A stretch of 64,000 nucleotides of DNA from Pseudomonas phage pPa_SNUABM_DT01. Position 1 is the first letter of the stretch. The number at the start of each line of letters is the position of its first letter. Of this stretch, positions 1-64,000 are shown piece after piece. The stretch lies in sequence record MW735835.1. One strand, given 5' to 3'. The position numbers were made by a program, and so were the translations under genes. The notes under the pieces were generated by a model. That model was given only the letters and a program-made list of their open reading frames with translations, searched no databases and was not told the origin of the DNA.

Positions 1-755
1 CTCGCTTCCAAGGTGAAGACACTGCCTCCACCATTCAAAGTGATCTTCATCGCCTTGACATCGACGTTCTGATCGGCCTTGAGGAATATGTTCTGCGGAG
101 CGTACCCGTTGATGTTGCGCTTGTTCAGCTCGAAGAATGTGCCCAGTTGGTTCATCAACTTGATGTGCACGTCCTTGGAATTGATGAAGCCGTAGTTGCC
201 GAGGTTGTCCTGCGCGACGATCTTGCCATTGCCAGCGTCGATCTGAAGATCGTAGGTACAGTACTCGCCATTCATCTGGCTGGTGCTGATCGTGATGGTC
301 TTGGAGTGGCTGGACCATTCGATGAAGTACATGTGTTCCGGGTCATCACCGGCCTGTTCCACCGCAGGGTTGGCATTGATGCCGAAGACTACGGTTTCCA
401 GACGACGCAGGTTCTCATCGAGGTTCTGACAGCGCCAGTAGTACTTGTCGTTGCTACCGAATTGGTACAGGTCGATTCGTTCACCCCGACGTACGTTCGG
501 CGGGGTCTTGCGGTTACCTTCTGGCAACCAGATGGCTGGGACAGTCTGCCCGACAAAGCTCTGACCAGCGGTTTCTTTACCTTCCAGGTTCTGGCCTTGG
601 TACTCCAGGGTATCTACGCGATCGACGGTCTCGCCGTCTTGGAACCCCAGCTTCTCGTGGGAGTTGACCATGAGTTCGCGTGAACCCATCTTGAGGTTCT
701 CGGCAGCAGTGCCGATGGCAACCCGCCGGAACATACTGACACCGTTATCGAACAT
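1..755 (-). CDS. hypothetical protein, partial (N-terminal about 251 aa in window; C-terminus beyond window start)
   Basis: Reverse-strand ORF missing from the track because it has no in-window stop. ATG at 753-755 has a GAGG about 5 nt upstream. Translation MFDNGVSMFRRVAIGTAAENLKMGSRELMVNSHEK... is protein-like in composition. It explains why the forward ORF 147..683 is a shadow. Confidence 0.6.
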   Translation of the reverse strand, partial: MFDNGVSMFRRVAIGTAAENLKMGSRELMVNSHEKLGFQDGETVDRVDTLEYQGQNLEGKETAGQSFVGQTVPAIWLPEGNRKTPPNVRRGERIDLYQFGSNDKYYWRCQNLDENLRRLETVVFGINANPAVEQAGDDPEHMYFIEWSSHSKTITISTSQMNGEYCTYDLQIDAGNGKIVAQDNLGNYGFINSKDVHIKLMNQLGTFFELNKRNINGYAPQNIFLKADQNVDVKAMKITLNGGGSVFTLEA

Positions 756-820
756 AACAACCTCTTGTTTAACAAAACAGTACGGACCTATCCTACAGAA
801 TTAGGGGAAGGACTCTATCA

Positions 821-3289
821 ATGTTTATCTCTGAGTTAGTCTTGCACAGGTGCAGACGCTTTTATCTGAAGGGGATTGAGACGCTCAAGATAGACCCGTC
901 CTTGAAAACTCAGATCATCCTGGGTACCAACGGATCGGGCAAGTCGAGCTTGCTCAAGATCGGTTTCACTGTGCTCCCTGCTGATGCACGAGACTTCCTG
1001 AAAGGGGGGTATAAGTACATCAAGGTGCTGCACAATGGCCGAGTGTACGAACTCAAGAACAGCTTCGAAGGTAAATCGCCTACCCACAGTTTCATTGTGG
1101 ACGGTGAGGAACTGAACGAAGGCATGACCGGTGCGGTACAACGCGAACTGGTCCGTGAGCACTTTGGCATGACTCAGGAACTGCACCAGGTTCTGTCTGG
1201 TCAATTGAAGTTCACTGAGATGAACGCCATCCAGCGCCGTGAGTGGATCACCCTCTTGTCGTCTGCTGACTTCGAGTACGTGATCAAACTACATGGTCGT
1301 ATCAAGCGAGCCGTGCGCGATACCAACGCGGTCATCAAGCACCTGTCGGGTCGTCTGGTCAATGAATCGGCCAAGAAGGTCGATGAAGCCACTTTCAACA
1401 GCCTGCGTCGTCAGTCCCAAGAGGTCTACGATAAGCTGATGTCGTTGCACCAGCATTCCAAGCGTGAAGGGCTGCCGGATACGTTCGACTACTACAACCG
1501 TGAGTACCACAGCCTCTCTGCGGAGATCGAGTCCCTGCTGCACCATGCTTCTGCATTGAAGTCGGAAGTCCCGGTGATCGTCAAGGACACGGACAACGAT
1601 GCAGTCATCGCATTGAAGGACAGTCTGCGTACTCGGGTCCAGATGCTCGAAGCGGCCTTGCACGAAGTCTCCGATCGTCACCAAGAGATCGACAAGCAGT
1701 TGCACGACCTCAGCGAGCTGGAAGATGTAGACCCGGTCATGCTGGAAGAGCAGATCATGGCCTACACGGACCACTTGCTCGAACTCAAGGGAAAGTTCCG
1801 TACCAGCAGCGACAGCACCAAGTTGCCTAACCACGAGTACTGCTTCGCCACCATCCGTGAAACGATGGACCTGCTGCATGACGTGGTGATCGCAGACGCA
1901 TCTTACCTGGACCGCAATGTCCATGTGGAGAAGCAACGTGAGTTGTCCGAACTCCAGAACAACATGATGAAGGGTCAGTCCCGCATCGGTGAGCTAGAGT
2001 ACCGACTGGACCACATCCGCAACTGCGCCAGCGTGCAATGCCCGAACTGCAACCATTCTTTCAAGGAAGGGGTGTCGGGTAACGAGGAAAGTGAGATCCG
2101 GCAGTTGCTGGAGAAGGGCTATTCCTTCCGCCGCAATACGGAAGAGAAGATCGCATCGATCACGTCATGGATGCGTGAAGCTCACGCCATTGGCGAAGTG
2201 ATGTATACCCTCCAGAACCTACGGGATCATAACCCAGACCTGTCACAACTCTGGTACCTCATCACCACCAACGGTGGCTTTGAGGCAGGGCGTGCCCTGA
2301 TCCCGTTGTGCAACGACTTCATTGGTGACGTGAAGAACAACCTCGCCATCATTGAAGCCGAACGTGAACTCAAGCCGTTGTTAGAACGGCGTCAGCAATT
2401 GCAACAGGCTGATGGTTCCACGCACCTTCGGGAAGTGGCACACAGCCTGAGTGAACGGGTGGTCGATCTGAAGGGTCACCTCATCGATGCACGTGAGACC
2501 TTAAAGGAAGTCGAGGCGTTCCACGTCAAGATGACCGAATCGCGTCAGATCTCGCAAGCCGTTGAGATGGGCATGGCCCGACTGAACGAGCTGATGGACT
2601 CCATGGTCAAGTTCGTGGCCGTGGAAGAGATCGAAGCCCAGGTCAAGCGTCATCAGGTGCAGCTCGGTATGCTGGAGCAATCCCTGGCCGAAGCTGAAGT
2701 GCAGATGGGCATCGTCAATGACCTCAACCGTTCCTTGGAAGAGGCTCGGGATGAAGAGGAAGCCCTGATCGAATTGGAGAAGCTGCTGTCCCCGAAAGAC
2801 GGCATCATCGCTGAGCAGATCCTGGTCTTCATCAACACCTTCATTGGCGCCATCAACGATGTCATTGCGAAGGTGTGGGGTTACAACCTTGCACTGGACA
2901 CCTGCAACCTCGAAGAAGGTGAGCTGGATTACAAGTTCCCGATGTACATCCACAACACCGACAACATGATCGATGACATTCGCTTCGGTTCCGACAGTCA
3001 GATAGACATCGTTAACCAAGCGTTCGTCCTGGTCGTGTACCAGTTCCTGGAGCTACAGGGGTATCCTCTGTACCTCGACGAGCTGGGTCGTACCTTTGAC
3101 GAAGTGCATCGACTCAACCTGACGCTCGCGCTGAAGGACCTGATGGACGATGAGACCTACTCGCAGGTGTTCTTCATCAGTCACTCGTTCGAAAGCCAGA
3201 ACAGCTACCCCAATAGCCAGCTGGTGGTGATTGATGACTCGCATGTGTCCCTCAAACGGACATACAACGAGCATGTGGAGATCCTGTAA
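821..3289 (+). CDS. Rad50/SbcC-like ABC ATPase (T4 gp46-like recombination ATPase), 822 aa
   Basis: N-terminal P-loop ILGTNGSGKSSLL; long central heptad-rich (coiled-coil-like) region; C-terminal Walker B/D-loop LYLDELGRTFDEV with H-loop-like FFISHS; possible degenerate signature GSDSQ. SD GGGGAAGGA upstream of ATG 821. Confidence 0.6.
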   Translation: MFISELVLHRCRRFYLKGIETLKIDPSLKTQIILGTNGSGKSSLLKIGFTVLPADARDFLKGGYKYIKVLHNGRVYELKNSFEGKSPTHSFIVDGEELNEGMTGAVQRELVREHFGMTQELHQVLSGQLKFTEMNAIQRREWITLLSSADFEYVIKLHGRIKRAVRDTNAVIKHLSGRLVNESAKKVDEATFNSLRRQSQEVYDKLMSLHQHSKREGLPDTFDYYNREYHSLSAEIESLLHHASALKSEVPVIVKDTDNDAVIALKDSLRTRVQMLEAALHEVSDRHQEIDKQLHDLSELEDVDPVMLEEQIMAYTDHLLELKGKFRTSSDSTKLPNHEYCFATIRETMDLLHDVVIADASYLDRNVHVEKQRELSELQNNMMKGQSRIGELEYRLDHIRNCASVQCPNCNHSFKEGVSGNEESEIRQLLEKGYSFRRNTEEKIASITSWMREAHAIGEVMYTLQNLRDHNPDLSQLWYLITTNGGFEAGRALIPLCNDFIGDVKNNLAIIEAERELKPLLERRQQLQQADGSTHLREVAHSLSERVVDLKGHLIDARETLKEVEAFHVKMTESRQISQAVEMGMARLNELMDSMVKFVAVEEIEAQVKRHQVQLGMLEQSLAEAEVQMGIVNDLNRSLEEARDEEEALIELEKLLSPKDGIIAEQILVFINTFIGAINDVIAKVWGYNLALDTCNLEEGELDYKFPMYIHNTDNMIDDIRFGSDSQIDIVNQAFVLVVYQFLELQGYPLYLDELGRTFDEVHRLNLTLALKDLMDDETYSQVFFISHSFESQNSYPNSQLVVIDDSHVSLKRTYNEHVEIL

Positions 3290-3636
3290 TGAAAGCGCAG
3301 ATCGACAAACGCACGCTGAAGTTCTACATCGGCGCGGCAACCACTGGAGAAGGGCCGGGTAAGTGGACCTGGCCTGGACGTGACTTACCGTTCCTGTACC
3401 AGCGGGAGTGGAACATCAATTCCAGTTGCTCCATTGAGCCCGACCTCGACACCTGGAAGAAATACGGGTGTGTGGTAGCGTTCATCTATGGACAAGGCCT
3501 GCGCTTGATGAAGTTCGATGAGTTCTTCACTCACTTCGGTGAGGCTGAGGCAACGGAGATGCTTTCGAAGTCGCGTGGGACGTACCTCAAGGAGTCTAAG
3601 GACGAAATCCTCGACACCCTGGGCTGTCCTCGATGA
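3289..3636 (+). CDS. hypothetical protein, 115 aa, translationally coupled to the upstream ATPase
   Basis: TAATG stop/start overlap at 3287-3291. Protein-like composition. Followed by the hairpin at 3643-3674. Confidence 0.5.
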   Translation: MKAQIDKRTLKFYIGAATTGEGPGKWTWPGRDLPFLYQREWNINSSCSIEPDLDTWKKYGCVVAFIYGQGLRLMKFDEFFTHFGEAEATEMLSKSRGTYLKESKDEILDTLGCPR

Positions 3637-3642
3637 AGCAAA

Positions 3643-3674
3643 CATACGGGAGGGGCACTAGCCCCTCCCGTATG
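3643..3674. terminator. bidirectional hairpin between convergent genes
   Basis: Perfect 13-bp stem CATACGGGAGGGG / CCCCTCCCGTATG with loop cactag, sited between stop 3636 (+) and stop 3680 (-). Confidence 0.55.
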
Positions 3675-3679
3675 CTGCG

Positions 3680-5032
3680 TTACTCCAGTTCAGGCTCGCC
3701 AGTACCGCCACCCAGGGACTCGTCGTTATACGAGTACTTGGAAGCAACGATCAACTGGAAACGATCCAGGGTGTAGGAGACGTACAGCACGCCGTCTCGG
3801 ACCAAACGAGTGAACTTCACCGGTACGGCCGAGTCAGGGGTCATCTCTTCAGCTACAGTCAGCATTTCTGCCAGTGCGAGCACGAAGCGACGGGTCTCCG
3901 GATTCATCCGCATGAAATCGAGCGAGGTCGAGTCCACGTTGATGTAATCGTAGTACCGCTGAACGAACGAGGTGATACCATCACGGTTGTGCGGACCACC
4001 TGCTACGGTGACGGTGATGGCCTTGTGGCTGGCACCGAACACTTCAGCGTTGCTGTCGAGGTATTCCTCGGTGTAACCCTCACCCTTGACCAGGCGCTTG
4101 AGCTGCGCCTTACCGGCGTTCATGTTGGTCACGGAGCTGTACAGGCCTGCTTCCAGTTCCCGGTTGGGAATGGAGTAGTTGCCCCACAGTGGAACGAACA
4201 CGAACTCGGTGGAGGTGAAGATCTCCGGGAAGATCTCAGCCCACTCTTCCTTGGTGTGAGTCGAGTTGTCCAGGATGTAATCCCGGATGGCCTCTTTGAT
4301 CGCATCGACGTTGTTACCGGCGATGCCGTAGATCATCGGAGTCCAGTAGGTTGCGATGCGGCGGGTCTTATCCGTCGGGTCGGTCGGGTCGAACCACTCG
4401 TACATCGGACCGCTGATGTAGGTCTCAGGATAGACTTCCTGAATTTCCTGCACCCGGGCCATCTTCAGCTCATGGGTGAAATCGGCCAGGGCCGTGATCA
4501 CCGCAGTCCGCCCCAGGAAGAACACGTCCAGCTCTTGTACCGGCGGTACCACTTCGATGTGGTACTCGTCGTACTGCTGTTCGAAGGTTTCCGAGGCGAA
4601 CCACAGCTTGTACTGGAGGGTGTCATTGGCGATCGCATGGATCTCGATGACACCCGGCAGCCAGAGGTTCTGACCACCTTGCACCATTTGCCCGACACTG
4701 TGGATCGAGTACTTGGTGCCCCATTGTTGGATGAACGCAGTGCGGAAAGATTCAGCACTGGCAGTGAACTGGCCTGCCAAGGCCCGCTCATACGCCCACT
4801 TGCTCACCAGCAGCAGTTCGCCAGCCAGCACAGGGTTGGTCTGCTCGGCAACACCTTCGCGTTTGCTCGAGAATACGACCAGGGTATGGCCCGGCGCAGA
4901 GGCCGAGTTCAACTTCTCTTTGTTGCGACCATATGTCCATGCCCGATCGGAGAGTTCCCCAATCGGGGAGACTACATCGACCGTGTTGTCGATCAACGCG
5001 GCGATCTGGCAAAAAGCCTTCAGTTTATACAT
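3680..5032 (-). CDS. hypothetical protein, about 450 aa
   Basis: The track start at 5056 is GTG with no SD. The in-frame ATG at 5030-5032 (MYKLKAF...) is preceded by GGAGAG 4 nt upstream. No metallophosphatase (Mre11-type) motifs seen. Confidence 0.55.
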   Translation of the reverse strand: MYKLKAFCQIAALIDNTVDVVSPIGELSDRAWTYGRNKEKLNSASAPGHTLVVFSSKREGVAEQTNPVLAGELLLVSKWAYERALAGQFTASAESFRTAFIQQWGTKYSIHSVGQMVQGGQNLWLPGVIEIHAIANDTLQYKLWFASETFEQQYDEYHIEVVPPVQELDVFFLGRTAVITALADFTHELKMARVQEIQEVYPETYISGPMYEWFDPTDPTDKTRRIATYWTPMIYGIAGNNVDAIKEAIRDYILDNSTHTKEEWAEIFPEIFTSTEFVFVPLWGNYSIPNRELEAGLYSSVTNMNAGKAQLKRLVKGEGYTEEYLDSNAEVFGASHKAITVTVAGGPHNRDGITSFVQRYYDYINVDSTSLDFMRMNPETRRFVLALAEMLTVAEEMTPDSAVPVKFTRLVRDGVLYVSYTLDRFQLIVASKYSYNDESLGGGTGEPELE

Positions 5033-5115
5033 TTCACTCTCCGTTCGGATTGCCACTTACTTTATGACAATCGTTAAAGAAAACTCGGAACGTCCATACC
5101 ATTTTAGGGATTAAG

Positions 5116-5571
5116 ATGCAACTTCTGGCATTGTTTAAGGTCATCAAGGCGGCCCTCCTCTTCGTGAGAGAGATTTGGCTCCGCGATCGTACCTTCAGAC
5201 AGTTTGTCCGTGAGAATCTCTCCCTGATCGTGACTTCGTTTGGTTTTGTCATCATGACGATGTTCTTCCTCCATGTGGTAGGCATCGTGAAAGATCAGGA
5301 AGCGCAGCTCGTCGAAAACGAGCACTCCATGGCAGCGCTGAAGAAACAGATCGAGAGCGAAATCCCGTTCCTCAAAGAAAAGTTGGAATGGTACCGCGAT
5401 AGATATTACGAACTGAAAGCCCCCAAGCAACCTGCTAAGGGCAACTCACCAACGGCGCATAAGGAACCCACGCCACCTCCAACCCCGCGACCCAAGCCGG
5501 TAGAGAAGCCGACCATCAATCGCCCGCCATCCAACGACATCCAAGAGCGTTGGAAACGGTTAAGTCAATAG
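5116..5571 (+). CDS. membrane protein with coiled-coil and Pro-rich C-terminal tail (i-spanin-like?)
   Basis: N-terminal hydrophobic segments LLALFKVIKAALLFV and LIVTSFGFVIMTMFFLHVVGIV; central heptad region EAQLVENEHSMAALKKQIESEIPFLKEKLEWYRDRYYEL; tail PTPPPTPRPKPVEKP. SD AGGGA. Confidence 0.5.
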   Translation: MQLLALFKVIKAALLFVREIWLRDRTFRQFVRENLSLIVTSFGFVIMTMFFLHVVGIVKDQEAQLVENEHSMAALKKQIESEIPFLKEKLEWYRDRYYELKAPKQPAKGNSPTAHKEPTPPPTPRPKPVEKPTINRPPSNDIQERWKRLSQ

Positions 5572-5580
5572 GTCCCAACC

Positions 5581-5943
5581 ATGATCGCCAGATTCTTCGA
5601 TGGAAGCAAGGTGTTTTACCTGTTTTGGATTGTGGTATCGCTGGGTTCTTGCACCTACATCCAGACCAACGACAATCGTGTCTTCACCCTGAGCTTGCAG
5701 CCGGATCAGACAGAGTCTGGCTGTGGCGAGTTCAAGCGCAGCATTCACCTGGACCATAAACGGCCCATCTTCCCCAAGGTCGATATAGCGTCCCTGTCCC
5801 CTGACGAAATCAACGACCTATTGATGTCACACACCGAGAAGCTCATCCGCTACCTGGATAATGAGGAGCGATTCCTCCTGGAAGATATCATCCGGCACAA
5901 CCAGAAATGTGCCCCGGACGAGCCCGTAGTTTTTCAGAAATAA
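5581..5943 (+). CDS. putative lipoprotein, 120 aa (o-spanin-like or surface lipoprotein)
   Basis: N-terminus MIARFFDGSKVFYLFWIVVSLGSC has a basic n-region, a hydrophobic core and a lipobox-like L-G-S-C. It starts 10 nt after the upstream membrane protein gene. Three further Cys in the mature part. Confidence 0.45.
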   Translation: MIARFFDGSKVFYLFWIVVSLGSCTYIQTNDNRVFTLSLQPDQTESGCGEFKRSIHLDHKRPIFPKVDIASLSPDEINDLLMSHTEKLIRYLDNEERFLLEDIIRHNQKCAPDEPVVFQK

Positions 5944-6000
5944 TCCGGTGTATCTCATGAGCATTTGCCAAGTGCTAAACAATCAAACAAGGGCGCAGTA

Positions 6001-7503
6001 ATGACCGAGGTCAACAAGGACAATCCGACTGGAGTCGCGTACCACGGGGTATTGTACGCGGACGGTGGATTTTACAGCAGCGAACGCGCTGGGGGGTGGG
6101 GTTTACACGGTTACGTGTACTCAGCGGAGAGTTTGCCGGATAAGGCTAAAGGAAGCGGGGTGCCGGGTTCGACACCAACAGCCAAGGGTTACAGTGATAC
6201 CAAGGATGAAACCAAAGCCGTCAACGTCCTCAACTATATCGACAGTTTCGGTGGGGTGCCTAAGGCATCGAGCAACAACCACACCGAACTGCTAGCCGCG
6301 AAGGAGGCACTCACATACGTCCTTGAGAAGGGCTTGCATCAAACGACTATCTACTCGGATTCCGAGTATGTGGTCAAAGGTGTCAATCAGTATCTCGATC
6401 GCTGGAAGCAAACCGGCTGGCGAAACCGCAATGGCGACGAAGTGTCCAACAAGTCGGACTGGCTCGCTGTGGATTCGTTGCTGACGCAACTGCGCGACAA
6501 CCAGAACCAGGTGACTCTGGCCTGGATCAAAGGCCATAACGGCCACACAGGTAATGAGAAAGCGGATTCGTGGGCAGGTAAGGGTAACTGCATCGGCCTG
6601 AACGGATACGATCTCAGCTTCAAGCTCGAACAACCTCCTGAGGGGTACTGGAAGAGCGTGAGCAACTACAACCGAATGCTGGATCAGCCCAAGTGGTACT
6701 TTAGCTCTGATGCGAAGGAGTGCCGACTCTCTAAGGACGGTCGCCACGTTTACTGGACTGGGCAGCACGGGGACGACGAAGACGTCGCCAAACCTCAATC
6801 TGACTCGAGCAACGCGGTACTGTACCTCAAGGAACAGCTCCCGGTGTTGGAGAAGGTGCGAGAGCACTTTGTTGAGAAAGACCATCACCAAGTAGGACAC
6901 CTATTCGTTGGCGCCTTGCGTAACCTCCTGAATGCAAACGTGGCAGAAGACATCCATCGCTTCGGCCTCAAAGTGTTCAAGGGGAATAAAGCCAACTGGA
7001 GCCTTCAGACCGAGAAGAAAGTACCGGTCGTTCATCATGTCACCCCGACGGGGCTGTCCTTCTACAACGTGGACAACCTCACCAACATGACGGTCATCCT
7101 TGACCAGTTCATGGAAGGGGACAAGTCGGTACTTGTGACCGATTTGACTGACCTACTATATGAAGCCGTGGAAAAGAAAGCTGTGACCACGCGGAAACTA
7201 CGTAAGGAGATCGCCAATACGGTGAAGCACCTGGACGTGTCCGTGGGGTACAACACAGCCTTTGCCCGCGAGCTGAGGGCGATGGAAGACGTCCCGAGAA
7301 AGGTAGCGAAAGTTCGCCTGATCGTGGGGTCTGACATCATTGGTCGAAATGCCCTTGCGGCACTCGCTGAAACCGTAAAGCGAGTGGTGGTCCTTACCTG
7401 GCGTGAATCGGACACGGTCATTCGTTACGCAACGGTGATCGAGACGGAGCACGACATCGGTATTTGGGCTAACCCGTTCGGGAATTTCAAACTGGTGAAC
7501 TAA
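6001..7503 (+). CDS. RNase HI-domain protein with about 300-aa C-terminal extension
   Basis: The track start at 5965 is TTG; ATG 6001 is the probable start. N-terminal 200 aa align to E. coli RNase HI: VLYADGGF, TELLAAKEALTYV (ELMAAIVALEAL), TIYSDSEYVVKGV (STDSQYVRQGI), WIKGHNGHTGNEKADSWA (WVKGHAGHPENERCDELA). Confidence 0.7.
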   Translation: MTEVNKDNPTGVAYHGVLYADGGFYSSERAGGWGLHGYVYSAESLPDKAKGSGVPGSTPTAKGYSDTKDETKAVNVLNYIDSFGGVPKASSNNHTELLAAKEALTYVLEKGLHQTTIYSDSEYVVKGVNQYLDRWKQTGWRNRNGDEVSNKSDWLAVDSLLTQLRDNQNQVTLAWIKGHNGHTGNEKADSWAGKGNCIGLNGYDLSFKLEQPPEGYWKSVSNYNRMLDQPKWYFSSDAKECRLSKDGRHVYWTGQHGDDEDVAKPQSDSSNAVLYLKEQLPVLEKVREHFVEKDHHQVGHLFVGALRNLLNANVAEDIHRFGLKVFKGNKANWSLQTEKKVPVVHHVTPTGLSFYNVDNLTNMTVILDQFMEGDKSVLVTDLTDLLYEAVEKKAVTTRKLRKEIANTVKHLDVSVGYNTAFARELRAMEDVPRKVAKVRLIVGSDIIGRNALAALAETVKRVVVLTWRESDTVIRYATVIETEHDIGIWANPFGNFKLVN

Positions 7504-7513
7504 GGGTTCGGCT

Positions 7514-7894
7514 ATGTACCGATCAGTTGCGATGAACCAATCTCACGGATTTTGGACATCGGCCAAACGGACACTGTTCGTGGTCAGTCTGTATTTCCGT
7601 CTGATTCGGAACTACGATCCTGACGAGTCCCTGCTCGCTGAGTTCAACAGGCTCTTCTACTTGGTCAATGACCCAAGGTCCTTGTCCTTCCCGGCCATGA
7701 CGGCTCGGGTGTTGTGGAAAGGGAACATGGTCGATCAGGTGGTGGAGTGCTGTGAGCAAGGAGATTTCAAGCAGGCTGTTGAACTGGTCTACGGCACCGT
7801 GCCCAAGTGGCTTCGGTACCTGGACAGGGAAACGATGCTTCGTGACGTCGAGCGTGTATTACGGCAATCGCAGCACCGTGAACAAATCGCATGA
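7514..7894 (+). CDS. hypothetical protein, 126 aa
   Basis: ATG with AAGGG upstream; followed by the terminator hairpin. Confidence 0.5.
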   Translation: MYRSVAMNQSHGFWTSAKRTLFVVSLYFRLIRNYDPDESLLAEFNRLFYLVNDPRSLSFPAMTARVLWKGNMVDQVVECCEQGDFKQAVELVYGTVPKWLRYLDRETMLRDVERVLRQSQHREQIA

Positions 7895-7903
7895 TGCGGC
7901 ATA

Positions 7904-7938
7904 GATGGGAGGGACTCGTGCCCTCCCATCGACTTTTA
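7904..7938 (+). terminator. intrinsic terminator
   Basis: Stem GATGGGAGGG / CCCTCCCATC (10 bp, loop actcgtg) followed by gacTTTTat; lies between convergent genes. Confidence 0.6.
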
Positions 7939-7948
7939 TGCGCGTTGC

Positions 7949-8803
7949 TTATTTTCGCATCTCTTTCATGCTGTCTTTCATGGCTTCAGAGAACTGACGC
8001 ACACGGAACAGCAGGGTGCCGTAGGATTCCATTTCCTTGGCCATCAGCAGGGTCAGGTCGACCAGCTGTTGGATGCCGATGTCCACGGCTTCCTGGTTGG
8101 ACAGGCTCTTGTCGGCGATGGCAGCTTGTACAGCGGCCATTACGCCGCCAGCCAAGGTCATGGCACGATCAACGGCGTCCACTGCCTTCTTGGCCGGATG
8201 GGCCTTATCGAGGGCGATGGTGTCGTTGAGGTTGTTGTAGGTGGTGCGGATGTCAGTTTGACGTTCTACCACCGAACCCAACATGCGCGTGATGTGGTTG
8301 CTCTTGCCGTCGAAGTAGGTCTGGCCGATGTTCACCATGCTGGTGGTCAGGCCCAGGCCCATCGGGCCGTTGTGACCGATGCCGGAGGCGGAAGTGAGCA
8401 GCGTGGGGTCGTAGGTAATGCGGCCCAGGGTCTCACAGAAGCTACGCAGCATGTATTCCAGTTTGGTAGCGTCGCTCATGGCTTGCTTCAGAGCAGCCGA
8501 GTACGGTACCCATTGACCCACGAAGCCCTCAGGAACGATGACGGGCTTGTTGGACGCATCCACGAAACCTACTTTGGCCACGAAGCCTTCGAGGTCGCGC
8601 GGGGTCAGGCCGGTGATGGCCAGAGCAGTGAACTTCATCTGGTTGAAGAAGCCACTGGCGGCGCGGAAGAACTGTGCCCCACGGTCGCGCATCTTCATGG
8701 GGTTGACGTTCGGCATGCCGTGTTCCATGGAGATGGTGCGCGCCATGCGCTCCAGCGATTCCAGGGAGACGCTGTCGAAATCGTCGACGATGTTCTGGTT
8801 CAT
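7949..8803 (-). CDS. hypothetical protein, 284 aa
   Basis: ATG at 8801-8803 with GGAG upstream on the minus strand; protein-like composition. Confidence 0.6.
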   Translation of the reverse strand: MNQNIVDDFDSVSLESLERMARTISMEHGMPNVNPMKMRDRGAQFFRAASGFFNQMKFTALAITGLTPRDLEGFVAKVGFVDASNKPVIVPEGFVGQWVPYSAALKQAMSDATKLEYMLRSFCETLGRITYDPTLLTSASGIGHNGPMGLGLTTSMVNIGQTYFDGKSNHITRMLGSVVERQTDIRTTYNNLNDTIALDKAHPAKKAVDAVDRAMTLAGGVMAAVQAAIADKSLSNQEAVDIGIQQLVDLTLLMAKEMESYGTLLFRVRQFSEAMKDSMKEMRK

Positions 8804-8889
8804 TCAGGATGACTCCGTGTTAAAAGAAAGTAGTTTTTCATATCGTTTGCGCACCAACCGTACACCTTCTCAAATGGAAAAGAGTCAAC

Positions 8890-10497
8890 ATGTCTAACAG
8901 TCCCTTTGCCAAGTTCAAGAAGGCGCCTTCGATTCGTCCGATGTGGAACATCGGGGCGCTCTTCGACATCCAGACCGGTAAGTACTACAAGGGCAAGTAT
9001 GGCGAGTCGATCCTGTGCGGTGGTCTGAACCACTTCACCGGCGTTGCTGGCCTGCCCAACATGTTCAAAACCGTAATCTCGCTGTTCCAGCTGGGTTCGG
9101 TCATGAACCGGGTCTCGCTCGCCATTATGATGGCGCATGACTCAGAGAATACGCTCTCGCCGGGGCGGATCACGAACGTCTTCAGGCAATTCCCTGAGCT
9201 GTTCGGTCGCGATTTGATCGATGACGAACGCCTGCTCTTCACCGACGCCAACACCTACACCGGTAACGGCTGGTGGAACGCCATGCGTGAATACGCTGAC
9301 GATCGCCGCAACAACAAAGACATCCTCATCACCACCCCGTTCGTCGATGACAACACGGGTGAGCTGATCAAGATTCCGTCTCCGACACTGGTCTTCCTCG
9401 ACTCGCTGTCCGGCCTTCAGACCGAAGGCGTCATGGACATGTACGAGAAAGGCGACGTCGGCGGCAAAGAACTGAACATGGTCGCCATGAAAGGCGCCGG
9501 TGCGAAATCCCAGCTGATCGACCAAGTGACCGGGGTGACCGGTGGTTCGGGCGTACACTTCCTGATGACAGCGCACGTCGGGCAAGAGTACCAGCTGGAC
9601 ATGTACAAGCCCAACGTCAAGAAGCTCAAGTTCCTCAAGGGCGATCTCAAGCTCAAGAAGGTGCCGGAGAACTTCTCGTTCCTTACCGCGAACTGCTGGT
9701 ACTGCGTGGCCCTCGTTCCGCTGATCGACGGCGACAAGCTGCCTGAGTTCCCGCGTGACGAAGACGACGATCTGAAGGGCGATACCGACCTGATCTGTAT
9801 CACGTTGGTCAACCTGCGTGGTAAGTCCGGTCCGTCGGGCATCCCGTTCGAGGTCGTGGTATCTCAGTCCGAAGGTCTGAAGACCGAACTGACCGAGTTC
9901 CTGTACTGCAAGGGTTACGACTACTACGGTATCAGCGACAAAGACGGCAACAAGGCCAAAGGCAAGCCGAACTTCCGTCTGGACCTGTACCCGAACGTCA
10001 ACATGACCCGTAAGACCATCCGTGGTCTGATGGAAAGTGACTCTCGCCTGAGCCGGGCGATGAACATCACTGCTGAACTGTGCATGATGCGCAACCTGTG
10101 GCACGACGAACTGCCGGATGAACTGCGTTGCAGCCCGAAAGAACTGTACGACGACATCAAGGCGAAGGGTTACGACTGGGACCTGCTGCTCGACACCCGC
10201 GGCTTCTGGCTGCCGCTCGAGGAACAAGGCACCTACGTCGACATCCCGTTCCTGTCGACCATGGACCTGCTCAACATGCGCGCGGGCACCTACCGCCCGT
10301 ACTGGTACGACGCTGCGCTGAAAGCCAAAGGCGTCGCTACCGCTGCAATCGCCACCGTTTCGGAGGCGAGCGCAGGTACTGACACTGGCAAGGTCGTCAC
10401 CCCGGCAGCCGTTGCCGAAGCGACCAAAGCCAAGAAGGTGACGGGTGCCGATCTCCTCAAAGAGATCGCAGATCGTCAGGGGGCGAAAGCTTCCTAA
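8890..10497 (+). CDS. UvsX/RecA-family recombinase-like protein, 535 aa, with Ala/Thr/Lys-rich C-terminal tail
   Basis: Alignment from memory to T4 UvsX. GGLNHFTGVAGLPNMFKTVISLFQLGSVM matches GGMQSGLLILAGPSKSFKSNFGLTMVSSYM (deviant P-loop AG..FK[ST]). LAIMMAHDSE matches AVCLFYDSE. TLVFLDSLSGL matches VVVFIDSLGNL. SD GGAAAAGAG. Confidence 0.5.
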   Translation: MSNSPFAKFKKAPSIRPMWNIGALFDIQTGKYYKGKYGESILCGGLNHFTGVAGLPNMFKTVISLFQLGSVMNRVSLAIMMAHDSENTLSPGRITNVFRQFPELFGRDLIDDERLLFTDANTYTGNGWWNAMREYADDRRNNKDILITTPFVDDNTGELIKIPSPTLVFLDSLSGLQTEGVMDMYEKGDVGGKELNMVAMKGAGAKSQLIDQVTGVTGGSGVHFLMTAHVGQEYQLDMYKPNVKKLKFLKGDLKLKKVPENFSFLTANCWYCVALVPLIDGDKLPEFPRDEDDDLKGDTDLICITLVNLRGKSGPSGIPFEVVVSQSEGLKTELTEFLYCKGYDYYGISDKDGNKAKGKPNFRLDLYPNVNMTRKTIRGLMESDSRLSRAMNITAELCMMRNLWHDELPDELRCSPKELYDDIKAKGYDWDLLLDTRGFWLPLEEQGTYVDIPFLSTMDLLNMRAGTYRPYWYDAALKAKGVATAAIATVSEASAGTDTGKVVTPAAVAEATKAKKVTGADLLKEIADRQGAKAS

Positions 10498-10562
10498 TAC
10501 TCTGAGGCCGCTGTGCGTGGGCGCGGCGGCCTTATCCCAACAAGCCCACTGGAGACATTGCC

Positions 10563-10847
10563 ATGAGCAACTCGGTTGTGTCCGCCGTCGTAGACATGCT
10601 GGCGGATAAGAACCCCAACGCGGCGACTCGGTTCGCTCGCAACTTCAACCCCCCGGTGCGGGACGAGAACGAAGAGATTCGTGCGCTCAACCGTTTCTGG
10701 CGTGATCAGCTGTCCTCGCTGCACACTTCGACCATCTCGGCTCGTAGCTGCCTCGTTGACGACATCCGCCCGCGTGATTGGCTGCGCCATTTCCGCGACC
10801 TGGTTCTCCCCACCATCGTGGCTCACGATCTGCCCACCGTTCATTGA
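10563..10847 (+). CDS. hypothetical protein, 94 aa
   Basis: SD GGAGA 7 nt upstream of the ATG. Confidence 0.5.
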   Translation: MSNSVVSAVVDMLADKNPNAATRFARNFNPPVRDENEEIRALNRFWRDQLSSLHTSTISARSCLVDDIRPRDWLRHFRDLVLPTIVAHDLPTVH

Positions 10848-10856
10848 GGAAATTCC

Positions 10857-11558
10857 ATGACCAGCCGTCAAAAGGTCACTGCATTCATCGTGAACGCGAT
10901 TGCGGACATTATTCCGGGTGACCGGTACAATGCCGATCTGACCCAGCAACGTCTGGACGCAATGTCGGATGCAGAGTTTGACCAGTATATCCGGTCGCTC
11001 GCGAAACCGGAAACTGAGGAAGGTCGAGCAACGCAGGAAATCCTGCCGTTCTACTCACCCAACCTGAAAGATCCGCGCATCACCATGGAAAACCTCCTGG
11101 TCGTCGCGGACAAGATCGGTCACAAGTTCTTCCAACAGCTCTGGCTGACCGATCCACACACCGGTCGGGTATTCCTGACCCCGCAGAAGTATCTCGTGCT
11201 TGACATGACCGTACGTCGTCAGGCCCAGATGCTCACCAAGAAGTCCTCCATCCCGGAAAACGCCAGGCACGTCGACGAAATGTCCGGTCAGGTTACTGGG
11301 AAGTCGAAGGGCTCCAAGATTTCGTTCCCCGAGCTGCAAGCGCAACTCGCCCAAGGGCTTGAGAACACCCTGATCGAAGAGATCAAGGTGCGCGGGGGCG
11401 ATCGGACGGCGCAAGTCGAGTTCGATCGTCAGCTAATCGAGCACGGGGAAGCCAGCATCTCTGATGTCACTGCCGGTGGCGGTGTCACCAAGTCAACCTC
11501 GTCTGTGGCCATCCTGTTCCGTGGTGCCATGATCGACAACAACATGGATGAAGTCTAA
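10857..11558 (+). CDS. hypothetical protein, 233 aa
   Basis: SD GAGGAA upstream. Confidence 0.6.
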   Translation: MTSRQKVTAFIVNAIADIIPGDRYNADLTQQRLDAMSDAEFDQYIRSLAKPETEEGRATQEILPFYSPNLKDPRITMENLLVVADKIGHKFFQQLWLTDPHTGRVFLTPQKYLVLDMTVRRQAQMLTKKSSIPENARHVDEMSGQVTGKSKGSKISFPELQAQLAQGLENTLIEEIKVRGGDRTAQVEFDRQLIEHGEASISDVTAGGGVTKSTSSVAILFRGAMIDNNMDEV

Positions 11559-12064
11559 TGACAGAAGGCGGCTACGCAGTCCACGACAAACGTATCCTGG
11601 AAGACCTCAAGCAAGCGCTGCGGAATTGGTGCAACATCTTCTTTGCCGATCCGATTACCGCGGCCCTTGGGGTGAAGGAACACATCGTCAACAATGACCT
11701 TCCAGAGCTGCGCCGTATCCGCTGGTATGCCACCAGTGACGAGATGGCCGCAGAGAAGCTCTGGCTGCGTTACATCGATAACCAGGAACTGGAAGCCAAC
11801 TCCGAGCTGCGCAACACGGTGTTTGACTTCTACATGTCCGGTGCGACTTACATCTGGCTACACACCCCTGTGGCTTCGGGTCATCTGGACCAGTTCATCG
11901 GCCATTTGACCCAGAGCCTCACCTGGGCTAAGAGCTGCAAGTTCGTCCCAGAAGCAGCCCGTGAGTACATGTCGACCCCCGAGGAAATGAAGACCTTCCT
12001 CAAGGGTAACCATTGGGCCGTCTTCATGGTGTTGCTGTCGATGTCGGAACTGTCACTCCAGTAG
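11558..12064 (+). CDS. hypothetical protein, 168 aa
   Basis: TAATG overlap with the upstream gene. Confidence 0.6.
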   Translation: MTEGGYAVHDKRILEDLKQALRNWCNIFFADPITAALGVKEHIVNNDLPELRRIRWYATSDEMAAEKLWLRYIDNQELEANSELRNTVFDFYMSGATYIWLHTPVASGHLDQFIGHLTQSLTWAKSCKFVPEAAREYMSTPEEMKTFLKGNHWAVFMVLLSMSELSLQ

Positions 12065-12069
12065 TCGAC

Positions 12070-12092
12070 TTTTCATCAGCAATACATTATCC
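12070..12092 (+). promoter_or_regulatory. copy 1 of conserved AT-rich upstream element (TTTTCAtcaGCAATACATTATCC)
   Basis: AT-rich island right after stop 12064 and 16 nt before the GTG/SD of gene 12108. Shares the GCAATACAT core with six other copies. Confidence 0.45.
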
Positions 12093-12107
12093 TTACGAGG
12101 ATGCAAC

Positions 12108-12914
12108 GTGAATAACAACGTGTTCAACCTGCTGTTCGATCTCGATGCGATGTTTGATACGCGCATGGGGACTTTGTTGAACCTGAGTGAAGATGTGCAC
12201 ACGTTCCTGCCCATTCAGGAGTACCGCAATCGGACCAAGGACGATTTCGGGAAACTGACGGGCGGGCGTATTACTCAGGAAGCCTTTGAAGAGCGGTACG
12301 CCAAGCGCGACATCATGGTCTTGCGCCGTAGTCTGATCACCGGCCTCGTGCCGGTCGTTATGAGCTACATCGAAACTCTGCGTGAGCGGCTCTTCCGGGG
12401 TGTGGACGTCAGCGCCATCAACATCGACATCAACATCCATCCGTATATCTTGCCAGGCCCTATCGTGCAGACCATCAAGGACTGCTTGCGGGGCATCATG
12501 CCGACCTATGTCAGCATCTCTGCGGTGAGCTACGACCTGGACAAGCTCAACCTTGACTTTGTCGGGCAGCACTACAGTGGCTGGGCAACGTACGACATCC
12601 ACAAGTGGTTGGAGAAGTACCATGAGGCTTTGCTGCTCAAGCCGGTAAACGGACTTTCGGCCATAATCCCCAAGCTCTTTGTGCAAGAGCCTGGGGATCG
12701 TTCTGGACCGGAATCAGAGTTCTTCAACGGGGTGGATCGTCATGGTCTGCTGGAGATGGTCATGGAGGATTTCATCCACCTTGAACATGTTCCGGTCAGT
12801 GACTTCTGCTTCGTTGTACCGGGCAGCTACAAGATGCTGGAGGATCAGTCCTCTTCGCGTTCAGCAGCAGCGGCGTTCTCGGAAGCTTCTACGGCGGCTA
12901 CGAAGTCGTCGTAG
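12108..12914 (+). CDS. hypothetical protein, 268 aa (GTG start)
   Basis: GTG with AGGA 7 nt upstream and no in-frame ATG nearby. The 3' end overlaps the convergent gene 12845..13393 by about 70 nt. Confidence 0.5.
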   Translation: MNNNVFNLLFDLDAMFDTRMGTLLNLSEDVHTFLPIQEYRNRTKDDFGKLTGGRITQEAFEERYAKRDIMVLRRSLITGLVPVVMSYIETLRERLFRGVDVSAINIDINIHPYILPGPIVQTIKDCLRGIMPTYVSISAVSYDLDKLNLDFVGQHYSGWATYDIHKWLEKYHEALLLKPVNGLSAIIPKLFVQEPGDRSGPESEFFNGVDRHGLLEMVMEDFIHLEHVPVSDFCFVVPGSYKMLEDQSSSRSAAAAFSEASTAATKSS

Positions 12915-13393
12915 TTCACAGGCTGAGTGCCCTGGGTGGTGACATCCGGGACCAGCTTGGGGGCGGGCAGTGCAGCAGCCGGGTCGGCACGCTGAGTGAT
13001 GGCCGGCATGCTGCCCACTTCCACAGCGAACGGGTTGCGGCCATTGAGCATGCGCAGCAGTTCGTTGTTGGCTTGGGCCAGACGCTCGGTCTCGCTGCCT
13101 TGTGCTTCTTCCACGTCGATCTTCCGCGTGGTGAGTGCAGCGGAGTCCAGGTCGCGGAGCAGTTGCAGGTTCAGGTTCAGTTCTTTGTCGTCAGACGGGA
13201 TGCCGCGCTTGAAACGATCCTCCAGGATCTTCAGGCGGATACCCTGCGTGGTCTTGATGACCGCACTGGGATCGACATCTTGGTTGACCGCAAGCGGACG
13301 GTTTTCAGAGGCGAGATACTCACCATCCTTAACAGGATCGAGGTCGTCGCCGAGGGGAATCAACGTGCCTTCAAGGGGCTTCTGGGCAGACAT
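12845..13393 (-). CDS. hypothetical acidic protein, 182 aa
   Basis: ATG at 13391-13393 with GGAGA upstream on the minus strand. Confidence 0.5.
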   Translation of the reverse strand: MSAQKPLEGTLIPLGDDLDPVKDGEYLASENRPLAVNQDVDPSAVIKTTQGIRLKILEDRFKRGIPSDDKELNLNLQLLRDLDSAALTTRKIDVEEAQGSETERLAQANNELLRMLNGRNPFAVEVGSMPAITQRADPAAALPAPKLVPDVTTQGTQPVNYDDFVAAVEASENAAAAEREED

Positions 13394-13435
13394 GGGATAA
13401 TCTCCAAACAGTATTCATCCATAGGATCAGTTGCG

Positions 13436-13936
13436 ATGGGCAAGGAACCATCAAGTATGCGTAAGCTTTTCACATGGATATTCGGCAGTAAGGAGCCCGA
13501 ACCGATCGTCGGTAAGGACATTTATGAAACACTCATCAACCAATTAGGAGACATCGATGACCTAGTAGCTAAGAAATTCAGTGCATCGCAAACCAGACGA
13601 GTCGCGATTGAAACCGCGACAGCCAACATCGAGGAGTTGGCGGACTATCTGGTTGAAGCGTCGGCTTTTGTCAGCAAGGGCGAGACTTTCCCGCAGCGTT
13701 GGCAAGACCAAGTACTGAAGTACGAGACTCGCACCCTCGAGCAATATATCGCAGAAGCCGGTGAGCTTATCCATCCGTTGGATTGGATCAAAGCCCATCA
13801 GCACAACATCGTAAAGCTGTTGGACGCCTTCATGAAGATGGATGCTGCCGACCGTGACTACTACCAACGTAAGTGCAACTTCGTAGTCGAAGATATCCTC
13901 GAACTGATTAAGTCAAGTCGGGAGTGTGTTCGATGA
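13436..13936 (+). CDS. hypothetical protein, about 166 aa
   Basis: The track ORF 13073.. is an antisense extension. In-frame ATGs at 13436 and 13457 both have AGGA-type SDs. Confidence 0.5.
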   Translation: MGKEPSSMRKLFTWIFGSKEPEPIVGKDIYETLINQLGDIDDLVAKKFSASQTRRVAIETATANIEELADYLVEASAFVSKGETFPQRWQDQVLKYETRTLEQYIAEAGELIHPLDWIKAHQHNIVKLLDAFMKMDAADRDYYQRKCNFVVEDILELIKSSRECVR

Positions 13937-13957
13937 ACATCCAGGAAATCATCCATC

Positions 13958-14572
13958 ATGAGCAAAGAACAACTTCGCATGATGAACGCAGACGACAAAC
14001 TGATTGGCGAGGCTGGCAACCCGCTGACCAACCTGTTCCGTCGTGTTCTACTTGCTTTGGAACTGGAGCCTAAACTCTGGAACCGTAAGCTCACCACCTT
14101 CCTCCAAAGCCCGCTCTCTCGTGTTCCCAAGAATGCGAAGGACATTGGTCAGGAGCGAAACAACTTCAACCGCGCGATTGCTAAGCGGTTCATCACGTTC
14201 AAGACCTTTCAGAAAGCCATTCAAATCATGGGATGCGTTCGCTATTCTATGAGCATCACGTTGGAGATGCGGGATGGCAGGAAAGTGGAAGTCTCCACAG
14301 GGATGATCAAAAATCCCTACGCGGCACTGGATACCCTCCAGTACGCAGTGTCTGGTAAAGGCGTAAGCCCTGAGCAGGACAACGTCGATTACGATGAAGA
14401 TATGGAGATGGAAACCCACATCACTGACGAAACCGTCGGCGACATGATTCATCAGATCGATGATGATAGACCCGTGCCCTTCCCTAGCATCACCCGCGAT
14501 CCGTCTCGGCGTGCACGCAAAGATGCAGTGGTCTCGTCGTTTATGTCCGCCCAAAAAGACCCCAAGAACTGA
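13958..14572 (+). CDS. hypothetical protein, 204 aa
   Basis: SD AGGAAA upstream of the ATG. Confidence 0.55.
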   Translation: MSKEQLRMMNADDKLIGEAGNPLTNLFRRVLLALELEPKLWNRKLTTFLQSPLSRVPKNAKDIGQERNNFNRAIAKRFITFKTFQKAIQIMGCVRYSMSITLEMRDGRKVEVSTGMIKNPYAALDTLQYAVSGKGVSPEQDNVDYDEDMEMETHITDETVGDMIHQIDDDRPVPFPSITRDPSRRARKDAVVSSFMSAQKDPKN

Positions 14573-14616
14573 CAGTGGTCATACGGTCGTCTACCCAGCT
14601 ATAACAGGATACAGCT

Positions 14617-15201
14617 ATGTCTACTGACATCCAAGCGAAACACCCCGCCAACGCGCCCTTCGATCCCGCGGAAGATGGCAAGACGCACATCAACGTCTAC
14701 TCCCGTGGCGCCACTGCATTCGGCCGCTCCCTGAGCAACCTCGCCGACTGCAACATCGAACACCCCTATTTCGGCCACTTCCGCACCCTGGAAGGGCTGT
14801 GGTTCTGGATGAAGACCGGACAGAAGGACGACTCCTTCCGGATCATCAAGGGCCTTGCTGCCCGCGACTTGGGCAAGAGCATGGAAAGCTCGCACTACCC
14901 GCTGTTCAGCAAGATGTTCAAGCTGGGCATGCTCGAGAAGCTGGAACGCAGTCCGCAGCTGCAACGTGAGCTGGTGGAAAACGAACTGCCGCTGGCGCAC
15001 TACTACGTGTACGGCAAGAAGCAGATCATGCAGGATCGCCACCAGTGGCAACTGGACTTCTGGCTCCTGCTGCGCGCCGCGCTCAAGACCACGGGCAACC
15101 TCGACACCATTCGCGCTGAGCTGGTCGACAGCATCAAGTACCACCTGGACAACCAAGCCCAGGAGGACAAAGCGAACGGTCCGGGTACCCCGGCACAGTG
15201 A
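14617..15201 (+). CDS. NADAR/YbiA-like (DUF1768-like) protein, 194 aa
   Basis: Compared from memory to E. coli YbiA. INVYSRGATAFGRSLSNLA matches INFYSTSDDYGDFSNFA. FRTLEGLWFWMKTGQK matches VDGKTWPTSEHYFQAQKF. YYVYGKKQ...WQLDFWLLLRAAL matches DAYWGDGG...NRLGYLLMELR. SD AGGA. Confidence 0.4.
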   Translation: MSTDIQAKHPANAPFDPAEDGKTHINVYSRGATAFGRSLSNLADCNIEHPYFGHFRTLEGLWFWMKTGQKDDSFRIIKGLAARDLGKSMESSHYPLFSKMFKLGMLEKLERSPQLQRELVENELPLAHYYVYGKKQIMQDRHQWQLDFWLLLRAALKTTGNLDTIRAELVDSIKYHLDNQAQEDKANGPGTPAQ

Positions 15202-15204
15202 CCG

Positions 15205-15250
15205 CATGGGGCCTTCGGGCCCCATGACTCACTCCTTTCTTTTTTCTTTG
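15205..15250 (+). terminator. intrinsic terminator
   Basis: Stem CATGGGGCC / GGCCCCATG (loop ttcg) followed by a T-rich tract tttcttttttcttt. Confidence 0.55.
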
Positions 15251-15263
15251 TCAGAGGTCGGAA

Positions 15264-16268
15264 ATGTCATTGATCTCCAACCCGTTGTTCAAGACGGACA
15301 ACACCGAGAAACTCGCGGTAGGGGACGCCTACGACATCTCCAGCACCCGGCCGATCAACAAGATCTTTGATGCGGCTAAGGACGGCGCTTCTAAGCTGTT
15401 CGACCGTGCTGGTGGTATCAACGGCATCGCTTCGGGTCTCCAGAGCATTATCTCCGCAAAGATGTCCGGTGCCACCGGTAAGCAGATGCTGGAAGCTGGC
15501 CTCGGCATGTTCAACACCAGTACCATTGGGATCTTGCGCGATGCCTCTAACGGTATCCTGGATCGTGCTGGTACATTCCTTGACTTAGACCCCTCGATGA
15601 TAGACCGGGTCAAGTCGGCAGGCAGTGACGTCGCCAACCGCATGCAGTACGGTGGATTCGACGACTTTACCAGCTATGGTTCATTGACCACGCTGATTGG
15701 TGACATGGCCGGCTATCCTCAGTTGGCCGAATACGTCAACATGGGCATGGAGGCGGCGGTATGGGGCAGTGCGATTTCCCAGACCATCGACTACGGTCAG
15801 TACCATTACATGGACGATGTGAAGCAGTATATCGATCCTGAGGTTTATCGCCAGGCACTGATCTACAGCATCCCGTCTGTGGCCACTTCTGGTGAACTCA
15901 CCGCAGTCACGACATTGTTGGGTCAGCTCACCGCAGCTGAAGTCTACGCCAACAAGCCTGACTTCGTTAAGGTGTTCCTCCAGCGGTTCAAGATGCCGCA
16001 GACCCCGCCTGCGGACTTCGTTGCTTACAGCAGGGAAGTTGTGAACACCTGTAGTCAGATCCAGACGGGCTGGTACACCTACAAACGTGGTGCGGAAACT
16101 ATCTACGATCTGACCTGCCTAACCACCGCGTCGGAAGATGCACAGCGTCTGTTGCAACTGCACCCAGAACTTGGTGTCATCGTGCAGATCGCTCCGGAGT
16201 TCCCAGAGCAGACAGTGGATGAGAACATCCATCAACAGTTCTCGTTGATGATCATGACGTTGACATAA
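15264..16268 (+). CDS. hypothetical protein, 334 aa
   Basis: SD AGAGG upstream of the ATG. Confidence 0.6.
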   Translation: MSLISNPLFKTDNTEKLAVGDAYDISSTRPINKIFDAAKDGASKLFDRAGGINGIASGLQSIISAKMSGATGKQMLEAGLGMFNTSTIGILRDASNGILDRAGTFLDLDPSMIDRVKSAGSDVANRMQYGGFDDFTSYGSLTTLIGDMAGYPQLAEYVNMGMEAAVWGSAISQTIDYGQYHYMDDVKQYIDPEVYRQALIYSIPSVATSGELTAVTTLLGQLTAAEVYANKPDFVKVFLQRFKMPQTPPADFVAYSREVVNTCSQIQTGWYTYKRGAETIYDLTCLTTASEDAQRLLQLHPELGVIVQIAPEFPEQTVDENIHQQFSLMIMTLT

Positions 16269-16272
16269 CGGA

Positions 16273-16306
16273 CATAGGGCCCAGGGCAGCTGCCCTGGGC
16301 CCTATG
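16273..16306. terminator. bidirectional hairpin
   Basis: Perfect 17-bp palindromic stem CATAGGGCCCAGGGCAG / CTGCCCTGGGCCCTATG between convergent genes. Confidence 0.55.
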
Positions 16307-16311
16307 TCGCA

Positions 16312-18384
16312 TCATCGACGATCTGTTGCCAGAGCGAACGCTTTTGCCACGTCGCCAATGATACCCGACATGCTCCACATGACCGCACGTTCTGGGGAAT
16401 GCGCATCATCGAACGCTGCTTGCTGACGAGCCAGACGGATCGCCCATTTACGCAGCCCGTTGATCTCTGCTTCCAGCGGGATGCCGGCCAGGATCGACAG
16501 GAAGTCGGTATAACTGTTGTCATCGTCGTAGGTCGAGCCCAAGAACATCGAGGCTACCGCTACGCCGTTCTCGCCGCCCACAGATGGGATACCACCACCG
16601 AGCCAGGAGATACCTGCACCCACACCGTAACCAGCCGCTTGTACCACACGGTCCGACAGTTCGAACGCAGGGTTGAGCGGCATGTTAATGGCGTTGGTCA
16701 GGTCCAACAGACCCAGTTGGCAATCCACGCCGAGGAAGCCCCCGGTGTTGTTCCAACCGATGTCACCGACACCACGGGTGAACGTCAACGAATCGACGAT
16801 CGCCAGACGGGAGTGAGCACGACCCTGAGCGAAGTACTCGATCAGGAACGGAGCAGTGTGCGACTGCTTACCAGTAGCCAGAGGCACAGACATGGCAAAC
16901 AGGCAGCACATCGGCAGGATCAGGTTCTGCAAGCGCGACACGGGGTCGCCGTACGGGCTTCGCAGCGGGATACTCAGCGACAGCTTGTTGAAGTCACAGC
17001 TGGAGCTGTCCCACACTTTCGGGATGTCGACGTAAGCCGAGCCGGCGAGCTGTGCAAGGCCTTGAATGCCGATACCCTGGCCGATACCAGTGGCGAAGTC
17101 TTTCAACGCACCAAGGGCACCAGAGACGATCCCAGACCCATCGATGTTGCCGTCAAACATGGAGAAGCGAGTCTCACGGGCCGAGGCCGAGATGGCGTTG
17201 ATCTGTTGTCCGACCGAAGCTTCCTTGGTACCGTTGTTGAACGACTCCGACTGAGTGCCGGTGTAGTCCACACGCAGGGACAAGAATTCAGAGCCCATAC
17301 GGGCTTCGGCCATCAATGCATCCTTGGCACGATTGATGACATCGTCACCCATCCGACCAGTCTTCTCAGCGTTCTCGGTCCGGGAAGCCTCTTGCGAGAT
17401 CTTACCCAGCATCTCACTGTCTTTCCAGATCTTGACGTAACCTTCGTAGCTGTTGTCGACCTTACCCACCAGGGCGTAGACGTCACCCATGTCCTCACCG
17501 TAGAGACGTTTCTTGAACGCCTCACGCATCGCTGCTTTACTGGTGATGCCGTTGAGTTCATCGTCGAGAAGGTTACGACGATGGTTGACCAGACGCTGAC
17601 CACGCTGAGCCACAGCGAACACGTCAATGCCACCGTTCTTCCGGTAGATCGATGGGATCAGGTTGTGGTAGGTCTCCACATCCGTGGCCGAGATCCCGTC
17701 TTCGTTCCCGTAGAGTGCCTTGGCACCCTCGTAGATCGGACGCGGGATGATGCCCATGTTGGCTGCGATGCCGTTGACCATCGACGACACCCCACTCCAG
17801 TAGGGCAGCATGGACGGCTTCAGGTAGTAGTACTTCGACGCCGGACGGCGGAAGAAGAAGTTGACAGCCTTACTTACCAGGATCGCAGGCATCAGCGGGA
17901 TAGTCGCTACCGACCCCAATGCCCAACCCAGCGAGTAGAAGAATCCAGGCGCTCGACCCGAACGGGCCATGGAGGCAGCCGGGATCGAGTAGTAGTTCGC
18001 ATAGAACGACGTCAAGCTGTTGAACTGCGGGAAGCCCATACGGAAGTGAACTACCTGCATGTTGTCGTCGAACTTCTCGGAGTACACACGCCCCATGCCG
18101 TTGGTCGACGTGGAGTTGGTGCTGTTGGTCCGCGTGACCTTCGGAACGAGGATACTTTTACCCCGTGCCTCAGATCGACTAAGGATGTTGTGTTTCAAGT
18201 CAGCATAACGGGTGAACTGGGGCAATGGGTTGATAACGTAGTTACCGCCCAAGGTCGTGTCAGTGGCTTTCTGCATCGACGTCGAGTAGATCCGGTTGAT
18301 CACCGCGTCAGTGCCACCGATCACCTGATCAGCGGGCAGCAAGAAAGCCGATTTCACCCAGCTGTCATCCAGAATGTTATCCAT
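16312..18384 (-). CDS. hypothetical protein, 690 aa, Gly-rich hydrophobic segments (probable virion protein)
   Basis: ATG at 18382-18384 with GAGG 4 nt upstream; lies just downstream on the minus strand of the giant virion gene. Confidence 0.6.
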   Translation of the reverse strand: MDNILDDSWVKSAFLLPADQVIGGTDAVINRIYSTSMQKATDTTLGGNYVINPLPQFTRYADLKHNILSRSEARGKSILVPKVTRTNSTNSTSTNGMGRVYSEKFDDNMQVVHFRMGFPQFNSLTSFYANYYSIPAASMARSGRAPGFFYSLGWALGSVATIPLMPAILVSKAVNFFFRRPASKYYYLKPSMLPYWSGVSSMVNGIAANMGIIPRPIYEGAKALYGNEDGISATDVETYHNLIPSIYRKNGGIDVFAVAQRGQRLVNHRRNLLDDELNGITSKAAMREAFKKRLYGEDMGDVYALVGKVDNSYEGYVKIWKDSEMLGKISQEASRTENAEKTGRMGDDVINRAKDALMAEARMGSEFLSLRVDYTGTQSESFNNGTKEASVGQQINAISASARETRFSMFDGNIDGSGIVSGALGALKDFATGIGQGIGIQGLAQLAGSAYVDIPKVWDSSSCDFNKLSLSIPLRSPYGDPVSRLQNLILPMCCLFAMSVPLATGKQSHTAPFLIEYFAQGRAHSRLAIVDSLTFTRGVGDIGWNNTGGFLGVDCQLGLLDLTNAINMPLNPAFELSDRVVQAAGYGVGAGISWLGGGIPSVGGENGVAVASMFLGSTYDDDNSYTDFLSILAGIPLEAEINGLRKWAIRLARQQAAFDDAHSPERAVMWSMSGIIGDVAKAFALATDRR

Positions 18385-18394
18385 ACATGACCTC

Positions 18395-18437
18395 TGAAAA
18401 GAAAAGAGGTGTGAGGGGTGTTACCCCCTCACACCTC
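18395..18437 (-). terminator. intrinsic terminator (minus strand) after the giant gene
   Basis: Stem GAGGTGTGAGGGG / CCCCTCACACCTC (loop tgtta). On the minus strand the hairpin is followed by a U-run (forward aaaagaaaag) and then directly by the SD and start of gene 16312..18384. Confidence 0.55.
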
Positions 18438-18443
18438 AGTCGC

Positions 18444-21400
18444 TTATACCCGTGCTACGGACACCACTCCCTTCGGTGCAGCTTTAGGAGTGTTGATCGA
18501 TGGGTTCTGCGTCGTCTGAGTCGAGGCTTGCAGCTCTTGAGCTTGCTGGCCAGGAGTCGGCATCGGCAGACCACCGGACTTCACGAGGTTCACGAGGATG
18601 GTCAGCTGTTCAAGCTGGTCTTCGTTCACGTCGATCAGTCGGCCCATGTTCTTGTCCATGCCACCGTAGGTGTTGGCGGCATTTGCAGATTGGGTAGAAG
18701 TTTGAGTCTCAGCCACGCGAGCTGCCACTTCCATCGGTGCAGTGGTGTTCTGCACTTGGCGGGCATCTGCCTTTTCCGCAAGGTTTGCGTTGTCGGCCGG
18801 TGCGGCTTGTGCCACAGTATTTGGAGCACTTGTGGTGTCCGTATCGCCGGCGGGTTTGACCATCGAGGGTACGCTGGCCGAACTGCCGCTGGTGTCTGTA
18901 GCATTCCCACCCGAAGCCACCGCCGTCCCATCGTCTGCCTTCACAACGCCACCGTTGATGCTTTGAGCGACTTGTGCCGCGTCGGCCTTACGGTGTTTCG
19001 TCAACTTAGCGTCGAAGTCGTTGTATACAGCAGCAACAGTCCGAGGGTTGCCGTTCCGATCGTAGAAGATCGACGGGTTGGATTTCGCCTGGTCAGCGCC
19101 TACGTGGTTGATGGCCGGATCACCAGGTGGTGCCGCAAGGAAGCGCTTGGCTCCGTACGGACCGAGGAAGTGAGCCATGTAGACGTCGGTGTCCGTCACA
19201 TTGCTCTTCACCTTCTTGATGACGTCGATGTTTTCCTTGATGAATTCCAGGCCAAGGAGTGCGTTAGCACGAGGATCATGCTGGGTCGTGTTGGGGTTGA
19301 TGCCGTACTTCGCCGCGTACTTCTTCATCAGCTCCGCCCAAGTGCCTTTAATCACTTGGTAGAACGAAGCTGCCGAGGAGAGGACTCCTGCGGAAGGGTT
19401 CTTCGGGTTCTTGTACGGGATGGCATTCGGACGGAAGCCCGATTCCACACCAGCAATGGACGCAGCCAGAGCCGGGTCTACCCCCACCATGTTGGCCGCA
19501 GCCATCAAGGTGTCTTTCACGTTATCCCACCCATCGCCTTTCGGCTCAGGGATGCTGTTGATGTTACCGCCCGAACCACCACCCGGGTGCGAGATCGGTG
19601 TACCCGGGGTGAATGCAGCCGCACCCGACGGTTGTACCGATTGGCCAGACGGACTGACCGCACCTTGTTGTGCCGGCTTGGAATCGCCACCAAAGCCCAG
19701 AGCGTCTTTCGCGCCTTTCCACATGCTGCCAAACCAGCTATCGGATTCACCCGATTGGCTACCTTGACTGCCGGAGCTTGGGCCCTGTTGGCCATCGGCC
19801 GAGGCAGGACGATTGATCTGGGTCTGGTCCTTCTCGATGATCTTGCCGTCTTTGTCGCGGACTTGACCAGCAATCGGAGCGGTGTTCTCCTGGAGGGTCT
19901 TGTCTTTGATCTTGGTGGAGAGCAGGTACAGCGGCTCCTTCACCGACTCGGGATCATCGTTGAGGGCGTAACCAGGCCACGGCGATTCAGTGATATCCCA
20001 CACGGAGATCTCAGCTTCACCACGGGCGTTGGCGGTTTCCCTCAATACATCGACCAGCTCTTCCGTCTTCAGGCGGTCTGCTGCATCCTTGGCGTCAATG
20101 TTAGCACGCCGGCGGACAGACGAGCAGTATTGCAGGAAGGTCGGCATGAACCGGCGATAGAACCAGATGTACACGTTCTCGGCTTCGTTCCCGATGGGGG
20201 AGAAGATCGACTCAGCGATACCGTGACACTCACTTGGGTCGTCGAAGAACGCTTGGTTGCCTTTGTCGTACTTGACACGGTCCCAGAGGCTGTTCTCCAG
20301 CATCTCCAGGTGGCCCGACTTGATGGCGAGCATTTCAGTCAGACCGTAGACACGATAACGGACAGGTTTGCCGTCATCCAGTTCTGTTGCAGCGCCTGGC
20401 TTCATCATCAGCAATGCCGCACCAGCCGCGGCTGGTGCACTGGTCATGCCTGTCTTCAGCAGGGCACCTGGACCGCCTGTTGCTTTCTGAATGCTCTGTA
20501 CCGGCGGAACATCCGTCTTGCTGGCGGTTGGGATCGCGGACTTGGACCCGGTATCGACGTTAGCGGCCTCGAGGCGTTTCGCCGCTTGGCCACGGATCTG
20601 GCTACCGATGACACCAGAAGCCACAGCCCCGGCCATCTTCTCGCCACTCGTCTTATCCTTGTCCTCTTCCTTCTTGATGTATTCCTTGATCTCGTCCTTG
20701 GCTTCAGCAATGACGTCTTTCACGTCACCGGCATCCATGTCCAGCTCCTCGTCTTCGAAGGGACTGACCATGGCGTTGAACACTTCCGGTTGATCGTACA
20801 TGGCAACCTTGTCAGCAAACTGGAACGCTGCCTTACCGGTTACTTTTGCATCGATCTGCGTCAGGTCCGTGGACTTGGTCAAAGCGTAATAGTTGGAGAC
20901 GTGCTTCAGGTACACTGCCGCGAAACGTCCCTTCAAGAACTGACCGGCCCTGGCAAAGAGTTCGTTCTCCTCAGCAGGGATTTCGGTGTCGATCTTGAGA
21001 ATTTTGGTGAGAGCTTCCACTGGTACGGATTGGGAGTTCACCGTTGCCTTACCTTCGGAGTCAACCGAGGTGTATTGGGCGAACAGTTTCTCCAGCTCAA
21101 CGAGTTGCTTGAACTCTTCGGAGTCAGCCTTAGGCTTGATACCGTACTGAGCCATCCGGATACGGGTCAGGGGAGGCAGCTTTTCTTTGTTCTGGGCGTA
21201 GATGTACGCACCGATGGCGATACCTGCACCAACGATACCGATCACCGCCAGTACTGGAGCACTGACGAGACCAGCAGCACCGATCAAGGCACCCAACGCG
21301 GCACGCCCGGCCATGCCGGCTACGAGGCGAGTCAACGGGTTGGTCAGAATACCACCTGCCAACCGAGCAGCGCCGCCTACACCACGGAACGCAGTCTTGG

Positions 21401-24400
21401 TAGTCCACCATGCCGCTTTCGCCGCATTCTTGGTGAGCCACGCACCACCTTTGAGACCGCCCTTCAGAATCCGTCCTGCGGTACCCATCTTGTCGAGTTG
21501 ACGACCGCCCCAGTTGGCGATCTTGCCCAAACGACCAACGCGTCCAGCTCGACGAGCAGCCGTACGGCCTGCACGACCACCTTTACGTTTGCCATCCGGA
21601 CCGTCACCACCACCGAACCAGTCACCGATGGAATCCATGATCCCACCGCCTTCTTCGTCGTCACCGTCACCCTTGTTGCCCAGCTGCGCCATCAGAGTGG
21701 CCAGAGCACCATTCTTGGCGAACAGGCCTTGGATCTCACTCCCTTTACCTTTGGCTGCTTCCTTGACTTTCTCAATGGCTGCATCGCGCTTGGCTTGCAG
21801 GTCCTTGTAGCTGCCCTTGCGGACGCGCTCTTGGGTTACCTGCTTCAGGGTTTCGTACTGGAGTTGAACAGAGCGAAGTGCCAGGGTCAGCATGTCTTCA
21901 TCTTTGTCGCCAGTCAGCTCGCTCGAGACATCCGCGCCAGCTTTCCCGCCTCCAAAGAACCGCATCAGACGCTTCATGCGCGGCCTGAACTTCTTCTTCT
22001 CTTCCGCAGCCTTACGGCCGAGGTTGTCCACGAATTCACCCGGCTTGCCGGTGCCACGCATCTCGTTGATGGTGTTGCCCAAGCTATTGATCCTGGCTTT
22101 CCCGCCAGCGATCATGCCGGATGTCCATACACCAGCACCACTGGTTTTGAACTTGGCGTACTTGTCAGCGAAAGTGCCTTGGACCTTTCCTTTATAGTCC
22201 GCGATCACACCGCTGTCGACGATGTCGTTGTACTTGGCAATGGTCCGGCCTTTGAGGTCGACCACGTCGCCCTGGATATCCTCCCAACGCTTCAGGACTT
22301 CGCCCGTTGCCTTGTCTTTGTACTCGCCCGCACGGAGCTTGTACTCCTGGAGGATAGGGTGGTCCTCACCCTGAATCCAGATGTCCTTGGCGGTTGCCTT
22401 GAACTCACCGAATTTCTTCTGGCCTTTCTTGTACTGCCCGCGGCTCCAGTCAGACAGCTTCTTGCTGTTTTCACTGACGCTGCCTTTGAACCCACGCCAC
22501 CCGTTCTGGATGTCGCCGTAGAGTTGGCTAGAACCACCGCCACCCCCACAACCGCACTTGGTCAGTTCCTTGAGCAGGTCCACGGTCTCCGAGTGGAAGT
22601 CCCGCGACTCACGGATCAACGTGATGAGGGTACTCTTGTCTCCTAGGAACCTTTCGAGTCCGGATCTTCGAGTTTCGCCTTCACCTCGTTCAGACACCAT
22701 GCGATCAGCTCGATTAGCACTATCGGCAAGAGCAGCACTAATTTTGCCAACGATACCACCACGATCCCCAAGCTTACCAGCAAGATCAGGAGCATTCGGC
22801 CCGCTTTGCGGAGTTCCTGCTTTGCCTGCATTGTCATCTTCATCGAGTATCGAACTCCAGATCTTGTCAAAGTTGATCCGGTCTTCCCGGCCTTGACGTT
22901 CGATGAAACCCAGCTTACGCAGGGAGTCCTTACCCAAGACGTCGCCCAAGATGCGGATACGGTCACCCGCAGCAGGGATCATGCTCGTCATCCCGAGGAA
23001 CTTATCGCGGATGTCGTTGAAGCGCGACTTACCTTCGGTGCTCCCGTCGGCCATGTTGCCGTCGAGGTCGAGGTTAAACGTATCAATGATGAGCGACGTG
23101 ATCTCATCGACAACACCGACGTCTTCGTTGGGGTACGAAGCCGGATCGGCCAGGCGCTTAGGTACGAGGTCGTTCCCGTTGGCCAGTTCGTCGAGGATCT
23201 TGCGCTTCAGAACCCGCTGAGCTTTCGAGGACATGGTGTCCCCGCCGATCTCCTTCAGGAAGTCCTCTGCGGCCAGGCGCAGCGAATCCCGTTCAGAGCG
23301 GTTCAGGATCTGACGGCTTACGTCTTGAAGCTGTTCTTTCTCGGAGGTGAAGCCACCCCGAATGACGTTGTAAACCCGGCGGTCTTCCTTGGACTCACCA
23401 GTGACCGCGATGCGGCTCCAGTGAGCGATCTCCGACAGGTAACCCGGAATGATCTCGATCAACGAGCGACGCGCGATGGCGTCAAAGGTCGCGACTTCAT
23501 CCAGTTTGGTGACCGACGTACCGCCTGGGCGCGAGTCCAGCGAGAACTGCGGCAGGAAGTTCTTGAACATCTGGGTTGCGATTGCACGGAACCCGGTGCC
23601 CTCGGTCTTGGACTGAGCGTATTCGTTGATCCGCTGCGGGATACCAGAGAAGGTATTGCGCAGCTTCTCACCACCACGAGCAATGTACTTGTTCTTAGCG
23701 AGGTAAGGCGACAGGTGGAGCGAGGCATAATCCCGCACCGTCGACCCAATCATCGAGCCGATCACATTACCTGCCATCTCGTGCTTGTCGATGTCCTCGC
23801 CACCCATGGCGTTCATCTGACGCATCGGGTCCAGAACGCCCTGCACCATGCCGGAGACGTTGTTCATCACCTGCGAGGCGTAGTTCTGGGTCCAGTTCGA
23901 GATGGTGTTCAGACCCGCACCCATCAGGCGCTGGTGAGCCAACTGGCTGAACATTTCGCTACCGCGGATTTTCACCGCTTCAGGCAGCGCCGTGTTCTTC
24001 CGGATGTTCTCCAGGATGACGGTGTGTTTCTGAGTCGCTTCCGTCATGATGTCGACGAGCTGGCGCTGCGTCGCAAACTGACGATAGTTGAGTTCCAGCA
24101 TCTTCTGCTGGTACTTCGCAGTGACCTTGTCCTGATAACCAACCAGGCGGGCCATGCTCTTGTTGATTGCAGTCAGTACCTGAATGTTGGATTTGAAGCG
24201 CTCTTGGTCGAGGGCTTTTTCTTCCAGATTCTGGGCAGCATCTTGCTTACGTTGTTCTTCGTCGGCAGCGCCCTTGGCTTTGAAGATTTCAGCCAGGGCA
24301 GCAATCTCAGACTCTTCCTGTTCACGCTTATAATCAGCGTCCGACTTGACTTGGTAGTCGGTGTCTTCTTCCAGGGAGTCGTTGATCCGTTTAACCAGTT

Positions 24401-24764
24401 TCGCAGGGAGGACCTTGTTGCCCACCATCTGCATGGCTTTTTGACCGAAACGCTTACTGCCACGAACGATCTCTGGGGAATCTCCAGTTATCTTATCGTA
24501 TAGCGATCGGGCATCGGATGCGACGTTTGAAACGGTGTCTGCGGCAAGGCCGTAGCCTGCTGGCAGGGCCATCGTCATGGCTTTGCGCAAAGCGGCCGGG
24601 GTGGCCAATTCTTCTTTGGCCCCTTGCAGCGCACCTTTGACTACACGAGTGACTGGCTTCCGGGAATTCTCGTCTGGCTCTTCATCGCCCTTCCATTCAG
24701 GAATGTCGAAATCGAAGCTATCGAGATCCATGTTGTCCAAGTCGATGTCGTCTTTCTTTGCCAT
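18444..24764 (-). CDS. giant virion protein, 2106 aa, with C-proximal lytic transglycosylase (SLT) domain; phiKZ gp181-like
   Basis: SLT catalytic motif VGVDPALAASIAGVESGFRPNAIPYKNP. Gly-rich TM-like segment GALIGAAGLVSAPVLAVIGIVGAGIAIGAYIY. Long coiled-coil/low-complexity N-terminal part. SD GGAGA 7 nt upstream of ATG 24762-24764. Its antisense carries the 1419-aa shadow ORF. Confidence 0.8.
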   Translation of the reverse strand: MAKKDDIDLDNMDLDSFDFDIPEWKGDEEPDENSRKPVTRVVKGALQGAKEELATPAALRKAMTMALPAGYGLAADTVSNVASDARSLYDKITGDSPEIVRGSKRFGQKAMQMVGNKVLPAKLVKRINDSLEEDTDYQVKSDADYKREQEESEIAALAEIFKAKGAADEEQRKQDAAQNLEEKALDQERFKSNIQVLTAINKSMARLVGYQDKVTAKYQQKMLELNYRQFATQRQLVDIMTEATQKHTVILENIRKNTALPEAVKIRGSEMFSQLAHQRLMGAGLNTISNWTQNYASQVMNNVSGMVQGVLDPMRQMNAMGGEDIDKHEMAGNVIGSMIGSTVRDYASLHLSPYLAKNKYIARGGEKLRNTFSGIPQRINEYAQSKTEGTGFRAIATQMFKNFLPQFSLDSRPGGTSVTKLDEVATFDAIARRSLIEIIPGYLSEIAHWSRIAVTGESKEDRRVYNVIRGGFTSEKEQLQDVSRQILNRSERDSLRLAAEDFLKEIGGDTMSSKAQRVLKRKILDELANGNDLVPKRLADPASYPNEDVGVVDEITSLIIDTFNLDLDGNMADGSTEGKSRFNDIRDKFLGMTSMIPAAGDRIRILGDVLGKDSLRKLGFIERQGREDRINFDKIWSSILDEDDNAGKAGTPQSGPNAPDLAGKLGDRGGIVGKISAALADSANRADRMVSERGEGETRRSGLERFLGDKSTLITLIRESRDFHSETVDLLKELTKCGCGGGGGSSQLYGDIQNGWRGFKGSVSENSKKLSDWSRGQYKKGQKKFGEFKATAKDIWIQGEDHPILQEYKLRAGEYKDKATGEVLKRWEDIQGDVVDLKGRTIAKYNDIVDSGVIADYKGKVQGTFADKYAKFKTSGAGVWTSGMIAGGKARINSLGNTINEMRGTGKPGEFVDNLGRKAAEEKKKFRPRMKRLMRFFGGGKAGADVSSELTGDKDEDMLTLALRSVQLQYETLKQVTQERVRKGSYKDLQAKRDAAIEKVKEAAKGKGSEIQGLFAKNGALATLMAQLGNKGDGDDEEGGGIMDSIGDWFGGGDGPDGKRKGGRAGRTAARRAGRVGRLGKIANWGGRQLDKMGTAGRILKGGLKGGAWLTKNAAKAAWWTTKTAFRGVGGAARLAGGILTNPLTRLVAGMAGRAALGALIGAAGLVSAPVLAVIGIVGAGIAIGAYIYAQNKEKLPPLTRIRMAQYGIKPKADSEEFKQLVELEKLFAQYTSVDSEGKATVNSQSVPVEALTKILKIDTEIPAEENELFARAGQFLKGRFAAVYLKHVSNYYALTKSTDLTQIDAKVTGKAAFQFADKVAMYDQPEVFNAMVSPFEDEELDMDAGDVKDVIAEAKDEIKEYIKKEEDKDKTSGEKMAGAVASGVIGSQIRGQAAKRLEAANVDTGSKSAIPTASKTDVPPVQSIQKATGGPGALLKTGMTSAPAAAGAALLMMKPGAATELDDGKPVRYRVYGLTEMLAIKSGHLEMLENSLWDRVKYDKGNQAFFDDPSECHGIAESIFSPIGNEAENVYIWFYRRFMPTFLQYCSSVRRRANIDAKDAADRLKTEELVDVLRETANARGEAEISVWDITESPWPGYALNDDPESVKEPLYLLSTKIKDKTLQENTAPIAGQVRDKDGKIIEKDQTQINRPASADGQQGPSSGSQGSQSGESDSWFGSMWKGAKDALGFGGDSKPAQQGAVSPSGQSVQPSGAAAFTPGTPISHPGGGSGGNINSIPEPKGDGWDNVKDTLMAAANMVGVDPALAASIAGVESGFRPNAIPYKNPKNPSAGVLSSAASFYQVIKGTWAELMKKYAAKYGINPNTTQHDPRANALLGLEFIKENIDVIKKVKSNVTDTDVYMAHFLGPYGAKRFLAAPPGDPAINHVGADQAKSNPSIFYDRNGNPRTVAAVYNDFDAKLTKHRKADAAQVAQSINGGVVKADDGTAVASGGNATDTSGSSASVPSMVKPAGDTDTTSAPNTVAQAAPADNANLAEKADARQVQNTTAPMEVAARVAETQTSTQSANAANTYGGMDKNMGRLIDVNEDQLEQLTILVNLVKSGGLPMPTPGQQAQELQASTQTTQNPSINTPKAAPKGVVSVARV

Positions 24765-24839
24765 CGAAATTCTCCAAATTGGCTTATAATACTAAGCCTC
24801 CTTCATACCAACTGTCTAAATGACTCCGAAATTTACGGG

Positions 24840-26543
24840 ATGCCTTTTATGACCGCCGATATGCAGCCCATCAACGGGCCTGTGGGACCCAGCATCCAGT
24901 ACGCTGAAGTCCCCGCAAAAGTCTGGCCGATGGTCCTGACGAAAGAGCGGGTGAGCCGGATGACTCCGGTGACCAGCTTGGACATCTACGACGGGGCCAG
25001 CAGCGAGTTCCACGATCAAGGTCTGTACTCGACTGCGATCTTTGGCCGTGTTGGTTCGGACGAGCGTGACACCACGTTCTCCTACATCGACCTGAAGGTG
25101 CGCATCTTCCACCCGAAGATCTTCCGTGACCTGATGAGCCTAAAGTCCATCTACCGCGGCATCTGCTCCGGGCGTGAGACGGCCATCTTCGATCCGGTGA
25201 CCAAGGACTTCGTTGCAGACAGTTCCGAGAAGGCTGAAACCGGCTACAGTTTCTTCGTACGCCACTTCCCTGAACTGCAACTGCGCAAGTCGAAGTCCCC
25301 GACTCGTCAGATCCGGGTGGAGTTCATCAACAAGTGGAAAGATGCAGCCCTCACCCGCTACATCCCTGTGTTGCCAGCAGGTATCCGTGACATCGAGATC
25401 GATGACAACGGCATGGCAACCAAGAACGAGATCCACGACCTCTACTACCGCGCGCTGTCCATCTCGAACACCATCCCGGTGACCTCCGACATGGAAAGTC
25501 CGGCCCTGGACATCGCCCGTAACGCGTTGACCAACTGCCTGTCCGAGATCTACGACCTGATCGAAGGCATGCTGGCTGGCAAGAACGGCTTCATCCTCGA
25601 CAAGTGGGCTTCGCGGCGTGTGGTCTACGGTACGCGTAACGTACTGACCGTGATGGACACCTCCATTGCGGACCTGAACAACGACAACGCCCCTGGTTTC
25701 GATGCGACCACCCTCGGCCTGTTCCAGGTCATCAAGGGCATGACGCCGCTGACCATCCACCACATGCGTCGGACCTTCGGCAATCAGATCCAAGCCGGTG
25801 AAGGCCAGGCTCAACTGATCGACAAGAAGACCTTGCGGCCAGTCTGGGTGACCCTGTCGCCCGATTCACGCGACCAGTGGACCACTCGTGACGGCCTGAC
25901 TGCGGTTATCGACCGTTACCAGATGGTCGAGATGCGTAACCGCCCTGTGGAGATCGAGGATCACTACCTCGCGCTGATCTACCGGGGTCCGGACAACACC
26001 TTCCGCATCTTCTTCGACATCGCCGAACTGCCGGATCACCTCGATCCGATGAACGTGCACCCGATCAACCTGGTCGAGCTGCTGTACCTGTGCGGTTATG
26101 CGTACTGGAACAAGTACTTCGCTCAGATCTGTCGTTACCCGATCTCCGGTAACCGCTCCATCTATGCTTCCCGCGTTTACGTCAAGACCACGGTGGTCGG
26201 TGAACGTCGTGTGGAGCTGAATGAGATGTGGGAACCGTACACCGATGAAGACCATGTGGCGCTCGAGTTTCCAAAACCGGGTTCGACCTCCTATATGGAC
26301 ACGCAGTCCCCGCACAGCACCAAGCTGGTCGGCCTGCAAGCGGACTTCGACGGTGACACCGGTTCGGCAACACTGATCATGTCCAAGGAAGCCATGCAAG
26401 AGAACGATCGTACTCTGCGTTCACGCCAGTACTGGGTGGATACCGACGGCTCCCTCATTTCTTCGTACGACTACGACACCCTCAAGTACGTCGTCACCAA
26501 CCTGACAGGACGATTCAAACATGGGCGTAATGTTTCTCTATGA
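24840..26543 (+). CDS. multisubunit RNA polymerase beta-prime N-terminal-like subunit
   Basis: Catalytic-site motif QADFDGDTGSATL (NADFDGD). Starts MPFMTADMQ... at ATG 24840; ATG 24849 is an alternative. A jumbo-phage-style split RNAP fragment. Confidence 0.6.
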   Translation: MPFMTADMQPINGPVGPSIQYAEVPAKVWPMVLTKERVSRMTPVTSLDIYDGASSEFHDQGLYSTAIFGRVGSDERDTTFSYIDLKVRIFHPKIFRDLMSLKSIYRGICSGRETAIFDPVTKDFVADSSEKAETGYSFFVRHFPELQLRKSKSPTRQIRVEFINKWKDAALTRYIPVLPAGIRDIEIDDNGMATKNEIHDLYYRALSISNTIPVTSDMESPALDIARNALTNCLSEIYDLIEGMLAGKNGFILDKWASRRVVYGTRNVLTVMDTSIADLNNDNAPGFDATTLGLFQVIKGMTPLTIHHMRRTFGNQIQAGEGQAQLIDKKTLRPVWVTLSPDSRDQWTTRDGLTAVIDRYQMVEMRNRPVEIEDHYLALIYRGPDNTFRIFFDIAELPDHLDPMNVHPINLVELLYLCGYAYWNKYFAQICRYPISGNRSIYASRVYVKTTVVGERRVELNEMWEPYTDEDHVALEFPKPGSTSYMDTQSPHSTKLVGLQADFDGDTGSATLIMSKEAMQENDRTLRSRQYWVDTDGSLISSYDYDTLKYVVTNLTGRFKHGRNVSL

Positions 26544-29500
26544 CCGCTATGTGAAATTGTTCGGTATCCGTCGGTTGGGTGAGATGGAAAACCCACGTGT
26601 ACGACCAATCGCTCGATTCGGTCTGCCCCGTGGGACCAACTTCCACTACCAACCGATGAACGAAACCGAACTGGGCCCCAGTGGGACCTCGCCGGTCATC
26701 GCAGCAGCGCAGCGTCTGGTGTACATTGACCATGTGCCCGACCTGTTGGCGAAAGAAGGGAACCCGCGTCCTACTTTCAAGCTGCTTGCTCCGATGATGC
26801 AGCAGTACCGTCGCGAGAACATGCAGATCCGTCCGATGAAGGACTACGATCAGGCTGCCAAAGAACCGCTGAACATGATTGTGGTGAACTACGCCATGGT
26901 CAGCCAGATGTTCAAGTACCAGCGCTCGGCGCTGAGTCGTTGGTGGGCTTGGCGTAACCTGCGTGGCACTCAGTGGGAACGCTTCAACCGCATGAAGACC
27001 ACGCACGAGCGTCATCACATCGTGGTCTTTGATTGCCCGAACTCGCTGCCTGCTCTGTCGGACCTGCGTAAAGCAGAACGCGCCATGACCCCGGCACTGA
27101 TGCAGGTTTTCAACACCCGCGAGCGTCTGGATTTGCTCGACCTGTTCATCTGGTTGGGTGAGAACCGCAAGTCGACCCCCATGGGCGTGCTGGATGAATC
27201 CCGCCTGCACGAGATCGACCTGATCATCCGTCGTGAAACTGGCTTCATCAGCATCAACCTCGGGCTGCTCAACAGCTTCCGTAAGGCTGGCGCTGGTGTG
27301 TCCATGGAATCCTTCGCCGACCAACCGGTCAGTGAGGACTTCGACTTCGAGGAAACTTACCAGCGTTACGTCTCCATGGAGATGGCTGGTGACGACACCC
27401 TCGATGAGGACATGCAGGTCTCGATGGAAGCTGCTCCTGGGTTGGACCCGAAGATCATCCAGCTGCGTTTCCTCAAGCTGCTGACCAAGATCATCGATCA
27501 GACCAACCCGATCGTGACAGCTCCTGCCGAACAGCAAGTGGAGGCCATGACCGAGGCGAAAGCTGAGGAAGAGGCTGCCCAGGCAGAAGAAGAACAGGCA
27601 CAGGAAGAACAACTCCTCGCAGAGACCGGCGCTGATGAACTGCTGGTCAACGAAGAGGAAGAGTTGGCTGCGGCGTTGGACGAACCGGCACAACCGGCCA
27701 ACGATTCCGAGCTGACGGACGAAGATGGTAACCTGATCATTGAGACCGGCAACCAGAACAAGGAAGCCGAGATCCAAGTGGTGGGCACGAGTAACATCAC
27801 GCACACCCTGACCAGTACCATCCAGTCGAAGATCGAAGACCTGGTGGACAAGGAGCTGATCACGGCGGCGCAATACCGTCGCATGCAGCGCCTAGCGGAA
27901 TCGTACAAGACCATGGAGAACCCATGGGACAAGTCGAAGACCGTCGAACAGTCCCTCGAGATCCCGTTCGAAGACCTCGCGCTCCAAGAGTCCGAGAACT
28001 ACCCGCAGATGGATGCCATCCGTGACCAATCGATGCGCCAGTCTACCGTCGAGAAGATGGATAGCCAGTACATCGAAAAGGTGATGAAGGGCGATATCCT
28101 GAACGCGGTGATGTCTGTTCAAAAGGCAGGCATCGCGGTGACCGGCTACGAGATCGAGACCGTCAAGGATGCGGTCAGCAACTACGAGATCCACCGGATT
28201 CAGTTGACCCCGGTGACGGGCAAACCGTCCACCATCAGCTTCCGTGTCCCGATCGTTGACAAGCGGGGTGTTTACATCTCCAACGGTCAGCGTTATCGCA
28301 TGCGGACCCAGAAAGCCGACGTACCGATCCGTAAGGTCAGCCCGATTCGGGTCGCCCTGACGTCGTACTACTCCAAGATGTTCGTGGAGCGTTCGCAGCG
28401 TGCGACGTTCAACTACGACGCTTGGGTTGGCAAGCAAATCATCGCTAAGGGCCTGGACCCGGCAGACACCAGCATCACCAACGTAAAGGTCGCTGACGTG
28501 GCCGACTACGAGCTGGACGTACCGACTGCGTACACCGTGATCGGTAGCCGCGTGATGAGCTTCGAGGCCAATGGCCATTACTGGTTCGACTACAAGAACC
28601 GAGAGCGTTCCCGCCTCTTCGACATGAAGCTGGTGGAGAAGATCGAAGCTGAGCACAAAGGCATGATCGTCTGCGGTCGCCGTGACCAGCGTTACATCAC
28701 GGTTGACAAGGACAACGCGTTCTACCTGCTCGACGAGAAGACCGGTCAGGTGACTGAACTGGGTCAAATCGAAGACGTGTTGGCGCTGCAACGCGACAAG
28801 TCTCCGGTGGGCATGGCCGAGATCAGTATCTTCGGCAAGATCATGCCAATCGGTATCGCGCTGTCGTACCTGCTCGGTCTGGATCGTCTCCTGGAGATGA
28901 CCAAGGCGAAGTACCGTGTGGTTCCGCTCGGCACCCGTCTGCAAATGTCGGATGACGAGTACGCCATCAAGTTCCTGGACGAGACCCTGGTGTTGGAGAA
29001 ATCTGACGTCCAATCGAGTCTGATCTTTGCAGGCTTCCTGCATTACCACAAGCACATCCGTAGCTTCTCGCGTCACAGCTTCAACGCGAAGGATGTGTAC
29101 TTCAATATCCTCGAGGCCAACGGCATTGGGCTGCGCTACATGCGCGAACTCGACCTCATGAACGCCATGTGGGTTGACCCGATCACCAAAGGCATCCTGG
29201 AATGGATGAAGGAACCGACCGAGTTCGTACCGTTGCTGATCCGTGCAGTGGAACTGCTCGTGACCCGTTACGTCCCTCAGAACGTCGAGGGCGCAGATGG
29301 GTTGGTCGAAGGGCAAGAACGTGCCAAGGGCTACGAACGTATCCCGGGTGCGATCTACGGTGAGCTGGTGCGGTCCATCCGCGTCTACAACTCCCGCTCT
29401 GCCTCGAACACCTCTTCGGTCTCCATGAAGCCACATGAAGTGTGGACCAACATCGTTCAAGACCCGGCCTCGGCGCTGGTCGACGACATCAACCCGATCC

Positions 29501-30912
29501 AGAACCTCAAGCAGAAAGAGATCATCACTTACGGTGGCCGTGGTGGCCGCAGTAGTCGGTCGATGACTGCTGAATCGCGTCTGTACAAGGAAAGCGACAT
29601 CGGGTTCATCTCGGAATCCACCGTGGACTCCGGTGACGTGGCGGTAATCACCTACATGTCGCCGAACGCGAACATCACCAGTGTGCGCGGCACGATTCGG
29701 AAGTACGATAAGGAAAAGGACGGCGCAGCTAACATCGTGTCGACCTCTGCCCTGATCTCTCCGTTTGCTGACCGAGACGACCCTAAGCGGGTGAACTTCA
29801 TCGGTATCCAGCAGTCTCACGTGATCTCTTCCGAGGGCTACCGTGAGTCCCCCATCAGCACCGGCTACGATCATGTTCTCGCTCACCGCGTGGATGAGAT
29901 CTTCGCCGTACCCGCCAGCAAGAACGGCGAGGTGGTGGAACGCACCGACGAGCACATCGTTGTTGCGTACGAAGATGGTACCTTCGAACACCTTGACCTG
30001 AGTACGCAGTACGGTATCTCGGCAGGGGCAGTCTACCCGCAGTACCAAGCCTCCACGTTCCAACTGGGCGACAAGGTCCAGAAGGGCGACATCCTCAAGT
30101 ACAACTCGGGCTTCTTCAAGCCGAGTCGTTTCCACCCACGTCAAGTGCAGTGGAAGGCTGGGGTCATCGCTCGGACGGCTTTGATGGAAGCCTCGTACAC
30201 CCTCGAGGACTCCTCGGCAATCGACGACTGGCTCGCCAAGCAATTGGGGTCGGAAGTCACCAAGGTCAAGACCATTGTTGTACGGTTTGACCAGACCATT
30301 CGGAACCTTGTCAAAGAAGGCGAGCATACGGACATCACCAGTATCCTATGCACGATTGAAGATGCTGTAACGGCGGATTCTGGACTCTTCTCTGACGATG
30401 ATCTCGACATCCTTCGCAAGATGGGCTCGGCTACTCCTCAAGCAGGGGCAGTTGGCGAAGTCTCGAAGATCGAGGTCTTCTACCACGGCGACCCGGACGA
30501 CATGTCGGATTCGCTGTTGGAGCTGGTGACCGCTCACGACAAACAACGCCGTAAGGCTGCGAAACGTCTGGGCATGGTTCCGTTCACCGGTCAGGTCGAC
30601 CAATCCCTTCGTATCGACGGGAACGGTCTGGAACTCGATCACGTTGCCATCAAGGTCTACATCACTCACCGTGAAGGCATGGGTGTCGGCGACAAGGCAG
30701 TGTTCTGTAACCAGATGAAGACAGTAGTGGGCCATCGTCTCGACGGGGTCAACGAAACTGCTGACGGGACAAAGATCAATGCCATCTTCGGTGCCAAGTC
30801 CGTAATGGACCGTATCGTCAGCTCGGCTTTGCTGATCGGCATGACGATCTCGACACTCACCGCTATTGGTGAGAAGGCCGCGGACATGTGGACTAACGTG
30901 TCCGAGCAGTGA
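26521..30912 (+). CDS. multisubunit RNA polymerase beta-like subunit, unsplit, 1463 aa
   Basis: Overlaps the upstream gene by 23 nt (translational coupling). Remote matches to bacterial beta from memory: YGGRGGRSSRSMTAESRLYKESDIGFISESTVDSGDV vs LGPGGLTRERAGFEVRD...CPIETPEGPNIGLI, and GDKAVFCNQMKTVVG vs GDKMAGRHGNKGVIS. Size is close to bacterial beta. Confidence 0.5.
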   Translation: MGVMFLYDRYVKLFGIRRLGEMENPRVRPIARFGLPRGTNFHYQPMNETELGPSGTSPVIAAAQRLVYIDHVPDLLAKEGNPRPTFKLLAPMMQQYRRENMQIRPMKDYDQAAKEPLNMIVVNYAMVSQMFKYQRSALSRWWAWRNLRGTQWERFNRMKTTHERHHIVVFDCPNSLPALSDLRKAERAMTPALMQVFNTRERLDLLDLFIWLGENRKSTPMGVLDESRLHEIDLIIRRETGFISINLGLLNSFRKAGAGVSMESFADQPVSEDFDFEETYQRYVSMEMAGDDTLDEDMQVSMEAAPGLDPKIIQLRFLKLLTKIIDQTNPIVTAPAEQQVEAMTEAKAEEEAAQAEEEQAQEEQLLAETGADELLVNEEEELAAALDEPAQPANDSELTDEDGNLIIETGNQNKEAEIQVVGTSNITHTLTSTIQSKIEDLVDKELITAAQYRRMQRLAESYKTMENPWDKSKTVEQSLEIPFEDLALQESENYPQMDAIRDQSMRQSTVEKMDSQYIEKVMKGDILNAVMSVQKAGIAVTGYEIETVKDAVSNYEIHRIQLTPVTGKPSTISFRVPIVDKRGVYISNGQRYRMRTQKADVPIRKVSPIRVALTSYYSKMFVERSQRATFNYDAWVGKQIIAKGLDPADTSITNVKVADVADYELDVPTAYTVIGSRVMSFEANGHYWFDYKNRERSRLFDMKLVEKIEAEHKGMIVCGRRDQRYITVDKDNAFYLLDEKTGQVTELGQIEDVLALQRDKSPVGMAEISIFGKIMPIGIALSYLLGLDRLLEMTKAKYRVVPLGTRLQMSDDEYAIKFLDETLVLEKSDVQSSLIFAGFLHYHKHIRSFSRHSFNAKDVYFNILEANGIGLRYMRELDLMNAMWVDPITKGILEWMKEPTEFVPLLIRAVELLVTRYVPQNVEGADGLVEGQERAKGYERIPGAIYGELVRSIRVYNSRSASNTSSVSMKPHEVWTNIVQDPASALVDDINPIQNLKQKEIITYGGRGGRSSRSMTAESRLYKESDIGFISESTVDSGDVAVITYMSPNANITSVRGTIRKYDKEKDGAANIVSTSALISPFADRDDPKRVNFIGIQQSHVISSEGYRESPISTGYDHVLAHRVDEIFAVPASKNGEVVERTDEHIVVAYEDGTFEHLDLSTQYGISAGAVYPQYQASTFQLGDKVQKGDILKYNSGFFKPSRFHPRQVQWKAGVIARTALMEASYTLEDSSAIDDWLAKQLGSEVTKVKTIVVRFDQTIRNLVKEGEHTDITSILCTIEDAVTADSGLFSDDDLDILRKMGSATPQAGAVGEVSKIEVFYHGDPDDMSDSLLELVTAHDKQRRKAAKRLGMVPFTGQVDQSLRIDGNGLELDHVAIKVYITHREGMGVGDKAVFCNQMKTVVGHRLDGVNETADGTKINAIFGAKSVMDRIVSSALLIGMTISTLTAIGEKAADMWTNVSEQ

Positions 30913-30992
30913 CAAAGTAGTCGATAGTCCGGGAGTCGCAAGGCTCCCGGACCTTCCTTTACAGCGCCTCGAATTTTCACAGGAACTTGCTC

Positions 30993-31187
30993 ATGAGCAA
31001 TGCCAACACCTTCGACAACCTCGCGGTCATCGCGGGGGCTGTTGACCTCTCCGTGGAGATCGTCAACAACCTGGCGGGTAACCTCGTCTCCAGTTATCTG
31101 GACGGCGCACCGGTGAACGACCGCACCATTGCTGCCATTGCAGCTGCCGACATCAACAACGTCATCGAGGGCCGCGACAATGCTTAA
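30993..31187 (+). CDS. small hypothetical protein, 64 aa
   Basis: SD AGGAA; ATGCTTAA overlap with the next gene. Confidence 0.45.
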   Translation: MSNANTFDNLAVIAGAVDLSVEIVNNLAGNLVSSYLDGAPVNDRTIAAIAAADINNVIEGRDNA

Positions 31188-32532
31188 CCGCATCGCTATT
31201 GAAGCCGCCCTGCCAGTCGCTCAGCGTCTGGACGAGCGCAAGCTGCGCGTTCTGCCTGACCAGAACACCCCGCTGCTGAGCCTGACCATGGCCGTGGACC
31301 ATACCCTGGTCGACAACGCCTTGGGCAACAACAGCGACATCGTGGCTGTCCTGCAATCCCGTTCCAACGGCGACGCCCACCGCGTGGCCAAGGCCGACAT
31401 CATCCGTCTGGCCTCCCTGTCCATCGCCCGTCTGCACGACGTGACCCGCACCACCGTGCTTCCCCACATCAAGGAAGTCGCTGCCAAGGTGCAGGAGTAC
31501 GTCAATGCCCGTCGCCTCGAGGCTTCCCTGCCTTATTCCGTGGTGATGCGTGAAGTGCCGCCGGTGTATTCCAACGCCGCGCTGCGCACCCTGGCCGAAC
31601 GCTATCCCGCTGCCTCGCAGCTGGACTACATCGTCCGCAACATCGCTCCGATCACTCTGGAGCGTGTGAAAGAACTGTGCAAGACCGGCATGGCTGGTTT
31701 CGACAGCGAACTCGACGTGACCCTGTCCCAGGGCAACAACGAAGGCTACGCTGAAGTGCTGCAAGTGCTGACCGGCGCCAAGGGCCCGCAGCAGATCTGC
31801 CCGGACTACCTGCCCGGTGTCCTGGTGACCGCTCAAGCTCTGTATGACGCCCCGGAACCCGGCGTGCAGATGACCCTCGTTGAATACAACGACCAGGTCA
31901 ACCGCCTGCTGGCCCGTACCGCTGCGCTGGTGAAAACCGCTCAGCTGCGTTACGACGAGCAAGAGAAGTTCGGCAGCCTCTACAGCGATCGTCCGCGCGA
32001 AAGCCTGACCGTCATCGAAGTGATGGGCAAGCCGTACCGCGCCCTGCTCGAGAAGGGCCTCACCCCTGAAGCACTGATCGGCAACGACATGTCCGGTCGT
32101 CGTTTCAAGGAAGGCGAACTGCTCGAGAAGAAAGCCCTGCTCGAGTCCGTCTACACCCGCGAGATGAACCTGCGTAGCGTCAAGGTACAGGCCGAGATGG
32201 CCGGTATCGTGCGCGATGCCATCAAGGTCGTCGTGGGCGAGTCCATGATCGAGAAGCAACTCGGCGAGAAGGCCGCCGATGCCAACGCTCGTCTGCTGCA
32301 ACTCGTGGCGAAGATCACCCCGCAGAACTGCGATGCTCTCAACCTGCTGGTCGAGGAAATCATCTGCGACGTGTTCTACCCGGAAACCGACGCCATCACC
32401 TTCATCCGCCTGATGAACCAGGCTGGTAAGGCCGTGGCCGAAGATACCGACCCGCGCGAGATCGCCCTGCTGGCGACCATCAAGTACGTCAACTACTGGC
32501 TCTGCCGGCAGATGGGCTTGGTGTCCGCTTAA
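31180..32532 (+). CDS. hypothetical protein, 450 aa
   Basis: Start coupled to the upstream small ORF. Confidence 0.6.
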   Translation: MLNRIAIEAALPVAQRLDERKLRVLPDQNTPLLSLTMAVDHTLVDNALGNNSDIVAVLQSRSNGDAHRVAKADIIRLASLSIARLHDVTRTTVLPHIKEVAAKVQEYVNARRLEASLPYSVVMREVPPVYSNAALRTLAERYPAASQLDYIVRNIAPITLERVKELCKTGMAGFDSELDVTLSQGNNEGYAEVLQVLTGAKGPQQICPDYLPGVLVTAQALYDAPEPGVQMTLVEYNDQVNRLLARTAALVKTAQLRYDEQEKFGSLYSDRPRESLTVIEVMGKPYRALLEKGLTPEALIGNDMSGRRFKEGELLEKKALLESVYTREMNLRSVKVQAEMAGIVRDAIKVVVGESMIEKQLGEKAADANARLLQLVAKITPQNCDALNLLVEEIICDVFYPETDAITFIRLMNQAGKAVAEDTDPREIALLATIKYVNYWLCRQMGLVSA

Positions 32533-32542
32533 CTACGTCACC

Positions 32543-32568
32543 AGCCGGAGGGGTAAAACCCTCCGGCT
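32543..32568 (+). terminator. hairpin (no U-tract)
   Basis: Stem AGCCGGAGGG / CCCTCCGGCT (loop gtaaaa) directly after stop 32532. Confidence 0.4.
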
Positions 32569-32586
32569 ATCATCAGGATTTTCGCA

Positions 32587-33318
32587 ATGAGCATTAAATC
32601 GAGCCAGTTCATCCGAGACGCTGCCCGTGTCCACAAGGCCTGGGAGAAAACCTCTGAAGGGTCGATGGTGGCGCTGAAGCCGTTGAAGGTGTACATCCCT
32701 GCTCGGTTCCCTCAGCGCGAGTTGGCCTTGTTCGAAGACGAGATCACCTTCGTCGGTATCTGTGCAGTCGTGTTGGAAGACAAGTACTACATGGCTTCAC
32801 GGATCTGTGCTCCGATCCGCAGTGAACCCACGCTGGTCAACAACGTGGTGATTGATGATGTCGAGTACATCGAGATGCAGTACGAACCGGGCGACCGAGT
32901 CATTTGCTCCGAAGACCTCGTCATGATCGACAACCTGCTGTATCGGATCTACGACGAGATCATCGCGAAAGGGCGCGTACCGTGGTACGTCTCTTACCGC
33001 GAACTGGGTGGCATCTTTGCTACCTCGTTGAAGCACGCTGGTGTCCGCGTGGGTAAAACCCCCACGGTGATGGAGATCATTGCCAGTGCTATTTGCCGTG
33101 ACTCTGAGGACCTCAGACGGTATTACCGTCAAACCGTGGAAACTTATGAGGATATCACGGCGAATCCGCCTACCATCATTCCGCTCCGTAACGTCAGCTA
33201 CGGTGCCACCAACACCATCGCAAAGCTAACCGGTTCTCGCTTCGACGAAGGTATGACCGCTGCAATCGTCAACCCCGGCGAGCGTGTCGAGAGAACCGAG
33301 CGGGTACTCCGAACGTAA
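32587..33318 (+). CDS. hypothetical protein, 243 aa
   Basis: SD AGGA upstream of the ATG. Confidence 0.6.
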   Translation: MSIKSSQFIRDAARVHKAWEKTSEGSMVALKPLKVYIPARFPQRELALFEDEITFVGICAVVLEDKYYMASRICAPIRSEPTLVNNVVIDDVEYIEMQYEPGDRVICSEDLVMIDNLLYRIYDEIIAKGRVPWYVSYRELGGIFATSLKHAGVRVGKTPTVMEIIASAICRDSEDLRRYYRQTVETYEDITANPPTIIPLRNVSYGATNTIAKLTGSRFDEGMTAAIVNPGERVERTERVLRT

Positions 33319-33330
33319 AAGGATTCCGAC

Positions 33331-34116
33331 ATGGAACGAATCATTTATCAATGTAACGTGTTGAAGGGCATCAATAAGGTTGGGGACCTGAAGAAGCTCG
33401 ACAACGGTTACGTAGAAGTGCGCCTGGGGGCCATCGGGGCCTTCAACAGCGCAGGTTGGCTCTACCGTGAGGAAGAGGGCCGTCGTCTGCTCGAGGGTTC
33501 GGGCGGTCTGATGCGCATGATCAACCAGAACAACACCCTGCGTGGTGAGTGCGGCCATCCGCGCTTCCAGCCGGGCATGAGCCAACTGGCTTGGTTCACC
33601 CGTGTCAACGACATCTTCGAACCGAACACCTGCTTCCACATGCGCCGCCTGATGCTGGCGCCTGGCAAGGACGAGCAGGGTCGTCCGGTCACCGACGTGC
33701 TGGCTGAAGTCCGTGCCTCGGGTAAAGAAAGTGCTTGGTTCGACAAGCAGCTGGAGAACCGTGACGAGAACGTCTGCTTCTCCATCCGTTCCTTCACCGA
33801 AGACAAGGTCATCGGCGGCGTCAAGACCAAGCTGCTGAAAAAGATCGTGACCTGGGACACCGTCAACGAGCCTGGCATCGCCAACTCGTCCAAGTACGGT
33901 ACCCCGTCGCTCGAATCGGCCTCGTCCGACATCATCCTGCCGGAAGCCGAGCTGGAACACGCCTTCTTCGTCGACGCTCTGCGTACCGAAGCCAAAGCCC
34001 TGCCGGTCGGCGTGGGTGAAGGTGTCAGCTTCGAGAGCGGCAGCAACGTCATGTCCCTCATTGCTGAGATCGAGCGTCCTATCCGGGCCTTCGTTCCCAG
34101 TTCCTGGAGGTGGTAA
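33331..34116 (+). CDS. hypothetical protein, 261 aa
   Basis: SD AAGGA upstream of the ATG. Confidence 0.6.
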   Translation: MERIIYQCNVLKGINKVGDLKKLDNGYVEVRLGAIGAFNSAGWLYREEEGRRLLEGSGGLMRMINQNNTLRGECGHPRFQPGMSQLAWFTRVNDIFEPNTCFHMRRLMLAPGKDEQGRPVTDVLAEVRASGKESAWFDKQLENRDENVCFSIRSFTEDKVIGGVKTKLLKKIVTWDTVNEPGIANSSKYGTPSLESASSDIILPEAELEHAFFVDALRTEAKALPVGVGEGVSFESGSNVMSLIAEIERPIRAFVPSSWRW

Positions 34117-35406
34117 ATGCAAGACTCCATCAACTCGGCGTTGGTGGGGGCTGCTGACCAGCTGGAGTCGGAGATTTCTCTGGCTCCAGCCCTTCCCGTT
34201 ATTTCTGAGTTGGCCGATATCGAGGACAGTCGTCTTCTCCTCGAAGGTTGCGTCGAACAGATGACCATGGCCGATGGTTCGGTCGTGGATGTACTGGAAG
34301 CTGAGCAGACCTACCGTGATTGGCGAGCGAACCACACCGACCTGGTGCCTGGTCACGCCGTTACTGGTGATGCGCTGGTGGATGAAATCCGCGCCACCAT
34401 GGAGATGCTGAACAATCCGTCGATGGAATCGGATCTGGTGCAGCAGCTCAAACGTACCTTCTTCTCTATGTCGACGGCCATGAAGACCTTCGGCAAGAAC
34501 CTGGTGGATATCAAGGCTGCGCTGGGCACCAAGAAGACCGCCATTGCTGCCAACCCGGTCCTGATTGGGTCGCCTGCTGCGTACGGGTTCCTGACCCGTG
34601 ACAACAAGGCAGTGGACATCGGCAGCACTTCGCTGGACGAGGACATCAAGTTCATCGATCTGGCCACCGAGCACTACCAGCGCATGTTCGACAAGTCGGC
34701 TGAGCTGGGTAAACGGTTCCGTGAAGCTTGCACCAGTGACAGCAACGAGAACATCCGTGAGGCCATCGACTTCTTCGATGACAACATGGTGGACCGCAGT
34801 CAGCTGGAAGACCTCACCAAGTTTCATCTGCTGGGTAACCGTACTGTCTACCTGGACAAGCATGGCTACCCGCAGTTCAAGAAGTCGGGCAATATCTGGA
34901 AAGCCGCCTTCGGTGAATCCGGTGGTCTGATGCCTGCATTGGCGAAGAAAAAGGTCCATGGCTTTGCTATCGGCGGTCCGCTGAAGGCAGTCTCGGTCCC
35001 GGGCATGAACGACGTGGCAGCGAAACGCCAGGTCAACGCAGCCATCAAAGCCAGTGGTGGGGAAACCGCAGTCGGCGAGTTCATGAGCACCTTGGACAAA
35101 GCCATCCTGCTGAACAACCGTGCTGTCAGGTTTGCACAAATGGCAGCATCGATGAGTGAGCGCGTGCAGCGCCTCTCGGCTGACATGGAAGACGCGTACG
35201 ACCATGTCAACGACGAAAAGGTACTGCATGAGAACCTCATCCGTATTCGGGAACTTCGGTCGCTGTACCGCACTGGTCGTCGGACTGTAGCGCAGTACAT
35301 GTTCCTGGGTAAAGCCATCGCCACCATGATGGAAGACCATGCGTCTTACGTTTACCGCAACATCACTCTTATCGCCAACGACGTCCTGAAGAAGGCATCG
35401 AAATAA
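34117..35406 (+). CDS. hypothetical protein, 429 aa
   Basis: Start abuts the previous stop (TAAATG); SD GGAGG. Confidence 0.6.
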   Translation: MQDSINSALVGAADQLESEISLAPALPVISELADIEDSRLLLEGCVEQMTMADGSVVDVLEAEQTYRDWRANHTDLVPGHAVTGDALVDEIRATMEMLNNPSMESDLVQQLKRTFFSMSTAMKTFGKNLVDIKAALGTKKTAIAANPVLIGSPAAYGFLTRDNKAVDIGSTSLDEDIKFIDLATEHYQRMFDKSAELGKRFREACTSDSNENIREAIDFFDDNMVDRSQLEDLTKFHLLGNRTVYLDKHGYPQFKKSGNIWKAAFGESGGLMPALAKKKVHGFAIGGPLKAVSVPGMNDVAAKRQVNAAIKASGGETAVGEFMSTLDKAILLNNRAVRFAQMAASMSERVQRLSADMEDAYDHVNDEKVLHENLIRIRELRSLYRTGRRTVAQYMFLGKAIATMMEDHASYVYRNITLIANDVLKKASK

Positions 35407-35417
35407 GGAATTGCGCC

Positions 35418-36677
35418 ATGCGCCAAAACTCCATCCTGCAACACGCACTGAACGTGTCTGTTGAATCCCAGCAGGCCGATGCGGCCATTGAAGAGCTGGT
35501 CAGCGAACAAGCCATCGAAGGCATCATGCCGGCTCCCCAAGCGCTCGAAGAGATCGCTCAGGTAGAAGGCGACATCGAGACCCTCGACCAGGTCGAACAA
35601 ACCCTGGGTAGCGACGGCGTATCCCTCGAGTCCCTGGCCCACGCCCGCGGCATCATCGACGCCATCGGCCTGCGCTACGGCGCCACCAGCACCTACGCTT
35701 CCATGGAATCGGCCGACGACTACCGCCTGAACAAGGACGCGATCCTGGCCGATCTCCAGCAGTACCGCACCGGCCTGGAAAGCCACATCACCGCTTCGAT
35801 GGAAGGTTTCTTCCTGGCCGGTAACAGCCTGAAGAACATCGGTAAGAATATCGATGTGATGAAGAAGACCATCACCGTCCTCAAGTCCAGCGAAAACGAA
35901 AAGATCAAAGAGATCAAGTTCGGCACGCTGAAGCTCTTCCTGCGCATCGGCGGCGGTTTCCCGCAAGACCTGCCGCGTGCCATCAAGGAAGTGGGCCGGG
36001 GCCTGGAACTGGCCAACAAGCACTCCGATGACGTCCTGGGCGCTGCGCAACGTGCTGCCGAGATCGCCATCAAGACCGACTGGTCTGACCTGAACGCTGC
36101 CGACAAGGCCCGTGAGCAGATCAAGGGTATCAACCTGGACCTGGCCAAGATCTCCTCCGATCTGAACGGTTTCCCGATGTTCGGCAACCGTGCCTTCGGT
36201 GTGAAGATCAAAGGTGACGCCGGTGAGCTGGGCGAGTGGAACAAGAAGTACTCCTTCGGCGCTGGCACCCCCAACGCTGGCTTCCTGCGCACCACCATCA
36301 TGATGGTAGGTCTGGCCCTGAGCCTGACCTTCAGCCCGCTGGGCGGCATCCTGATCATCGTGGCTGCCGGTAACGCCGGTGGCGGCAAGCGCGAGATCCC
36401 GATCAAGGACTTCGCTGCTGGTCTGAGTGACTACGCCAAGTCCGCTGAGAAGGTGTACGCTCAGCGCGGCAACGCCATCAAGAAGAGCACTGTCCACAAG
36501 AAGCTCATGGGCGACCTGAAGAACGTCAAGGGCCTGCCCAAGGACGTCCGCAAGGCCATCGCTCGCGCTTCCAGCTTCGGCTGGAGCATCTCCAACGGCG
36601 TCTACGACGTTGTGGAGCACAGCGTCTACGCACTGGCTGCTGCCAGCGTGAAAGCTGCCTACAACACCGACGACTGA
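35418..36677 (+). CDS. hypothetical protein with a TM segment, 419 aa (probable structural)
   Basis: SD AAGGA; hydrophobic stretch TTIMMVGLALSLTFSPLGGILIIVAAG. Confidence 0.6.
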   Translation: MRQNSILQHALNVSVESQQADAAIEELVSEQAIEGIMPAPQALEEIAQVEGDIETLDQVEQTLGSDGVSLESLAHARGIIDAIGLRYGATSTYASMESADDYRLNKDAILADLQQYRTGLESHITASMEGFFLAGNSLKNIGKNIDVMKKTITVLKSSENEKIKEIKFGTLKLFLRIGGGFPQDLPRAIKEVGRGLELANKHSDDVLGAAQRAAEIAIKTDWSDLNAADKAREQIKGINLDLAKISSDLNGFPMFGNRAFGVKIKGDAGELGEWNKKYSFGAGTPNAGFLRTTIMMVGLALSLTFSPLGGILIIVAAGNAGGGKREIPIKDFAAGLSDYAKSAEKVYAQRGNAIKKSTVHKKLMGDLKNVKGLPKDVRKAIARASSFGWSISNGVYDVVEHSVYALAAASVKAAYNTDD

Positions 36678-36684
36678 TCGTCAA

Positions 36685-36718
36685 CATACAGGGAGGAGCC
36701 TAGGCTCCTCCCTGTATG
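36685..36718 (+). terminator. terminator hairpin fused to TATGCCG motif
   Basis: Stem CATACAGGGAGGAGC / GCTCCTCCCTGTATG (loop ctag). The 3' arm ends in TATG, continuing as TATGCCGTGTG. Confidence 0.55.
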
Positions 36719-36730
36719 CCGTGTGTTCGA

Positions 36731-36770
36731 TTCGATTCCAATATTTTTCAATGATACATGATACCAGTGA
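36731..36770 (+). promoter_or_regulatory. copy 2 of conserved AT-rich upstream element
   Basis: TTCGATTCCAATATTTTTCAATGATACATGATACCAGTGA; 45 nt upstream of ATG 36816. Confidence 0.5.
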
Positions 36771-36815
36771 CTAAGGAGAATAATCTCCCTTAACCATCTC
36801 CCTGGAGGAGTTATC

Positions 36816-36956
36816 ATGAAAGAGTTCCTGCTGCTTAGTGTAGGTGTTGGTCTGGGTTTCTGGCTCCGTGGTCGTTTCGACGCTGAGAAGAAGCTGAAGG
36901 AAGAGAACATCATCCTTCGCAACAAACTGAAACCCGAAGAAAACAAAGGCGAATAA
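36816..36956 (+). CDS. small single-TM protein, 46 aa
   Basis: MKEFLLLSVGVGLGFWLRGRFDAEKKLKEENIILRNKLKPEENKGE; SD GGAGGAG. Below the 60-aa cutoff of the ORF track. Confidence 0.4.
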   Translation: MKEFLLLSVGVGLGFWLRGRFDAEKKLKEENIILRNKLKPEENKGE

Positions 36957-36958
36957 CC

Positions 36959-37096
36959 ATGGTCGGCTTTAACCCCTGGATCGACACCGCGATCATCTGC
37001 GCTCTCATGGCCATCTGCGCCCTCGGCTGGTATGCTGAGGTCAAGTGGAACAAGCGCAAGCAATCCCAACTGCGTGGCGCTACCCGCGTCGCGTAA
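36959..37096 (+). CDS. small single-TM protein, 45 aa
   Basis: MVGFNPWIDTAIICALMAICALGWYAEVKWNKRKQSQLRGATRVA; starts 3 nt after the previous stop. Confidence 0.35.
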   Translation: MVGFNPWIDTAIICALMAICALGWYAEVKWNKRKQSQLRGATRVA

Positions 37097-37152
37097 CAAC
37101 CCCGCAACACAAACCCAACGCAATACCCTTTCCACTACTGGAGATACGTAAC

Positions 37153-37425
37153 ATGGCATTCCTCGAAACCCTGAAGCAACTCGGTCAAGTCGTCGTCGAA
37201 GGCGTCAAGAACCATCCCATCGCTGCCGCCGGCATCGGCGTAGGCACTGTCGCCACCATCGGTGGTGTCAGCTACTACCGCCATCGCAAAGGCAAGAAGC
37301 TGGCCGAAGCTGCCATGACCACCCTCGGTTATGACAAGAACAACCCGGCCCAGCCTCTGGCTGAACCCGCCGTCGCTGCTGCTGAAGCTGCCCCCGCTCC
37401 CACCGAGCCGGCGCCTCAGCAGTAA
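37153..37425 (+). CDS. small membrane protein with Gly-zipper TM and Ala/Pro-rich tail, 90 aa
   Basis: MAFLETLKQLGQVVVEGVKNHPIAAAGIGVGTVATIGGVSYY...; the track ORF 37045.. starts too early. Confidence 0.5.
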   Translation: MAFLETLKQLGQVVVEGVKNHPIAAAGIGVGTVATIGGVSYYRHRKGKKLAEAAMTTLGYDKNNPAQPLAEPAVAAAEAAPAPTEPAPQQ

Positions 37426-37440
37426 CGACCACCGAAAGAA

Positions 37441-37467
37441 AGGGCCTCCGGGCCCCTTCTTTTTTGC
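37441..37467 (+). terminator. intrinsic terminator
   Basis: GC stem AGGGCC / GGCCCC (loop tccg) followed by TTCTTTTTTG. Confidence 0.5.
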
Positions 37468-37478
37468 CCTGAGAGATT

Positions 37479-37509
37479 CCATTCAAGGAATTCTCAGAGA
37501 TACATTATC
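37479..37509 (+). promoter_or_regulatory. copy 7 (divergent) of AT-rich element
   Basis: CCATTCAAGGAATTCTCAGAGATACATTATC; about 100 nt upstream of ATG 37613. Confidence 0.35.
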
Positions 37510-37612
37510 AACGTGTATATTGGAAGCAGTGCGTAAATAAAAACGCAACGCGCTGAAGATGTGCGACAACACGTGTTGATCGATCATTTCTACATCCCTA
37601 GGAGTTACACCA

Positions 37613-38092
37613 ATGAGTGAAGTTCTGAACAAAGTCAGCCAGGCCATGAAAGACGTCGCCGCTCAATTCGAGAGCGCTGTTGGTTTCGACGACGATGGCG
37701 CAGCTGTACTGCCCGAGACCTGGGTCAAGGACAACCTGGCACTGGCCTCCGGTAGCGAAGAGCTGAGCCTCGAGACCGTCAACCTGGTGCAGAACACCGA
37801 AGCCACCTTCGCCGGCGGCATCGCCCTGGGTCTGGGTAACTCCGGCCTCAAGCGCATGCAGGAAAAAGCCGACCTGGAACGCGTCTCCGCCTCCGTCGAC
37901 TTCGGCAGCAACACCATCCGCGCCTCCGTCGATCGCCAGATCATGGTCCGTGCACCGGGCTCCACCGAAGAGAAGCCGAAGCACGGCAACGTCTCCGTCA
38001 AGCTCGATTCCGGCGCTGCCGCGAAGAAAGGCGACCTGAAGCGCGTCGTTACCCACGTGAACGAAGCCTTCACCGCCGCCTTCAGCAAATAA
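37613..38092 (+). CDS. hypothetical protein, 159 aa
   Basis: Strong SD TAGGAG; followed by a terminator. Confidence 0.65.
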   Translation: MSEVLNKVSQAMKDVAAQFESAVGFDDDGAAVLPETWVKDNLALASGSEELSLETVNLVQNTEATFAGGIALGLGNSGLKRMQEKADLERVSASVDFGSNTIRASVDRQIMVRAPGSTEEKPKHGNVSVKLDSGAAAKKGDLKRVVTHVNEAFTAAFSK

Positions 38093-38110
38093 GCTGATCG
38101 CCCCGGCCCG

Positions 38111-38160
38111 CATCCAGCCGCTCTCGTAGCGGCTGGATGTTTATGCCCTTAATTTTTTCT
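38111..38160 (+). terminator. intrinsic terminator followed by TTTATGCCC
   Basis: Stem CATCCAGCCGC / GCGGCTGGATG (loop tctcgta), then tttatgcccttaattttttc. Confidence 0.55.
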
Positions 38161-38182
38161 CTGATACCAAGGACGCACCACC

Positions 38183-38728
38183 ATGGACAAGAAGCAATTC
38201 GTGAAGGATGAGCTGAAGACGCTCGGCGAAACACTGCTCGGCCTGGGTTACTACTTCCGTCTGATCATGACTGACGACATCGACAGCATGACCCTGATCC
38301 GCGAACGGGCCAAAGAAAAGGTCTCCCACGCCAGCAAGAAGGAATGGGGCCAGGAGTTCTACAACGGCCTGTGCATCGGCGACGCCCTTCAGGAACGTGT
38401 GGATGCGCTGGTGCGCCAGTACAAGCCCGAGGTACTGGCCCTCATCAAAGGCAGTCGTGAAGAGCTGGATCAGCTCGGCATCGAGGTCATCGAAGACAAG
38501 CAGCAGAAAGCCAACCTGCTGATCTTCTCCTGCTGCGGCATGGGCTTCTTCATCTCCGAACGTATTCACAAGCCTCGTGACCAGCGTGCTCGCCGTACCA
38601 CTATGGCGGATGTACGTCACCAGGCCCTTTCGACGCCTCCGGCCAAGCCGGCTGCGGCGCACAAAGACCAACCGGTGACTCGCAACAAACGTCGACAGTT
38701 TGTGACCATCCGTCGCATCGTCAATTGA
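38183..38728 (+). CDS. hypothetical protein, 181 aa
   Basis: SD AAGGA upstream of the ATG. Confidence 0.6.
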   Translation: MDKKQFVKDELKTLGETLLGLGYYFRLIMTDDIDSMTLIRERAKEKVSHASKKEWGQEFYNGLCIGDALQERVDALVRQYKPEVLALIKGSREELDQLGIEVIEDKQQKANLLIFSCCGMGFFISERIHKPRDQRARRTTMADVRHQALSTPPAKPAAAHKDQPVTRNKRRQFVTIRRIVN

Positions 38729-38773
38729 TCCGCGAGTGGGGAGTGCGTTGACGCTCCCCTACTGAGGTGTCTT

Positions 38774-39289
38774 ATGAAAGCGCTCACCCCTATTGAAGGC
38801 GCCTTGATTGGAGCAATGCAGGCGGCTCGTCCGTACATCCAGCGCTCATTGCTCGAACAGCAAGTGTGGACGTACCAGTTTGGTGACGGTCCTACTTACC
38901 CCGAGGACTTCACGATCCTGGACAGTCTGGACAGCGATAACGACATCATTGAATTGCGCTTCACTCCGACCAACCGGCCGGATTATGAACTGCGCATCTG
39001 GGTGAAGTTCATCGAGGCTCCGACCAAGCAAGTGACCGACCACCTCGAAATCGATGTCAACCTGACGCATGGTGCTGTCTACATGGAAGGCGCTACTTGC
39101 GAGTGTCACTCCGAAGAGTACAACATCGTCCAGGACATCGGGACGGTCATCAATGTCATCGCGAACATGGACCTGTGCTTCAAGGTGCGCGCCGAAGCTG
39201 CGGCTGCCCTAGCACAAGTCGCCCAAGCCCAGACCGAACGAGAAGAACGCAAGGCGCGCTTCTCCGTCGTTGAAGGCACCAAGCATTAA
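38774..39289 (+). CDS. hypothetical protein, 171 aa
   Basis: SD GAGG upstream of the ATG. Confidence 0.6.
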   Translation: MKALTPIEGALIGAMQAARPYIQRSLLEQQVWTYQFGDGPTYPEDFTILDSLDSDNDIIELRFTPTNRPDYELRIWVKFIEAPTKQVTDHLEIDVNLTHGAVYMEGATCECHSEEYNIVQDIGTVINVIANMDLCFKVRAEAAAALAQVAQAQTEREERKARFSVVEGTKH

Positions 39290-39301
39290 GGCCCAGCCAG
39301 C

Positions 39302-39670
39302 ATGGAACTTTTCGATTATTACGTCGAACCTGTGGTCAATGTAGAGACAGCCTTTAACCATGTGGCCTTAGAGGCCGCTATAAGGCTCATAGAGAGCGAT
39401 TCAGACGTTCACCCGTACAATCCCTCTCAACGCATTGATCTACGTGCTATGACGCACGTGGAGAGCATTAATGCCCTGCGTGAGCTGATCCATATGTCTG
39501 GCTTCGAACTGGACATCAACAAGATCCTCTGCGAGAACAACCGTTTAGAGACCCCGTACGAGCGCACCATCAAGAAGGCGTTCATGACGAATCACTACAT
39601 GGTCGAGTCCTCAAAAGGCTGGCTGGTCTTCGATACTCATGTGGACACTCACATTGAGGTCTACAAGTGA
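39302..39670 (+). CDS. hypothetical protein, 122 aa
   Basis: ATG with AAGG upstream. Confidence 0.55.
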   Translation: MELFDYYVEPVVNVETAFNHVALEAAIRLIESDSDVHPYNPSQRIDLRAMTHVESINALRELIHMSGFELDINKILCENNRLETPYERTIKKAFMTNHYMVESSKGWLVFDTHVDTHIEVYK

Positions 39671-39675
39671 ATACT

Positions 39676-39697
39676 GGGGAGAGCGCTTGCTCTCCCC
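39676..39697 (+). terminator. hairpin followed by TATGCCG motif
   Basis: Stem GGGGAGAGC / GCTCTCCCC (loop gctt), then gcTATGCCGTGTC. Confidence 0.5.
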
Positions 39698-39708
39698 GCT
39701 ATGCCGTG

Positions 39709-39747
39709 TCGATTGAAAAGTTTTACAGCAATACATGATAGCAGTGA
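39709..39747 (+). promoter_or_regulatory. copy 3 of conserved AT-rich upstream element
   Basis: TCGATTGAAAAGTTTTACAGCAATACATGATAGCAGTGA; 35 nt upstream of ATG 39782. Confidence 0.5.
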
Positions 39748-39781
39748 GTAACCACCATCCTATCCATCCTGGAGATGTATC

Positions 39782-41419
39782 ATGAGTAAAGTTGCAAACG
39801 TAACCATCATCGAAGGCGCTGACAAGATGTTCAAGACCGGCAAGGTCGTCAACACCTTCAAGCTCCTGGAACAGTCCGCTGTGCTGCTGCACGAAGGCAA
39901 GCCCAGCGTGAACCTGCAAGACACCGAGACCCTGATCGTCCGCCGTGGACAGTACGGCGCCATCAATATCAGCATGCTGACCGGTGAAGGCGATGGCGAA
40001 CTGGGCATCAAGATCACTGCCGATGGCCAGGGCTTGGAAGACTGCCACGCAGATCGCACTGGCAACATCATCATGCGTTGGGCCTATTCCAAGATCAAGG
40101 AAGAAGGTCCGTCGCTGTCCGGTGGTGTCGACGATCGTCACGAGCTGGAAGAACAGCGTCGTGATCCGGCGGCCGTGGCCGCACGTGCTGCTCAATCGGG
40201 CGGGCCGGACAACCTGGCCGAAGCTGCGTTCATGGAGAAGATCATCGACATCGAGGCTCACCACAACTCCGACATCAAGACCTCCTTCAACCGCCACGGT
40301 GTGAAGGCAATCCTGACCTGGGCACATCGTCAAGACCTGGACGGCGCCTCGGCAATGGCGCACGAAGGCAAGCTGGTCGATGACACCATCGAAGTCCTGG
40401 CCCGCAATATCCGGGAATTCCCGGAATCTCCGCGTGATCTGCGTGTTGCCCTGAAGGCCGATCCTGCTGGCCTGGGGATCGACGTCGTGGTATTCGGTCG
40501 CACCACTGACCTGTACCGTGTCGACATCGTCAACAACGACCTGAACCTGGTTCATCGCAACTTCGCAGTCAGCAAGGACATGCCGATGGTGATCATCAGC
40601 GACGTTACCATCAACGGTACCGCGCCGGTGACCATGGCTCGTCTGCCGGTGAACGAAGTCACCAGCTTCAACCAGACCACTGCCGATGTGAAGTTCGACG
40701 CGCTGATCCTCAACGCTGACCTGGAGCACGTGATCGCCTACTTCGGTCCCGAGCAACTGGATAAGCTGGTAGGTTACGTGGTCACCGAGGTCTTCAAGGA
40801 CCCGACCGTGACCATGAAGTGGGTGGACAGCATCAACGTCCGTCTGGTCGACAATGCTGATGGCTACTTCCTGGTTGTGGAAGTGGTGCAGCAAGGTTCG
40901 ACTCCGTCGTACGTCGGCGAGCTGTACTCGGTCAACGAGAAGGGTATCCTGATCGAGGACCACAACGTGGCGTTCGCTCTGCACCCGGGCTGGACCATTC
41001 AACTGACTGGCTTCCGGGCTACCCCGGCCAGTGTGCTGATGGGTCGCAGCCATCGTCCTCGCCTGCATGCGGATCGTGACTTCGGTCGTGGCCGTGAGCT
41101 GGGGGATTACGAACGTCTGGGCCCGCTGTCTGGTGGTCAGGAGGAAGAAGAGCAGCGTCGTGAAGATCCGGTCCGTATCCCGAACCGCGAATGGATTCCG
41201 CAGATCAACCAGTTCGTCCACATCGAGGGCGAGCCGACTCTGTACTTCATCGCGGACTACGACCAACTGGAACATCGCTTCCTGCTCAAGCAAGCCGACA
41301 GCAGCCGCCGTGAACGCGACAGCCGTCTGGACAGCCGTTACCGTGACAACCGCAAGAACGCCGACGGCCTGATCCCGGTTGAACCGGGTCGTCTGCGCCC
41401 GTTCACCTTGTTCCACTAA
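39782..41419 (+). CDS. hypothetical protein, 545 aa (probably abundant structural protein)
   Basis: SD GGAGA; preceded by terminator, TATGCCG and AT-rich element; followed by a strong terminator. Confidence 0.65.
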   Translation: MSKVANVTIIEGADKMFKTGKVVNTFKLLEQSAVLLHEGKPSVNLQDTETLIVRRGQYGAINISMLTGEGDGELGIKITADGQGLEDCHADRTGNIIMRWAYSKIKEEGPSLSGGVDDRHELEEQRRDPAAVAARAAQSGGPDNLAEAAFMEKIIDIEAHHNSDIKTSFNRHGVKAILTWAHRQDLDGASAMAHEGKLVDDTIEVLARNIREFPESPRDLRVALKADPAGLGIDVVVFGRTTDLYRVDIVNNDLNLVHRNFAVSKDMPMVIISDVTINGTAPVTMARLPVNEVTSFNQTTADVKFDALILNADLEHVIAYFGPEQLDKLVGYVVTEVFKDPTVTMKWVDSINVRLVDNADGYFLVVEVVQQGSTPSYVGELYSVNEKGILIEDHNVAFALHPGWTIQLTGFRATPASVLMGRSHRPRLHADRDFGRGRELGDYERLGPLSGGQEEEEQRREDPVRIPNREWIPQINQFVHIEGEPTLYFIADYDQLEHRFLLKQADSSRRERDSRLDSRYRDNRKNADGLIPVEPGRLRPFTLFH

Positions 41420-41433
41420 TCCTGGACAGACGG

Positions 41434-41478
41434 CATACAGGGCGCCCATTGGGCGCCCTGTATCCGTTTCTTTTTTTT
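41434..41478 (+). terminator. intrinsic terminator
   Basis: Stem ATACAGGGCGCCC / GGGCGCCCTGTAT, then cgTTTCTTTTTTTTGTTT. Confidence 0.65.
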
Positions 41479-41492
41479 GTTTCCAGCAAGCC

Positions 41493-42359
41493 TTACAGCT
41501 TGATGAAGGTGCGGTTGAACTCCGCAACTTGCTCGGTGTAGCCCACGTTGTGCTTGGCCACGTCCGCTTCCACACCGGTCATGAAGGCCGGCTTCAGGTT
41601 CGGAGAGGTACCGGTCTTCGGCATCGCGTCCAGCAGTTGCTGAGCGAAGCGATCGACCGCGAGACCTACCTGCTGCATCCCGGTGAACGGGATGGACAGG
41701 ACAAGCTCCTCGCCATCGGCGGTCTTGTCACGACGGCCGGTGAAATCACCGGCAGTGGTCGGGTACATGTTGGTGATGAGCCACGCCGAGTTGACCTTGG
41801 TGAAGGACGGGTCCGGCTCGAAGGCGATGATGCTCATCGAGTAGATGTCCGGCAGCAGGTCGGTCGGGCGGTTGACGCGGGTAGCGATACCCGGCACCTT
41901 CGAATCCGGGTCCATGATCAGTTCGGTGATCCAGGATTCGAAGAACCGCTGAACCGGACGACCGTACTTCTCACGGATGGTCATCGAGGGGTCGGAACGC
42001 TGACGCGTCACGTTGCTCGGGGTCTGTTGCATTTCGCCAGCACCCGACACCGGCGCTTCGACGCTGTTCACAGTCAGGGTACGGTTGAAGCCGTCCCAGG
42101 TCTGTGCGTGCATCTCCACAATGCCCTTGAGGGCCTTGTAGTAGCTGTCCGGGTTGTCCAGGTATTGGAAACCACGCGGCGCTTGCAGAACCTTGATGAT
42201 CAGGTTGCGGCGTACGTAGTCGGTGTTGGCATGGAAGTAACGGAGGTCCGACTGGTAGGCGTTTTGACCGCCCAGTGCCAGGTTGACCATCGGCGAGTTG
42301 TTGTACTCGCCGTAACCCAGGCCGTTACCCAGGAGAGTGTCGCGATGACGGACGCCCAT
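41493..42359 (-). CDS. hypothetical protein, 288 aa
   Basis: Start shares nucleotide 42359 with the stop of the upstream minus-strand gene. Confidence 0.6.
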   Translation of the reverse strand: MGVRHRDTLLGNGLGYGEYNNSPMVNLALGGQNAYQSDLRYFHANTDYVRRNLIIKVLQAPRGFQYLDNPDSYYKALKGIVEMHAQTWDGFNRTLTVNSVEAPVSGAGEMQQTPSNVTRQRSDPSMTIREKYGRPVQRFFESWITELIMDPDSKVPGIATRVNRPTDLLPDIYSMSIIAFEPDPSFTKVNSAWLITNMYPTTAGDFTGRRDKTADGEELVLSIPFTGMQQVGLAVDRFAQQLLDAMPKTGTSPNLKPAFMTGVEADVAKHNVGYTEQVAEFNRTFIKL

Positions 42360-44419
42360 TATGCAGTCTCCGCACCAGAGGTACGACGGCCGGCAACGAT
42401 GGTCAGAACTTCAACCGTCTTCATGCCGTCGAACAGGCCTTCGATGTCCGTGTGCCAGCTGTAGCCGCGCTGGGTGTCAGCCGCGGTGTAGTAGGAACTC
42501 GGGGTGATGTCGGCACGACCGTCGTAACGATCCTTGATCTGCCCTTCGATGAAGCGGTCCACGTTCACCGCGTACTCGTCCGCAGTCATGCGGCTGTCGC
42601 CAGTGAACATGCGCCAGGCCAGCTCACCGATACGGTTGAGGTGGCAGCAGATCGCCATCGGGAAGAACGAGTTGAGGACCGACGTGTTGTCGTGGTAGAC
42701 GGTCTGGATACCCGGGAAGAACACTTGACCGCGATGGTCGAAGGGTTCGGCCGAGGAGATACCAGCTTGCCAGTCGGTGTTGCGCGGCTTGACCGGACGG
42801 AACTTCGCGTTGTGGTTCACGAAGCGGGTCACGACGCGGTAGGTGCTGTTGTCCGGCGCGTAGCCGGCACGCATGCGCTCGCCACCCATGTAGGTAGCGA
42901 CCTTGACCGCGAAGTCCACGGTGAACGGCAGGATGCCGTCGTACGGGGAGTCCAGGTACTCACCAGCGTGCTTCATGACGACAGCACGGCAGGCGCCGGT
43001 GTTGTAGAATTCCGACTCCGGCACGAGGCTCAGCGCGTTACGCAGCATGGCACCGATGCTGGAATCTTCTTCCGGGGTGTTCAGGGGCTCGTTGACGTCC
43101 TGAGTGGAAGCCAGGACCCACGCGTCCGGACGGACCGCCATGACGTTGGCCATCAGCTTCTTGGTTTCGAGGCTGAAGCCGGTGTCGATGAAGGCCGACA
43201 TCGGGAAGCTGGCACGGTCAGCGTACGGCACGTCGCCTTCGCCGAACACGTTCAGCTCGTCCTGGACCGCTTGGTCGTAGTCCTCACGGGTCACGTCGCC
43301 GTCATCACCGCCTTGCAGCCAGTGAGTGGCGGTCTCGCCGAACAGAACACCGTTACCGGCCGGGCCTTCCACCTTGACGGTGTAGTACGGCACGCCGTTG
43401 ATGTTCACGCCACCAAACAGGTTGATGGTTTGCTCGGGGGTGACTTCGCCTTCGATCAGGCCGTACTCTTCTTCGGTCGCGAAGACCTGGTCGAGAACGG
43501 TCTGGACGTGCTGGCTGTAGACGTAGAACGTCTTCAGCGGACCGTAGCCGGAGAACACCTCGGGGTCGTTGTTCTCGAACGCCTTGAGGATGCGCTTGTC
43601 GTAGCTGTAGTTGATGTTGGTCTTCGGATCGACCACACCGGTCTTCAGCGAGAACTCGACGGACGGATCGCCGTTCAGGTTCATCAGCACCTGGCCGGTG
43701 CTGTTCTGGTTCGCGCGTTCCAGAATCGACAGGCGGTACAGGAAAGCACCTTGGCTTTCTACCAGCTCGGCGTTGGCCGGGGTGCTGGAGTTGGTGGTCG
43801 GGGCCACCAGACGCAGACCGAAGTTCTTGCCCTTCGAACCTTCGAAGCGAGCTTCGATGTCGAAGAACGGGTACATGGTCGAAGCCTTGCCGTCGTAGTT
43901 GGTCATCAGACCAGTGGTCGGGCTGGCGTTGCGCACGCCTTCTTCGCCACCGATTTCCTCGACGGCCCAGCGGATGCGGTTGCCGTCCAGCGGTTCACCG
44001 GTTTCCACCAGTTGACCGTCGGTACGCTTGAAGCTGCCATCCGGGTTACGCTCGTACTGAGCGATCTTGTCGTCGACGATGTCGCACCAGACGCGCAGGG
44101 TAGCGGTCTTGGCGCCGTTCGCTTTCATACGACGGACCAGGGACATGGCGCCGGTTTGCAGAACTTTCTGCAACATGGCAGCCTGGTGGCTCAGGAACGG
44201 GGAGCCTGCGCCGAAGGAATCGGCACCGTAGATGGTGTTGAAGCCTGCACCCGAAACCAGCAGAGCGGTATCGGACGGACCCCAAGAGGTGAACAGCGGG
44301 GTCCAGGGCAGGAAGATCGGCAGATTGACGATCTCCAGCGGCTGACCCTGACCGCTCACATCTTTGAAACCGAGCACCTCAGTGCGCGGCAAAGACGAAG
44401 CCATCGAAACAGACGACAT
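42359..44419 (-). CDS. putative major capsid protein, 686 aa (size-based guess, phiKZ gp120-like)
   Basis: The track start 44539 (MWWWYRT...) has no SD. The internal ATG 44417-44419 (MSSVSMASSLPR...) has GGGAGA 7 nt upstream. Sits in a head/packaging block near the terminase. Function is inferred from size and context only. Confidence 0.3.
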   Translation of the reverse strand: MSSVSMASSLPRTEVLGFKDVSGQGQPLEIVNLPIFLPWTPLFTSWGPSDTALLVSGAGFNTIYGADSFGAGSPFLSHQAAMLQKVLQTGAMSLVRRMKANGAKTATLRVWCDIVDDKIAQYERNPDGSFKRTDGQLVETGEPLDGNRIRWAVEEIGGEEGVRNASPTTGLMTNYDGKASTMYPFFDIEARFEGSKGKNFGLRLVAPTTNSSTPANAELVESQGAFLYRLSILERANQNSTGQVLMNLNGDPSVEFSLKTGVVDPKTNINYSYDKRILKAFENNDPEVFSGYGPLKTFYVYSQHVQTVLDQVFATEEEYGLIEGEVTPEQTINLFGGVNINGVPYYTVKVEGPAGNGVLFGETATHWLQGGDDGDVTREDYDQAVQDELNVFGEGDVPYADRASFPMSAFIDTGFSLETKKLMANVMAVRPDAWVLASTQDVNEPLNTPEEDSSIGAMLRNALSLVPESEFYNTGACRAVVMKHAGEYLDSPYDGILPFTVDFAVKVATYMGGERMRAGYAPDNSTYRVVTRFVNHNAKFRPVKPRNTDWQAGISSAEPFDHRGQVFFPGIQTVYHDNTSVLNSFFPMAICCHLNRIGELAWRMFTGDSRMTADEYAVNVDRFIEGQIKDRYDGRADITPSSYYTAADTQRGYSWHTDIEGLFDGMKTVEVLTIVAGRRTSGAETA

Positions 44420-44437
44420 TGTAATGTCTCCCATGGG

Positions 44438-44464
44438 AAAAAATTCAACTTCGCGCGTGAAGTT
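44438..44464 (-). terminator. terminator-like hairpin plus U-tract in the leader of the putative capsid gene
   Basis: On the minus strand: AACTTC acgcgc GAAGTT, then gaaUUUUUUccc, then SD GGGAGA and the ATG. Confidence 0.35.
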
Positions 44465-44583
44465 ACGAATGGTATGGCCCTTGCCTACATTTGAAAACGT
44501 AGGATTCGGTACTCGATGTGTTCGATACCACCACCACATACTATTTTGTTATTTTTTACTGGGTGCAACGGAAGAGGTAGAAG

Positions 44584-45519
44584 ATGATTACCAGTCCCTG
44601 GAATTCCACGGCCTTGCGCCAGCACAAGCTGGACAAGATTCTCAGTGAAATCGCCATCGCAAAAGCCATGGGCGCACTGATCAATGATGGACCCCGAGTC
44701 CTGCTGGTCACCCCGCTCGCCGAGAAGGTTGACGCCTTCGTTCTTCCGATTACCTCGGTCGAATACGCCGAGCGCAAGCTGAACGACAACGGCGCCGTGT
44801 TCATGGACGGTCGTTCGTTCATGCGCAAAGAAAACCGTAGCGACTCCGGCTTCGTGGTGAACAACCAGATGCAGGCTGACTTCTTCAACCGCATCGGTGA
44901 ACTCACTGCACTGTGGATTGCACAGCCGATCATGCGCGAAGACTTCATGCGCACCGGCGATATTGCTGCCCAGGTGTACATCTCCTGGCTCAGCAGTGCC
45001 ATCACCAACAAACTCGGTGTGGACTTGGAAGTCGCGCGCGAGATCCAGATCATTACTGCTGTTTTCTTTGCCCAGCAGTTCCACAGCGCCGAAGATTCCG
45101 TCTCCGATCGCGGTAAAGAGAAGTTCGTCAAGCTGATCCAGCGCTGGACTCGCCACCCGATTCAGCTCATTCAGAGCATCGTGGAAAGCCTGCCTTACAT
45201 GGAGCTGCTGAGCGACTTCGTCAAGGCCCTGCAAGAGCATTTCTCCCAGAACACCCGCGTGACTCAGGTCAACACTGGTTATTTGGTAATGTCTCTGGGT
45301 CGCTCCTGGTTCGGCTATGGCGCTACCGAGATCGCTTCGGTTGCTCTGGAATACCCACCGGTGTTCCTGGCTCTGGTCGAAGCAGCTGCCAACGCGAAGG
45401 TGTGGCGCAAGACCCATCTGGGCAAGCTGGTGGAAAACCTGAACCAAAGCCGTGCGGCAGAATCGTTCGCCCGGTCCATGGAGATTCTCGCTGGCGAAGC
45501 CCGGGGCTCCAATCGTTAA
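44584..45519 (+). CDS. hypothetical protein, 311 aa
   Basis: SD AGAGG upstream of the ATG. Confidence 0.6.
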   Translation: MITSPWNSTALRQHKLDKILSEIAIAKAMGALINDGPRVLLVTPLAEKVDAFVLPITSVEYAERKLNDNGAVFMDGRSFMRKENRSDSGFVVNNQMQADFFNRIGELTALWIAQPIMREDFMRTGDIAAQVYISWLSSAITNKLGVDLEVAREIQIITAVFFAQQFHSAEDSVSDRGKEKFVKLIQRWTRHPIQLIQSIVESLPYMELLSDFVKALQEHFSQNTRVTQVNTGYLVMSLGRSWFGYGATEIASVALEYPPVFLALVEAAANAKVWRKTHLGKLVENLNQSRAAESFARSMEILAGEARGSNR

Positions 45520-45534
45520 TAGAAGGTGGACTTC

Positions 45535-48105
45535 ATGACCTCCGATGACTTTCTGATCGACCACGCGTACAAACACGTGTGGTGTGCGCCGGAGCAGGAC
45601 CGGCAGCACATCCTGCGTCCTGCGCGCATCAGCCCTAAAGTCGGGGCTCGTGGAAGTACTGACGTGTTGTGGAACACGTTCAACCTGCCCACCGAAAAAG
45701 AACGCTACCATGTCTTCCAGTTCGGCAACATCGCTCAGAGCAACCTTGATCTGAAGCTGACGCGGAACACCTGGACGAGCGCCAGCTCCCAGATGGTGGA
45801 CAGCATGATGCTGGTGGACATCTACACCGAAAGGGGGTTGATGATTCCGCGTCGGTTGGCGTACTTCCTGATGACCAACGATGGCAACATCGTGATTGCT
45901 GTGGAACACCTGCCGAACATCGGTGACTTCGGTCGCGAAGATATCTACGTTCGTTTCTACAGCAACCAGTTCTTCGCTCGTTTGGACGTGCCCGATGACG
46001 AAGAAGGCATCGAGTACCATTACGGCAAACCGGCCAGCACGGGTCAGCTGAACGCCCTGACGTTCAAGCTGCGCGACCTGCGCCTGAAGTCCGGTTACAC
46101 CTTCGCCTTCGTCAATGGCTGGCGAGTGAACGAGATCAACAACGCAACGGTGGCCATTGGTGACCGGGTGGAGTTGGTCCGTGACAGTTCCGTGGTGCGT
46201 GTAGAAGAGTTCGAGGTCAAAGACCTGCCGGTGTTCCTCTCCGAGTTCGACGAGTGCCAGAAGTACTTGATCCATTCCAAGGTTCCGAACGATGACCAGA
46301 TCTGGTATCGCGACGACCAGGACCTGTTCCTGTACTACAAGAAGACGCCGTTTGTCCACAAGGGCATTTATTACCACAAGAACCAGGAAGACTCCATCCG
46401 CATGGTCACGCATCGGGACTACTCGATTCCGACCGCGTACGTCGACCGGTTCCTGACGCAGAACCCCAACTGGGCGGTGAACAGCCAGCTCACGGTTCAG
46501 CTCGTGGTACGGCGCTCCGGCATGGACAAGGAGCTGATGAGTGAGGCTCACCACATCAAAGAACTGTACAAGTTCGATGACGCGGATTGGCTGGCTGCCA
46601 TCATCGGTACTGAGGCCGTAGTGGACGTGTGGCGGATCGAAGAACTCGAGAAGTCCATGTACACCGCGCTGATGCGCGCCCCTGCCGGTACCATCACCCG
46701 CGAGATGGTCGAAGCCGCTTATGGTTACAACACCATCGCCCGGATCGTGGCGGACACCCCTCAAAAGGTGCCCGGTCCCAAGCAGTGGGTCGAACTCCCG
46801 TTTGGCCTGCGTGGCGAAAGCACCATCTACGAGTACGACTCCTCTGGCAAGTTGCTCGGTTGGTACGCCAACCAGAACGTGCAGTGGTACGTGCCTCGGT
46901 CGCTGCGTTGCAGCTACATCGAAGGCATTGTGGGCAAAGGCACGGACGTGCTCAGCACGGTCTACGCTGGCAACCACAAGCCTGCCGCTGGCCTGACCTA
47001 TCGTTGCTACATCACCGCCATCGAGAACGGTTACCCCACCGGTGACTGGATCGACGTGACCGGGGATGACACCAAATACGACCTCATCGATGGGGAAGTG
47101 GTGTGGAAGGTCAACCCGCTGTTGTTTTACACCGCAATCAAGATGGACGATTCCTTCTTGACCTACAACCTCGAACTCGATTACGCGGACGGGTTGCTGC
47201 GGTTCAGTCTGAACGTGAAGGAGCTGCGCATCAACGGCATCCTTTACACCGGGCTGGTGGAGATCCCGGCAGGGTTGCTGGAGATCTGGTTGAACGGTTG
47301 CCCGCTGATCGAGAAACTCGATTGGTACATGGAAGGCAAGGAAATCGTCATCGTCAACAAGCAGTACCGCAACCGGACTGGCACGTCGAATACCATCACC
47401 ATTCGCCACACCGGCTTCTGCAACCCGGACATGACCCGGGTGAAAGAGTCGGAGTACGGTTGGGTGGAGAACGGTCTCCTGAGCCGGAACAACCGCTGGA
47501 ACCTGCGGGACGACAAAGTGGTGCGTGTCATCGCTGATGGCCGTATCTGGAGCCGAGAAGAATTGAGCTGGGCAGAAGACCGCCCAGAAGTGGTCTTGCC
47601 GGGTGTGCGCAATGGTGCAGCTTATCAGGTCACCGAACCGCTCATCCCGCTGCGCGGCGTGACGTTCGAGGATGCCTACGAGATGCGCGATGTGGCGGAA
47701 GCCACGGACAAGCAGATCGAGGATTACATGACCGAGCGTCTGGGTGAAGTCCCACCGCAAGAGTTCAACCCGATTCCGTTCCGCCACACGCTGTACAGTC
47801 CCTTCGTGGGCAAGCTGATGCATGACCTGATCAGCGGGTACTTCGATCAAACCCCTCTGACCGATTACTACAGCGACGTGGATGTGCGTAAGTGGTGCGA
47901 ACCCTACGTCTGGTTGCTCAAGTACGAGCCGACCAAGCGTAACCTCGACGAGCGGTACGTCGTTGTGGATGCGCATGAGCGCGTAGAGCCGTTCCGGCTG
48001 CCGATTCACCAGTACAACTTCTTGGCCCGCGCCATCAAGGTGATGCTGGACGACAAGATCGACATCACGCACTCGATTCTGATCGACCACCTGCCCATTG
48101 AATAA
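45535..48105 (+). CDS. hypothetical protein, 856 aa (portal-protein candidate by size and position)
   Basis: The track start 45526 is GTG. ATG 45535 has AGAAGGTGGA 6 nt upstream. Large protein upstream of the terminase. Confidence 0.55.
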   Translation: MTSDDFLIDHAYKHVWCAPEQDRQHILRPARISPKVGARGSTDVLWNTFNLPTEKERYHVFQFGNIAQSNLDLKLTRNTWTSASSQMVDSMMLVDIYTERGLMIPRRLAYFLMTNDGNIVIAVEHLPNIGDFGREDIYVRFYSNQFFARLDVPDDEEGIEYHYGKPASTGQLNALTFKLRDLRLKSGYTFAFVNGWRVNEINNATVAIGDRVELVRDSSVVRVEEFEVKDLPVFLSEFDECQKYLIHSKVPNDDQIWYRDDQDLFLYYKKTPFVHKGIYYHKNQEDSIRMVTHRDYSIPTAYVDRFLTQNPNWAVNSQLTVQLVVRRSGMDKELMSEAHHIKELYKFDDADWLAAIIGTEAVVDVWRIEELEKSMYTALMRAPAGTITREMVEAAYGYNTIARIVADTPQKVPGPKQWVELPFGLRGESTIYEYDSSGKLLGWYANQNVQWYVPRSLRCSYIEGIVGKGTDVLSTVYAGNHKPAAGLTYRCYITAIENGYPTGDWIDVTGDDTKYDLIDGEVVWKVNPLLFYTAIKMDDSFLTYNLELDYADGLLRFSLNVKELRINGILYTGLVEIPAGLLEIWLNGCPLIEKLDWYMEGKEIVIVNKQYRNRTGTSNTITIRHTGFCNPDMTRVKESEYGWVENGLLSRNNRWNLRDDKVVRVIADGRIWSREELSWAEDRPEVVLPGVRNGAAYQVTEPLIPLRGVTFEDAYEMRDVAEATDKQIEDYMTERLGEVPPQEFNPIPFRHTLYSPFVGKLMHDLISGYFDQTPLTDYYSDVDVRKWCEPYVWLLKYEPTKRNLDERYVVVDAHERVEPFRLPIHQYNFLARAIKVMLDDKIDITHSILIDHLPIE

Positions 48106-48143
48106 CCTCAGGAGCACGGGGACAGTGTCCCCGTGATGAATAG

Positions 48144-49820
48144 ATGAGTACTGTCGACGATATCCCATTGGTGGGTGAGGTAAACCTCGAGCGAGGTTGG
48201 AAGATCTGGAACATGAAACAGATCTTCACCGGTCTGCCGGGTACTGGCAAGATCTGTCCCAACGTGGACGACCTGGTCATCGACCTCAAGACTGGCTGGT
48301 ACCTGGTGACCACCATCGACATTACCACCGGTAAGTGCACCATGATCCCGTGGACGCTGCCGATGGTCAGTCAGAACAACGTGGTCGTGGACCAACTGCT
48401 CGGCGTAGGCACCGGTGCTCAGTCCGAGACCTGGCGCGTCTACATCGACACCCGTCAGATGCCCTACTCGATGCAGATCGATGGCCGTCTGCACCTGTAC
48501 CGCAGCGATGCGGATCACTACAAGGTGTTCCTCGGCACTGACATCAGCGAGAACGGCACCCTGATCTCGGCGAGTTACTCGCCGTCGGGCGAATACCAGA
48601 ACGAGAACATCGGTCTGGAGCATGTTGGTGATGACAACATCAACAACTGGGCCATCTGGGCTCCGAAAGCAGGCAACACCAACCGCCGCCTGAACAACGG
48701 CGAAGTGGTCACGGTGGTGCTGTACAACGCTGTCGGCAATGCGCTGAGCCATTCGTCCATGCTGGTGGAAAACACCACGCTGGTACGCCGTACTGCGGCT
48801 GGCCTCAAGCACATCAAGTCCATCGGCATCAGTTCGCCGTACCTGTCGGAATCCGACCCGTCTCAACTGGTGGTCCCGATCAACGTGGACCTGCGTACCG
48901 TCACCCTGACCGGTGTCGTGCGCTACAACACCGGTGAAGAACTGGAAGTGCCGATCGTTCAAGACGGTACCGGCAAGATGTCCCTGCACGGCCTACGGTG
49001 GTATTCGCCGACCATTCAGTCGTACCCGCACAAGCTCACCCTGAGCTACCGTTTGAGCGAGGATGAGTTCTCTCTCGAGCACGGTGTGACCGAAGAAGGC
49101 TACATCACCGAACCGTTCACCATCAAGGCTGTAGCGGCAGAAGGCGCTTATAGTGTGCGGCTCTACGCCTTCCCGACCTGGAATTCTCCAGCGTCGCGTT
49201 ACGACCTGGATTTCTGGCTCTTCAATATCGACCGCGACCAGTACTACCGTGTACCGCGTTCGATCGTGGAAATCCCGGACAACGAAGTGGCCTTCGACGG
49301 CTCCGACTTCATCTCGCGTCAGCGTCTGAAGTTCGGCCTGCTCCTGAGCAACGTCGATCCGATTTTCCCGCAACACAAGTTCGTGCAGTCTGCTGAGATC
49401 GCTCTCAACAAGGCTGGCTCGGAAACCGGAGACAAGTGGCAGGTCAAGTGTGACCCGTCGCAAGAGAAGTTCTTCGGTGCGGGTGTGATTGCGAAGAACC
49501 GTTTCGTCAACGTCAACCTGTCGTACCTCGATCTGAAAGCGGGTGCAGCCGACCTCGATGCTTGGCTGAACAAGATCTACTACCCGCTCAACCATCTGTT
49601 CGACGACACCAGTGAAGTCCGTGCGCCGGAACCGACGCACTTCATCATTCACACCAAGACCCGCGAATATCCGTTTGCGGTGTCTCAGTGGAATCAGGAA
49701 TTCCCGATTCTCAACGATGTGACCATCGGCGAGACCATCTACCTGCGGTGGGTGCGGGAAACCTCCAGCGGCCAGCTTCAGCTGGGCGTGACTGGTCTGG
49801 CTATCGAACAGAGCAACTGA
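48144..49820 (+). CDS. hypothetical protein, 558 aa
   Basis: Protein-like ORF preceded by palindrome CACGGGGACA/TGTCCCCGTG. Confidence 0.55.
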   Translation: MSTVDDIPLVGEVNLERGWKIWNMKQIFTGLPGTGKICPNVDDLVIDLKTGWYLVTTIDITTGKCTMIPWTLPMVSQNNVVVDQLLGVGTGAQSETWRVYIDTRQMPYSMQIDGRLHLYRSDADHYKVFLGTDISENGTLISASYSPSGEYQNENIGLEHVGDDNINNWAIWAPKAGNTNRRLNNGEVVTVVLYNAVGNALSHSSMLVENTTLVRRTAAGLKHIKSIGISSPYLSESDPSQLVVPINVDLRTVTLTGVVRYNTGEELEVPIVQDGTGKMSLHGLRWYSPTIQSYPHKLTLSYRLSEDEFSLEHGVTEEGYITEPFTIKAVAAEGAYSVRLYAFPTWNSPASRYDLDFWLFNIDRDQYYRVPRSIVEIPDNEVAFDGSDFISRQRLKFGLLLSNVDPIFPQHKFVQSAEIALNKAGSETGDKWQVKCDPSQEKFFGAGVIAKNRFVNVNLSYLDLKAGAADLDAWLNKIYYPLNHLFDDTSEVRAPEPTHFIIHTKTREYPFAVSQWNQEFPILNDVTIGETIYLRWVRETSSGQLQLGVTGLAIEQSN

Positions 49821-49901
49821 TAGGGGCATGGGGCTGTCGGGGAAACCCGACAGTCCTGTGTGCCGTTCGACGCGATTTGACCAATCGCCTAGGGAAAGAC
49901 C

Positions 49902-52121
49902 ATGGAAACAATTCTCTTCAAGCGGGACTGGGACCGATACCCGACCGCGATTTGGGACCTCGAGACCAAGAACGAATCGTTCCTCGAATTCTCAGCCTTG
50001 CTGAAACACATGGGCGTCGAGAACCATCTCTTCATGCTTGCGCTCATGCAGCCAGACCTGCAAGGTGTCGACCCGTTCGACCCGTTCTTGACCGAAGAGC
50101 AAAAGCTCAAGATCAAGATCGAATGTACGTTCAACCCCTGGTACTTCATCCGTGAAGTGATGCGCGTACCACCAGCTGCGGGTGACACCCCGATGAAGCT
50201 GGAAGCCAACCGGGGCAACATCTCCTTGTGGTGGAGCTTCCTCAACCACATCGACTACTTCCTCGTGCAGATCCGTCAGACCGGTAAGTCGCTGAACTCT
50301 GACGGTATCTCCGTGTGGTACCAGGTCTTCGGTGCCCGTAACTCCCGTTCCAACTTGTTCACCAAGGGTGACTTGTTCAAGGAACACATTGCCCGTCTGA
50401 AGAAACTGCGGGGCTTGCTGCCCAAGTATCTGGTTAACATTGTCAAGAAGGACACGGACAACCAGAAAGAGTTCACCAACATGTCCCAGGGCAACCGCAT
50501 GGTGGTGTACATCCCGCAGAAAGACGAAGAAGCCGCCCGTAACCTGGGCCGGGGTCTGACTACCCCGCACAGCCACACTGACGAAATTGCATTCTTGAAG
50601 AACGTGCACATCTCGCTCGGTGTTATGCTGGCAGGTGGTGGTGCTGCTCGTGAAGAAGCGGCACGCAACGGCCTCCCGTACGGCAACATCTTCACCACTA
50701 CTGCTGGCGAACTGGACACCAAGGAAGGGGCTTACGCCTACGACCTGATGACCGGTGGGGCAGAGTGGAACGACAGCTTCTACGACTGTGCCAACAGCAC
50801 GGAACTGTACGAAGTCGTCCGTAAGCAATGCCGCAACAAAGACGCGATCCTCATCAACGGTACCTTCAACCACAAACAGCTCGGCAAGACCGATGCGTGG
50901 CTGCGGACCAAGATCGCTGAATCCCGTCAGACTGGTGACGAAGTCCGCCGTGACTACCTCAACGAATGGACCTCGGGTAACGCCCGAAACCCGCTGTCGA
51001 AAGATACCCTGCGGAAGATCCATGCGTCGGTAACCAAACCCACCTACCTCGAAATCGACAAGATGGATCACTACTCCATCCGTTGGTACATCCCGCAGTG
51101 GGAAGTCGAGGCTGGGATACCGAACCGTGAACTCACCATGGGCATGGATACATCCAACGCCGTGGGTCGAGACAACATCACTGGTGTGATCATTGACAAC
51201 AGTACCCTCGAGGTCGTGGGTGCGTGGACGGTCAACGACTCCAACCTCACTGTGTTTGCGATGTGGCTCGCCAAGATCCTCGTCCGCTTCCAGAAACTCA
51301 CGATGGTGCCCGAATCCAAGTCTACCTGGATCGGTATCCTCGACACCCTGTTGCTTACGCTGCCGACCCACAAGATCGATCCGTGCAAACGGATCTACTC
51401 GACCTTGGTGGATGCCAAGGACCAGTCGCCAGATGACCGTAGGCGTTACCACGAATACATCGGAGACCGGGACAACTACCGGTCGTACCGCAAGCACTTC
51501 GGTTTCCCCACCAACTCCCAGCTGCGTGAGATCATCTATGGTCCCGTGTTGCAGGAAGCGGCGAAGAAGACCGGTGCAGTGGTCCGCGATGCCAAACTTC
51601 AGGCAGAACTGTCGCGCCTCGTAGAGCGGAACGGTCGAATCGACCACGATGCCTCGGGTCACGACGACCACGTCATCAGTTGGTTGCTGTGCCACTGGTT
51701 CCTCACCTATGGCCGCAACCTCGAGCACTACGGCATTACCCTCAGTGAAGTGAAGCGTCGTGTATACGAAGCCGAACACAAGCTGTCCTGGGAAGAACAA
51801 CGCCGTTACGACCAGCAGCAAGACATCCGTGACGAGATCACTCAAATCGGTGAGCGCATCAGCCAAGAACGCAACACGTTCGAGCGGATCAAGCTTCAGC
51901 ACCGCTTGGAACTCTTGCTTCTGCAAGTCAGTGACGAGTTCGAAATGGAAGGGGCACAATCCCTAGACCAGATCAAGGAGAACAGTCGTGAGAAGTTGAA
52001 TATCGTCAACCGGAACTTCGGTCCGGGACGAGAACTCGAATTCGAACGACCGCTCAACTTGAACATGACGCAGCGTCGAGCCTATTCGATGCCGAGTCGC
52101 CAGAACGTGGTTGTTTGTTGA
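49902..52121 (+). CDS. terminase large subunit (T4 gp17-like)
   Basis: Deviant Walker A VQIRQTGKS (T4 gp17 SRQLGKT); Walker B-like TDEIAF; C-terminal nuclease-like acidic cluster IDHDASGHDDHVISW; SD AGGGAAA. Confidence 0.7.
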   Translation: METILFKRDWDRYPTAIWDLETKNESFLEFSALLKHMGVENHLFMLALMQPDLQGVDPFDPFLTEEQKLKIKIECTFNPWYFIREVMRVPPAAGDTPMKLEANRGNISLWWSFLNHIDYFLVQIRQTGKSLNSDGISVWYQVFGARNSRSNLFTKGDLFKEHIARLKKLRGLLPKYLVNIVKKDTDNQKEFTNMSQGNRMVVYIPQKDEEAARNLGRGLTTPHSHTDEIAFLKNVHISLGVMLAGGGAAREEAARNGLPYGNIFTTTAGELDTKEGAYAYDLMTGGAEWNDSFYDCANSTELYEVVRKQCRNKDAILINGTFNHKQLGKTDAWLRTKIAESRQTGDEVRRDYLNEWTSGNARNPLSKDTLRKIHASVTKPTYLEIDKMDHYSIRWYIPQWEVEAGIPNRELTMGMDTSNAVGRDNITGVIIDNSTLEVVGAWTVNDSNLTVFAMWLAKILVRFQKLTMVPESKSTWIGILDTLLLTLPTHKIDPCKRIYSTLVDAKDQSPDDRRRYHEYIGDRDNYRSYRKHFGFPTNSQLREIIYGPVLQEAAKKTGAVVRDAKLQAELSRLVERNGRIDHDASGHDDHVISWLLCHWFLTYGRNLEHYGITLSEVKRRVYEAEHKLSWEEQRRYDQQQDIRDEITQIGERISQERNTFERIKLQHRLELLLLQVSDEFEMEGAQSLDQIKENSREKLNIVNRNFGPGRELEFERPLNLNMTQRRAYSMPSRQNVVVC

Positions 52122-52126
52122 TGCGG

Positions 52127-52160
52127 CATACAGGGCAGGCCACTTGGCCTGCCCTGTATG
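52127..52160. terminator. bidirectional hairpin
   Basis: Stem CATACAGGGCAGGCC / GGCCTGCCCTGTATG between convergent genes. Confidence 0.5.
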
Positions 52161-52163
52161 TTG

Positions 52164-53039
52164 TCAGTGCGTTTCCAGCCACACCAGCATGCGCAGGTGG
52201 TTGGCGATGGAGCGTGCTCGGGCGAACAGTGCACAGAGGATCTCGCTGTTGAGCGGGTTCTGCATTTCACGGTCAATGAACTGGATGATCCGATGGGGTT
52301 CTTCATCGGTTCTGGCCAACTCACGGAACGATTGCAGTTTGGAGATCTCGACATCCATGGGTGGAAACACTGCGTCGATCTGATCAGCTACTGCATCGAA
52401 GCGTGCGGCCCAATGGACCATCGACTTGGCTTTCTCCGCATCCAAGCGGATCGGGTAGGCCGATTGACCGTAGTCAGGGCGCTGAGGGACCTGGAAGGTC
52501 ACCAGAACGTCACCGCGGAACGGAGAGACCTTGACCAAGGGTGCCTTCTCGCGCATGCCCAGTAGGCACGGCCGGACTTCCGAGAGGATCTCAGCAGCCG
52601 TCTTAGGACGACGAGCGAGTTCGACATCCTTGTTGATGACGTCGAGGCGGTAGGTGGTCATCTGCGCCCAGCCCAGGAAGGCAAAGATCCGAGTCTGCAC
52701 CATGCCAATGATGACCTGGTACATCTTGACCTCGGCCTCCAGTGCTCGGAACACCGCATCACCCAAAGGCTCACCGCCCAGCATCAACCAGGCGGCTACT
52801 GGGGTCTCGAATGACTTGGCCTCCTTACGGTACTCAGCCCGATCCAACCACTCATCCGTGTAGTGGTACTCCGACCCAGGGCGATTCCATGGACCGCTGG
52901 TGATCTTCTGAGTGCCGTAGATCGACGGCAATTCAAAACTACCAAAGATACGACCGAACTTCGACTCGGATTCCATGGAAACTCCAGCAGTCTCCTCACC
53001 TGCATAATTGGCACGCAGATACGCTTCGACGGTGGTCAT
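52164..53039 (-). CDS. hypothetical protein, 291 aa
   Basis: SD AGGAAA on the minus strand. Confidence 0.6.
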   Translation of the reverse strand: MTTVEAYLRANYAGEETAGVSMESESKFGRIFGSFELPSIYGTQKITSGPWNRPGSEYHYTDEWLDRAEYRKEAKSFETPVAAWLMLGGEPLGDAVFRALEAEVKMYQVIIGMVQTRIFAFLGWAQMTTYRLDVINKDVELARRPKTAAEILSEVRPCLLGMREKAPLVKVSPFRGDVLVTFQVPQRPDYGQSAYPIRLDAEKAKSMVHWAARFDAVADQIDAVFPPMDVEISKLQSFRELARTDEEPHRIIQFIDREMQNPLNSEILCALFARARSIANHLRMLVWLETH

Positions 53040-53041
53040 TG

Positions 53042-54304
53042 TTAGCTTTTCCTGTAATAGCTCATGGTGATGGTCCGTGCCACGATGTACAGGATGACGC
53101 CTGTCCGGATCGAGTTCACGAGGTTGTCGTTCTTGGTCTTCACGGCCTTGCGGATGATCTTCTCGCCCACGGTGCGCATTTGCATGAGCAGGTCGTTGTT
53201 CGAACGCGAGGCCTTGTACAGGTTGCTCAGTTTCGACAACAGGGCGGGGATGTCATTGGTGCGGATGGTGTTGCGGTTAGCCGCAATGAAGTCGAACAGG
53301 TGCTCGAGCGTCAAGTCTACCAACTTGGCCACATCAGGATCGCCCTTGAGTTTGGACGACTTGCTGGTGATGTACTCCAGTGCCTGGACCATGTTGTGGA
53401 GCGGCAGTTTTGGCATGGTGGATGCCACGATCTCGACCAGCTCCTGCACAATGAAGCTGTTGCGGTCAACGATGATCTCGTCGAGGTAACGACGATAAGT
53501 GGCGTACATGGACTTCTTGTTCTTGACGACCACTTCACCGTCCATGTTCACCGTGGTGTTGCTGTTGGTGCGGATCAGTGCAGTGGGATCGCGACGAACG
53601 ATCTCGAACTCATCCCGGATGTTCTTCAGGTAGCCTTTGATTCGGCCCTGGATGTCGTTCACCATGTAGATGATGTCGTAGTCATCGTCGAACTTCTGGT
53701 ACGTCTTGTTCTTGGTGTGCGGGGACGCCGCTTCCACGGTGGCCTCGGCACGGTACTGAAGCAGCGCGCCCCAGCTACCCAGTTCCTTGAGCTTGTACTT
53801 CTTCGGCAGGCGGGCATAAGTCGCCACAGCGACCGCTTCGTCAGCCCGGTTGGGGAACCAGTAAGCCAAGATCGAGGTGATGAACTTGTATTCCAGGATC
53901 AGCAGGGTGTCGATGATCGCACTGTGCTTTTCCTTGTCGTTCAGGTGGGTGGAATTGAAGATCTTGTGGACGACCCAGAGGCACGACAGGTTCATCACGT
54001 CCGTGGAGACGTAACGGACCTTCTTGGGATCGGGCACCAAGGTCGACAGAGTGAGCAAGTCTTCCTGAAGCGACACATCATCGATGTCAAGCACGGTGGC
54101 GAACCACTCGTTCCGGTCAGCACGGGTGAAACGGACATCTTGAACGCCCATCAAGTGACCGCCGAAGAAGGCTACGTGATCGTCGTTCTTGTTGGCAAAG
54201 TTTTGCCGGTACGTCTGAAGACGTCTGATGAAGGTGCGGTCTGCGACGATGTGCGAACCTGCCTCGTCAAACAGCGACTTCACATTGGGGGCGGGGGTTG
54301 ACAT
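53042..54304 (-). CDS. hypothetical protein, about 420 aa
   Basis: The track start 54529 would run through the divergent promoter and gene 54435. ATG at 54302-54304 (MSTPAPNVKSLF...) has AGGA upstream. Confidence 0.55.
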   Translation of the reverse strand: MSTPAPNVKSLFDEAGSHIVADRTFIRRLQTYRQNFANKNDDHVAFFGGHLMGVQDVRFTRADRNEWFATVLDIDDVSLQEDLLTLSTLVPDPKKVRYVSTDVMNLSCLWVVHKIFNSTHLNDKEKHSAIIDTLLILEYKFITSILAYWFPNRADEAVAVATYARLPKKYKLKELGSWGALLQYRAEATVEAASPHTKNKTYQKFDDDYDIIYMVNDIQGRIKGYLKNIRDEFEIVRRDPTALIRTNSNTTVNMDGEVVVKNKKSMYATYRRYLDEIIVDRNSFIVQELVEIVASTMPKLPLHNMVQALEYITSKSSKLKGDPDVAKLVDLTLEHLFDFIAANRNTIRTNDIPALLSKLSNLYKASRSNNDLLMQMRTVGEKIIRKAVKTKNDNLVNSIRTGVILYIVARTITMSYYRKS

Positions 54305-54356
54305 AGCTGGTATCCTGTTGGAGACAGTAGCCTGAGTATCATAGCGATACGCGGCT

Positions 54357-54394
54357 CCATTCGAAATTTCTTCAACCATACATGATAACGGTGA
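54357..54394 (+). promoter_or_regulatory. copy 4 of conserved AT-rich upstream element
   Basis: CCATTCGAAATTTCTTCAACCATACATGATAACGGTGA; 40 nt upstream of ATG 54435. Confidence 0.5.
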
Positions 54395-54434
54395 CTTAGC
54401 AACACTAACCAGTAATTGCCTTAGGAGTTTTACC

Positions 54435-55055
54435 ATGACCCTCGCTGCCCACCCGGTAATCAAGTTCCTCGCTAACAACGAAACCGAAGTGAACCTGCAC
54501 ATTGACCACGAAGCTCTGGAGACCATCATGAATCAGGAAGATAACCGCCCCATGGCCGATGACCTCTTCGCTCACATCCTGAGCCCTACCCGCATCGTGG
54601 CCAAAGGCGATACCATGGGCATCGGTGCCATCCAGGAAGTGGAAGGTACGCTGACCAGTCGGATCTTCTCGTTGCTGGAAGAGACCCGGGGCTGCAAGTT
54701 GCAAACGGAATTCCGTGAGCGTGCCTGGGATCATCCGGCCTACGAGCTGATTCATGACGAACTCAAGCAGGCTCTGCTGGCGGGTTCGCTGAACAGCAAG
54801 TTCGACCAGATCGAAACCACCGGCGCCGTCGTGGTCTACGACAAGCAGCGTAAGCTGGCGACCATCGGCCTGAACATGGTCGCCATGCGCAGCAACATCC
54901 GTGAGCAGGCATTCCTGATGGCTGACCACAAGAACGCGCGTATCATCGATCGCATCAACGGCGTCCCGGAAGCCAACTTCACCTTCGAGCCGAAGAAGAA
55001 GCCGGAACCGCATGTCGAGATGAGCACCACGTTCTACGTCACCTTCGAACTCTGA
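54435..55055 (+). CDS. hypothetical protein, 206 aa
   Basis: SD TAGGAG upstream of the ATG. Confidence 0.6.
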   Translation: MTLAAHPVIKFLANNETEVNLHIDHEALETIMNQEDNRPMADDLFAHILSPTRIVAKGDTMGIGAIQEVEGTLTSRIFSLLEETRGCKLQTEFRERAWDHPAYELIHDELKQALLAGSLNSKFDQIETTGAVVVYDKQRKLATIGLNMVAMRSNIREQAFLMADHKNARIIDRINGVPEANFTFEPKKKPEPHVEMSTTFYVTFEL

Positions 55056-55067
55056 ACATATCCCCTT

Positions 55068-55147
55068 GATCCTTACCACAGCCCCAAACCGGCTGTGGCG
55101 CTCCCCCTTAGCCGTTTAACGGCCGGTGTGGTAAGGATCTTTTTTTG
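55068..55147 (+). terminator. compound structured terminator (about 80 nt)
   Basis: Outer 13-bp stem GATCCTTACCACA / TGTGGTAAGGATC enclosing two internal hairpins (CACAGC/GCTGTG and GCCG/CGGC), then TTTTTTT. Confidence 0.55.
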
Positions 55148-55159
55148 CGGACATCCATC

Positions 55160-55573
55160 ATGACACCCCTTGACGTTGCAATCCTTGATTTCAAGGAACT
55201 GGTGAAAGTACACCAAGAGCGGACGAACAATCCGAACCCTCCACCTTTGACCCATGAACTGAAGCGGAAGATCGGTGATACCTTGGACCGTATCGCTGAG
55301 TTTGCTGTGGGGTATCAGAAAGACAGCTTGGTCGGATTACCGATCCTGGAGACTGTGGAATCCATGCGCTGTGTCAGACGGGATATCTACGAGCGACTCC
55401 AGGAAGAAGGTATCGAGTACTCCCATGCTGTCTCCAATGGAACCATCGCATGTGTTCTGACGGACAAGGAGACCGGAGCATCCATGCACGTCTCACTGAG
55501 TGATCGATTCGATCATGAGTTGCTCCATCGACTGTCCTGGGAACGGAAGATGGAGTGGGTAAGTCTCCACTGA
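55160..55573 (+). CDS. hypothetical protein, 137 aa
   Basis: The track start is a TTG inside the T-tract. ATG 55160 has no obvious SD. Confidence 0.4.
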   Translation: MTPLDVAILDFKELVKVHQERTNNPNPPPLTHELKRKIGDTLDRIAEFAVGYQKDSLVGLPILETVESMRCVRRDIYERLQEEGIEYSHAVSNGTIACVLTDKETGASMHVSLSDRFDHELLHRLSWERKMEWVSLH

Positions 55574-55580
55574 CAGACAT

Positions 55581-55614
55581 AGAGCCTAGGGATCTCCCTA
55601 GGCTCTTTTCTTTT
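55581..55614 (+). terminator. intrinsic terminator
   Basis: Stem AGAGCCTAGGGA / TCCCTAGGCTCT (loop tc), then TTTCTTTT. Confidence 0.6.
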
Positions 55615-55902
55615 GAATGAAGGGGGTCTGTATAGTATGCAAGTCTTGCTCACTTACTCGGGAAGGAAAGAGAAGGGGGTAAGACTAATGACGAACGAAG
55701 TGAGGAATTAGTCTGGGGGATGAGATAGGAAGGGTATAGTCTGCCGTGTTGGTGGCTATCTGGAGGGAGAGGTTACTCGACCGGAGGAGAGACAACACAC
55801 GAGCCCTTCTAGTGAGGCGAAGCCTCACCTTATATAGATTTTGGGATGACGACCCAAGTGATATGGCAATTTTCGTAGAGAAAAACTTTTAGACCTCCGC
55901 CC

Positions 55903-55932
55903 CAGTCAGCGCAAGCTGACGTTTTTATTTTT
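55903..55932 (+). terminator. intrinsic terminator inside the non-coding locus
   Basis: Stem CAGTCAGC / GCTGACG (loop gcaa), then TTTTTATTTTT. Confidence 0.5.
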
Positions 55933-55973
55933 GATGTCTGGATACTGTATAGCTTCGGCAATGGAGAAAACAC

Positions 55974-56459
55974 ATGAACCTGTTTGTATCGTTGGAGGAA
56001 GTGCTTTCTCCGATTGGTGAACCCAAAGCTCCGACTGTGGGCCTGCTGGTCCAAGACTGGGACGAGAACGTCACAGGTGTGGCGGAGCAAGTGGTCAACC
56101 TGGGCTATGGGGTCCAGCTGATCCCGGCGGGGGCGAAGTACTCCCCTGAAGGCATCGGTCACACCACCATGACCAAGAGCGCCAAAGAGAAGACACCCCA
56201 GTCGATCTCTGAACGCCGTGAGGACCATGGGGATGAAGGGGACAACGATGTCCCTGATCCTCGCAACTTCCCGCATCAGCCTCAAGTCCTGTTCTACTAC
56301 AAGGGCAAACCGGAAGATGCCGCAGAAGGAATCCCTGTCCTGGTCGCTGAGGATGGGAAAGTCAAAGTCAGCGTCGAAGGGCGCGTCAAGGAGTTGGCCG
56401 AGTACCTCGGCATGCTCGAGGAGAATGACAATGATCCAGGCGATCATGAATATCGTTGA
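55974..56459 (+). CDS. hypothetical acidic protein, 161 aa
   Basis: SD GGAGAAAA upstream of the ATG. Confidence 0.55.
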   Translation: MNLFVSLEEVLSPIGEPKAPTVGLLVQDWDENVTGVAEQVVNLGYGVQLIPAGAKYSPEGIGHTTMTKSAKEKTPQSISERREDHGDEGDNDVPDPRNFPHQPQVLFYYKGKPEDAAEGIPVLVAEDGKVKVSVEGRVKELAEYLGMLEENDNDPGDHEYR

Positions 56460-56760
56460 ATGGCTGTTGGTGTTGTTCGTTCTGTGGATGGCGGTGTACC
56501 CGTACATTGCGTATTTCCACAGTGAAAGGACCTTCAAGGGCATCCTAGTGGAGAATGGGGCGGGATACCTCATTGTCCTGGCCAGTAAGCTGCACAAGCA
56601 GTTCGTGGAGATCGTAGCGACGTTGGCCATTGTGGCCTTCTTGGCTGCGTGCTTCCCGAAGTTTGCTTACGCCGTGGCGATCTGGTTCTTCCAGGTGGCG
56701 GTCGTGTGCCACACTGCCCTCAAGGCAGGGCATGAACCGTACGTCACTGAGATCGGCTAG
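56437..56760 (+). CDS. membrane protein, 107 aa (multi-TM)
   Basis: MIQAIMNIVEWLLVLFVLWMAVYPYIAY...IVATLAIVAFLAACF...AIWFFQVAVVC; overlaps the upstream gene by 23 nt. Confidence 0.5.
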   Translation, partial: QAIMNIVEWLLVLFVLWMAVYPYIAYFHSERTFKGILVENGAGYLIVLASKLHKQFVEIVATLAIVAFLAACFPKFAYAVAIWFFQVAVVCHTALKAGHEPYVTEIG

Positions 56761-56768
56761 GAGCTGCC

Positions 56769-57260
56769 ATGGATAAGATCGTTCCCTTGAATCGTGCCAT
56801 CACCGCGATGTGCCGAGCCACTGCTGCGGTCCACCCGACCAATGTCACGTTGGCCTGGACCATCTACAAAGTGCCGGCGTTCTTCCTGGCTCAGCGTCAA
56901 GCAGATCAGGTGGCGTATGCATACCCGCTCACCTTGGCCCGTTTGATGTACTGGTTCGGCGATGCTCCGGTCAATGCGGCGCTGCATGCCCAGTGGCCTG
57001 AGACCATCAACCGTGACAAGCGCATGATCCTCGAGGCTTTGTTCAAACGTGTGATGATGCACGTGGATGAGATCCTCGACAGCGTCTCCCACCCAGCCGA
57101 TTGGCCCTCGTTGCCACCGGCCAGCACGGAATCGTTGGAGATCGCCCGTATCCTCCTTGCCTTCGAAGACTTCTTCACCAAGGCGATGGAGAGTGGGGAG
57201 ATCCCCGATACCGAGGAATGGTGGAAAGCCTTGACCGTCAAGGTCGAACCACAAGTCTAA
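56769..57260 (+). CDS. hypothetical protein, 163 aa
   Basis: SD TAGGAG upstream of the ATG. Confidence 0.6.
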   Translation: MDKIVPLNRAITAMCRATAAVHPTNVTLAWTIYKVPAFFLAQRQADQVAYAYPLTLARLMYWFGDAPVNAALHAQWPETINRDKRMILEALFKRVMMHVDEILDSVSHPADWPSLPPASTESLEIARILLAFEDFFTKAMESGEIPDTEEWWKALTVKVEPQV

Positions 57261-57291
57261 CATAGCGGAGGGCCTAGGCCCTCCGCTTATG
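57261..57291 (+). terminator. hairpin fused to TATGCCG motif
   Basis: Stem CATAGCGGAGGGCC / GGCCCTCCGCT(T)ATG, continuing as TATGCCGCC. Confidence 0.5.
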
Positions 57292-57306
57292 CCGCCTCAC
57301 CGAATT

Positions 57307-57344
57307 CTATTCGAATATTTTTCAGCAATACATAGTCACAGTGA
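57307..57344 (+). promoter_or_regulatory. copy 5 of conserved AT-rich upstream element
   Basis: CTATTCGAATATTTTTCAGCAATACATAGTCACAGTGA; 48 nt upstream of ATG 57393. Confidence 0.5.
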
Positions 57345-57392
57345 GCATGGATAAACCTGCTCGACAATTACCTGTTCTTAGGAGAACAAACA

Positions 57393-57761
57393 ATGCAACA
57401 CGCCAAAATGATGGACATCGCTCGTGCCGTTGTAGCCAATGGCTTCAAAGTCGTGGACGATCACAGCCCGAATGGGAGCCTGGAATCCCTAGCGGCAGTG
57501 GGCTATCACTACCGTGGCGAGCGTATGCACGTTGTTGCCCTGTACGAGAACACCCCGTACTTCAGCATCAACGAAGTGTACATCGACGAAGAAACCGGCA
57601 AGCCTCATCTGAGCCGGACCTCTGTCGGTGGCGTCATCAAACCCCAAGGCGATCTGGAAGCTGGCATCGAGCAATACAACGAAAGCCAGAAAGCCTATCG
57701 CTCCAACAATCCTGCGTACATCGGCGAAGTGTTCCGCGCCGAAGAAGGAGAAGCAGCATGA
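57393..57761 (+). CDS. hypothetical protein, 122 aa
   Basis: SD TAGGAG upstream of the ATG. Confidence 0.6.
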   Translation: MQHAKMMDIARAVVANGFKVVDDHSPNGSLESLAAVGYHYRGERMHVVALYENTPYFSINEVYIDEETGKPHLSRTSVGGVIKPQGDLEAGIEQYNESQKAYRSNNPAYIGEVFRAEEGEAA

Positions 57762-57877
57762 AAGAATCCACCAAGAACGAACTGAAGTTCTTCGGTCGTG
57801 TCGCCGCCATGGCAGCCGTCTCTGCGGTTGTCGGTGCTGTAGTCGGCCACTGCGTGCGTAAAGCACTCAACGGCTAA
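57758..57877 (+). CDS. small single-TM protein, 39 aa
   Basis: ATGA overlap with the upstream stop; MKESTKNELKFFGRVAAMAAVSAVVGAVVGHCVRKALNG. Confidence 0.35.
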   Translation: MKESTKNELKFFGRVAAMAAVSAVVGAVVGHCVRKALNG

Positions 57878-57933
57878 CCCAACCGGGGGAGGGCAACCTC
57901 CCCTATCCATCCATCCCATTCGGAGAAAACATC

Positions 57934-58065
57934 ATGGGACGTTTCCTGTTCGGCGTACTCTGCGGTCTCGGCCTCGCTGCTTACATCCAGAGCGAGAAAG
58001 AGAAAGCTGCAAAGAAAGCCACCGAAGAACCGGCCAAGCCGGCTGCTGAACCCGCTGCGTCGTAA
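57934..58065 (+). CDS. small single-TM protein, 43 aa
   Basis: MGRFLFGVLCGLGLAAYIQSEKEKAAKKATEEPAKPAAEPAAS; SD GGAGAAAA. Confidence 0.4.
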   Translation: MGRFLFGVLCGLGLAAYIQSEKEKAAKKATEEPAKPAAEPAAS

Positions 58066-58105
58066 GACGCAGCACCCATCCTCACTAGCACTGCAAGGAA
58101 AGATC

Positions 58106-58261
58106 ATGAGCACATTGGATAAAGTCGTTCTGGGTGTAGGCGGCACTATCATTGCCGGTTCCACCATCGCCCTTGCGGTGCTGTGGAAGAAACACGGCAC
58201 ATACACCAAAACCGTAGAAGGCGACAAGGTCACTCGTCGCTGGACCTTCAACGCTAAGTAA
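58106..58261 (+). CDS. small single-TM protein, 51 aa
   Basis: MSTLDKVVLGVGGTIIAGSTIALAVLWKKHGTYTKTVEGDKVTRRWTFNAK; SD AAGGAAAG. Confidence 0.4.
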   Translation: MSTLDKVVLGVGGTIIAGSTIALAVLWKKHGTYTKTVEGDKVTRRWTFNAK

Positions 58262-58285
58262 TAACCCGATCTCTGGAGATCCACT

Positions 58286-58630
58286 ATGAACACCGCACTC
58301 GCTATCATCGACATCCTGCTGGCTGTTACCTCGGTCTTCGGCCTGCTGACCACCGCCGCGATGTACATCTTCTTCTGGAAGAAAGGCCAACTCACCGTGT
58401 CGGAAATCTACGACATGCTGATGATGTCCATCGTCCTCAGCTGCTTCAGCAAGAACTGGCTGACTGCTGTGAATTGGGCCTTAGCTGGTGTAGGCTTCGG
58501 CATCCTGTCGTACTACAACCACTTCTGGTTCATCAATGTCTCTGTCGTTGCCTGCGTCGGCTACCTGCTGATCGTCGGCTTCCTGTGGAAAGTCGTCCAC
58601 AACAAAAAGAAAGCTGCTCCGGCAGTCTGA
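58286..58630 (+). CDS. membrane protein, 114 aa (3-4 TM)
   Basis: SD GGAGA; the protein is hydrophobic throughout. Confidence 0.6.
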   Translation: MNTALAIIDILLAVTSVFGLLTTAAMYIFFWKKGQLTVSEIYDMLMMSIVLSCFSKNWLTAVNWALAGVGFGILSYYNHFWFINVSVVACVGYLLIVGFLWKVVHNKKKAAPAV

Positions 58631-58637
58631 CGGAATA

Positions 58638-58685
58638 AGAGCCGGGGCATGCGCCCCGGCTCTAGTCCTTCTTTTTTTCTTTTTT
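58638..58685 (+). terminator. intrinsic terminator
   Basis: Stem AGAGCCGGGGC / GCCCCGGCTCT, then a T-run cttctttttttcttttttg. Confidence 0.65.
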
Positions 58686-58747
58686 GCTCCAGTAAAGAAA
58701 TACGCAAGTGAGCCATACTCTGAGAGACTGGTTCCTGCTTCTTTCTG

Positions 58748-59575
58748 TTACCGGCGCGAGCCTACCACGTAACGGAGGAGTCGTCGGTGCTGGTCTTTGT
58801 TCGCCATCACGCCGGACTTTCTCCACTTCTCAGTGAAGAACTCCTTGTACATCTGGTTGGCATCGGCGTAGGTGTCGATGATCTCCCGGATGCGGCCCAG
58901 GGACGCACCACCACGGATCGCACCTTCATCCAATGGGATGACGGTCTTGTTGAAGATCCAGGCTTTGCAGGCCAGCGTCACCATCTCGCTGAACTTGTCC
59001 GCCCACAAGCCCGAGATGTTCGCGAGGTTCGGGTCGTGAGTGACCAAGCAGCGCAGGAAACTGATGCCCGGGACACGGTTCATGTTGGTGACCATCACGG
59101 TGTTGTCCGCCACCAGCGTGCAGTACGCGCTCTGCACTTGCGTCCAGGCAGCGTTGGATTGCATCACTCCAGCGGCTGCTTCCAGTACCATCGACCGGTC
59201 CTCGGAGATCACCCCCACGTTCCCCAACGTGTGTCCTTGGCCATAGCTGAGGCCATAGACCTCGGTGATGCTCCGGCCCTGGGTGAGTTCTTTTGGGATG
59301 CGGTAGATGTAGGTCCAGTTATCGACCCGTTCGCCGGGCACGTTGGTCAGCGGCAGGAAGACTTCGACACCCGAACAGAGGTTCATGTCTACCAGCACGC
59401 GGCCTTCGATGATCTGGCGGCGGATCACGGTATCGTTGCTGATACCGGTGGAGTAATCGCGAATCAGACCTTGTTTGGTCGGATCGTAACGAGTCGGCGA
59501 GAAGGCGTAACGAAGCACTTCTTGCGGAATCTCGAAGTTTCTGAGCCTGTCAAGGGCTACGGTGATAAGGTCCAT
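58748..59575 (-). CDS. hypothetical protein, about 275 aa
   Basis: The track start 59623 overlaps the divergent gene and promoter. ATG at 59573-59575 (MDLITVAL...) has GAGG upstream. Confidence 0.5.
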   Translation of the reverse strand: MDLITVALDRLRNFEIPQEVLRYAFSPTRYDPTKQGLIRDYSTGISNDTVIRRQIIEGRVLVDMNLCSGVEVFLPLTNVPGERVDNWTYIYRIPKELTQGRSITEVYGLSYGQGHTLGNVGVISEDRSMVLEAAAGVMQSNAAWTQVQSAYCTLVADNTVMVTNMNRVPGISFLRCLVTHDPNLANISGLWADKFSEMVTLACKAWIFNKTVIPLDEGAIRGGASLGRIREIIDTYADANQMYKEFFTEKWRKSGVMANKDQHRRLLRYVVGSRR

Positions 59576-59636
59576 TGTGAGTGCCTCAATGAAGACGAAG
59601 GTACACATGATGGGTGTCAACATAAGGAGCGCACTC

Positions 59637-60359
59637 GTGCAACAAGAAACGGCCCACCTCTGGGATAGCTTGCAGTACCGTCAGGAAATGCATGATCGAC
59701 TGTTCCACAGCGACATCTACAACCTGGCCAAGCCCCACCGCCTGACCCACTTGGTTCTGCATCAGGCCAAGTACGTGTCGCGCTACCACATGGCCCTCAA
59801 GGATGCCGATGCGTTCCGTAAGACCTACTCGGACAAGTCGGAAACCACCACGTTGCCCGAGGGCCACATCACTGAAGCCGTGAGGCGACTGACCATCGAC
59901 GGGGTGATCATCTGCCTGTCCACGTTGAACGTCTGCAACCGCAAGATGTCCGACCTGCTCGACAAGTACATGATCTGGGATCTGAACGAATGTGCTGATC
60001 AACTGATCGTCTCCATGGGCAAGATGGCCAAGACTGTGGAAGACATCGACCACATGGCGCAGATCCGTCCGCTGGGCACCATGGTCGAACTGACAAAGGT
60101 CATGACCCAGGCGTACATCAACCTGTGGACCTTCTCCAGTGACCGAGATGGCGTTAATCATTTGCTAGAAGCATGCTACCATCGGCTGAACGAGGTAGAG
60201 CGGAAGCACATCTTCGCCGATCAGCTCCAGACCGAGATGCTCGTCAGTATCAACGAACATCGCAAGCGCACCGGCCATCCGACCGTGACCCCATCTGCCG
60301 CCTACATGGACATCGCTGTATGGCGCAGTGGTAATGGCGGCGGTGCCGTCTCCGGCTAA
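59637..60359 (+). CDS. hypothetical protein, about 240 aa (GTG start)
   Basis: Strong SD TAAGGAG 7 nt before GTG 59637; the track ATG 59562 overlaps the divergent gene. Confidence 0.5.
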   Translation: MQQETAHLWDSLQYRQEMHDRLFHSDIYNLAKPHRLTHLVLHQAKYVSRYHMALKDADAFRKTYSDKSETTTLPEGHITEAVRRLTIDGVIICLSTLNVCNRKMSDLLDKYMIWDLNECADQLIVSMGKMAKTVEDIDHMAQIRPLGTMVELTKVMTQAYINLWTFSSDRDGVNHLLEACYHRLNEVERKHIFADQLQTEMLVSINEHRKRTGHPTVTPSAAYMDIAVWRSGNGGGAVSG

Positions 60360-60360
60360 T

Positions 60361-60386
60361 CGAACTTTCCACAATGATACATTATC
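60361..60386 (+). promoter_or_regulatory. copy 6 of AT-rich element
   Basis: CGAACTTTCCACAATGATACATTATC, right after stop 60359 and 42 nt before the phuZ ATG. The ORF-track start 60374 lies inside it. Confidence 0.45.
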
Positions 60387-60427
60387 TTTGTGCACATACT
60401 TCAACCACCTCCGTGAGGAAGCAACAC

Positions 60428-61420
60428 ATGAATCAGAACAACGGCCTCTCTACCCGCCCCGTCGGCAAGATCCGCATCTACGGTTGCGGTGGTGGTGGCG
60501 TGAACATCGGTAAGGAATACCTGGATCAGGGTCACAGTGGCGACATCGCCAACATCGAGGCCTGCTTCATCGATACCTCCGACGCCAACCTGGAAGACCG
60601 CCTGATCGACAAGACCTGGCTGTTCGACGACCTCGATGGCTCCGGCGCCGTTCGCCAGACCAACGTGGCCGCCATCCAGAAAGCAATTCCCGACATCATC
60701 CGCAAGTTCCCGGCGGCCGACGTCAACATCGTGATCTTCACCCTGGCCGGCGGCACCGGCTCGGTCGCAGGTCCGCTGCTACTGCAACAACTGCTGGCCG
60801 ACGGCCACATGGCGGTCGCCATCGTCATCGGTGCCAAGCACTCCGGCCGTAACGCCGAGAACACTCTGGCCACCGTCAAGACCCTGGACGCCATCCGTCA
60901 CGTCACCGGCAAGCCGGTCGTCATGCACCTGGGCATCAACTCCACCAACGCGCCGACCGATGACGGCGTGGACCGTGAAGCTCATCTGATGATCACCTCG
61001 CTGGCCATGCTGTGCTCCCGCCGTAACCATCGCCTGGACACCGCCGACCTGCGTTCGCTGTTCGACTTCACCAAGTCCACCAGCGCCCCGGCTCAGATGT
61101 GCCGTCTGCACGTGACCGACAACACCGAAGCCTTCAACAAGGTGATGAAGACCGGCCCGCTGGCCGCTGCGTACCTGCTGCGCCAGTCCACCGACCCGGT
61201 ACCGGATCTGTTCGTGCCTTACAGCACCTACGGCACCATGCCGGCCATCGCCCAGGCCAGTGGCAGCCTGTTCTTCGGCATCGAGAGCGGTTCGATGGTT
61301 GAACTGCACAAGCTGGTCGCTGACCTGCAAAAAGAAGTCGAAACCCAGAAGCGGGCGGCTACCCAAGCCACCAACTTCGTCGATGCTCCGCCGGCCGGCG
61401 GCAGCGTCCTGGTCTTCTGA
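60428..61420 (+). CDS. phuZ: phage tubulin (PhuZ/TubZ-family GTPase)
   Basis: T1 loop KIRIYGCGGGGVNIG; tubulin signature (T4 loop) FTLAGGTGSVAGP; strong SD GAGGAAG 7 nt upstream of ATG 60428. Confidence 0.8.
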   Translation: MNQNNGLSTRPVGKIRIYGCGGGGVNIGKEYLDQGHSGDIANIEACFIDTSDANLEDRLIDKTWLFDDLDGSGAVRQTNVAAIQKAIPDIIRKFPAADVNIVIFTLAGGTGSVAGPLLLQQLLADGHMAVAIVIGAKHSGRNAENTLATVKTLDAIRHVTGKPVVMHLGINSTNAPTDDGVDREAHLMITSLAMLCSRRNHRLDTADLRSLFDFTKSTSAPAQMCRLHVTDNTEAFNKVMKTGPLAAAYLLRQSTDPVPDLFVPYSTYGTMPAIAQASGSLFFGIESGSMVELHKLVADLQKEVETQKRAATQATNFVDAPPAGGSVLVF

Positions 61421-61427
61421 CCCACAC

Positions 61428-61456
61428 GGACTGTGGAGCTAACCCCTCCACAGTCC
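61428..61456 (+). terminator. hairpin followed by TATGCCG motif
   Basis: Stem GGACTGTGGAG / CTCCACAGTCC (loop ctaaccc), then tTATGCCGTGTT. Confidence 0.5.
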
Positions 61457-61487
61457 TTATGCCGTGTTACCGAGACAAGGAGATTCC

Positions 61488-61964
61488 ATGTCATCCACCC
61501 ATCCTGGCTACATCAGCGCTGCTCGCCTCGAAGACCTGCGCGACCTGTGCCAACCATCGCAGTTCAATACCACCGAAGAAGCCCACAGCGCCCTGCATAA
61601 CGGCATTATCGGTCTGCTCAAGAATACCGACAAACTCTGGGTCGATGCCCGGCGTTTGATCCCCGGTGACATGTTCATGAACGACGACGCCAGCGGTCGC
61701 GTGTTCATCGTCAAGGATCGTTTCTTCCATTACACCCACCATACCCGGCTGTCTCAGCGTATGGTGTTCGGTGAACCCCAAACCCCGCACGGGACCAACG
61801 TCCTGCAAGGCGAGTACCTCGAACTCTCCCTCAAGGACACTGTGCCCGGCGCATCGTTCTACGCATGCGTTCACACTGGTCTGATTTACAGCGCTGTCGC
61901 AGACAAAGACCCCTTCCCGGATTACAAGATCGGGAAGTCCGTTTACCTCATCACTAAGCCCTAA
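61488..61964 (+). CDS. hypothetical protein, 158 aa
   Basis: SD AAGGAG 5 nt upstream of ATG 61488; the track start is upstream inside the hairpin. Confidence 0.55.
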   Translation: MSSTHPGYISAARLEDLRDLCQPSQFNTTEEAHSALHNGIIGLLKNTDKLWVDARRLIPGDMFMNDDASGRVFIVKDRFFHYTHHTRLSQRMVFGEPQTPHGTNVLQGEYLELSLKDTVPGASFYACVHTGLIYSAVADKDPFPDYKIGKSVYLITKP

Positions 61965-61976
61965 CAGGAGACCATC

Positions 61977-62687
61977 ATGTCCCAGAAGAAAGAACTGATC
62001 TACGGTGCCGATGGCAAACCCATGTATGAACTGGTCGACACCACCCGTGCCAGTCAGTGCATGAAATGGGTCCCGGTCTACGGCGGCAAGCCGCTGCTCC
62101 GTGTGGGCTTCCTCTCCCCGGTACCGAAGCGTCACCTGACCGACGGCGAGTACATCCACGACAGTCGCCCGATCGCTTGGCCGGTCTACCATCCGTACTG
62201 GATCGTCCGCATGTCTGACGACGCCAACATGCTGATGGCCTACGTCGAGAAGCTGGAAGACGTCAAGGTCTACTGGCCGGAAGCGACCGAGATCACCGTC
62301 TTCGAAGAAGGCGCTGAGCGTTACGGCTTCAACGCCAACTTCCCCGAGCCTACCTGGCTGAAGGAAGTCTGGGCGCCGGAGTTCACCGTGGCTCCGCGTA
62401 AGATCGGCGTGTACCGTATCTTCGACGCCGACAACGATGTCCTGAACATCATCGGCTACAGCGACGACGTGGACTACGCCGTGCAGCTGAACAACCACAA
62501 GCTGGAGTACGGCAACCACGAGGACCAGGAGTTCCAGGCTGAATACCCGGGCTGGCAATACCTGACCATCGAGTTCTACCCGACGCCGACGCTGGAAGCG
62601 GCCAAGGCCAAGTACGACGAGCTGTACAAGTTCCACCACCAGGCCGGCAACGAAGAAGGCAACCTGCCGACCAATCTGTTGATCTGA
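61977..62687 (+). CDS. hypothetical protein, 236 aa
   Basis: SD AGGAG upstream of the ATG. Confidence 0.6.
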   Translation: MSQKKELIYGADGKPMYELVDTTRASQCMKWVPVYGGKPLLRVGFLSPVPKRHLTDGEYIHDSRPIAWPVYHPYWIVRMSDDANMLMAYVEKLEDVKVYWPEATEITVFEEGAERYGFNANFPEPTWLKEVWAPEFTVAPRKIGVYRIFDADNDVLNIIGYSDDVDYAVQLNNHKLEYGNHEDQEFQAEYPGWQYLTIEFYPTPTLEAAKAKYDELYKFHHQAGNEEGNLPTNLLI

Positions 62688-62692
62688 CCGGC

Positions 62693-62986
62693 ATGAAACC
62701 GTTCACGTCAGATTTGTTGAGCGGTTTCGATGAGACCACCGAGCAGGCCCAGCTTGCTCGGTTCTCCAGGAAGCGACTGGTTCAGACGAGCCCGCCGTAT
62801 CCTTGTGTACTCGAAGCGCTTGACGCAGCCGAGGCAAATAACCACATGGACTTCTGCGATTACAGTTACGTTGATTCCCGTAATCGCGTGGTAGCCATCT
62901 TTGAATACAACGATGTGACGCCTGACAAGCCCGTTGGTAAAGGGCAAGAACGCGTCCTCATCCCGCACTACGAGAGAAAGCCATGA
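62693..62986 (+). CDS. hypothetical protein, 97 aa
   Basis: ATG 62693; ATGA overlap with the next gene. Confidence 0.5.
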   Translation: MKPFTSDLLSGFDETTEQAQLARFSRKRLVQTSPPYPCVLEALDAAEANNHMDFCDYSYVDSRNRVVAIFEYNDVTPDKPVGKGQERVLIPHYERKP

Positions 62987-63168
62987 TCAACCCGTATGGG
63001 AAACTGAACGATGAAGTCCTGGACCTTGCAGTCAAGATGAAGATCGAGCCCGACTTCTCCAACGTACGCCAACGGGTACGCAACGCATCGCTGGCCATGA
63101 AGGTCAAATACAAGCGTGCGATTATCGCCAACTCCATCGACAACCTGCTTGACGGCAACGATTTCTGA
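62983..63168 (+). CDS. hypothetical protein, 61 aa
   Basis: Coupled start (ATGA). Confidence 0.45.
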   Translation: MINPYGKLNDEVLDLAVKMKIEPDFSNVRQRVRNASLAMKVKYKRAIIANSIDNLLDGNDF

Positions 63169-63178
63169 GGACAACCCC

Positions 63179-63382
63179 ATGTGCACCATCTTTGAATGTG
63201 AAAAGTGCGGCAACGTCGACTCCATCCATGCTACCCAGCAAACCAGCGTGGGTTACGAGTGCGGCCGTTGCAAGACCGGCGAATGGCATGGCCAGTTCCC
63301 CGAAGAGCGCTACGAGTTCGAGAAGCACGGCCCTGCGCTGAACAAGTCCAACCCCTCGGGTGACTACGCCAGTTTCAGTTGA
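63179..63382 (+). CDS. zinc-ribbon protein, 67 aa
   Basis: MCTIFECEKCGN...ECGRCKTGEWHG (two CxxC pairs); SD GAGGA. Confidence 0.5.
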   Translation: MCTIFECEKCGNVDSIHATQQTSVGYECGRCKTGEWHGQFPEERYEFEKHGPALNKSNPSGDYASFS

Positions 63383-63387
63383 TCCAT

Positions 63388-63430
63388 CAAAGAGAGCAGA
63401 GGAATTCCTCTGCTCTCTGGCTTTATTTTT
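63388..63430 (+). terminator. intrinsic terminator
   Basis: Stem AAGAGAGCAGAGG / CCTCTGCTCTCT (loop aatt), then ggcTTTATTTTTT. Confidence 0.65.
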
Positions 63431-63486
63431 TCAGACGACCAACCGGTTATTATATACTGGGGTGACCTATTCTGTAGGGGGAGGAT

Positions 63487-63828
63487 ATGAATATCGAATT
63501 TAAGGGCCCTACGGCGCTCATCTTCGACGTTTCAGCCCTTACCGGTACCCTAGATATAGGTGGAATGATTCCGCCTCTTGCATGGCAGTTTGTGATCGAG
63601 CAAGACCTGATCGAAAAAGTCGGATTGACGATGGTGTCCACAACACCTCACTGTCCTTCGTTGGAGAATCAGTACAGCTTGATTCGCAAGTTGCAAGACC
63701 GGTACGAGCAGACGTTCGTTGATCAGCTTGATCAGCACTTGACAGCGCACCTGCGCTTGTTCGGGTTATCAATCGAGATGACATTGGATTACTTGGTCGT
63801 CTTTAAAGAGAACACACTTAGGAGTTAG
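63487..63828 (+). CDS. hypothetical protein, 113 aa
   Basis: SD GGAGGA upstream of the ATG. Confidence 0.55.
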   Translation: MNIEFKGPTALIFDVSALTGTLDIGGMIPPLAWQFVIEQDLIEKVGLTMVSTTPHCPSLENQYSLIRKLQDRYEQTFVDQLDQHLTAHLRLFGLSIEMTLDYLVVFKENTLRS

Positions 63829-63830
63829 CC

Positions 63831-64000
63831 GTGCAAAACATCGCAGTCCCCATTTCCGAGCTAGTCTCGTACCTTGATGAGACGCTCAGCCTGTGGCCTC
63901 GTGGCTACAACGTAGAGCCCACTGGCCCGGCGCGGAGTGATGTACTGGTACGAGCTGCTGCTGCGTTCGCCCAAGATTACATCCTGATGTCCATGCGTCA
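63831..64000 (+). CDS. hypothetical protein, partial (5' end)
   Basis: GTG with TAGGAG upstream; the ORF runs off the window end. Confidence 0.4.
   Translation, partial: MQNIAVPISELVSYLDETLSLWPRGYNVEPTGPARSDVLVRAAAAFAQDYILMSMR

Follow-up and report, generated by a model that had tools for sequence, protein, structure and literature searches.

Hairpins followed by a directional TATG box as probable phiKZ-type terminators in Pseudomonas phage pPa_SNUABM_DT01

Terminators of phiKZ-like phages and the elements of the window

For the giant phage phiKZ, RNA 3′-ends were mapped by ONT-cappable-seq; 61 terminators located in this way carry the motif 5′-BCCYCCCCHWWDGGGRRGGBYTTATKYYGT-3′, which comprises a hairpin plus TTATKYYGT (Putzeys et al. 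2024, PMC10914365). A related element of phage 201phi2-1, motif A/B, coincides with mapped RNA 3′-ends; motifs A and B together yield elongated stems, 15 sites terminate bidirectionally, and eight terminators were functional in a reporter assay, where the terminators, mostly with two motifs combined, stopped downstream expression in uninfected P. chlororaphis (PMC11512511). The core of the phiKZ late promoter is 5′-TATG-3′, with the G as start site; it is recognised by the non-virion RNAP and necessary for in vitro transcription (Yakunina 2015, PMC4666361). Moreover, gp123 of this polymerase binds the core on the non-template strand, as described together with the structure of the pocket (PMC12809450).

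Here, we analysed 64,000 nucleotides of Pseudomonas phage pPa_SNUABM_DT01 (MW735835.1; the window), a GC-rich stretch (56.6%) of a phiKZ-like jumbo phage. It encodes a homologue of the virion RNAP beta subunit with 39% identity to phiKZ gp178, further phiKZ-type homologues (gp29 tail sheath, a gp181-like tail protein and the terminase) and a ribonuclease-like protein at 5965-7503. Sigma-70-like promoter matches were fewer than the shuffle expectation in 3/3 scans.

The preliminary description had listed seven hairpins with common CATA...TATG stem ends. All seven were found with the coordinates and sequences given there, and the common ends hold for six; the hairpin at 15205 has a stem with CATG...CATG ends followed by TTTCTTTTTT and therefore belongs to the T-run class. 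We detected further members that had been missed, namely the one-sided hairpins at 7904-7930, 38111-38139, 39676-39697 and 61428-61456, as well as 55581-55606 and 58638-58663, which combine a T-run on the + side with TATG and TTATTCCGT, respectively, on the − side. As listed in Table 1, the window contains 12 hairpin-plus-box elements, every one intergenic. The hairpins lie 0-16 nt past stop codons, and for confidently called upstream genes the start of the hairpin is 3-19 nt past the stop codon. A hairpin with the box TATGCCGT is the terminator type already described in phiKZ.

Table 1. Hairpin elements of the window with gene context, stability and flanking sequences.
Element	Span	Strand	Gene context	Hairpin	Perfect stem	dG (kcal/mol)	z	+ strand	− strand
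Two-sided terminator	3639..3678	both	convergent: 3289-3636(+) / 3680-5056(−, virion structural protein)	3643-3674, CATACGGGAGGGGC acta GCCCCTCCCGTATG	14 bp	-33.3	-7.7	TATGCTGC	TATGTTTG
Terminator	7897..7942	both	between 7514-7894(+) and 7949-8803(−)	7904-7930, GATGGGAGGG...CCCTCCCATC		-25.3	-4.7	3-nt spacer, then TTTTATGCG; found by canonical terminator scan	TATGCCGCATCA immediately past stem (7903 down to 7892)
T-run terminator, outside TATG class	15205..15245	+	 	15205-15226, CATGGGGCC ttcg GGCCCCATG	9 bp	-22.8	-5.4	T-run, TTTCTTTTTTCTTT	
Two-sided terminator	16269..16310	both	convergent: 15264-16268(+) / 16312-18384(−)	16271-16308, palindrome GACATAGGGCCCAGGGCA gc TGCCCTGGGCCCTATGTC	18 bp	-39.5	-8.5	TATGTCGCAT	TATGTCCGTT
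Hairpin with full box	36681..36724	+	3′ of 35418-36677(+); orthologues in relatives	36685-36718, CATACAGGGAGGAGCC ta GGCTCCTCCCTGTATG	16 bp	-30.6	-7.0	TATGCCGTGT (36715-36724)	mirrored TATGTTGA despite tandem neighbouring genes
One-sided member	38111..38149	+	3′ of 37613-38092(+)	38111-38139, CATCCAGCCGCT ctcgt AGCGGCTGGATG		-28.4	-5.3	tt, then TATGCCCT	
One-sided member	39676..39709	+	3′ of 39302-39670(+)	39676-39697, GGGGAGAGC gctt GCTCTCCCC		-20.7	-3.6	gc, then TATGCCGTGT	
Terminator	41428..41478	both	convergent: 39782-41419(+) / 41493-42359(−, virion structural protein, phrog_3185, last gene of tail-sheath unit)	41435-41463	13 bp	-32.5	-7.7	T-run TTTCTTTTTTTT (41467-41478) in place of box	TATGCCGTCT (41437 down to 41428)
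Two-sided terminator	52121..52164	both	49902-52121(+, terminase large subunit) / 52164-53039(−); orthologues known	52127-52160, CATACAGGGCAGGCCA ct TGGCCTGCCCTGTATG	16 bp	-32.1	-6.2	TATGTTGT	TATGCCGCATCA
Hairpin	55574..55620	both	uncertain	55581-55606, AGAGCCTAGGGA tc TCCCTAGGCTCT		-22.2	-4.5	T-run TTTCTTTT	TATGTCTG
Hairpin with box	57257..57297	+	immediately 3′ of 56769-57260(+)	57261-57291, CATAGCGGAGGGCC ta GGCCCTCCGC T TATG	11 bp (57264-57287), plus CATA/TATG across 1-nt bulge	-23.8	-5.0	TATGCCGCCT (57288-57297)	mirrored TATGTTAG
Hairpin	58628..58680	both	between 58286-58630(+) and 58748-59623(−)	58638-58663				T-run	T variant TTATTCCGTC
One-sided member	61428..61467	+	3′ of 60374-61420(+)	61428-61456, GGACTGTGGAG ctaaccc CTCCACAGTCC		-20.9	-5.0	t, then TATGCCGTGT	

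Anatomy, strand rule and conservation of the box

The hairpins fold with energies of -20 to -39.5 kcal/mol and z-scores of -3.6 to -8.5 relative to dinucleotide shuffles, and 0/200 shuffles folded as well as the real sequences. The conserved unit is not the symmetric stem end proposed in the preliminary description; instead, it is directional and consists of a stable hairpin, 0-2 nt and a box of about 10 nt, TATG-C-Y-G-Y-n-T. CATA is the copy of this box on the opposite strand and therefore base-pairs with TATG, making the stem longer. The mirror is found mainly at convergent gene pairs, i.e. in bidirectional terminators, and at about one third of the tandem sites. The box can also lie entirely outside the stem (38111, 39676, 61428); at 39676 TATG is unpaired, since the upstream CATA is absent. 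In the window, the spacing from CATA to TATG varies from 27 to 37 nt and the stem length from 9 to 18 bp.

Taken over both strands (128 kb), TATG and CATA add up to 122 occurrences, 17 of which are found from -4 to +6 nt relative to the ends of the 18 strong intergenic hairpins, far above the chance expectation of about 0.38 (Poisson P ~1e-22). Likewise, CATACAGGG was counted five times versus 0.28 expected. The number of TATGCCG copies is not enriched (7 versus 4.35 expected), and all seven are located 0-2 nt past a hairpin on their own strand. A T-run is absent at 3643, 16271, 36685, 38111, 39676, 52127, 57264 and 61428, and the same eight were not detected by the canonical terminator scan. 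Terminators of the T-run class coexist with the TATG-box class in the same genome.

We extended the census to the window plus 41 related loci, comprising 158 distinct intergenic hairpins, only two of which are located in divergent intergenic regions. This near absence between divergent genes and the proximity to stop codons are in line with the terminator role suggested before. TATG is present on 116/219 gene-end hairpin sides versus 18/97 other sides (Fisher P = 8e-9, an optimistic value, as loci of related phages are not phylogenetically independent). At convergent pairs with a box, 32 of the 51 sites are two-sided and 19 one-sided, and at tandem pairs the box is found on the coding-strand side only in 22 cases and on the opposite side only in six. 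The box is not obligatory, since about 20% of the gene-end sides carry neither box nor T-run and 21% a T-run instead.

On the 116 gene-end sides, which were collected by requiring TATG, so that K = G by construction, the consensus after TATG reads C (73%), C (58%), G (76%), T (51%), n, T (64%). This consensus matches the phiKZ motif and resembles motif A of 201phi2-1. At orthologous sites compensatory substitutions alter the stems, while TATGCCG is invariant. The site orthologous to 41435 is represented by 13 distinct sequences, which pair at all positions from -10 to -1 with one to four, mostly two to four, pair types per position; all 13 different stems keep TATGCCG, which bears out the earlier proposal that selection is directed at TATG and not at the loop or the stem interior. 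Positions -1 and +5 are uniform inside one genome and differ between genomes. The analysis establishes how the elements are built and how stable they are, that they are placed where genes end and follow the strand rule, that the box is conserved next to covarying stems and that it is identical with the phiKZ motif.

Putative function and alternative readings

We consider it probable that the hairpin with TATG-C-Y-G-Y-n-T is a directional terminator of the phiKZ type, the box of which may be read by a phage polymerase. Position and motif homology suggest termination in pPa_SNUABM_DT01. Each element comprises a highly stable GC-rich RNA hairpin, in which G prevails in the 5′-arm and C in the 3′-arm, and the fixed box, placed 0-2 nt past the GC-rich stem in the usual place of the U-tract, on the strand where the gene ends. 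Between convergent genes the box is present on both strands, the DNA reading CATA-stem-loop-stem-TATG; pairing of CATA with UAUG generates a longer stem and would render the terminator active in both directions, comparable to A-tract/U-tract pairing in bidirectional bacterial terminators. Since the late promoter core is likewise TATG and bound on the non-template strand, the box may serve the polymerase as a signal for pausing and release in place of the U-tract, and the RNA end would lie inside or just past it. An RNA polymerase recognition site, named among the earlier candidates, remains a live candidate for TATG. Because UAUG is inside the stem in two-sided members and outside in one-sided members, the exact release point cannot keep a constant position with respect to stem and box alike, unless termination involves the GC-rich upper stem only.

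The mapped 3′-ends of phiKZ could in principle result from processing or exonuclease trimming instead of termination, and published 3′-end maps alone do not separate these events. The box would then be a site for a host or phage endoribonuclease, the hairpin would shield the 3′-end from exonucleases, and transcription would read through. Hairpins of such stability, placed where genes end, would suit 3′-end protection, and the ribonuclease-like protein encoded in the window could be accommodated. However, we regard this reading, also raised in the preliminary description, as unlikely: in the two-sided members UAUG is paired within stems of -30 to -39 kcal/mol, whereas in the one-sided members it is unpaired on the same functional side, and a single RNA-level recognition mode, be it single-strand or duplex, consequently cannot fit both. 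Moreover, the box follows the gene-end strand at convergent sites, as expected for a terminator, and the 201phi2-1 terminators stop downstream reporter expression without infection (PMC11512511).

Given that the box contains the four bases of the late promoter core, the element might also terminate transcription by its hairpin and restart it at the adjoining TATG, used by the non-virion RNAP with a G start (PMC4666361) and gp123 bound to the non-template strand (PMC12809450), while CATA would fire in the opposite direction. In tandem contexts a gene does follow the box. In the divergent intergenic regions of this lineage TATG shows an enrichment of about 10-fold and precedes start codons by 30-40 nt, so that TATG promoters probably exist here. 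Nevertheless, this dual function appears quite improbable. At convergent pairs (3643, 7904, 16271, 41435, 52127 and 58638; 51 census sites) the box faces the opposing gene from its 3′-end, where only antisense RNA could be made. The two types of TATG also differ in their flanks, A-rich sequence with T-3 G-2 G-1 upstream and A A downstream in promoter-like copies versus C-rich sequence upstream and CCGTnT downstream at hairpins, and in how far away the next start codon lies, with peaks at 30-39 nt and 90-109 nt, respectively. Between box and gene, the sites 36715 and 57288 contain a distinct AT-rich promoter-like motif.

A DNA-level element apart from transcription, i.e. a palindromic site for a dimeric protein or a REP/MITE-like mobile palindrome, would account for the perfect palindromes sharing the end CATACAGGG and for the uniformity of positions -1 and +5 per genome, which may stem from copying or from co-evolution with some factor, but is highly improbable in view of spacings and stem lengths unsuited to a rigid dimer, the missing second half-site of one-sided members, orthologous positions with different interiors rather than insertion polymorphism, and one copy per gene end with almost none in divergent regions.

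Comparison with known terminators and promoters

Like canonical bacterial intrinsic (Rho-independent) terminators, the elements have a stable hairpin and, right behind it, a tract of about 8 nt. In contrast to these, the tract is the specific sequence UAUGCCGU and not U-rich, and most members fail the canonical hairpin-plus-T-run scan. Bidirectional A-tract/hairpin/U-tract terminators between convergent genes have reportedly been described by Ju, Li and Liu in 2019; here, the tract is likewise mirrored at convergent genes and its upstream complement extends the stem. The class II termination/pause signal of T7 RNA polymerase, ATCTGTT, is sequence-specific. If the box works as proposed, both would represent stopping of a phage polymerase at a short specific DNA sequence instead of a U-tract, although T7 RNAP is a single-subunit enzyme, its signal needs no hairpin and no homology is implied.

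The box shares its four bases with the phiKZ late promoter core, which differs in being followed by AA instead of CCGT and preceded by A-rich TGG instead of a C-rich stem; unlike the promoter, the box is placed where genes end, also at convergent pairs, which have no gene downstream.

The same design is seen directly in the DNA of phiKZ and of Xanthomonas phage RTH11. PhiKZ DNA itself holds CATAA...TTATG pairs, as exemplified by gp31.1/gp32 with CATAA-GCCCTCCC-attgc-GGGAGGGC-a-TTATG. The arm order is opposite, with a C-rich 5′-arm in phiKZ and RTH11 and a G-rich 5′-arm and a C-rich arm abutting the box here, and the hairpin sequence itself is therefore not the shared part. Unlike in phiKZ, the surroundings of the box are not T-rich, so that it stands without a U-tract, the loops are not UUCG, and the two bases past TATG are mostly C-C; the T variant at a single window site, 58638, is consistent with K = T in the phiKZ motif. 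Common to phiKZ and the window are a GC-rich hairpin at the 3′-ends of genes, with (T)TAT-G/T-Y-Y-G-T directly behind it, and, as in 201phi2-1, bidirectional versions at convergent genes with a stem lengthened by the upstream complement.

A directional box beside the hairpins

The preliminary description listed seven hairpins with common CATA...TATG stem ends and proposed that selection acts on these ends. All seven were recovered in position and sequence. Their perfect stems of 9-18 bp are GC-rich and highly stable, as in the stem-loop of a phiKZ-type terminator, with folding energies of -20 to -39.5 kcal/mol and z values of -3.6 to -8.5 (0/200 shuffles as good). The common ends are present in six of them; the seventh, 15205-15226, has CATG...CATG ends with TTTCTTTTTT after them and falls into another class. 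In a census of perfect inverted repeats, the window yielded 19 hairpins whose stems reach 9 bp or more, 18 of them intergenic, and an Rfam search of the whole window at gathering thresholds gave no match.

The TATG at the stem ends is not placed there by chance, since, of the 122 TATG/CATA words in the window, 17 fall between -4 and +6 nt relative to a hairpin end, when approximately 0.38 would be expected (P ~1e-22). In addition, CATACAGGG occurs five times versus 0.28 expected. The heptamer TATGCCG is present in seven copies (four on the plus and three on the minus strand; 4.35 expected), a count not above chance, and every copy is located 0-2 nt downstream of a hairpin on its own strand. 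Thus, the family is defined by a directional box, TATG-C-Y-G-Y-n-T, and not by a symmetric stem end: the proposed selection on the ends rather than on the interior or loop holds, with the box as the conserved unit. In the window it reads, for instance, TATGCCGTGT (three times), TATGCCGTCT or TTATTCCGTC, and CATA is the reverse complement of the box, located on the other strand. Four further members (7904, 38111, 39676 and 61428; hairpins are named by their start coordinate) carry the box outside the stem and have no CATA paired within it; at 7904, a CATA 1 nt before the stem is the reverse complement of a minus-strand box. Hairpins 55581 and 58638 combine a box on one strand with a T-run on the other, the box of 58638 being the T variant TTATTCCGTC. 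At the convergent sites 7892-7903 and 52119-52130, and also at 16303-16314, the box extension contains the stop codon of the opposing gene. The sequence TGATGCGGCATA, which reads TATGCCGCATCA on the other strand, is present at two non-orthologous sites.

Scans for a hairpin plus T-run detected no U-tract (at least 5 T in 8 nt) after hairpins 3643, 16271, 36685, 38111, 39676, 52127, 57264 and 61428. Among the box members, a canonical U-tract follows only the plus sides of 7904, 41435, 55581 and 58638, and the majority is therefore missed by such a scan. The window contains a second class of terminators, in which a T-run with the consensus TTTCTTTT comes after the hairpin (Table); three of its members, 55581, 58638 and 63391, have AGAG...CTCT stem ends in common. 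Most predicted terminators of GC-rich phiKZ-like phages lack a U-tract and escape standard finders; a search for a hairpin plus TATGCYGT delimits the transcription units and is useful for annotation.

A conserved AT-rich motif of approximately 45 nt, ATTCGATTCnAATATTTTTCAnnnATACATnnTAnnnGTGA, is located at 36726-36775 and 57300-57350, after two hairpin-plus-TATGCCG terminators and before small genes. It likewise follows the orthologous terminators in seven related loci (L007, L008, L010, L014, L016, L017 and L041) and is a candidate early (virion RNAP) promoter.

Conservation at gene ends in a GC-rich lineage

The encoded proteins assign the 64-kb window to a phiKZ-like jumbo phage (Chimalliviridae) that has multisubunit RNAPs of its own. 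Gene calling relied on a self-trained codon model (GC3 of true genes ~0.72-0.80), and the genes in the window include, besides those in the Table, ones for a gp181-like tail protein of 2106 aa, a DUF7193 protein and a tail sheath of the gp29 type. Matches to sigma-70-like promoters fell below the dinucleotide-shuffle expectation in all three scans (5 vs 8.7, 1 vs 6.6 and 3 vs 7.0), which fits a phage that, like phiKZ, is independent of the host polymerase; this independence is inferred from the family membership.

Table. Coordinates of genes, T-run terminators and candidate promoters in the window
Feature	Position	Strand	Remark
Candidate phiKZ-type late promoter (TATG)	5063	+	
Candidate phiKZ-type late promoter (TATG)	5098	-	
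Candidate phiKZ-type late promoter (TATG)	8842	-	
Candidate phiKZ-type late promoter (TATG)	13423	-	
Candidate phiKZ-type late promoter (TATG)	24807	-	
T-run class	15205-15245	+	
T-run class	18406-18437	-	
T-run class	37442-37465	+	
T-run class	41435-41478	+	
T-run class	55581-55620	+	
T-run class	58638-58680	+	
T-run class	63391-63435	+	
Second virion RNAP beta homologue	24624-26543		fragment
Virion RNA polymerase beta subunit	26521-30912		1463 aa; 39% identity to phiKZ gp178
Terminase large subunit	49902-52121		

A near-identity DNA search with 12 kb of the window against a phage collection gave no match, indicating that no close sequenced relative is contained therein. We therefore used a protein search and IMG/VR loci instead. 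Three IMG/VR scans provided 40 loci on approximately 25 contigs of one uncultivated lineage shared with the window, with protein identities of 52-84% and a contig GC content of 47-57% (window, 56.6%). Together, the window and the related loci contain 158 distinct hairpins that are intergenic and have a stem of 9 bp or more. Only two of these lie between divergent genes, and the hairpins thus mark gene ends. TATG favours the sides at which a gene ends: 116 of 219 such sides carry it, versus 18 of 97 other sides (Fisher P = 8e-9, an optimistic value because the loci are related). Among convergent pairs, 32 have TATG on either side of the hairpin and 19 on a single side; among tandem pairs, 22 have it solely on the coding-strand side, 11 on both and 6 solely on the opposite one. 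In the logo of the 116 gene-end sites, TATG is followed by C (73%), C (58%), G (76%), T (51%), any base and T (64%), and preceded by the C-rich 3' arm with T at -2.

The site orthologous to 41435, at the end of the tail-sheath unit, is represented by 13 distinct sequences. Their stems differ widely (CATACACCGGGAGCCA, TAGGAGGGAGCCC, TATACGGGGGCA, GCATAGAGGGTGGGT and others), whereas TATGCCG is invariant, which argues for selection on the ends and not on the interior or loop. Pairing was scored by a symmetry-anchored pair count: positions -10 to -1 are paired in 13/13 sequences, with 1-4 (mostly 2-4) pair types per position, and at the convergent site 52127 all four TATG bases are paired with CATA in 7/7 orthologues. 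MAFFT and RNAalifold recovered five pairs only at the 13 orthologues of 41435, because the stems vary in both length and sequence. The A-run of this site, corresponding to the T-run of the opposite strand, is kept as well. While phiKZ, with a GC content of 37%, cannot separate the box from general T-richness, the GC-rich lineage does so, and here TATG-C-Y-G-T itself, not T-richness, is under selection on the gene-end strand while the stems drift.

Box positions -1 (G or C) and +5 (C or T) are uniform within a genome and differ between genomes, as exemplified by CCCTG-TATG-CCG in the window and CTCTC-TATG-CTGT elsewhere (e.g. IMGVR_UViG_3300035491_000275). This pattern suggests concerted change, possibly in co-evolution with the polymerase.

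Possible reading of the box

The element established here consists of a stable hairpin and a fixed box on the gene-end strand, mirrored at converging genes. We infer that the GC-rich upper stem acts as the terminator hairpin, and that the 8-10 nt (N0-2)TATGCCGT would substitute for the U-tract. Where present, the upstream CATA would act like the A-tract of bidirectional bacterial terminators and supply the box to the other strand. In the RNA, CAUA could pair with UAUG and thereby extend the hairpin into the hybrid.

In two-sided members, with a box on both strands, UAUG is buried within stems of -30 to -39 kcal/mol, and in one-sided members it is single-stranded on the same functional side. 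It is therefore unlikely that the box is read as free RNA; reading at the DNA level or during transcription is probable. The same alternation between paired and single-stranded UAUG renders a site for RNA processing, one of the candidates considered previously, an improbable explanation.

The TATG next to a hairpin could also be a late promoter at which transcription restarts. This reading deserves attention because the core of the phiKZ late promoter is TATG with G as the start site (PMC4666361), and TATG promoters are probably present in this lineage. Hairpin-free TATG is approximately 10-fold more common in divergent intergenic regions (45 sites in the relatives) than in coding sequence, its distance to the start codon peaks at 30-39 nt, and it is flanked by an A-rich upstream region, T-3 G-2 G-1 and a downstream A A. 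The candidate late promoters of the Table are hairpin-free sites with such flanks, placed 30-40 nt ahead of start codons. The hairpin TATG has other flanks, namely a C-rich stem on the upstream and CCGT on the downstream side; its distance to the next start codon peaks at 90-109 nt, and at convergent pairs the box is directed at the end of the opposing gene. The arrangement of a phiKZ late promoter, TATG upstream of a gene with promoter-type flanks, was thus not found at the hairpin boxes, and we consider a restart promoter at these sites very unlikely.

A protein operator or a mobile palindrome is barely conceivable, given a spacing that ranges between 27 and 37 nt, the existence of one-sided members and the synteny of the positions in the relatives. 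As to REP-like mobile extragenic palindromes, the interiors differ among copies and orthologues at syntenic positions; a general scan of the 20 largest window proteins against PHROGs, as opposed to a directed RAYT/TnpA_REP search, gave no transposase match. The ATG within TATG does not qualify as a start codon either: a ribosome-binding site is absent, the reading frame is not conserved and the convergent sites are antisense.

The beta-lobe pocket of phiKZ gp123 reads the non-template-strand TATG at late promoters (PMC12809450). The terminator box likewise holds TATG on the non-template strand, and an elongating polymerase could therefore catch the box and pause. As a tentative proposal, one we regard as possible rather than likely, the box may be a copy of the promoter core: the elongating non-virion RNAP would catch the non-template TATG in its promoter-reading pocket and pause, and the hairpin would release the RNA, assisted by CAUA, which would invade the hybrid at UAUG. 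If so, one 4-nt word read by the polymerase would mark both starts and stops of transcription, the flanks (A-rich-TGG/AA versus C-rich stem/CCGT) would decide between the two, and TATG would fully replace the U-tract in the GC-rich lineage. A literature search on termination or pausing by the non-virion RNAP of jumbo phages returned no relevant paper, and the four core bases shared by box and late promoter offer a concrete and cheap hypothesis for termination by these non-canonical polymerases.

Inside the window genes, TATG occurs 52 times versus 108 expected from synonymous-codon shuffles (0.48) and CATA 20 times versus 43. However, the control words TATC (120 vs 172; 0.70) and GATA (65 vs 108; 0.60) are depleted as well, as is TATA, and most of the deficit thus reflects a general avoidance of TA-containing words. 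At best, these counts point weakly to a specific avoidance of TATG within genes.

Relation to phiKZ-type terminators

In phiKZ, RNA 3' ends were mapped by ONT-cappable-seq (Putzeys et al.; PMC10914365), and 61 predicted intrinsic terminators carry the conserved motif 5'-BCCYCCCCHWWDGGGRRGGBYTTATKYYGT-3', with six overlapping bidirectional terminator regions between convergent genes (PMC10914365). In 201phi2-1, the same motif, termed motif A, is present at 59 sites, a co-occurring motif B elongates the stem, 15 termination sites are bidirectional, and eight terminators were functional in a reporter assay in P. chlororaphis (PMC11512511). RNA 3' ends at motif sites are known for these two phages only (PMC10914365, PMC11512511).

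The window box, (T)TATGCCGT, fits within TTATKYYGT of phiKZ; (T)TAT-K-Y-Y-G-T immediately 3' of the stem was also found upon direct comparison with phiKZ DNA. As in phiKZ, the element lies at the 3' ends of genes, on the strand that is transcribed, and is bidirectional at convergent pairs. We checked the same design directly in the DNA of phiKZ (first 50 kb) and of Xanthomonas phage RTH11 (58.5% GC), as exemplified by CATAA-GCCCTCCC-attgc-GGGAGGGC-a-TTATG between gp31.1 and gp32 of phiKZ and by CATAac-GCCCCCGCC-ttcg-GGCGGGGGC-TTATGCTGCCGT in RTH11. Thus, the element is of an already known kind and, at the level of sequence, represents the conserved phiKZ-type terminator in a new GC-rich lineage. 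By inspection of the annotation, an upstream CATA is present at 4 of approximately 10 tandem terminators of phiKZ. The order of the arms differs: in the window the 5' arm is G-rich and the C-rich arm adjoins TATG, whereas in phiKZ and RTH11, where a UUCG loop is common, it is the 5' arm that is C-rich. Moreover, unlike the phiKZ sites, the window box is GC-rich and free of any T-run.

Follow-up and report, generated by a model that had tools for sequence, protein, structure and literature searches.

Seven copies of a four-block AT-rich element as candidate early promoters in a phiKZ-like jumbo phage

The window, which is the whole 64,000-nucleotide stretch of DNA analysed, carries seven copies of an AT-rich element, and these very probably serve as early promoters in a nucleus-forming jumbo phage of the phiKZ type. 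The source of the window is such a phage, with a GC content of about 57%, and the gene content (split RNA polymerase beta-like subunits inside a virion module, PhuZ, tail sheath, terminase and SbcC) follows a phiKZ-like order. Homology is our basis for inferring which polymerase reads them, where exactly transcription starts and that it starts early. The elements would be recognised by a multisubunit virion RNA polymerase (vRNAP) that would be carried in the capsid and enter the cell together with the DNA. It would bind ATTCSAA near -30, TTTTTCAA, which is rich in T, near -20, and TACAT(G/T)AT, the AT-rich core, near -10, and RNA synthesis would start six bases past the core, at an invariant G that in most copies is part of GTGA; these roles are assigned to the four blocks by analogy. 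Each copy would launch a short transcription unit, mostly of orphan genes or the PhuZ tubulin, which would open just past the terminator that closes the unit before it and run to the next hairpin terminator.

A degenerate motif of four blocks

The first-pass annotation had placed seven copies on the + strand, and all seven were found there, aligned through an ATACAT anchor (12082, 36754, 37500, 39731, 54378, 57328 and 60377; Table 1). A 44-nt weight matrix scored the seven sites at 39.0-53.8 bits, against 12.8 bits for the best non-member on both strands of the window, and under leave-one-out scoring every copy kept 20.6-44.8 bits and stayed among the seven best positions of the window. The core pattern ATACATKATMNNNGTG gave 5 matches where 0.12 were expected, and 5 were reached in 0 of 100 shuffles. 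According to the gene list of our own analysis, non-coding DNA makes up 7.0% of the window and holds 7/7 copies, the chance of which under random placement is about 0.07^7. The GC content of the elements is 31-36%, as compared to about 57% for the window. The seven-copy family is a degenerate motif rather than the literal string GCAATACATGATA, which has one exact occurrence and three at up to 2 mismatches.

The element is composed of ATTCSAA (about -30), TTTTTCAA (about -20), TACAT(G/T)AT (about -10), and then six bases and an invariant G; TACATKAT-(6N)-G is present in all seven copies. In copy 2, the blocks are ATTCCAA at 36735-36741, TTTTTCA at 36744-36750, the core, and GTGA at 36767-36770. 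In the four long copies the "CAGTGA box" described earlier takes the form CAGTGA or CGGTGA, but the only truly invariant base is the G, usually within GTGA, with GTG alone at 37500 and 60377 and G alone at 12082. A conserved length of about 38 nt had also been considered to exceed a -10/-35 pair; this length is not unusual, as the early promoters of phiKZ and 201phi2-1 are conserved at -10, -20 and -30 (PMC11512511). Class A copies have strong -30 and -20 blocks with the core ATACATGATA or ATACATAGTC, and class B copies have weak upstream blocks with the core ATACATTATC; the two classes probably differ in strength or timing. Copy 1 has degenerate -30 and -20 blocks; with an 11-nt leader, an SD at the extreme 5' end and a start region that lacks the GTGA box, it may have little or no activity.

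Table 1. Candidate promoter copies, neighbouring terminators and polymerase genes in the window (start sites and leaders are predicted)
Feature	Position	Strand	Description	PWM (bits)	Rank, phiKZ-only matrix	Core	Predicted +1	Predicted leader and downstream genes
Candidate promoter copy 1	12060..12098	+	class B, weakest; leave-one-out rank 7	39.0		ATACATTATC 12082-12091	G12097	11 nt to GTG12108; 268-aa phrog_3328 protein
RNA polymerase beta-like subunit genes (two; 639 aa, 1463 aa)	24624..30912	+	in virion-protein block; phrog_2986, phrog_3148
Terminator-type hairpin	36685..36721	+	15-bp perfect stem, 3' base running into TATGCCG; ends 11 nt before copy 2
Candidate promoter copy 2	36732..36770	+	class A, full length	53.8	4 of 128,000	ATACATGATA 36754-36763	G36769	47 nt to ATG36816; three small ORFs
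Canonical intrinsic terminator	37442..37465	+	GGGCCTCCGGGCCC then CTTCTTTTTT; upstream of copy 3
Candidate promoter copy 3	37478..37516	+	class B	42.5	1	ATACATTATC 37500-37509	G37515	98 nt to ATG37613; four-gene unit 37613-39670
Terminator	39676..39706	+	hairpin then GCTATGCCG; ends 3 nt before copy 4
Candidate promoter copy 4	39709..39747	+	class A	48.1	6	ATACATGATA 39731-39740	G39746	36 nt to ATG39782; orphan 545-aa protein, monocistronic, terminators on either side
Candidate promoter copy 5	54356..54394	+	class A; within divergent intergenic region	50.4	5	ATACATGATA 54378-54387	G54393	42 nt to ATG54435
Terminator	57264..57294	+	hairpin then TATGCCG; ends 12 nt before copy 6
Candidate promoter copy 6	57306..57344	+	class A, core variant	52.1	2	ATACATAGTC 57328-57337	G57343	50 nt to ATG57393
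Candidate promoter copy 7	60355..60393	+	class B	40.0		ATACATTATC 60377-60386	G60392	36 nt to ATG60428; PhuZ tubulin

Gene context, terminators and relatives

The distance from the core end to the start codon was measured as 16-103 nt, in agreement with the 16 to about 100 nt noted before, and a co-directional SD and ORF lie within these 16-103 nt downstream in 35 of 36 distinct instances from the window and related contigs. The predicted leaders are 11-98 nt long, mostly 36-50 nt, similar to the typical phiKZ leader of 31-40 nt (PMC8244752). The genes downstream of the copies are nearly all orphans, and orphan-rich early genes have likewise been reported for AR9 (PMC5312081) and 201phi2-1 (PMC11512511). 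The copies had been described as usually lying just downstream of a terminator hairpin; an adjoining hairpin is present at four of the seven (36754, 37500, 39731 and 57328). Three of these four hairpins finish in TATGCCG instead of a T-run. The hairpin ahead of copy 2 is similar to the terminator motif of phiKZ, in which TTATKYYGT comes after a hairpin, and in its orthologues the stem changes with compensation while the TATGCCG tail is invariant.

The motif is retained in related contigs from uncultured phages. The element of copy 2 has positional orthologues in L033 (position 7186) and L028 (position 1880), that of copy 4 at 10442 and 5059 of the same contigs, and orthologues of copy 3 were also found in both. 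In syntenic contigs the element, copy 2 included, is near-invariant from -34 to +1; conservation does not extend past the predicted +1, beyond which the leader diverges. The core of copy 7 also occurs upstream of the PhuZ orthologues of L001, L002, L003, L005 and L039, and the motif is retained before these genes (52-78% identity) despite diverging flanks. The PhuZ identity to the closest cultured relative is only about 35%. An AGTA form of the copy 6 core variant is found at four related loci, comparably about 2-3 kb upstream of PhuZ, and reads ATACATAGTA in L002 and L005 and CTACATAGTA in L003 and L004. In another jumbo clade, a related site lies immediately upstream of a chimallin homologue.

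The first-pass annotation had offered, as its alternative, a conserved 5' leader RNA element. Such an element could work post-transcriptionally, for example through stability, translation control or protein binding. In its favour, every copy lies ahead of a start codon and on the strand of the gene, and about one third of the predicted leaders have a small significant hairpin just past the element. The 44-nt element itself is unstructured, with an MFE of 0 to -6.2 kcal/mol and z-scores of +1.25 to +1.96 in five copies (-0.99 and -1.44 for 37500 and 60377), and an Rfam search of the element matched no family. The distance to the start codon is variable, and conservation stops where the RNA would begin. 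Because the element starts 3-12 nt past a terminator at four copies, no room is left there for a separate promoter. We consider the leader RNA reading exceedingly improbable.

Agreement with phiKZ early promoters and the probable polymerase

A phiKZ-only matrix was built from seven phiKZ sites, which were picked by the core TATATTAC (phiKZ entry in the promoter table of PMC7058600) and not by mapped start sites. With this matrix five window copies ranked 1, 2, 4, 5 and 6 among about 128,000 positions and the two lowest-scoring copies ranked 22 and 76; the best register was offset 0 in 7/7 copies, and none of 500 column-permuted control matrices attained the observed fit. The phiKZ sites with this core read ATTCAAAcatATTTAAAcagTATATTACtaactTGA, and the span from ATTC to TGA is 36 nt, as in the window. 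The T-rich part of phiKZ early promoters lies upstream of -19 (PMC8244752), and in phiKZ and phiR1-37 there is a conserved start 6 nt past the element (PMC5312081).

The 639-aa and 1463-aa beta-like subunits are probably the virion RNA polymerase that reads the element. Over its entire length, the 1463-aa protein shares about 39% identity with the large beta-like subunit found in phiKZ-like phages; the homologue in OBP carries a virion-associated annotation. No motif copy was found ahead of these two subunit genes, nor before the recognisable virion gene blocks at 24.6-36.7 kb, 41.5-44.5 kb and 44.6-52.1 kb of the window. The first-pass annotation was right to propose a promoter of the phage multisubunit RNA polymerase, but the late or middle class that it named is not supported. 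A middle or late promoter read by the phage's non-virion RNA polymerase (nvRNAP) could be expected in a phage that should encode such an enzyme too; PhuZ and some other genes are plausibly middle, and the phiKZ shell gene gp54 has early and middle start sites (PMC8244752). Against this, the three virion blocks have no copy. The phiKZ late signature is TATG at the start (PMC7598289), which is absent at the predicted starts, and the AR9 late promoter is AACA-(6N)-TA/G; phiKZ middle promoters have only a weak AT-rich or TACT motif at -22 to -24, and reviews describe middle and late promoters as not detectable bioinformatically (PMC7598289, PMC8244752, PMC5312081). The element fits the early vRNAP promoters position for position, and an nvRNAP promoter is improbable.

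A promoter for the host sigma-70 RNA polymerase, with an AT-rich -10-like hexamer and the upstream T-tract as an UP element, would have a superficially similar -30/-20/-10 geometry, and CATTAT and CATGAT have 4/6 positions in common with TATAAT. A consensus scan, though, called 0 of six copies covered, and the best -35 candidate, TTCGAA, has a spacer of 15 nt. The phiKZ-type phages develop without host RNA polymerase (PMC7598289, PMC5312081), and the phages whose vRNAP promoters match the element have unrelated hosts. A sigma-70 origin is highly unlikely. Another reading takes the element as an operator bound by a regulatory protein of phage or host origin, for example a dimeric factor on the partly palindromic GATTCGAATC near -30. 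In some copies (including window 57328 and those of L005, L022 and L039) ATTCGAAT is an 8-bp palindrome, and early transcription needs to be shut off later during infection (PMC5312081). Many copies have the non-palindromic GATTCCAAT instead; orientation and spacing are fixed relative to the invariant G and the downstream gene, and phiKZ early promoters have a -30 counterpart, ATTCAAA, at equal distance. An operator in place of a promoter is very unlikely, and a separate operator may be layered onto the promoter.

Comparison with other phage promoters

Early promoters of the vRNAP type have been described in related systems. Jumbo phages that encode RNA polymerases each have a phage-specific AT-rich motif near -10 upstream of early operons, and this motif was an early promoter in every case tested (PMC7598289). 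The AR9 early promoter, AAATATATATTAT-(6N)-G+1, was mapped by dRNA-seq and is chloramphenicol-insensitive (PMC5312081). The window element is like it in the AT-rich core (...TATATTAT against ...TACATTAT), in exactly six bases and in the conserved G, which is the mapped start in AR9 (PMC5312081). The AR9 motif has no ATTCSAA and TTTTTCAA blocks, and AR9 differs in its uracil-containing genome and forms no nucleus.

The predicted early promoters of EL, OBP and N1M2 are given in Table 2 of PMC7058600. Window copies match the N1M2 consensus at 22-28 of 35 positions (28/35 in copy 3) and the OBP consensus at 23-27 of 33, where the background is about 12 +/- 2.5. The EL core TACATTATY, which is also the class B core, matches exactly the three class B copies, copy 1 among them (3 found, 0.24 expected). 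OBP and N1M2 are alike in TTTCARRYAKATATTATYWAAGTGWA, with a common TTTCA block, the core position and a GTG(W)A box three bases past the core. EL, OBP and N1M2 are cultured phages with AT-richer genomes, and their hosts are Pseudomonas and Klebsiella; class A of the window has a G at the sixth core position (ATACATGATA), and its GATTCSAA block further upstream is stronger than in their consensus strings. The layout and spacing of the published predicted early promoters of 201phi2-1 also fit the window element.

Promoters of N4 vRNAP and of the T7 type are also long and phage-specific, and the polymerase that reads them is encoded by the phage and, in N4, likewise injected, but these polymerases are single-subunit. 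The early promoters of N4 take the form of DNA hairpins, and those of T7 form one contiguous block of about 23 bp. The window element shows neither of these features, and no inverted repeat was found within it.

The window element is also alike in layout to the early promoters of phiKZ, which have four blocks with equal spacing, ATTCAAA, ATTTAAAC, TATATTAC and N5-TGA, lie directly after a hairpin terminator with the tail (T)TATG(Y)(Y)G, and precede small orphan genes with comparable leader lengths. These experimentally studied promoters follow the pattern ATTCAAA...ATTTAAAcagTATATTAC-N5-TGA. The phiKZ genome has about 37% GC, as compared to 57% for the window. The core is TATATTAC in phiKZ and TACAT(G/T)AT in the window, the -20 block is ATTTAAAC in place of TTTTTCAA, and the two consensus sequences agree at only 22/39 positions. 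In phiKZ 28-32 early promoters are read by the injected virion RNA polymerase, whereas the copies of the window are known from sequence alone. Signals of this type have been described before in phiKZ and related phages, and the motif of the window adds another probable case.

The element within a phiKZ-like genome

The AT-rich element is best explained as an early promoter of a phiKZ-like phage that would be read by the virion RNA polymerase (vRNAP), the injected enzyme active early, and homology to known promoters points to the polymerase, the start site and the timing alike. The gene content, the phiKZ-like gene order and the homology of the RNA polymerase and PhuZ proteins indicate that the window comes from a GC-rich jumbo phage of the nucleus-forming, phiKZ-like group. 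The OBP homologues of its two beta-like subunits (Table) are annotated as virion-associated; along its whole length, the large subunit shares about 39% identity with those of phiKZ-like phages. The window further encodes a giant tail protein, a tail sheath, a terminase, an SbcC-like nuclease, an RNase H-like ribonuclease, a UvsX-like recombinase and PhuZ tubulin, and the order of tail sheath, terminase and PhuZ mirrors that of phiKZ. PhuZ is only about 35% identical to that of Xanthomonas phage RTH11, the closest cultured relative, and identity between PhuZ of phiKZ and that of the 57%-GC clade of the window is less than 30%. The nucleotide similarity to Xanthomonas, Ralstonia and Burkholderia jumbo phages is weak (under 70%) and confined to short stretches.

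All seven copies listed by the first-pass annotation were found at their coordinates, 7/7 on the + strand, in a gapless alignment anchored on the hexamer ATACAT. With a 44-nt weight matrix the seven sites scored 39.0-53.8 bits as compared to 12.8 bits for the next best position on either strand of the window, and each copy remained in the top seven of the window under leave-one-out scoring. The degenerate core ATACATKATMNNNGTG had five matches in the window versus 0.12 expected. The GC content is 31-36% in the copies and about 57% in the window. All copies lie in the 7% of the window that is non-coding by the gene list. The consensus proposed before stood as a motif family, but its literal string GCAATACATGATA is present only once in the window.

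Four blocks at fixed spacing make up the element. First comes ATTCSAA and then a T-rich tract with CAA at its end, followed by the core TACAT(G/T)AT and, six bases on, a G. The core A-TACAT(G/T)AT-(A/C) is present in 7/7 window copies, ATACAT itself being invariant, and was also seen in 36 instances from the window and related contigs; the long-form consensus of 36 distinct instances (window and related copies) is attcGATTCgAattttTTtCAAc.ATACATgaTAgcgGTGA. The seventh position after TACATKAT is G in 7/7 window copies, preceded by T in 6/7, and by homology this invariant G is the predicted start site. A CAGTGA box had been described; what held was the invariant G, usually within GTGA, but not CAGTGA as such. 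The length of about 38 nt, described before as exceeding a simple -10/-35 pair, is normal for this promoter family.

The copies fall into two sub-classes. The TTTTTCAA and ATTCSAA blocks keep a fixed spacing in both; class A has strong versions of these blocks and class B has weaker ones, and the GTGA is full in class A and reduced to GTG or G in class B. Class A cores are overall ATACATGATA or ATACATAGT(C/A). A separate operator might overlap the block near -30, but it is not needed, and the non-palindromic variants of this block (GATTCCAAT) argue against it.

Table. Element copies, terminator hairpins and RNA polymerase genes in the window (element copies are placed by their ATACAT anchor; start sites are predicted by homology to vRNAP promoters; leader lengths hold if transcription starts at the invariant G)
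Feature	Position	Strand	Predicted start	Leader (nt)	Class and core
Element copy	12082	+	G12097 (doubtful)	11	B, ATACATTATC
Element copy	36754	+	G36769	47	A, ATACATGATA
Element copy	37500	+	G37515	98	B, ATACATTATC
Element copy	39731	+	G39746	36	A, ATACATGATA
Element copy	54378	+	G54393	42	A, ATACATGATA
Element copy	57328	+	G57343	50	A, ATACATAGTC
Element copy	60377	+	G60392	36	B, ATACATTATC
Terminator hairpin	3643-3674				
Terminator hairpin	7897-7930				
Terminator hairpin	16271-16308				
Terminator hairpin	36685-36721				
Terminator hairpin	39676-39706				
Terminator hairpin	41431-41463				
Terminator hairpin	52124-52160				
Terminator hairpin	57264-57294				
Terminator hairpin	61428-61464				
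Two RNA polymerase beta-like subunit genes, inside a block of virion proteins and prohead protease	24624-30912				

Genes, leaders and terminators around the copies

A Shine-Dalgarno sequence and an ORF in the same direction follow each window copy, as they do at 35 of 36 instances when the related contigs are included. The start codon had been placed 16 to about 100 nt downstream, which was borne out in the window and related contigs (16-103 nt past the core, most often 34-61 nt). The predicted leader lengths in the window are similar to those of phiKZ, typically 31-40 nt (PMC8244752). Behind the seven copies lie PhuZ, a gene of one phrog whose function is unknown, and orphans in all other cases. 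No copy was found before or within the recognisable virion blocks of the 64-kb window (24.6-36.7 kb on +, 41.5-44.5 kb on -, 44.6-52.1 kb on +), and in these 64 kb of genome none precedes the structural blocks or the blocks of the tail sheath, the terminase, the protease and the putative vRNAP.

These results bear on the promoter class. The first-pass annotation had suggested a middle or late promoter of the phage multisubunit RNA polymerase; a promoter of such a polymerase agrees with the match to known promoters, but the late or middle class does not agree with the lack of late signatures and of copies before virion genes. Late promoters of the non-virion polymerase (nvRNAP), which acts in middle and late infection, carry TATG at the start site in phiKZ (PMC7598289) and AACA-(6N)-TA/G in AR9 (PMC5312081), and the element has neither. 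The bases around the predicted +1 are (C/G)(A/G)GTGA rather than TATG, and the TATG strings nearby are the bases of terminator hairpins. A host sigma-70 promoter was called at 0/6 scanned copies (TTGACA, 16-18 nt, TATAAT, at least 9 of 12 matches), and phages of the phiKZ type do not depend on the host RNA polymerase (PMC7598289, PMC5312081).

The other early suggestion, a conserved 5'-leader RNA element, was not upheld. Such an RNA should have a conserved structure, backed by stability or covariation, and be conserved within the transcript. Small significant hairpins do occur in about a third of the predicted leaders, but these are a feature of some leaders and not of the element (mean z of all predicted leaders -1.28, z below -1.5 in 34%). 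The element itself is unstructured, with an MFE of 0 to -6 kcal/mol and a positive z for 5/7 copies, it matches no Rfam family, it abuts a terminator at four copies and its conservation stops at the predicted +1. At gathering thresholds no Rfam match was obtained anywhere in the window, and the tRNA/tmRNA scan of the window found none.

Several leaders have features of their own. Copy 1 (12060-12098) has no GTGA box, and in its predicted leader of only 11 nt the Shine-Dalgarno GAGG begins at +1 to +2; this copy may act as a weak promoter or give rise to a near-leaderless mRNA. The predicted leader behind copy 37500 (class B) is 98 nt long and has a block, at about 37560-37600, whose sequence L033 and L028, both syntenic contigs, conserve. 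Within the block, at about 37572-37583, is the perfect palindrome CAACACGTGTTG of 12 bp (aGCACGTGTTGAC in the relatives); the block may serve as an operator or as an RNA element. A small stem-loop, GGAGA-ATAA-TCTCC, is found at about +7 to +20 behind several class A copies (36775-36788 in the window) and just past GTGA in the related loci L028:1880, L002:79, L005:1222, L011, L019 and L003:891. Its arms differ between phages and stay complementary, the left arm is Shine-Dalgarno-like, and it may be a 5'-terminal stabilising hairpin.

A 545-aa protein (39782-41419) behind class A copy 39731 forms a monocistronic unit with terminators on both sides and has no match in Pfam, PDB or, by tblastn, GenBank phages. 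The only part shared with proteins of relatives is a C-terminal stretch of about 85 aa, RDWIPQ.NQFV..EGE...Y.IADYD...ADS.RRER..., which occurs in proteins of different length behind class A copies in L007 (622 aa), L028:5059 and L033:10442 (346 aa). The protein is not recognisably a chimallin, having no significant local similarity to phiKZ gp54.

A second conserved element consists of GC-rich perfect hairpins just past stop codons, often with CATA...TATG at the stem base and a TATGCCG tail. The element copies had been said to lie usually just downstream of a terminator hairpin; 4/7 do so directly, which is fewer than that wording implies. All 7/7 occurrences of TATGCCG in the window follow a hairpin of this kind, and several of the hairpins are symmetric and so would act on either strand. 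Among relatives the stems carry compensated changes and the tail is invariant; the type is also present in Xanthomonas phage RTH11, and it resembles the published terminator motif of phiKZ (a hairpin, then TTATKYYGT). A main role of TATGCCG as a late promoter of the phiKZ type (TATG) was rejected because 3/7 occurrences lie between convergent genes, with nothing downstream to transcribe.

The stretch 55607-55973 lies between two terminators and is purine-rich, about 370 nt long and free of ORFs. Three (G)TATAG(T) repeats lie within it, and at its end stands a canonical intrinsic terminator (55905-55920 plus a T-run). Its folding is somewhat better than that of shuffled sequences (z -2.44); it matched no Rfam family and resembled nothing in the related loci retrieved. 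It may be a non-coding RNA gene.

Conservation in uncultured relatives

PhuZ orthologues with 52-78% identity were found in five IMG/VR loci, and in 4/5 of them A(T/C)ACATTATC-N3-(G/A)TG is kept upstream of PhuZ in diverged intergenic surroundings. A class B element stands upstream of PhuZ in six phages. By pattern scans and matrix scoring, the 44-nt element was found almost unchanged in at least 10 IMG/VR contigs, several of them 250-277 kb long as is the relative IMGVR_UViG_3300014697_000001, and seven metagenome contigs (50-56% GC) held eight further sites. Synteny with 29.8-45 kb of the window was seen in two contigs, which have positional orthologues of copies 36754, 37500 and 39731 in the order A-B-A. 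When these are aligned, hardly any position of the element changes between about -34 and the predicted +1, conservation is then absent until the Shine-Dalgarno sequence, and the upstream terminator stem varies by compensatory substitutions. Copy 57328 lies about 3 kb upstream of PhuZ, and L002, L003, L004 and L005 have (A/C)TACATAGTA, a close relation of its core ATACATAGTC, at a comparable position before ORFs of similar size. The sub-classes are kept at corresponding positions in related phages, with the A-B-A order syntenic.

The contig L037 (41% GC) belongs to a different jumbo clade and has a related site, ATTCAAAgACACATTATTaacCTGA, 58 nt before a chimallin homologue. Two sites of the same core family, ATACATTATCattGTG and ACACATTATTaacCTGA, are at L037:9030 and 9156 (IMGVR_UViG_3300033997_000136, 213 kb), both upstream of a gene for a 636-aa protein homologous to gp54, the shell protein of phiKZ. 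The pair is reminiscent of phiKZ itself, for whose gp54 two start sites are reported (PMC8244752).

Comparison with known early promoters

In every jumbo phage that encodes RNA polymerases, an AT-rich motif specific to that phage stands near -10 of the early operons, and wherever tested this motif is the early promoter read by the injected vRNAP (PMC7598289). The strongly conserved core of such promoters spans about 8-10 nt (PMC7598289, PMC5312081). The AR9 early promoters read AAATATATATTAT-(6N)-G+1, and a start conserved at 6 nt past the element is likewise seen in phiKZ and phiR1-37 (PMC5312081). Early promoters of phiKZ combine an extended -10 box with T-rich sequence upstream of -19 (PMC8244752), and those of phiKZ and 201phi2-1 are conserved at -10, -20 and -30 (PMC11512511). 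Predicted early promoters of N1M2, OBP, 201phi2-1, EL and phiKZ are given in Table 2 of PMC7058600.

The phiKZ reference set used here comprised seven sites in the first 50 kb, picked by the published core TATATTAC and not by start-site tables; the start-site register rests on statements in PMC5312081 and PMC7598289. These sites read ATTCAAAcatATTTAAAcagTATATTACtaactTGA, one of them lies upstream of the shell gene gp54, and they have the same invariant TG as the window copies. The span from ATTC to TGA is 36 nt in phiKZ, the same as in the window's ATTCCAAtaTTTTTCAAtgATACATGATAccagTGA. A matrix built from phiKZ only ranked the window copies 1, 2, 4, 5, 6, 22 and 76 of about 128,000 positions, and offset 0, the predicted register, was the best at 7/7 copies. 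None of 500 column-permuted matrices reached the observed fit, and therefore AT-richness alone does not explain it.

As compared to the strings of other phages, the window copies matched that of N1M2 at 22-28 of 35 positions and that of OBP at 23-27 of 33, the background being about 12 +/- 2.5, and the EL core TACATTATY matched exactly the three class B copies and nothing else in the window. The N1M2, OBP and EL consensus matches are 4-6 sd above background. The blastn search of the 44-nt consensus against GenBank phages returned only a chance half-length match, so no cultured phage has a motif close enough for blastn. Looser look-alikes, GATTCAAAAGAACTTCAGTTACATACTAC and CTATTCAACAAACTTTCAAATATAGAATATC, were seen in RTH11 (L116, OQ790161.1 284188-296964) in the intergenic regions 1799-2047 and 5149-5316; their spacing is apparently shifted by about 2 nt, and GATTCAAAAGAACTTCAGTTACATACTAC directly follows a hairpin and TTATGCCG terminator.

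The preservation of the sub-classes at corresponding positions in syntenic A-B-A order raises the possibility that they encode kinetic tiers (immediate-early versus delayed-early) or differing dependence on co-injected factors, within a grammar conserved across distant phages. We hold this reading, in which the grammar ATTCNAA / T-rich...CAA / TAYATKAY / 6N / G is kept position for position from phiKZ to this clade, only tentatively and as less likely than not. If true, the GC-rich clade, with its sharply distinct AT-rich signal, would offer clean data for comparative work on vRNAP promoter recognition.

Read as an early promoter, the element gives an early-regulon map for the GC-rich nucleus-forming jumbo-phage clade, with start sites predicted to the single base and transcription units bounded by promoters and terminators. 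Such a map may serve for annotating the early regulons of metagenomic jumbo phages, for choosing candidate host-takeover genes and as comparative input on how the vRNAP recognises promoters. The element is no new kind of element; its layout is the early-promoter layout already known from phiKZ, OBP, EL and AR9, which is thereby traced to very distant relatives, its spacing unchanged.

Follow-up and report, generated by a model that had tools for sequence, protein, structure and literature searches.

GC-rich hairpins followed by the sequence TATGYYGT recur just past genes in the 64-kb stretch of DNA analyzed here (the window; GC content of ~56%). These elements are very probably transcription terminators of the phiKZ type, belonging to a jumbo phage of the Chimalliviridae and each composed of a hairpin and a conserved single-stranded tail. 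The assignment draws on the motif, its position and strand logic, covariation in the stems, and identity with the consensus mapped in phiKZ, all of which were directly observed. Elements carrying this terminator motif of the phiKZ family are of an already known kind, and the finding is ordinary by itself. In the proposed arrangement, a GC-rich RNA hairpin would form 3 to 18 nt past the stop codon and would be followed by the tail (TATG-Y-Y-G-T), which would start at most 5 nt beyond the stem or overlap its last pairs. The tail would stand in for the U-tract, and transcripts would most likely end within or just past it, as in phiKZ; we infer that 3' ends form in this way at the elements of the present phage. 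Between convergent genes, tails would be present on both strands, the complement ACRGCATA lying on the 5' side, where its CATA pairs with TATG and thereby makes the stem appear longer.

Judging from the proteins that it encodes, the window originates from a phiKZ-like, nucleus-forming jumbo phage of the Chimalliviridae. A gp178-like β subunit of the virion RNA polymerase (vRNAP; 1463 aa) displayed 39% identity both to gp178 of phiKZ and to its counterpart in Xanthomonas phage RTH11, and the terminase, the tail sheath, virion proteins, the head maturation protease and the PhuZ tubulin were also encoded. The vRNAP β subunit, PhuZ, the terminase and the tail sheath are the markers by which we recognized a phiKZ-like genome with its own multisubunit RNA polymerases (RNAPs). 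Sigma-70-like promoters were rare between positions 30000 and 49999 (one versus 6.3 expected), which fits a phage that supplies its own polymerases. The gene map of the window was a rough one, built on codon statistics, and the list of palindromes and hairpins comprised all those with a stem of at least 9 bp.

Comparison of positions 35000-42000 with phage records by megablast gave no match, nor did tblastn with a 545-aa protein, and a related-locus search with the 419-aa protein encoded upstream of the 36685 site returned no relatives. The whole window gave no hit with Rfam at the gathering threshold and contained no tRNAs. A syntenic relative (L004) was found by an exact-pattern scan. Its flanking genes were ~70-77% identical to those of the window and the intergenic element was 83% identical, with a stem that was altered with compensation and an unchanged TATGCCGTGT sequence. 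Use of the terminase as the query provided 55 IMG/VR loci, many of them from contigs of 250-277 kb, with terminase identities ranging from 39% to 90%. Removal of near-duplicates left 44 non-redundant loci (783 kb, window included), on which the family-wide counts reported below are based.

The original prediction listed TATGCCG after hairpins at positions 36715, 39700, 57288 and 61458, TATGCCC after a hairpin at 38142, and the related motifs TATGCTG and TATGTTG after hairpins at 3671 and 52157, respectively. All of these were present, and the seven hairpins were GC-rich and stable (-20 to -32 kcal/mol; z -3.6 to -7.7 in comparison to shuffles). The list was incomplete, since TATGCCG also occurred 3' of minus-strand hairpins at 7897, 41431 and 52124, and TATGTCG and TATGTCC flanked a palindrome at 16271-16308. 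The elements of the window (Table 1) have stems of 9-17 bp, loops of 3-7 nt and tails reading TATGCCGT/C. The element at 36685 lies 7 nt past the stop codon of the gene at 35418-36677, which closes the head-protease operon. At 41431..41485, the minus side ends the virion-protein gene at 41493-42359 and the plus side ends the unit begun at 39722. For the element at 52124..52163, 34 distinct relatives had a counterpart at the orthologous position, with covariation in the stem, and the tail at 61458 was kept at the orthologous site in the related loci L005-L012. The variant tail TGTGCCGT, located upstream of the terminase gene, was also found in Xanthomonas phage RTH11. Ordinary T-run terminators were present in the window as well, e.g., at 18406 (minus strand), 37435, 55579 and 58638.

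Table 1. Probable terminators and candidate promoter elements of the window
Feature	Position	Strand	Description
Probable terminator	36685..36722	+	15-bp stem CATACAGGGAGGAGC/GCTCCTCCCTGTATG, loop CTAG, tail TATGCCGT; -30.6 kcal/mol, z -7.0
Probable terminator	38111..38149	+	12-bp stem, TT, TATGCCCT, then T-rich run
Probable terminator	39676..39707	+	Stem GGGGAGAGC/GCTCTCCCC, GC, tail TATGCCGT
Probable terminator	57264..57295	+	Stem AGCGGAGGGC/GCCCTCCGCT, tail TATGCCGC
Probable terminator, 3' of PhuZ tubulin gene	61426..61465	+	Tail TATGCCGT
Probable bidirectional terminator, convergent genes	3637..3680	both	Palindrome AACATAC..GTATG; tails TATGCTGC (+), TATGTTTG (-)
Probable bidirectional terminator, convergent genes	7897..7942	both	Tails TATGCCGC (-, 7897-7903), TTTTATGCG (+)
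Probable bidirectional terminator	16269..16311	both	Perfect 17-bp palindrome GACATAGGGCCCAGGGC..; tails TATGTCGC (+), TATGTCCG (-)
Probable bidirectional terminator, two tail types	41431..41485	both	Tail TATGCCGT (-); TATCCG then T-run (+)
Probable bidirectional terminator, 3' of terminase gene	52124..52163	both	Tails TATGTTGT (+), TATGCCGC (-)
Hairpin upstream of terminase gene	49831..49868	+	Variant tail TGTGCCGT (A to G in TATG)
AT-rich promoter-like element	36745..36770	+	TTTTCAATGATACATGATACCAGTGA; candidate early/vRNAP-type promoter
AT-rich promoter-like element	39722..39747	+	Starts 22 nt past tail TATG
AT-rich promoter-like element	57319..57344	+	Starts 31 nt past tail TATG
AT-rich promoter-like element	54369..54394	+	Divergent gap, no hairpin upstream

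The total number of TATGCCS sequences in the window was unremarkable, being close to that expected by chance (9 observed versus 8.2 expected), indicating that the signal resides in their position. Eight of the nine immediately followed a GC-rich hairpin located between genes, the exception being an intragenic match at 53812 on the minus strand, and three of these eight faced the antisense strand of a convergent neighbor. Among the 122 TATG sequences present on both strands of the window, 15 were located between positions -4 and +6 of the 3' end of a hairpin, versus 0.71 expected (Poisson P of ~2e-15). A chance origin of the pairing between hairpin and motif is excluded.

An unbiased test of all 4-mers was performed with 274 GC-rich hairpins (547 ends) from the 44 loci by considering the last four bases of the stem and the following 8 nt on both strands. 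TATG was the top 4-mer at hairpin 3' ends, with 160 occurrences for the 547 ends versus 6.9 expected. The same test returned 17 TATG versus 2.6 expected for the 100-150 kb region of phiKZ and 16 versus 0.8 expected for the cultured Xanthomonas phage RTH11 (58.5% GC). Anchoring of the 160 tails on TATG produced the logo (C)(T)N-TATG-Y-Y-G-T. A T was present at position -2 in 102 of the 160 tails, and the leading T of TTATKYYGT was often missing. The dinucleotide YY followed TATG in 91% of the tails and YYG in 71%, versus 15% and 5%, respectively, for the TATG sequences of divergent gaps devoid of hairpins. TATG is depleted in the window (122 versus 230 in dinucleotide shuffles), including the genes (55 versus 109 in synonymous-codon shuffles; z -7.3). 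Avoidance of TATG within genes was dropped as a sign of function because TATC and GATA are equally depleted (z of ~-6), indicating that the depletion is not specific.

The distribution of hairpins and tails among the gaps separating genes revealed where the elements act. GC-rich hairpins of at least 9 bp were found in 65 of the 79 convergent gaps, 88 of the 238 co-directional gaps and only one of the 79 divergent gaps. In the 44 loci, 83 tails were in convergent gaps, 45 and 19 were in co-directional gaps in the sense and antisense orientations, respectively, and one was in a divergent gap. None of the 98 intragenic hairpin ends of these loci carried a tail, and more than half of the tails had no co-oriented gene downstream. 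Thus, the element marks the ends of transcripts and is missing where transcripts only begin. The GC-rich stem-loop, the tail placed right after the stem, and the location at the 3' ends of genes, including bidirectional sites between convergent genes, are the features expected of a phiKZ-type terminator, and all three were found.

The stems are maintained by selection. At the site downstream of the terminase gene, CATA and TATG flanks were present in all 34 distinct sequences, and every one of the 34 had pairs 3 to 9 of the inner stem intact, each pair being represented by two to four Watson-Crick types. These changes are clearly compensatory. Among the co-directional sites, only 5 of 45 had the mirror CATA, and TATG mostly started 0 to 5 nt past the last pair, indicating that the tail is an independent single-stranded element. 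In palindromic sites, what appears as CATA on the 5' side is the tail of the opposite strand. The same two observations rule out pairing of CATA with TATG as the purpose of the motif. The suggested contribution of TATG to the last base pairs of the stem is therefore seen at the palindromic sites (36685, 3641, 52127, 16271, and 41433 on the minus strand) but not at 38142 and 39700, where TATG begins 3 nt past the stem. Mismatches in the stems of co-directional sites, read on the sense strand, included 12 G.T and no A.C, indicating that the structure is selected on the transcript strand. A U-tract, defined as at least five T residues among the 8 nt immediately after the stem, was nearly absent, and a scan for T-runs missed the elements at 36685, 38111 and 39676. 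Termination by a weak hybrid is accordingly not obvious, and a specific reader of the tail is likely.

These data also bear on two interpretations in which the hairpins would act as DNA. Many sites are near-perfect palindromes with conserved outer arms (ACRGCATA...TATGCYGT), as might be expected of a protein binding site or a cruciform involved in replication, packaging or nucleoid organization and unrelated to transcript ends. It is extremely improbable that the elements are of this nature, since co-directional sites are asymmetric, with 45 sense versus 19 antisense tails and the scarcity of the mirror CATA noted above, since the G.T mismatches are confined to the sense strand, and since the sequence of the inner stem varies freely while the elements are always placed right after stop codons. 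Promoters of the N4 type are DNA hairpins of 5-7 bp with a 3-nt loop, located upstream of the start site and before early genes. This candidate was rejected on the basis of the dimensions of the stems (9-17 bp) and loops (3-7 nt) and of the placement of the elements after stop codons and in convergent gaps.

The assignment of the elements as terminators relies on comparison with two phages whose transcripts have been characterized. ONT-cappable-seq of phiKZ identified 133 termination sites, 61 of which share the motif BCCYCCCCHWWDGGGRRGGBYTTATKYYGT (Putzeys et al. 2024, microLife, PMC10914365). The same motif was designated motif A in phage 201phi2-1, in which it is present in 59 terminators (PMC11512511). 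The tail TATGCCGT of the window is an exact instance of TATKYYGT, and the proposal that the hairpins are terminators agrees with both the mapped phiKZ consensus (TTATKYYGT) and its placement at transcript ends. As in phiKZ and 201phi2-1, a GC-rich stem-loop precedes (T)TATKYYGT just past genes, palindromic bidirectional forms occupy convergent gaps, an AT-rich early promoter often follows ~20-30 nt later, and the phage has multisubunit RNAPs of the phiKZ type. The differences are that the genome of phiKZ has a GC content of 37% versus 56% here, that the T residues preceding TATG are mostly replaced in the present phages (CTG/CGC-TATG), that the tail is more often TATGCCG, and that the window is known from its sequence alone. 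Canonical intrinsic (Rho-independent) terminators similarly combine a GC-rich hairpin located just past a gene with ~8 functional nucleotides immediately 3' of the stem, this segment being TATGYYGT instead of a U-tract in the elements described here.

For a site-by-site comparison, we used the supplement of the phiKZ study (bioRxiv; machine-read PDF text), specifically rows P001-P126 for transcription start sites (TSSs) and rows T034-T076 for transcription termination sites (TTSs). In rows T034-T076, the TTS (position 60 of strings spanning -60 to +40) and the G of the tail TATG were at most ~3 nt apart, ONT 3' ends being positions for which termination is not separable from processing or from trimming back to the hairpin. 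Within the same rows, three pairs located between convergent genes (T059/T060, T070/T071 and T051/T052) make up bidirectional palindromes with the pattern ACRRCATAA...TTATGYYGT, and T057 reads AACAGACATAGGCCCTCCCttcgGGGAGGGCTTTATGTTGT, with an early promoter 20 nt later.

The original prediction went further in treating the tail as a late promoter, used by the non-virion RNAP (nvRNAP), fused to the terminator: RNA synthesis would halt at the hairpin and immediately resume from the G of the tail TATG. The phiKZ late start motif had been given correctly: the core of the late promoters is 5'-TATG-3' with a start at the G and is necessary but not sufficient (Yakunina 2015, PMC4666361; PMC12809450). 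The tails share these four bases with the late promoters, and members of this phage family encode a polymerase of the same kind. Likewise, units not under the control of an early-type promoter show an association with TATG-tail terminators, and some of the next genes start 18-40 nt past the tail with no other promoter motif in between. This is the case at 61458, where the next start codon is just 30 nt past TATG, and, in distant relatives, in front of the terminase gene. In addition, two late TSSs of phiKZ in the rows consulted, P049 and P075, lie 5-10 nt past terminator tails.

We nonetheless regard initiation at the tail as quite unlikely. The 83 of 160 tails located in convergent gaps have no co-oriented gene to drive, and hairpins are absent from divergent gaps with the single exception mentioned above. 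Late promoters of phiKZ are not conserved past TATG, and a conserved YYGT is no feature of theirs (PMC4666361); YYGT is conserved in the tails, unlike in these promoters or at the TATG of gaps containing promoters only. The tails thus possess the TATG core of a late promoter but differ from it in their conserved downstream sequence and in following stop codons, including at convergent gaps, rather than lying upstream of a co-oriented gene that they drive. No same-strand TSS coincided with the tail TATG among the phiKZ motif terminators of rows T034-T076. In these rows and the corresponding TSS rows, P049 and T064/P075 correspond to late TSSs at a second, separate TATG located 5-10 nt beyond the tail (...TTATGCTATGT), and for other motif terminators a promoter follows at a distance of 20-45 nt. 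No hairpin precedes P119L, the canonical late promoter of phiKZ. All relatives kept the hairpin that precedes the essential terminase gene, whereas TATG was replaced by TGTG or TATT or was lost in many close ones; the window itself has TGTGCCG at 49857. In divergent gaps, several TATG sequences were conserved across orthologous gaps, e.g., cgtatcgcTATGatact, caaaatagTATGtggtgg and acgaatggTATGgccctt, and these conserved TATG(A/G/T) sites look like the true late-type promoters of this clade. For genes located 18-40 nt past a tail, partial read-through of the terminator would probably account for expression and offers the simpler explanation; a minor promoter role may exist at sites such as 61458. 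The phiKZ sites T044, T050 and T074, which are comparable to these close-gene sites, have no mapped TSS in the rows consulted.

At three of the hairpins, the promoter component that the original prediction placed at TATG is more likely to be the AT-rich element. This element was present, as had been noted, downstream of three hairpins (36745, 39722 and 57319), 22-31 nt past the tail. For the copy at 36745, the start is 30 nt beyond the tail TATG, and 46 nt separate its end from the ATG at 36816. A fourth strong copy (54369) has no hairpin upstream, showing that the element is independent of the terminator, and weaker copies are present near 12070, 37490 and 60370. In the loci of the relatives, 37 copies were found, all in the sense orientation toward the next gene, most of them ending 35-52 nt before the start codon. 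A TATGYY tail was located upstream of 18 of the 37 copies at a tight distance of 27-31 nt (range 17-33), and none was found for the other 19. The element had been regarded as part of the 5' untranslated region of transcripts initiated at TATG. It is instead a separate, conserved and oriented motif preceded by a terminator in only half of its copies, and is likely to be an independent early-type promoter that often adjoins a terminator, a candidate identified from sequence comparison.

The AT-rich element resembles the early (vRNAP) promoters of phiKZ in being a long, conserved AT-rich motif oriented toward small genes at a fixed distance from the start codon, often with a terminator tail upstream at a constant spacing. 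This layout was found in full, whereas the resemblance between the sequences is loose (ATACATGATA versus TATATTAC), the core being TATATTAC in phiKZ and ATACAT[G/A][A/G]TA..AGTGA here. In the phiKZ rows consulted, terminator tails are located ~45 nt upstream of the TSSs P001, P017, P028 and P099, a layout equivalent to that of 36715, 39700 and 57288. Where a new early-type unit follows, the module would thus comprise the terminator and a separate AT-rich promoter of ~40 nt beginning right past the tail, and the promoter of the module would be this AT-rich element rather than TATG. The notion of terminator-promoter modules consequently stands for three sites, with the AT-rich element, and not the tail, as the place where transcription would restart.

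Another interpretation of the same elements places them after transcription: an endoribonuclease of the host or the phage would cut read-through RNA at UAUGYYGU, and the hairpin would shield the new 3' end. We know of no nuclease with UAUGYYGU specificity, and we consider this function unlikely for the elements. It would be compatible with a tail that is single-stranded and sequence specific, with selection acting on the structure at the RNA level, and with the proximity of downstream genes at sites such as 61458. Cappable-seq is blind to 5'-monophosphate ends generated downstream, which would also fit the lack of TSSs at tails in the phiKZ rows consulted. Two observations favor termination over processing. 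Bidirectional use at convergent genes is typical of terminators, and in uninfected Pseudomonas chlororaphis, a two-reporter assay showed termination by eight 201phi2-1 terminators (PMC11512511), a result to be read with the caveat that cleavage could also lower the downstream signal.

The assignment of the elements as terminators leads to the question of which polymerase or other factor recognizes the tail. Its TATG is also that of the late promoter core, and it stands where a U-tract would be; these features suggest that the phage polymerase terminates in a sequence-specific manner. As a tentative proposal, which we regard as possible though on balance doubtful, TATGYYGT would be a sequence-specific stop signal read by the nvRNAP rather than a degenerate U-tract. 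A pocket in the β lobe of gp123 binds the non-template TATG (IUCrJ 2026, PMC12809450). In an elongating nvRNAP, the non-template TATG could be caught by the pocket of the gp123 homologue that reads the promoter TATG. This capture would make the polymerase pause with the active site close to the G, at ~4-9 nt beyond the stem, and the hairpin would then free the transcript without a U-tract. The existence of the gp123 pocket, the phiKZ 3' ends at the G of the tail in the TTS rows consulted, and the association of terminator classes with promoter types described below together suggest that a promoter-like contact pauses the nvRNAP. In the literature searched, we found no prior statement tying the terminator tail to the late promoter. 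The RNA-binding protein ChmC was discarded as a candidate reader of the tail, since the study describing it reported binding close to start codons but no motif.

If the tail were read by the nvRNAP, two classes of terminators would be expected, with T-runs for the units of the AT-rich (vRNAP) promoters and TATG tails for the units of the nvRNAP. Units with an AT-rich promoter ended at T-run and TATG-tail terminators in a ratio of 14:6, versus 16:67 for other units (Fisher p = 2.6e-5, orthologous sites being counted repeatedly), the class of terminator of early units having been assigned with a sensitive hairpin scan because strict criteria mis-assigned sites. In the window, the units begun at 36745, 39722, 54369 and 57319 end at T-run hairpins, and the unit begun near 37490 by a weaker AT-rich copy ends at 38111, with both tail types.

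The motif spans a large uncultivated clade of GC-rich phages (contigs of 250-277 kb) with clear covariation in the stems. The tail persists in phages with a GC content of 56-58% despite the loss of the flanking T residues. Since the U-tract has eroded in these genomes and TATGYYGT has been kept, the specific tail, and not richness in U, is the part under selection. This conclusion bears on how multisubunit polymerases devoid of sigma factors terminate transcription and on what, besides TATG, defines recognition by the nvRNAP. For annotation, hairpins followed by TATGYYGT and the AT-rich element mark the boundaries of transcription units in metagenomic contigs of the Chimalliviridae.

Within coding regions of the whole window, TATG, TATC and GATA are each about two-fold rarer than predicted by synonymous-codon shuffles (z, -6 to -7). 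This rarity reflects an avoidance of TAT/ATA contexts in general, and a TATG-specific avoidance was rejected since TATC and GATA are likewise depleted. In divergent, hairpin-free gaps, TATG with A, G or T as the next base is kept across the orthologous gaps of many relatives; cgtatcgcTATGatact and caaaatagTATGtggtgg, which precede the tail sheath gene, are examples. These sites are candidates for true late-type promoters.

Features of the window by class
Feature	Position	Strand	Remark
Weaker AT-rich promoter-like element	12065-12092		core ATACATTAT
Same	37490-37520		core ATACATTAT
Same	60365-60395		core ATACATTAT
TATG(A/G/T), divergent gap, no hairpin	~54340	-	
Same	44537	-	
Same	44473	+	
Same	5063	+	
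Same	8839	-	
End site, AT-rich-promoter unit	37435-37468		
Same	41433-41485	+	
Same	55069-55150		
Same	55579-55618		
Same	58638-58685		
Conserved non-coding region	55633-55830	+	inside 400-nt gap 55574-55973

The conserved non-coding region is 76 to 88% identical to its counterparts in at least 12 relatives, exceeding the 70 to 77% of coding DNA, a figure obtained from one relative (the syntenic locus L004). It starts with a conserved TAGTATGC and is closed by the hairpin GTGAGGCGAAGCCTCAC; its core (GGGAAGGAAAG.GAAGGGGG) is rich in purines, and compensatory changes are seen in a stem formed by AAGACTAAT/ATTAGTCTG. No Rfam match was found for this region, which is a candidate structured noncoding RNA of ~200 nt with a TATG-type start. 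A 448-nt gap at 63383-63830, preceded by a T-run terminator, contains no confident open reading frame (ORF); ~70% conservation extends across some 130 to 240 nt of it in several relatives, and it could be home to a small gene or a further noncoding RNA.

The AT-rich element copy at 12070 casts doubt on the gene call in 12093-12844, suggesting that this call is wrong; the ORF at 12108-12914 (+) may be the real gene there instead.

The variant tail TGTGCCGT replaces TATGCCGT after a terminator-like hairpin at 49857-49864 and at ~4590 of Xanthomonas phage RTH11 (L061); this variant is recurrent and found in two distant phages. IMGVR_UViG_3300037294_000266 (loci L001 and L002; 266.6 kb, 48.5% GC) is a lower-GC member of the clade of the window, with an 82% identical terminase (locus L028). 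The exact 18-mer CCTCCCTGTATGCCGTGT is present twice in this genome, showing that distant genomes have even stretches of the stem in common.

Transcription units begun at an AT-rich promoter-like element mostly end at an ordinary T-run terminator (T-run to TATG-tail ratio, 14:6), whereas TATG-tail terminators, GC-rich hairpins followed by TATGYYGT, close most of the other units (16:67). This difference (Fisher P = 2.6e-5) is based on counts across loci, with shared ancestry ignored. The T-run and TATG-tail hairpins may therefore represent two classes of terminators, for the two phage polymerases.
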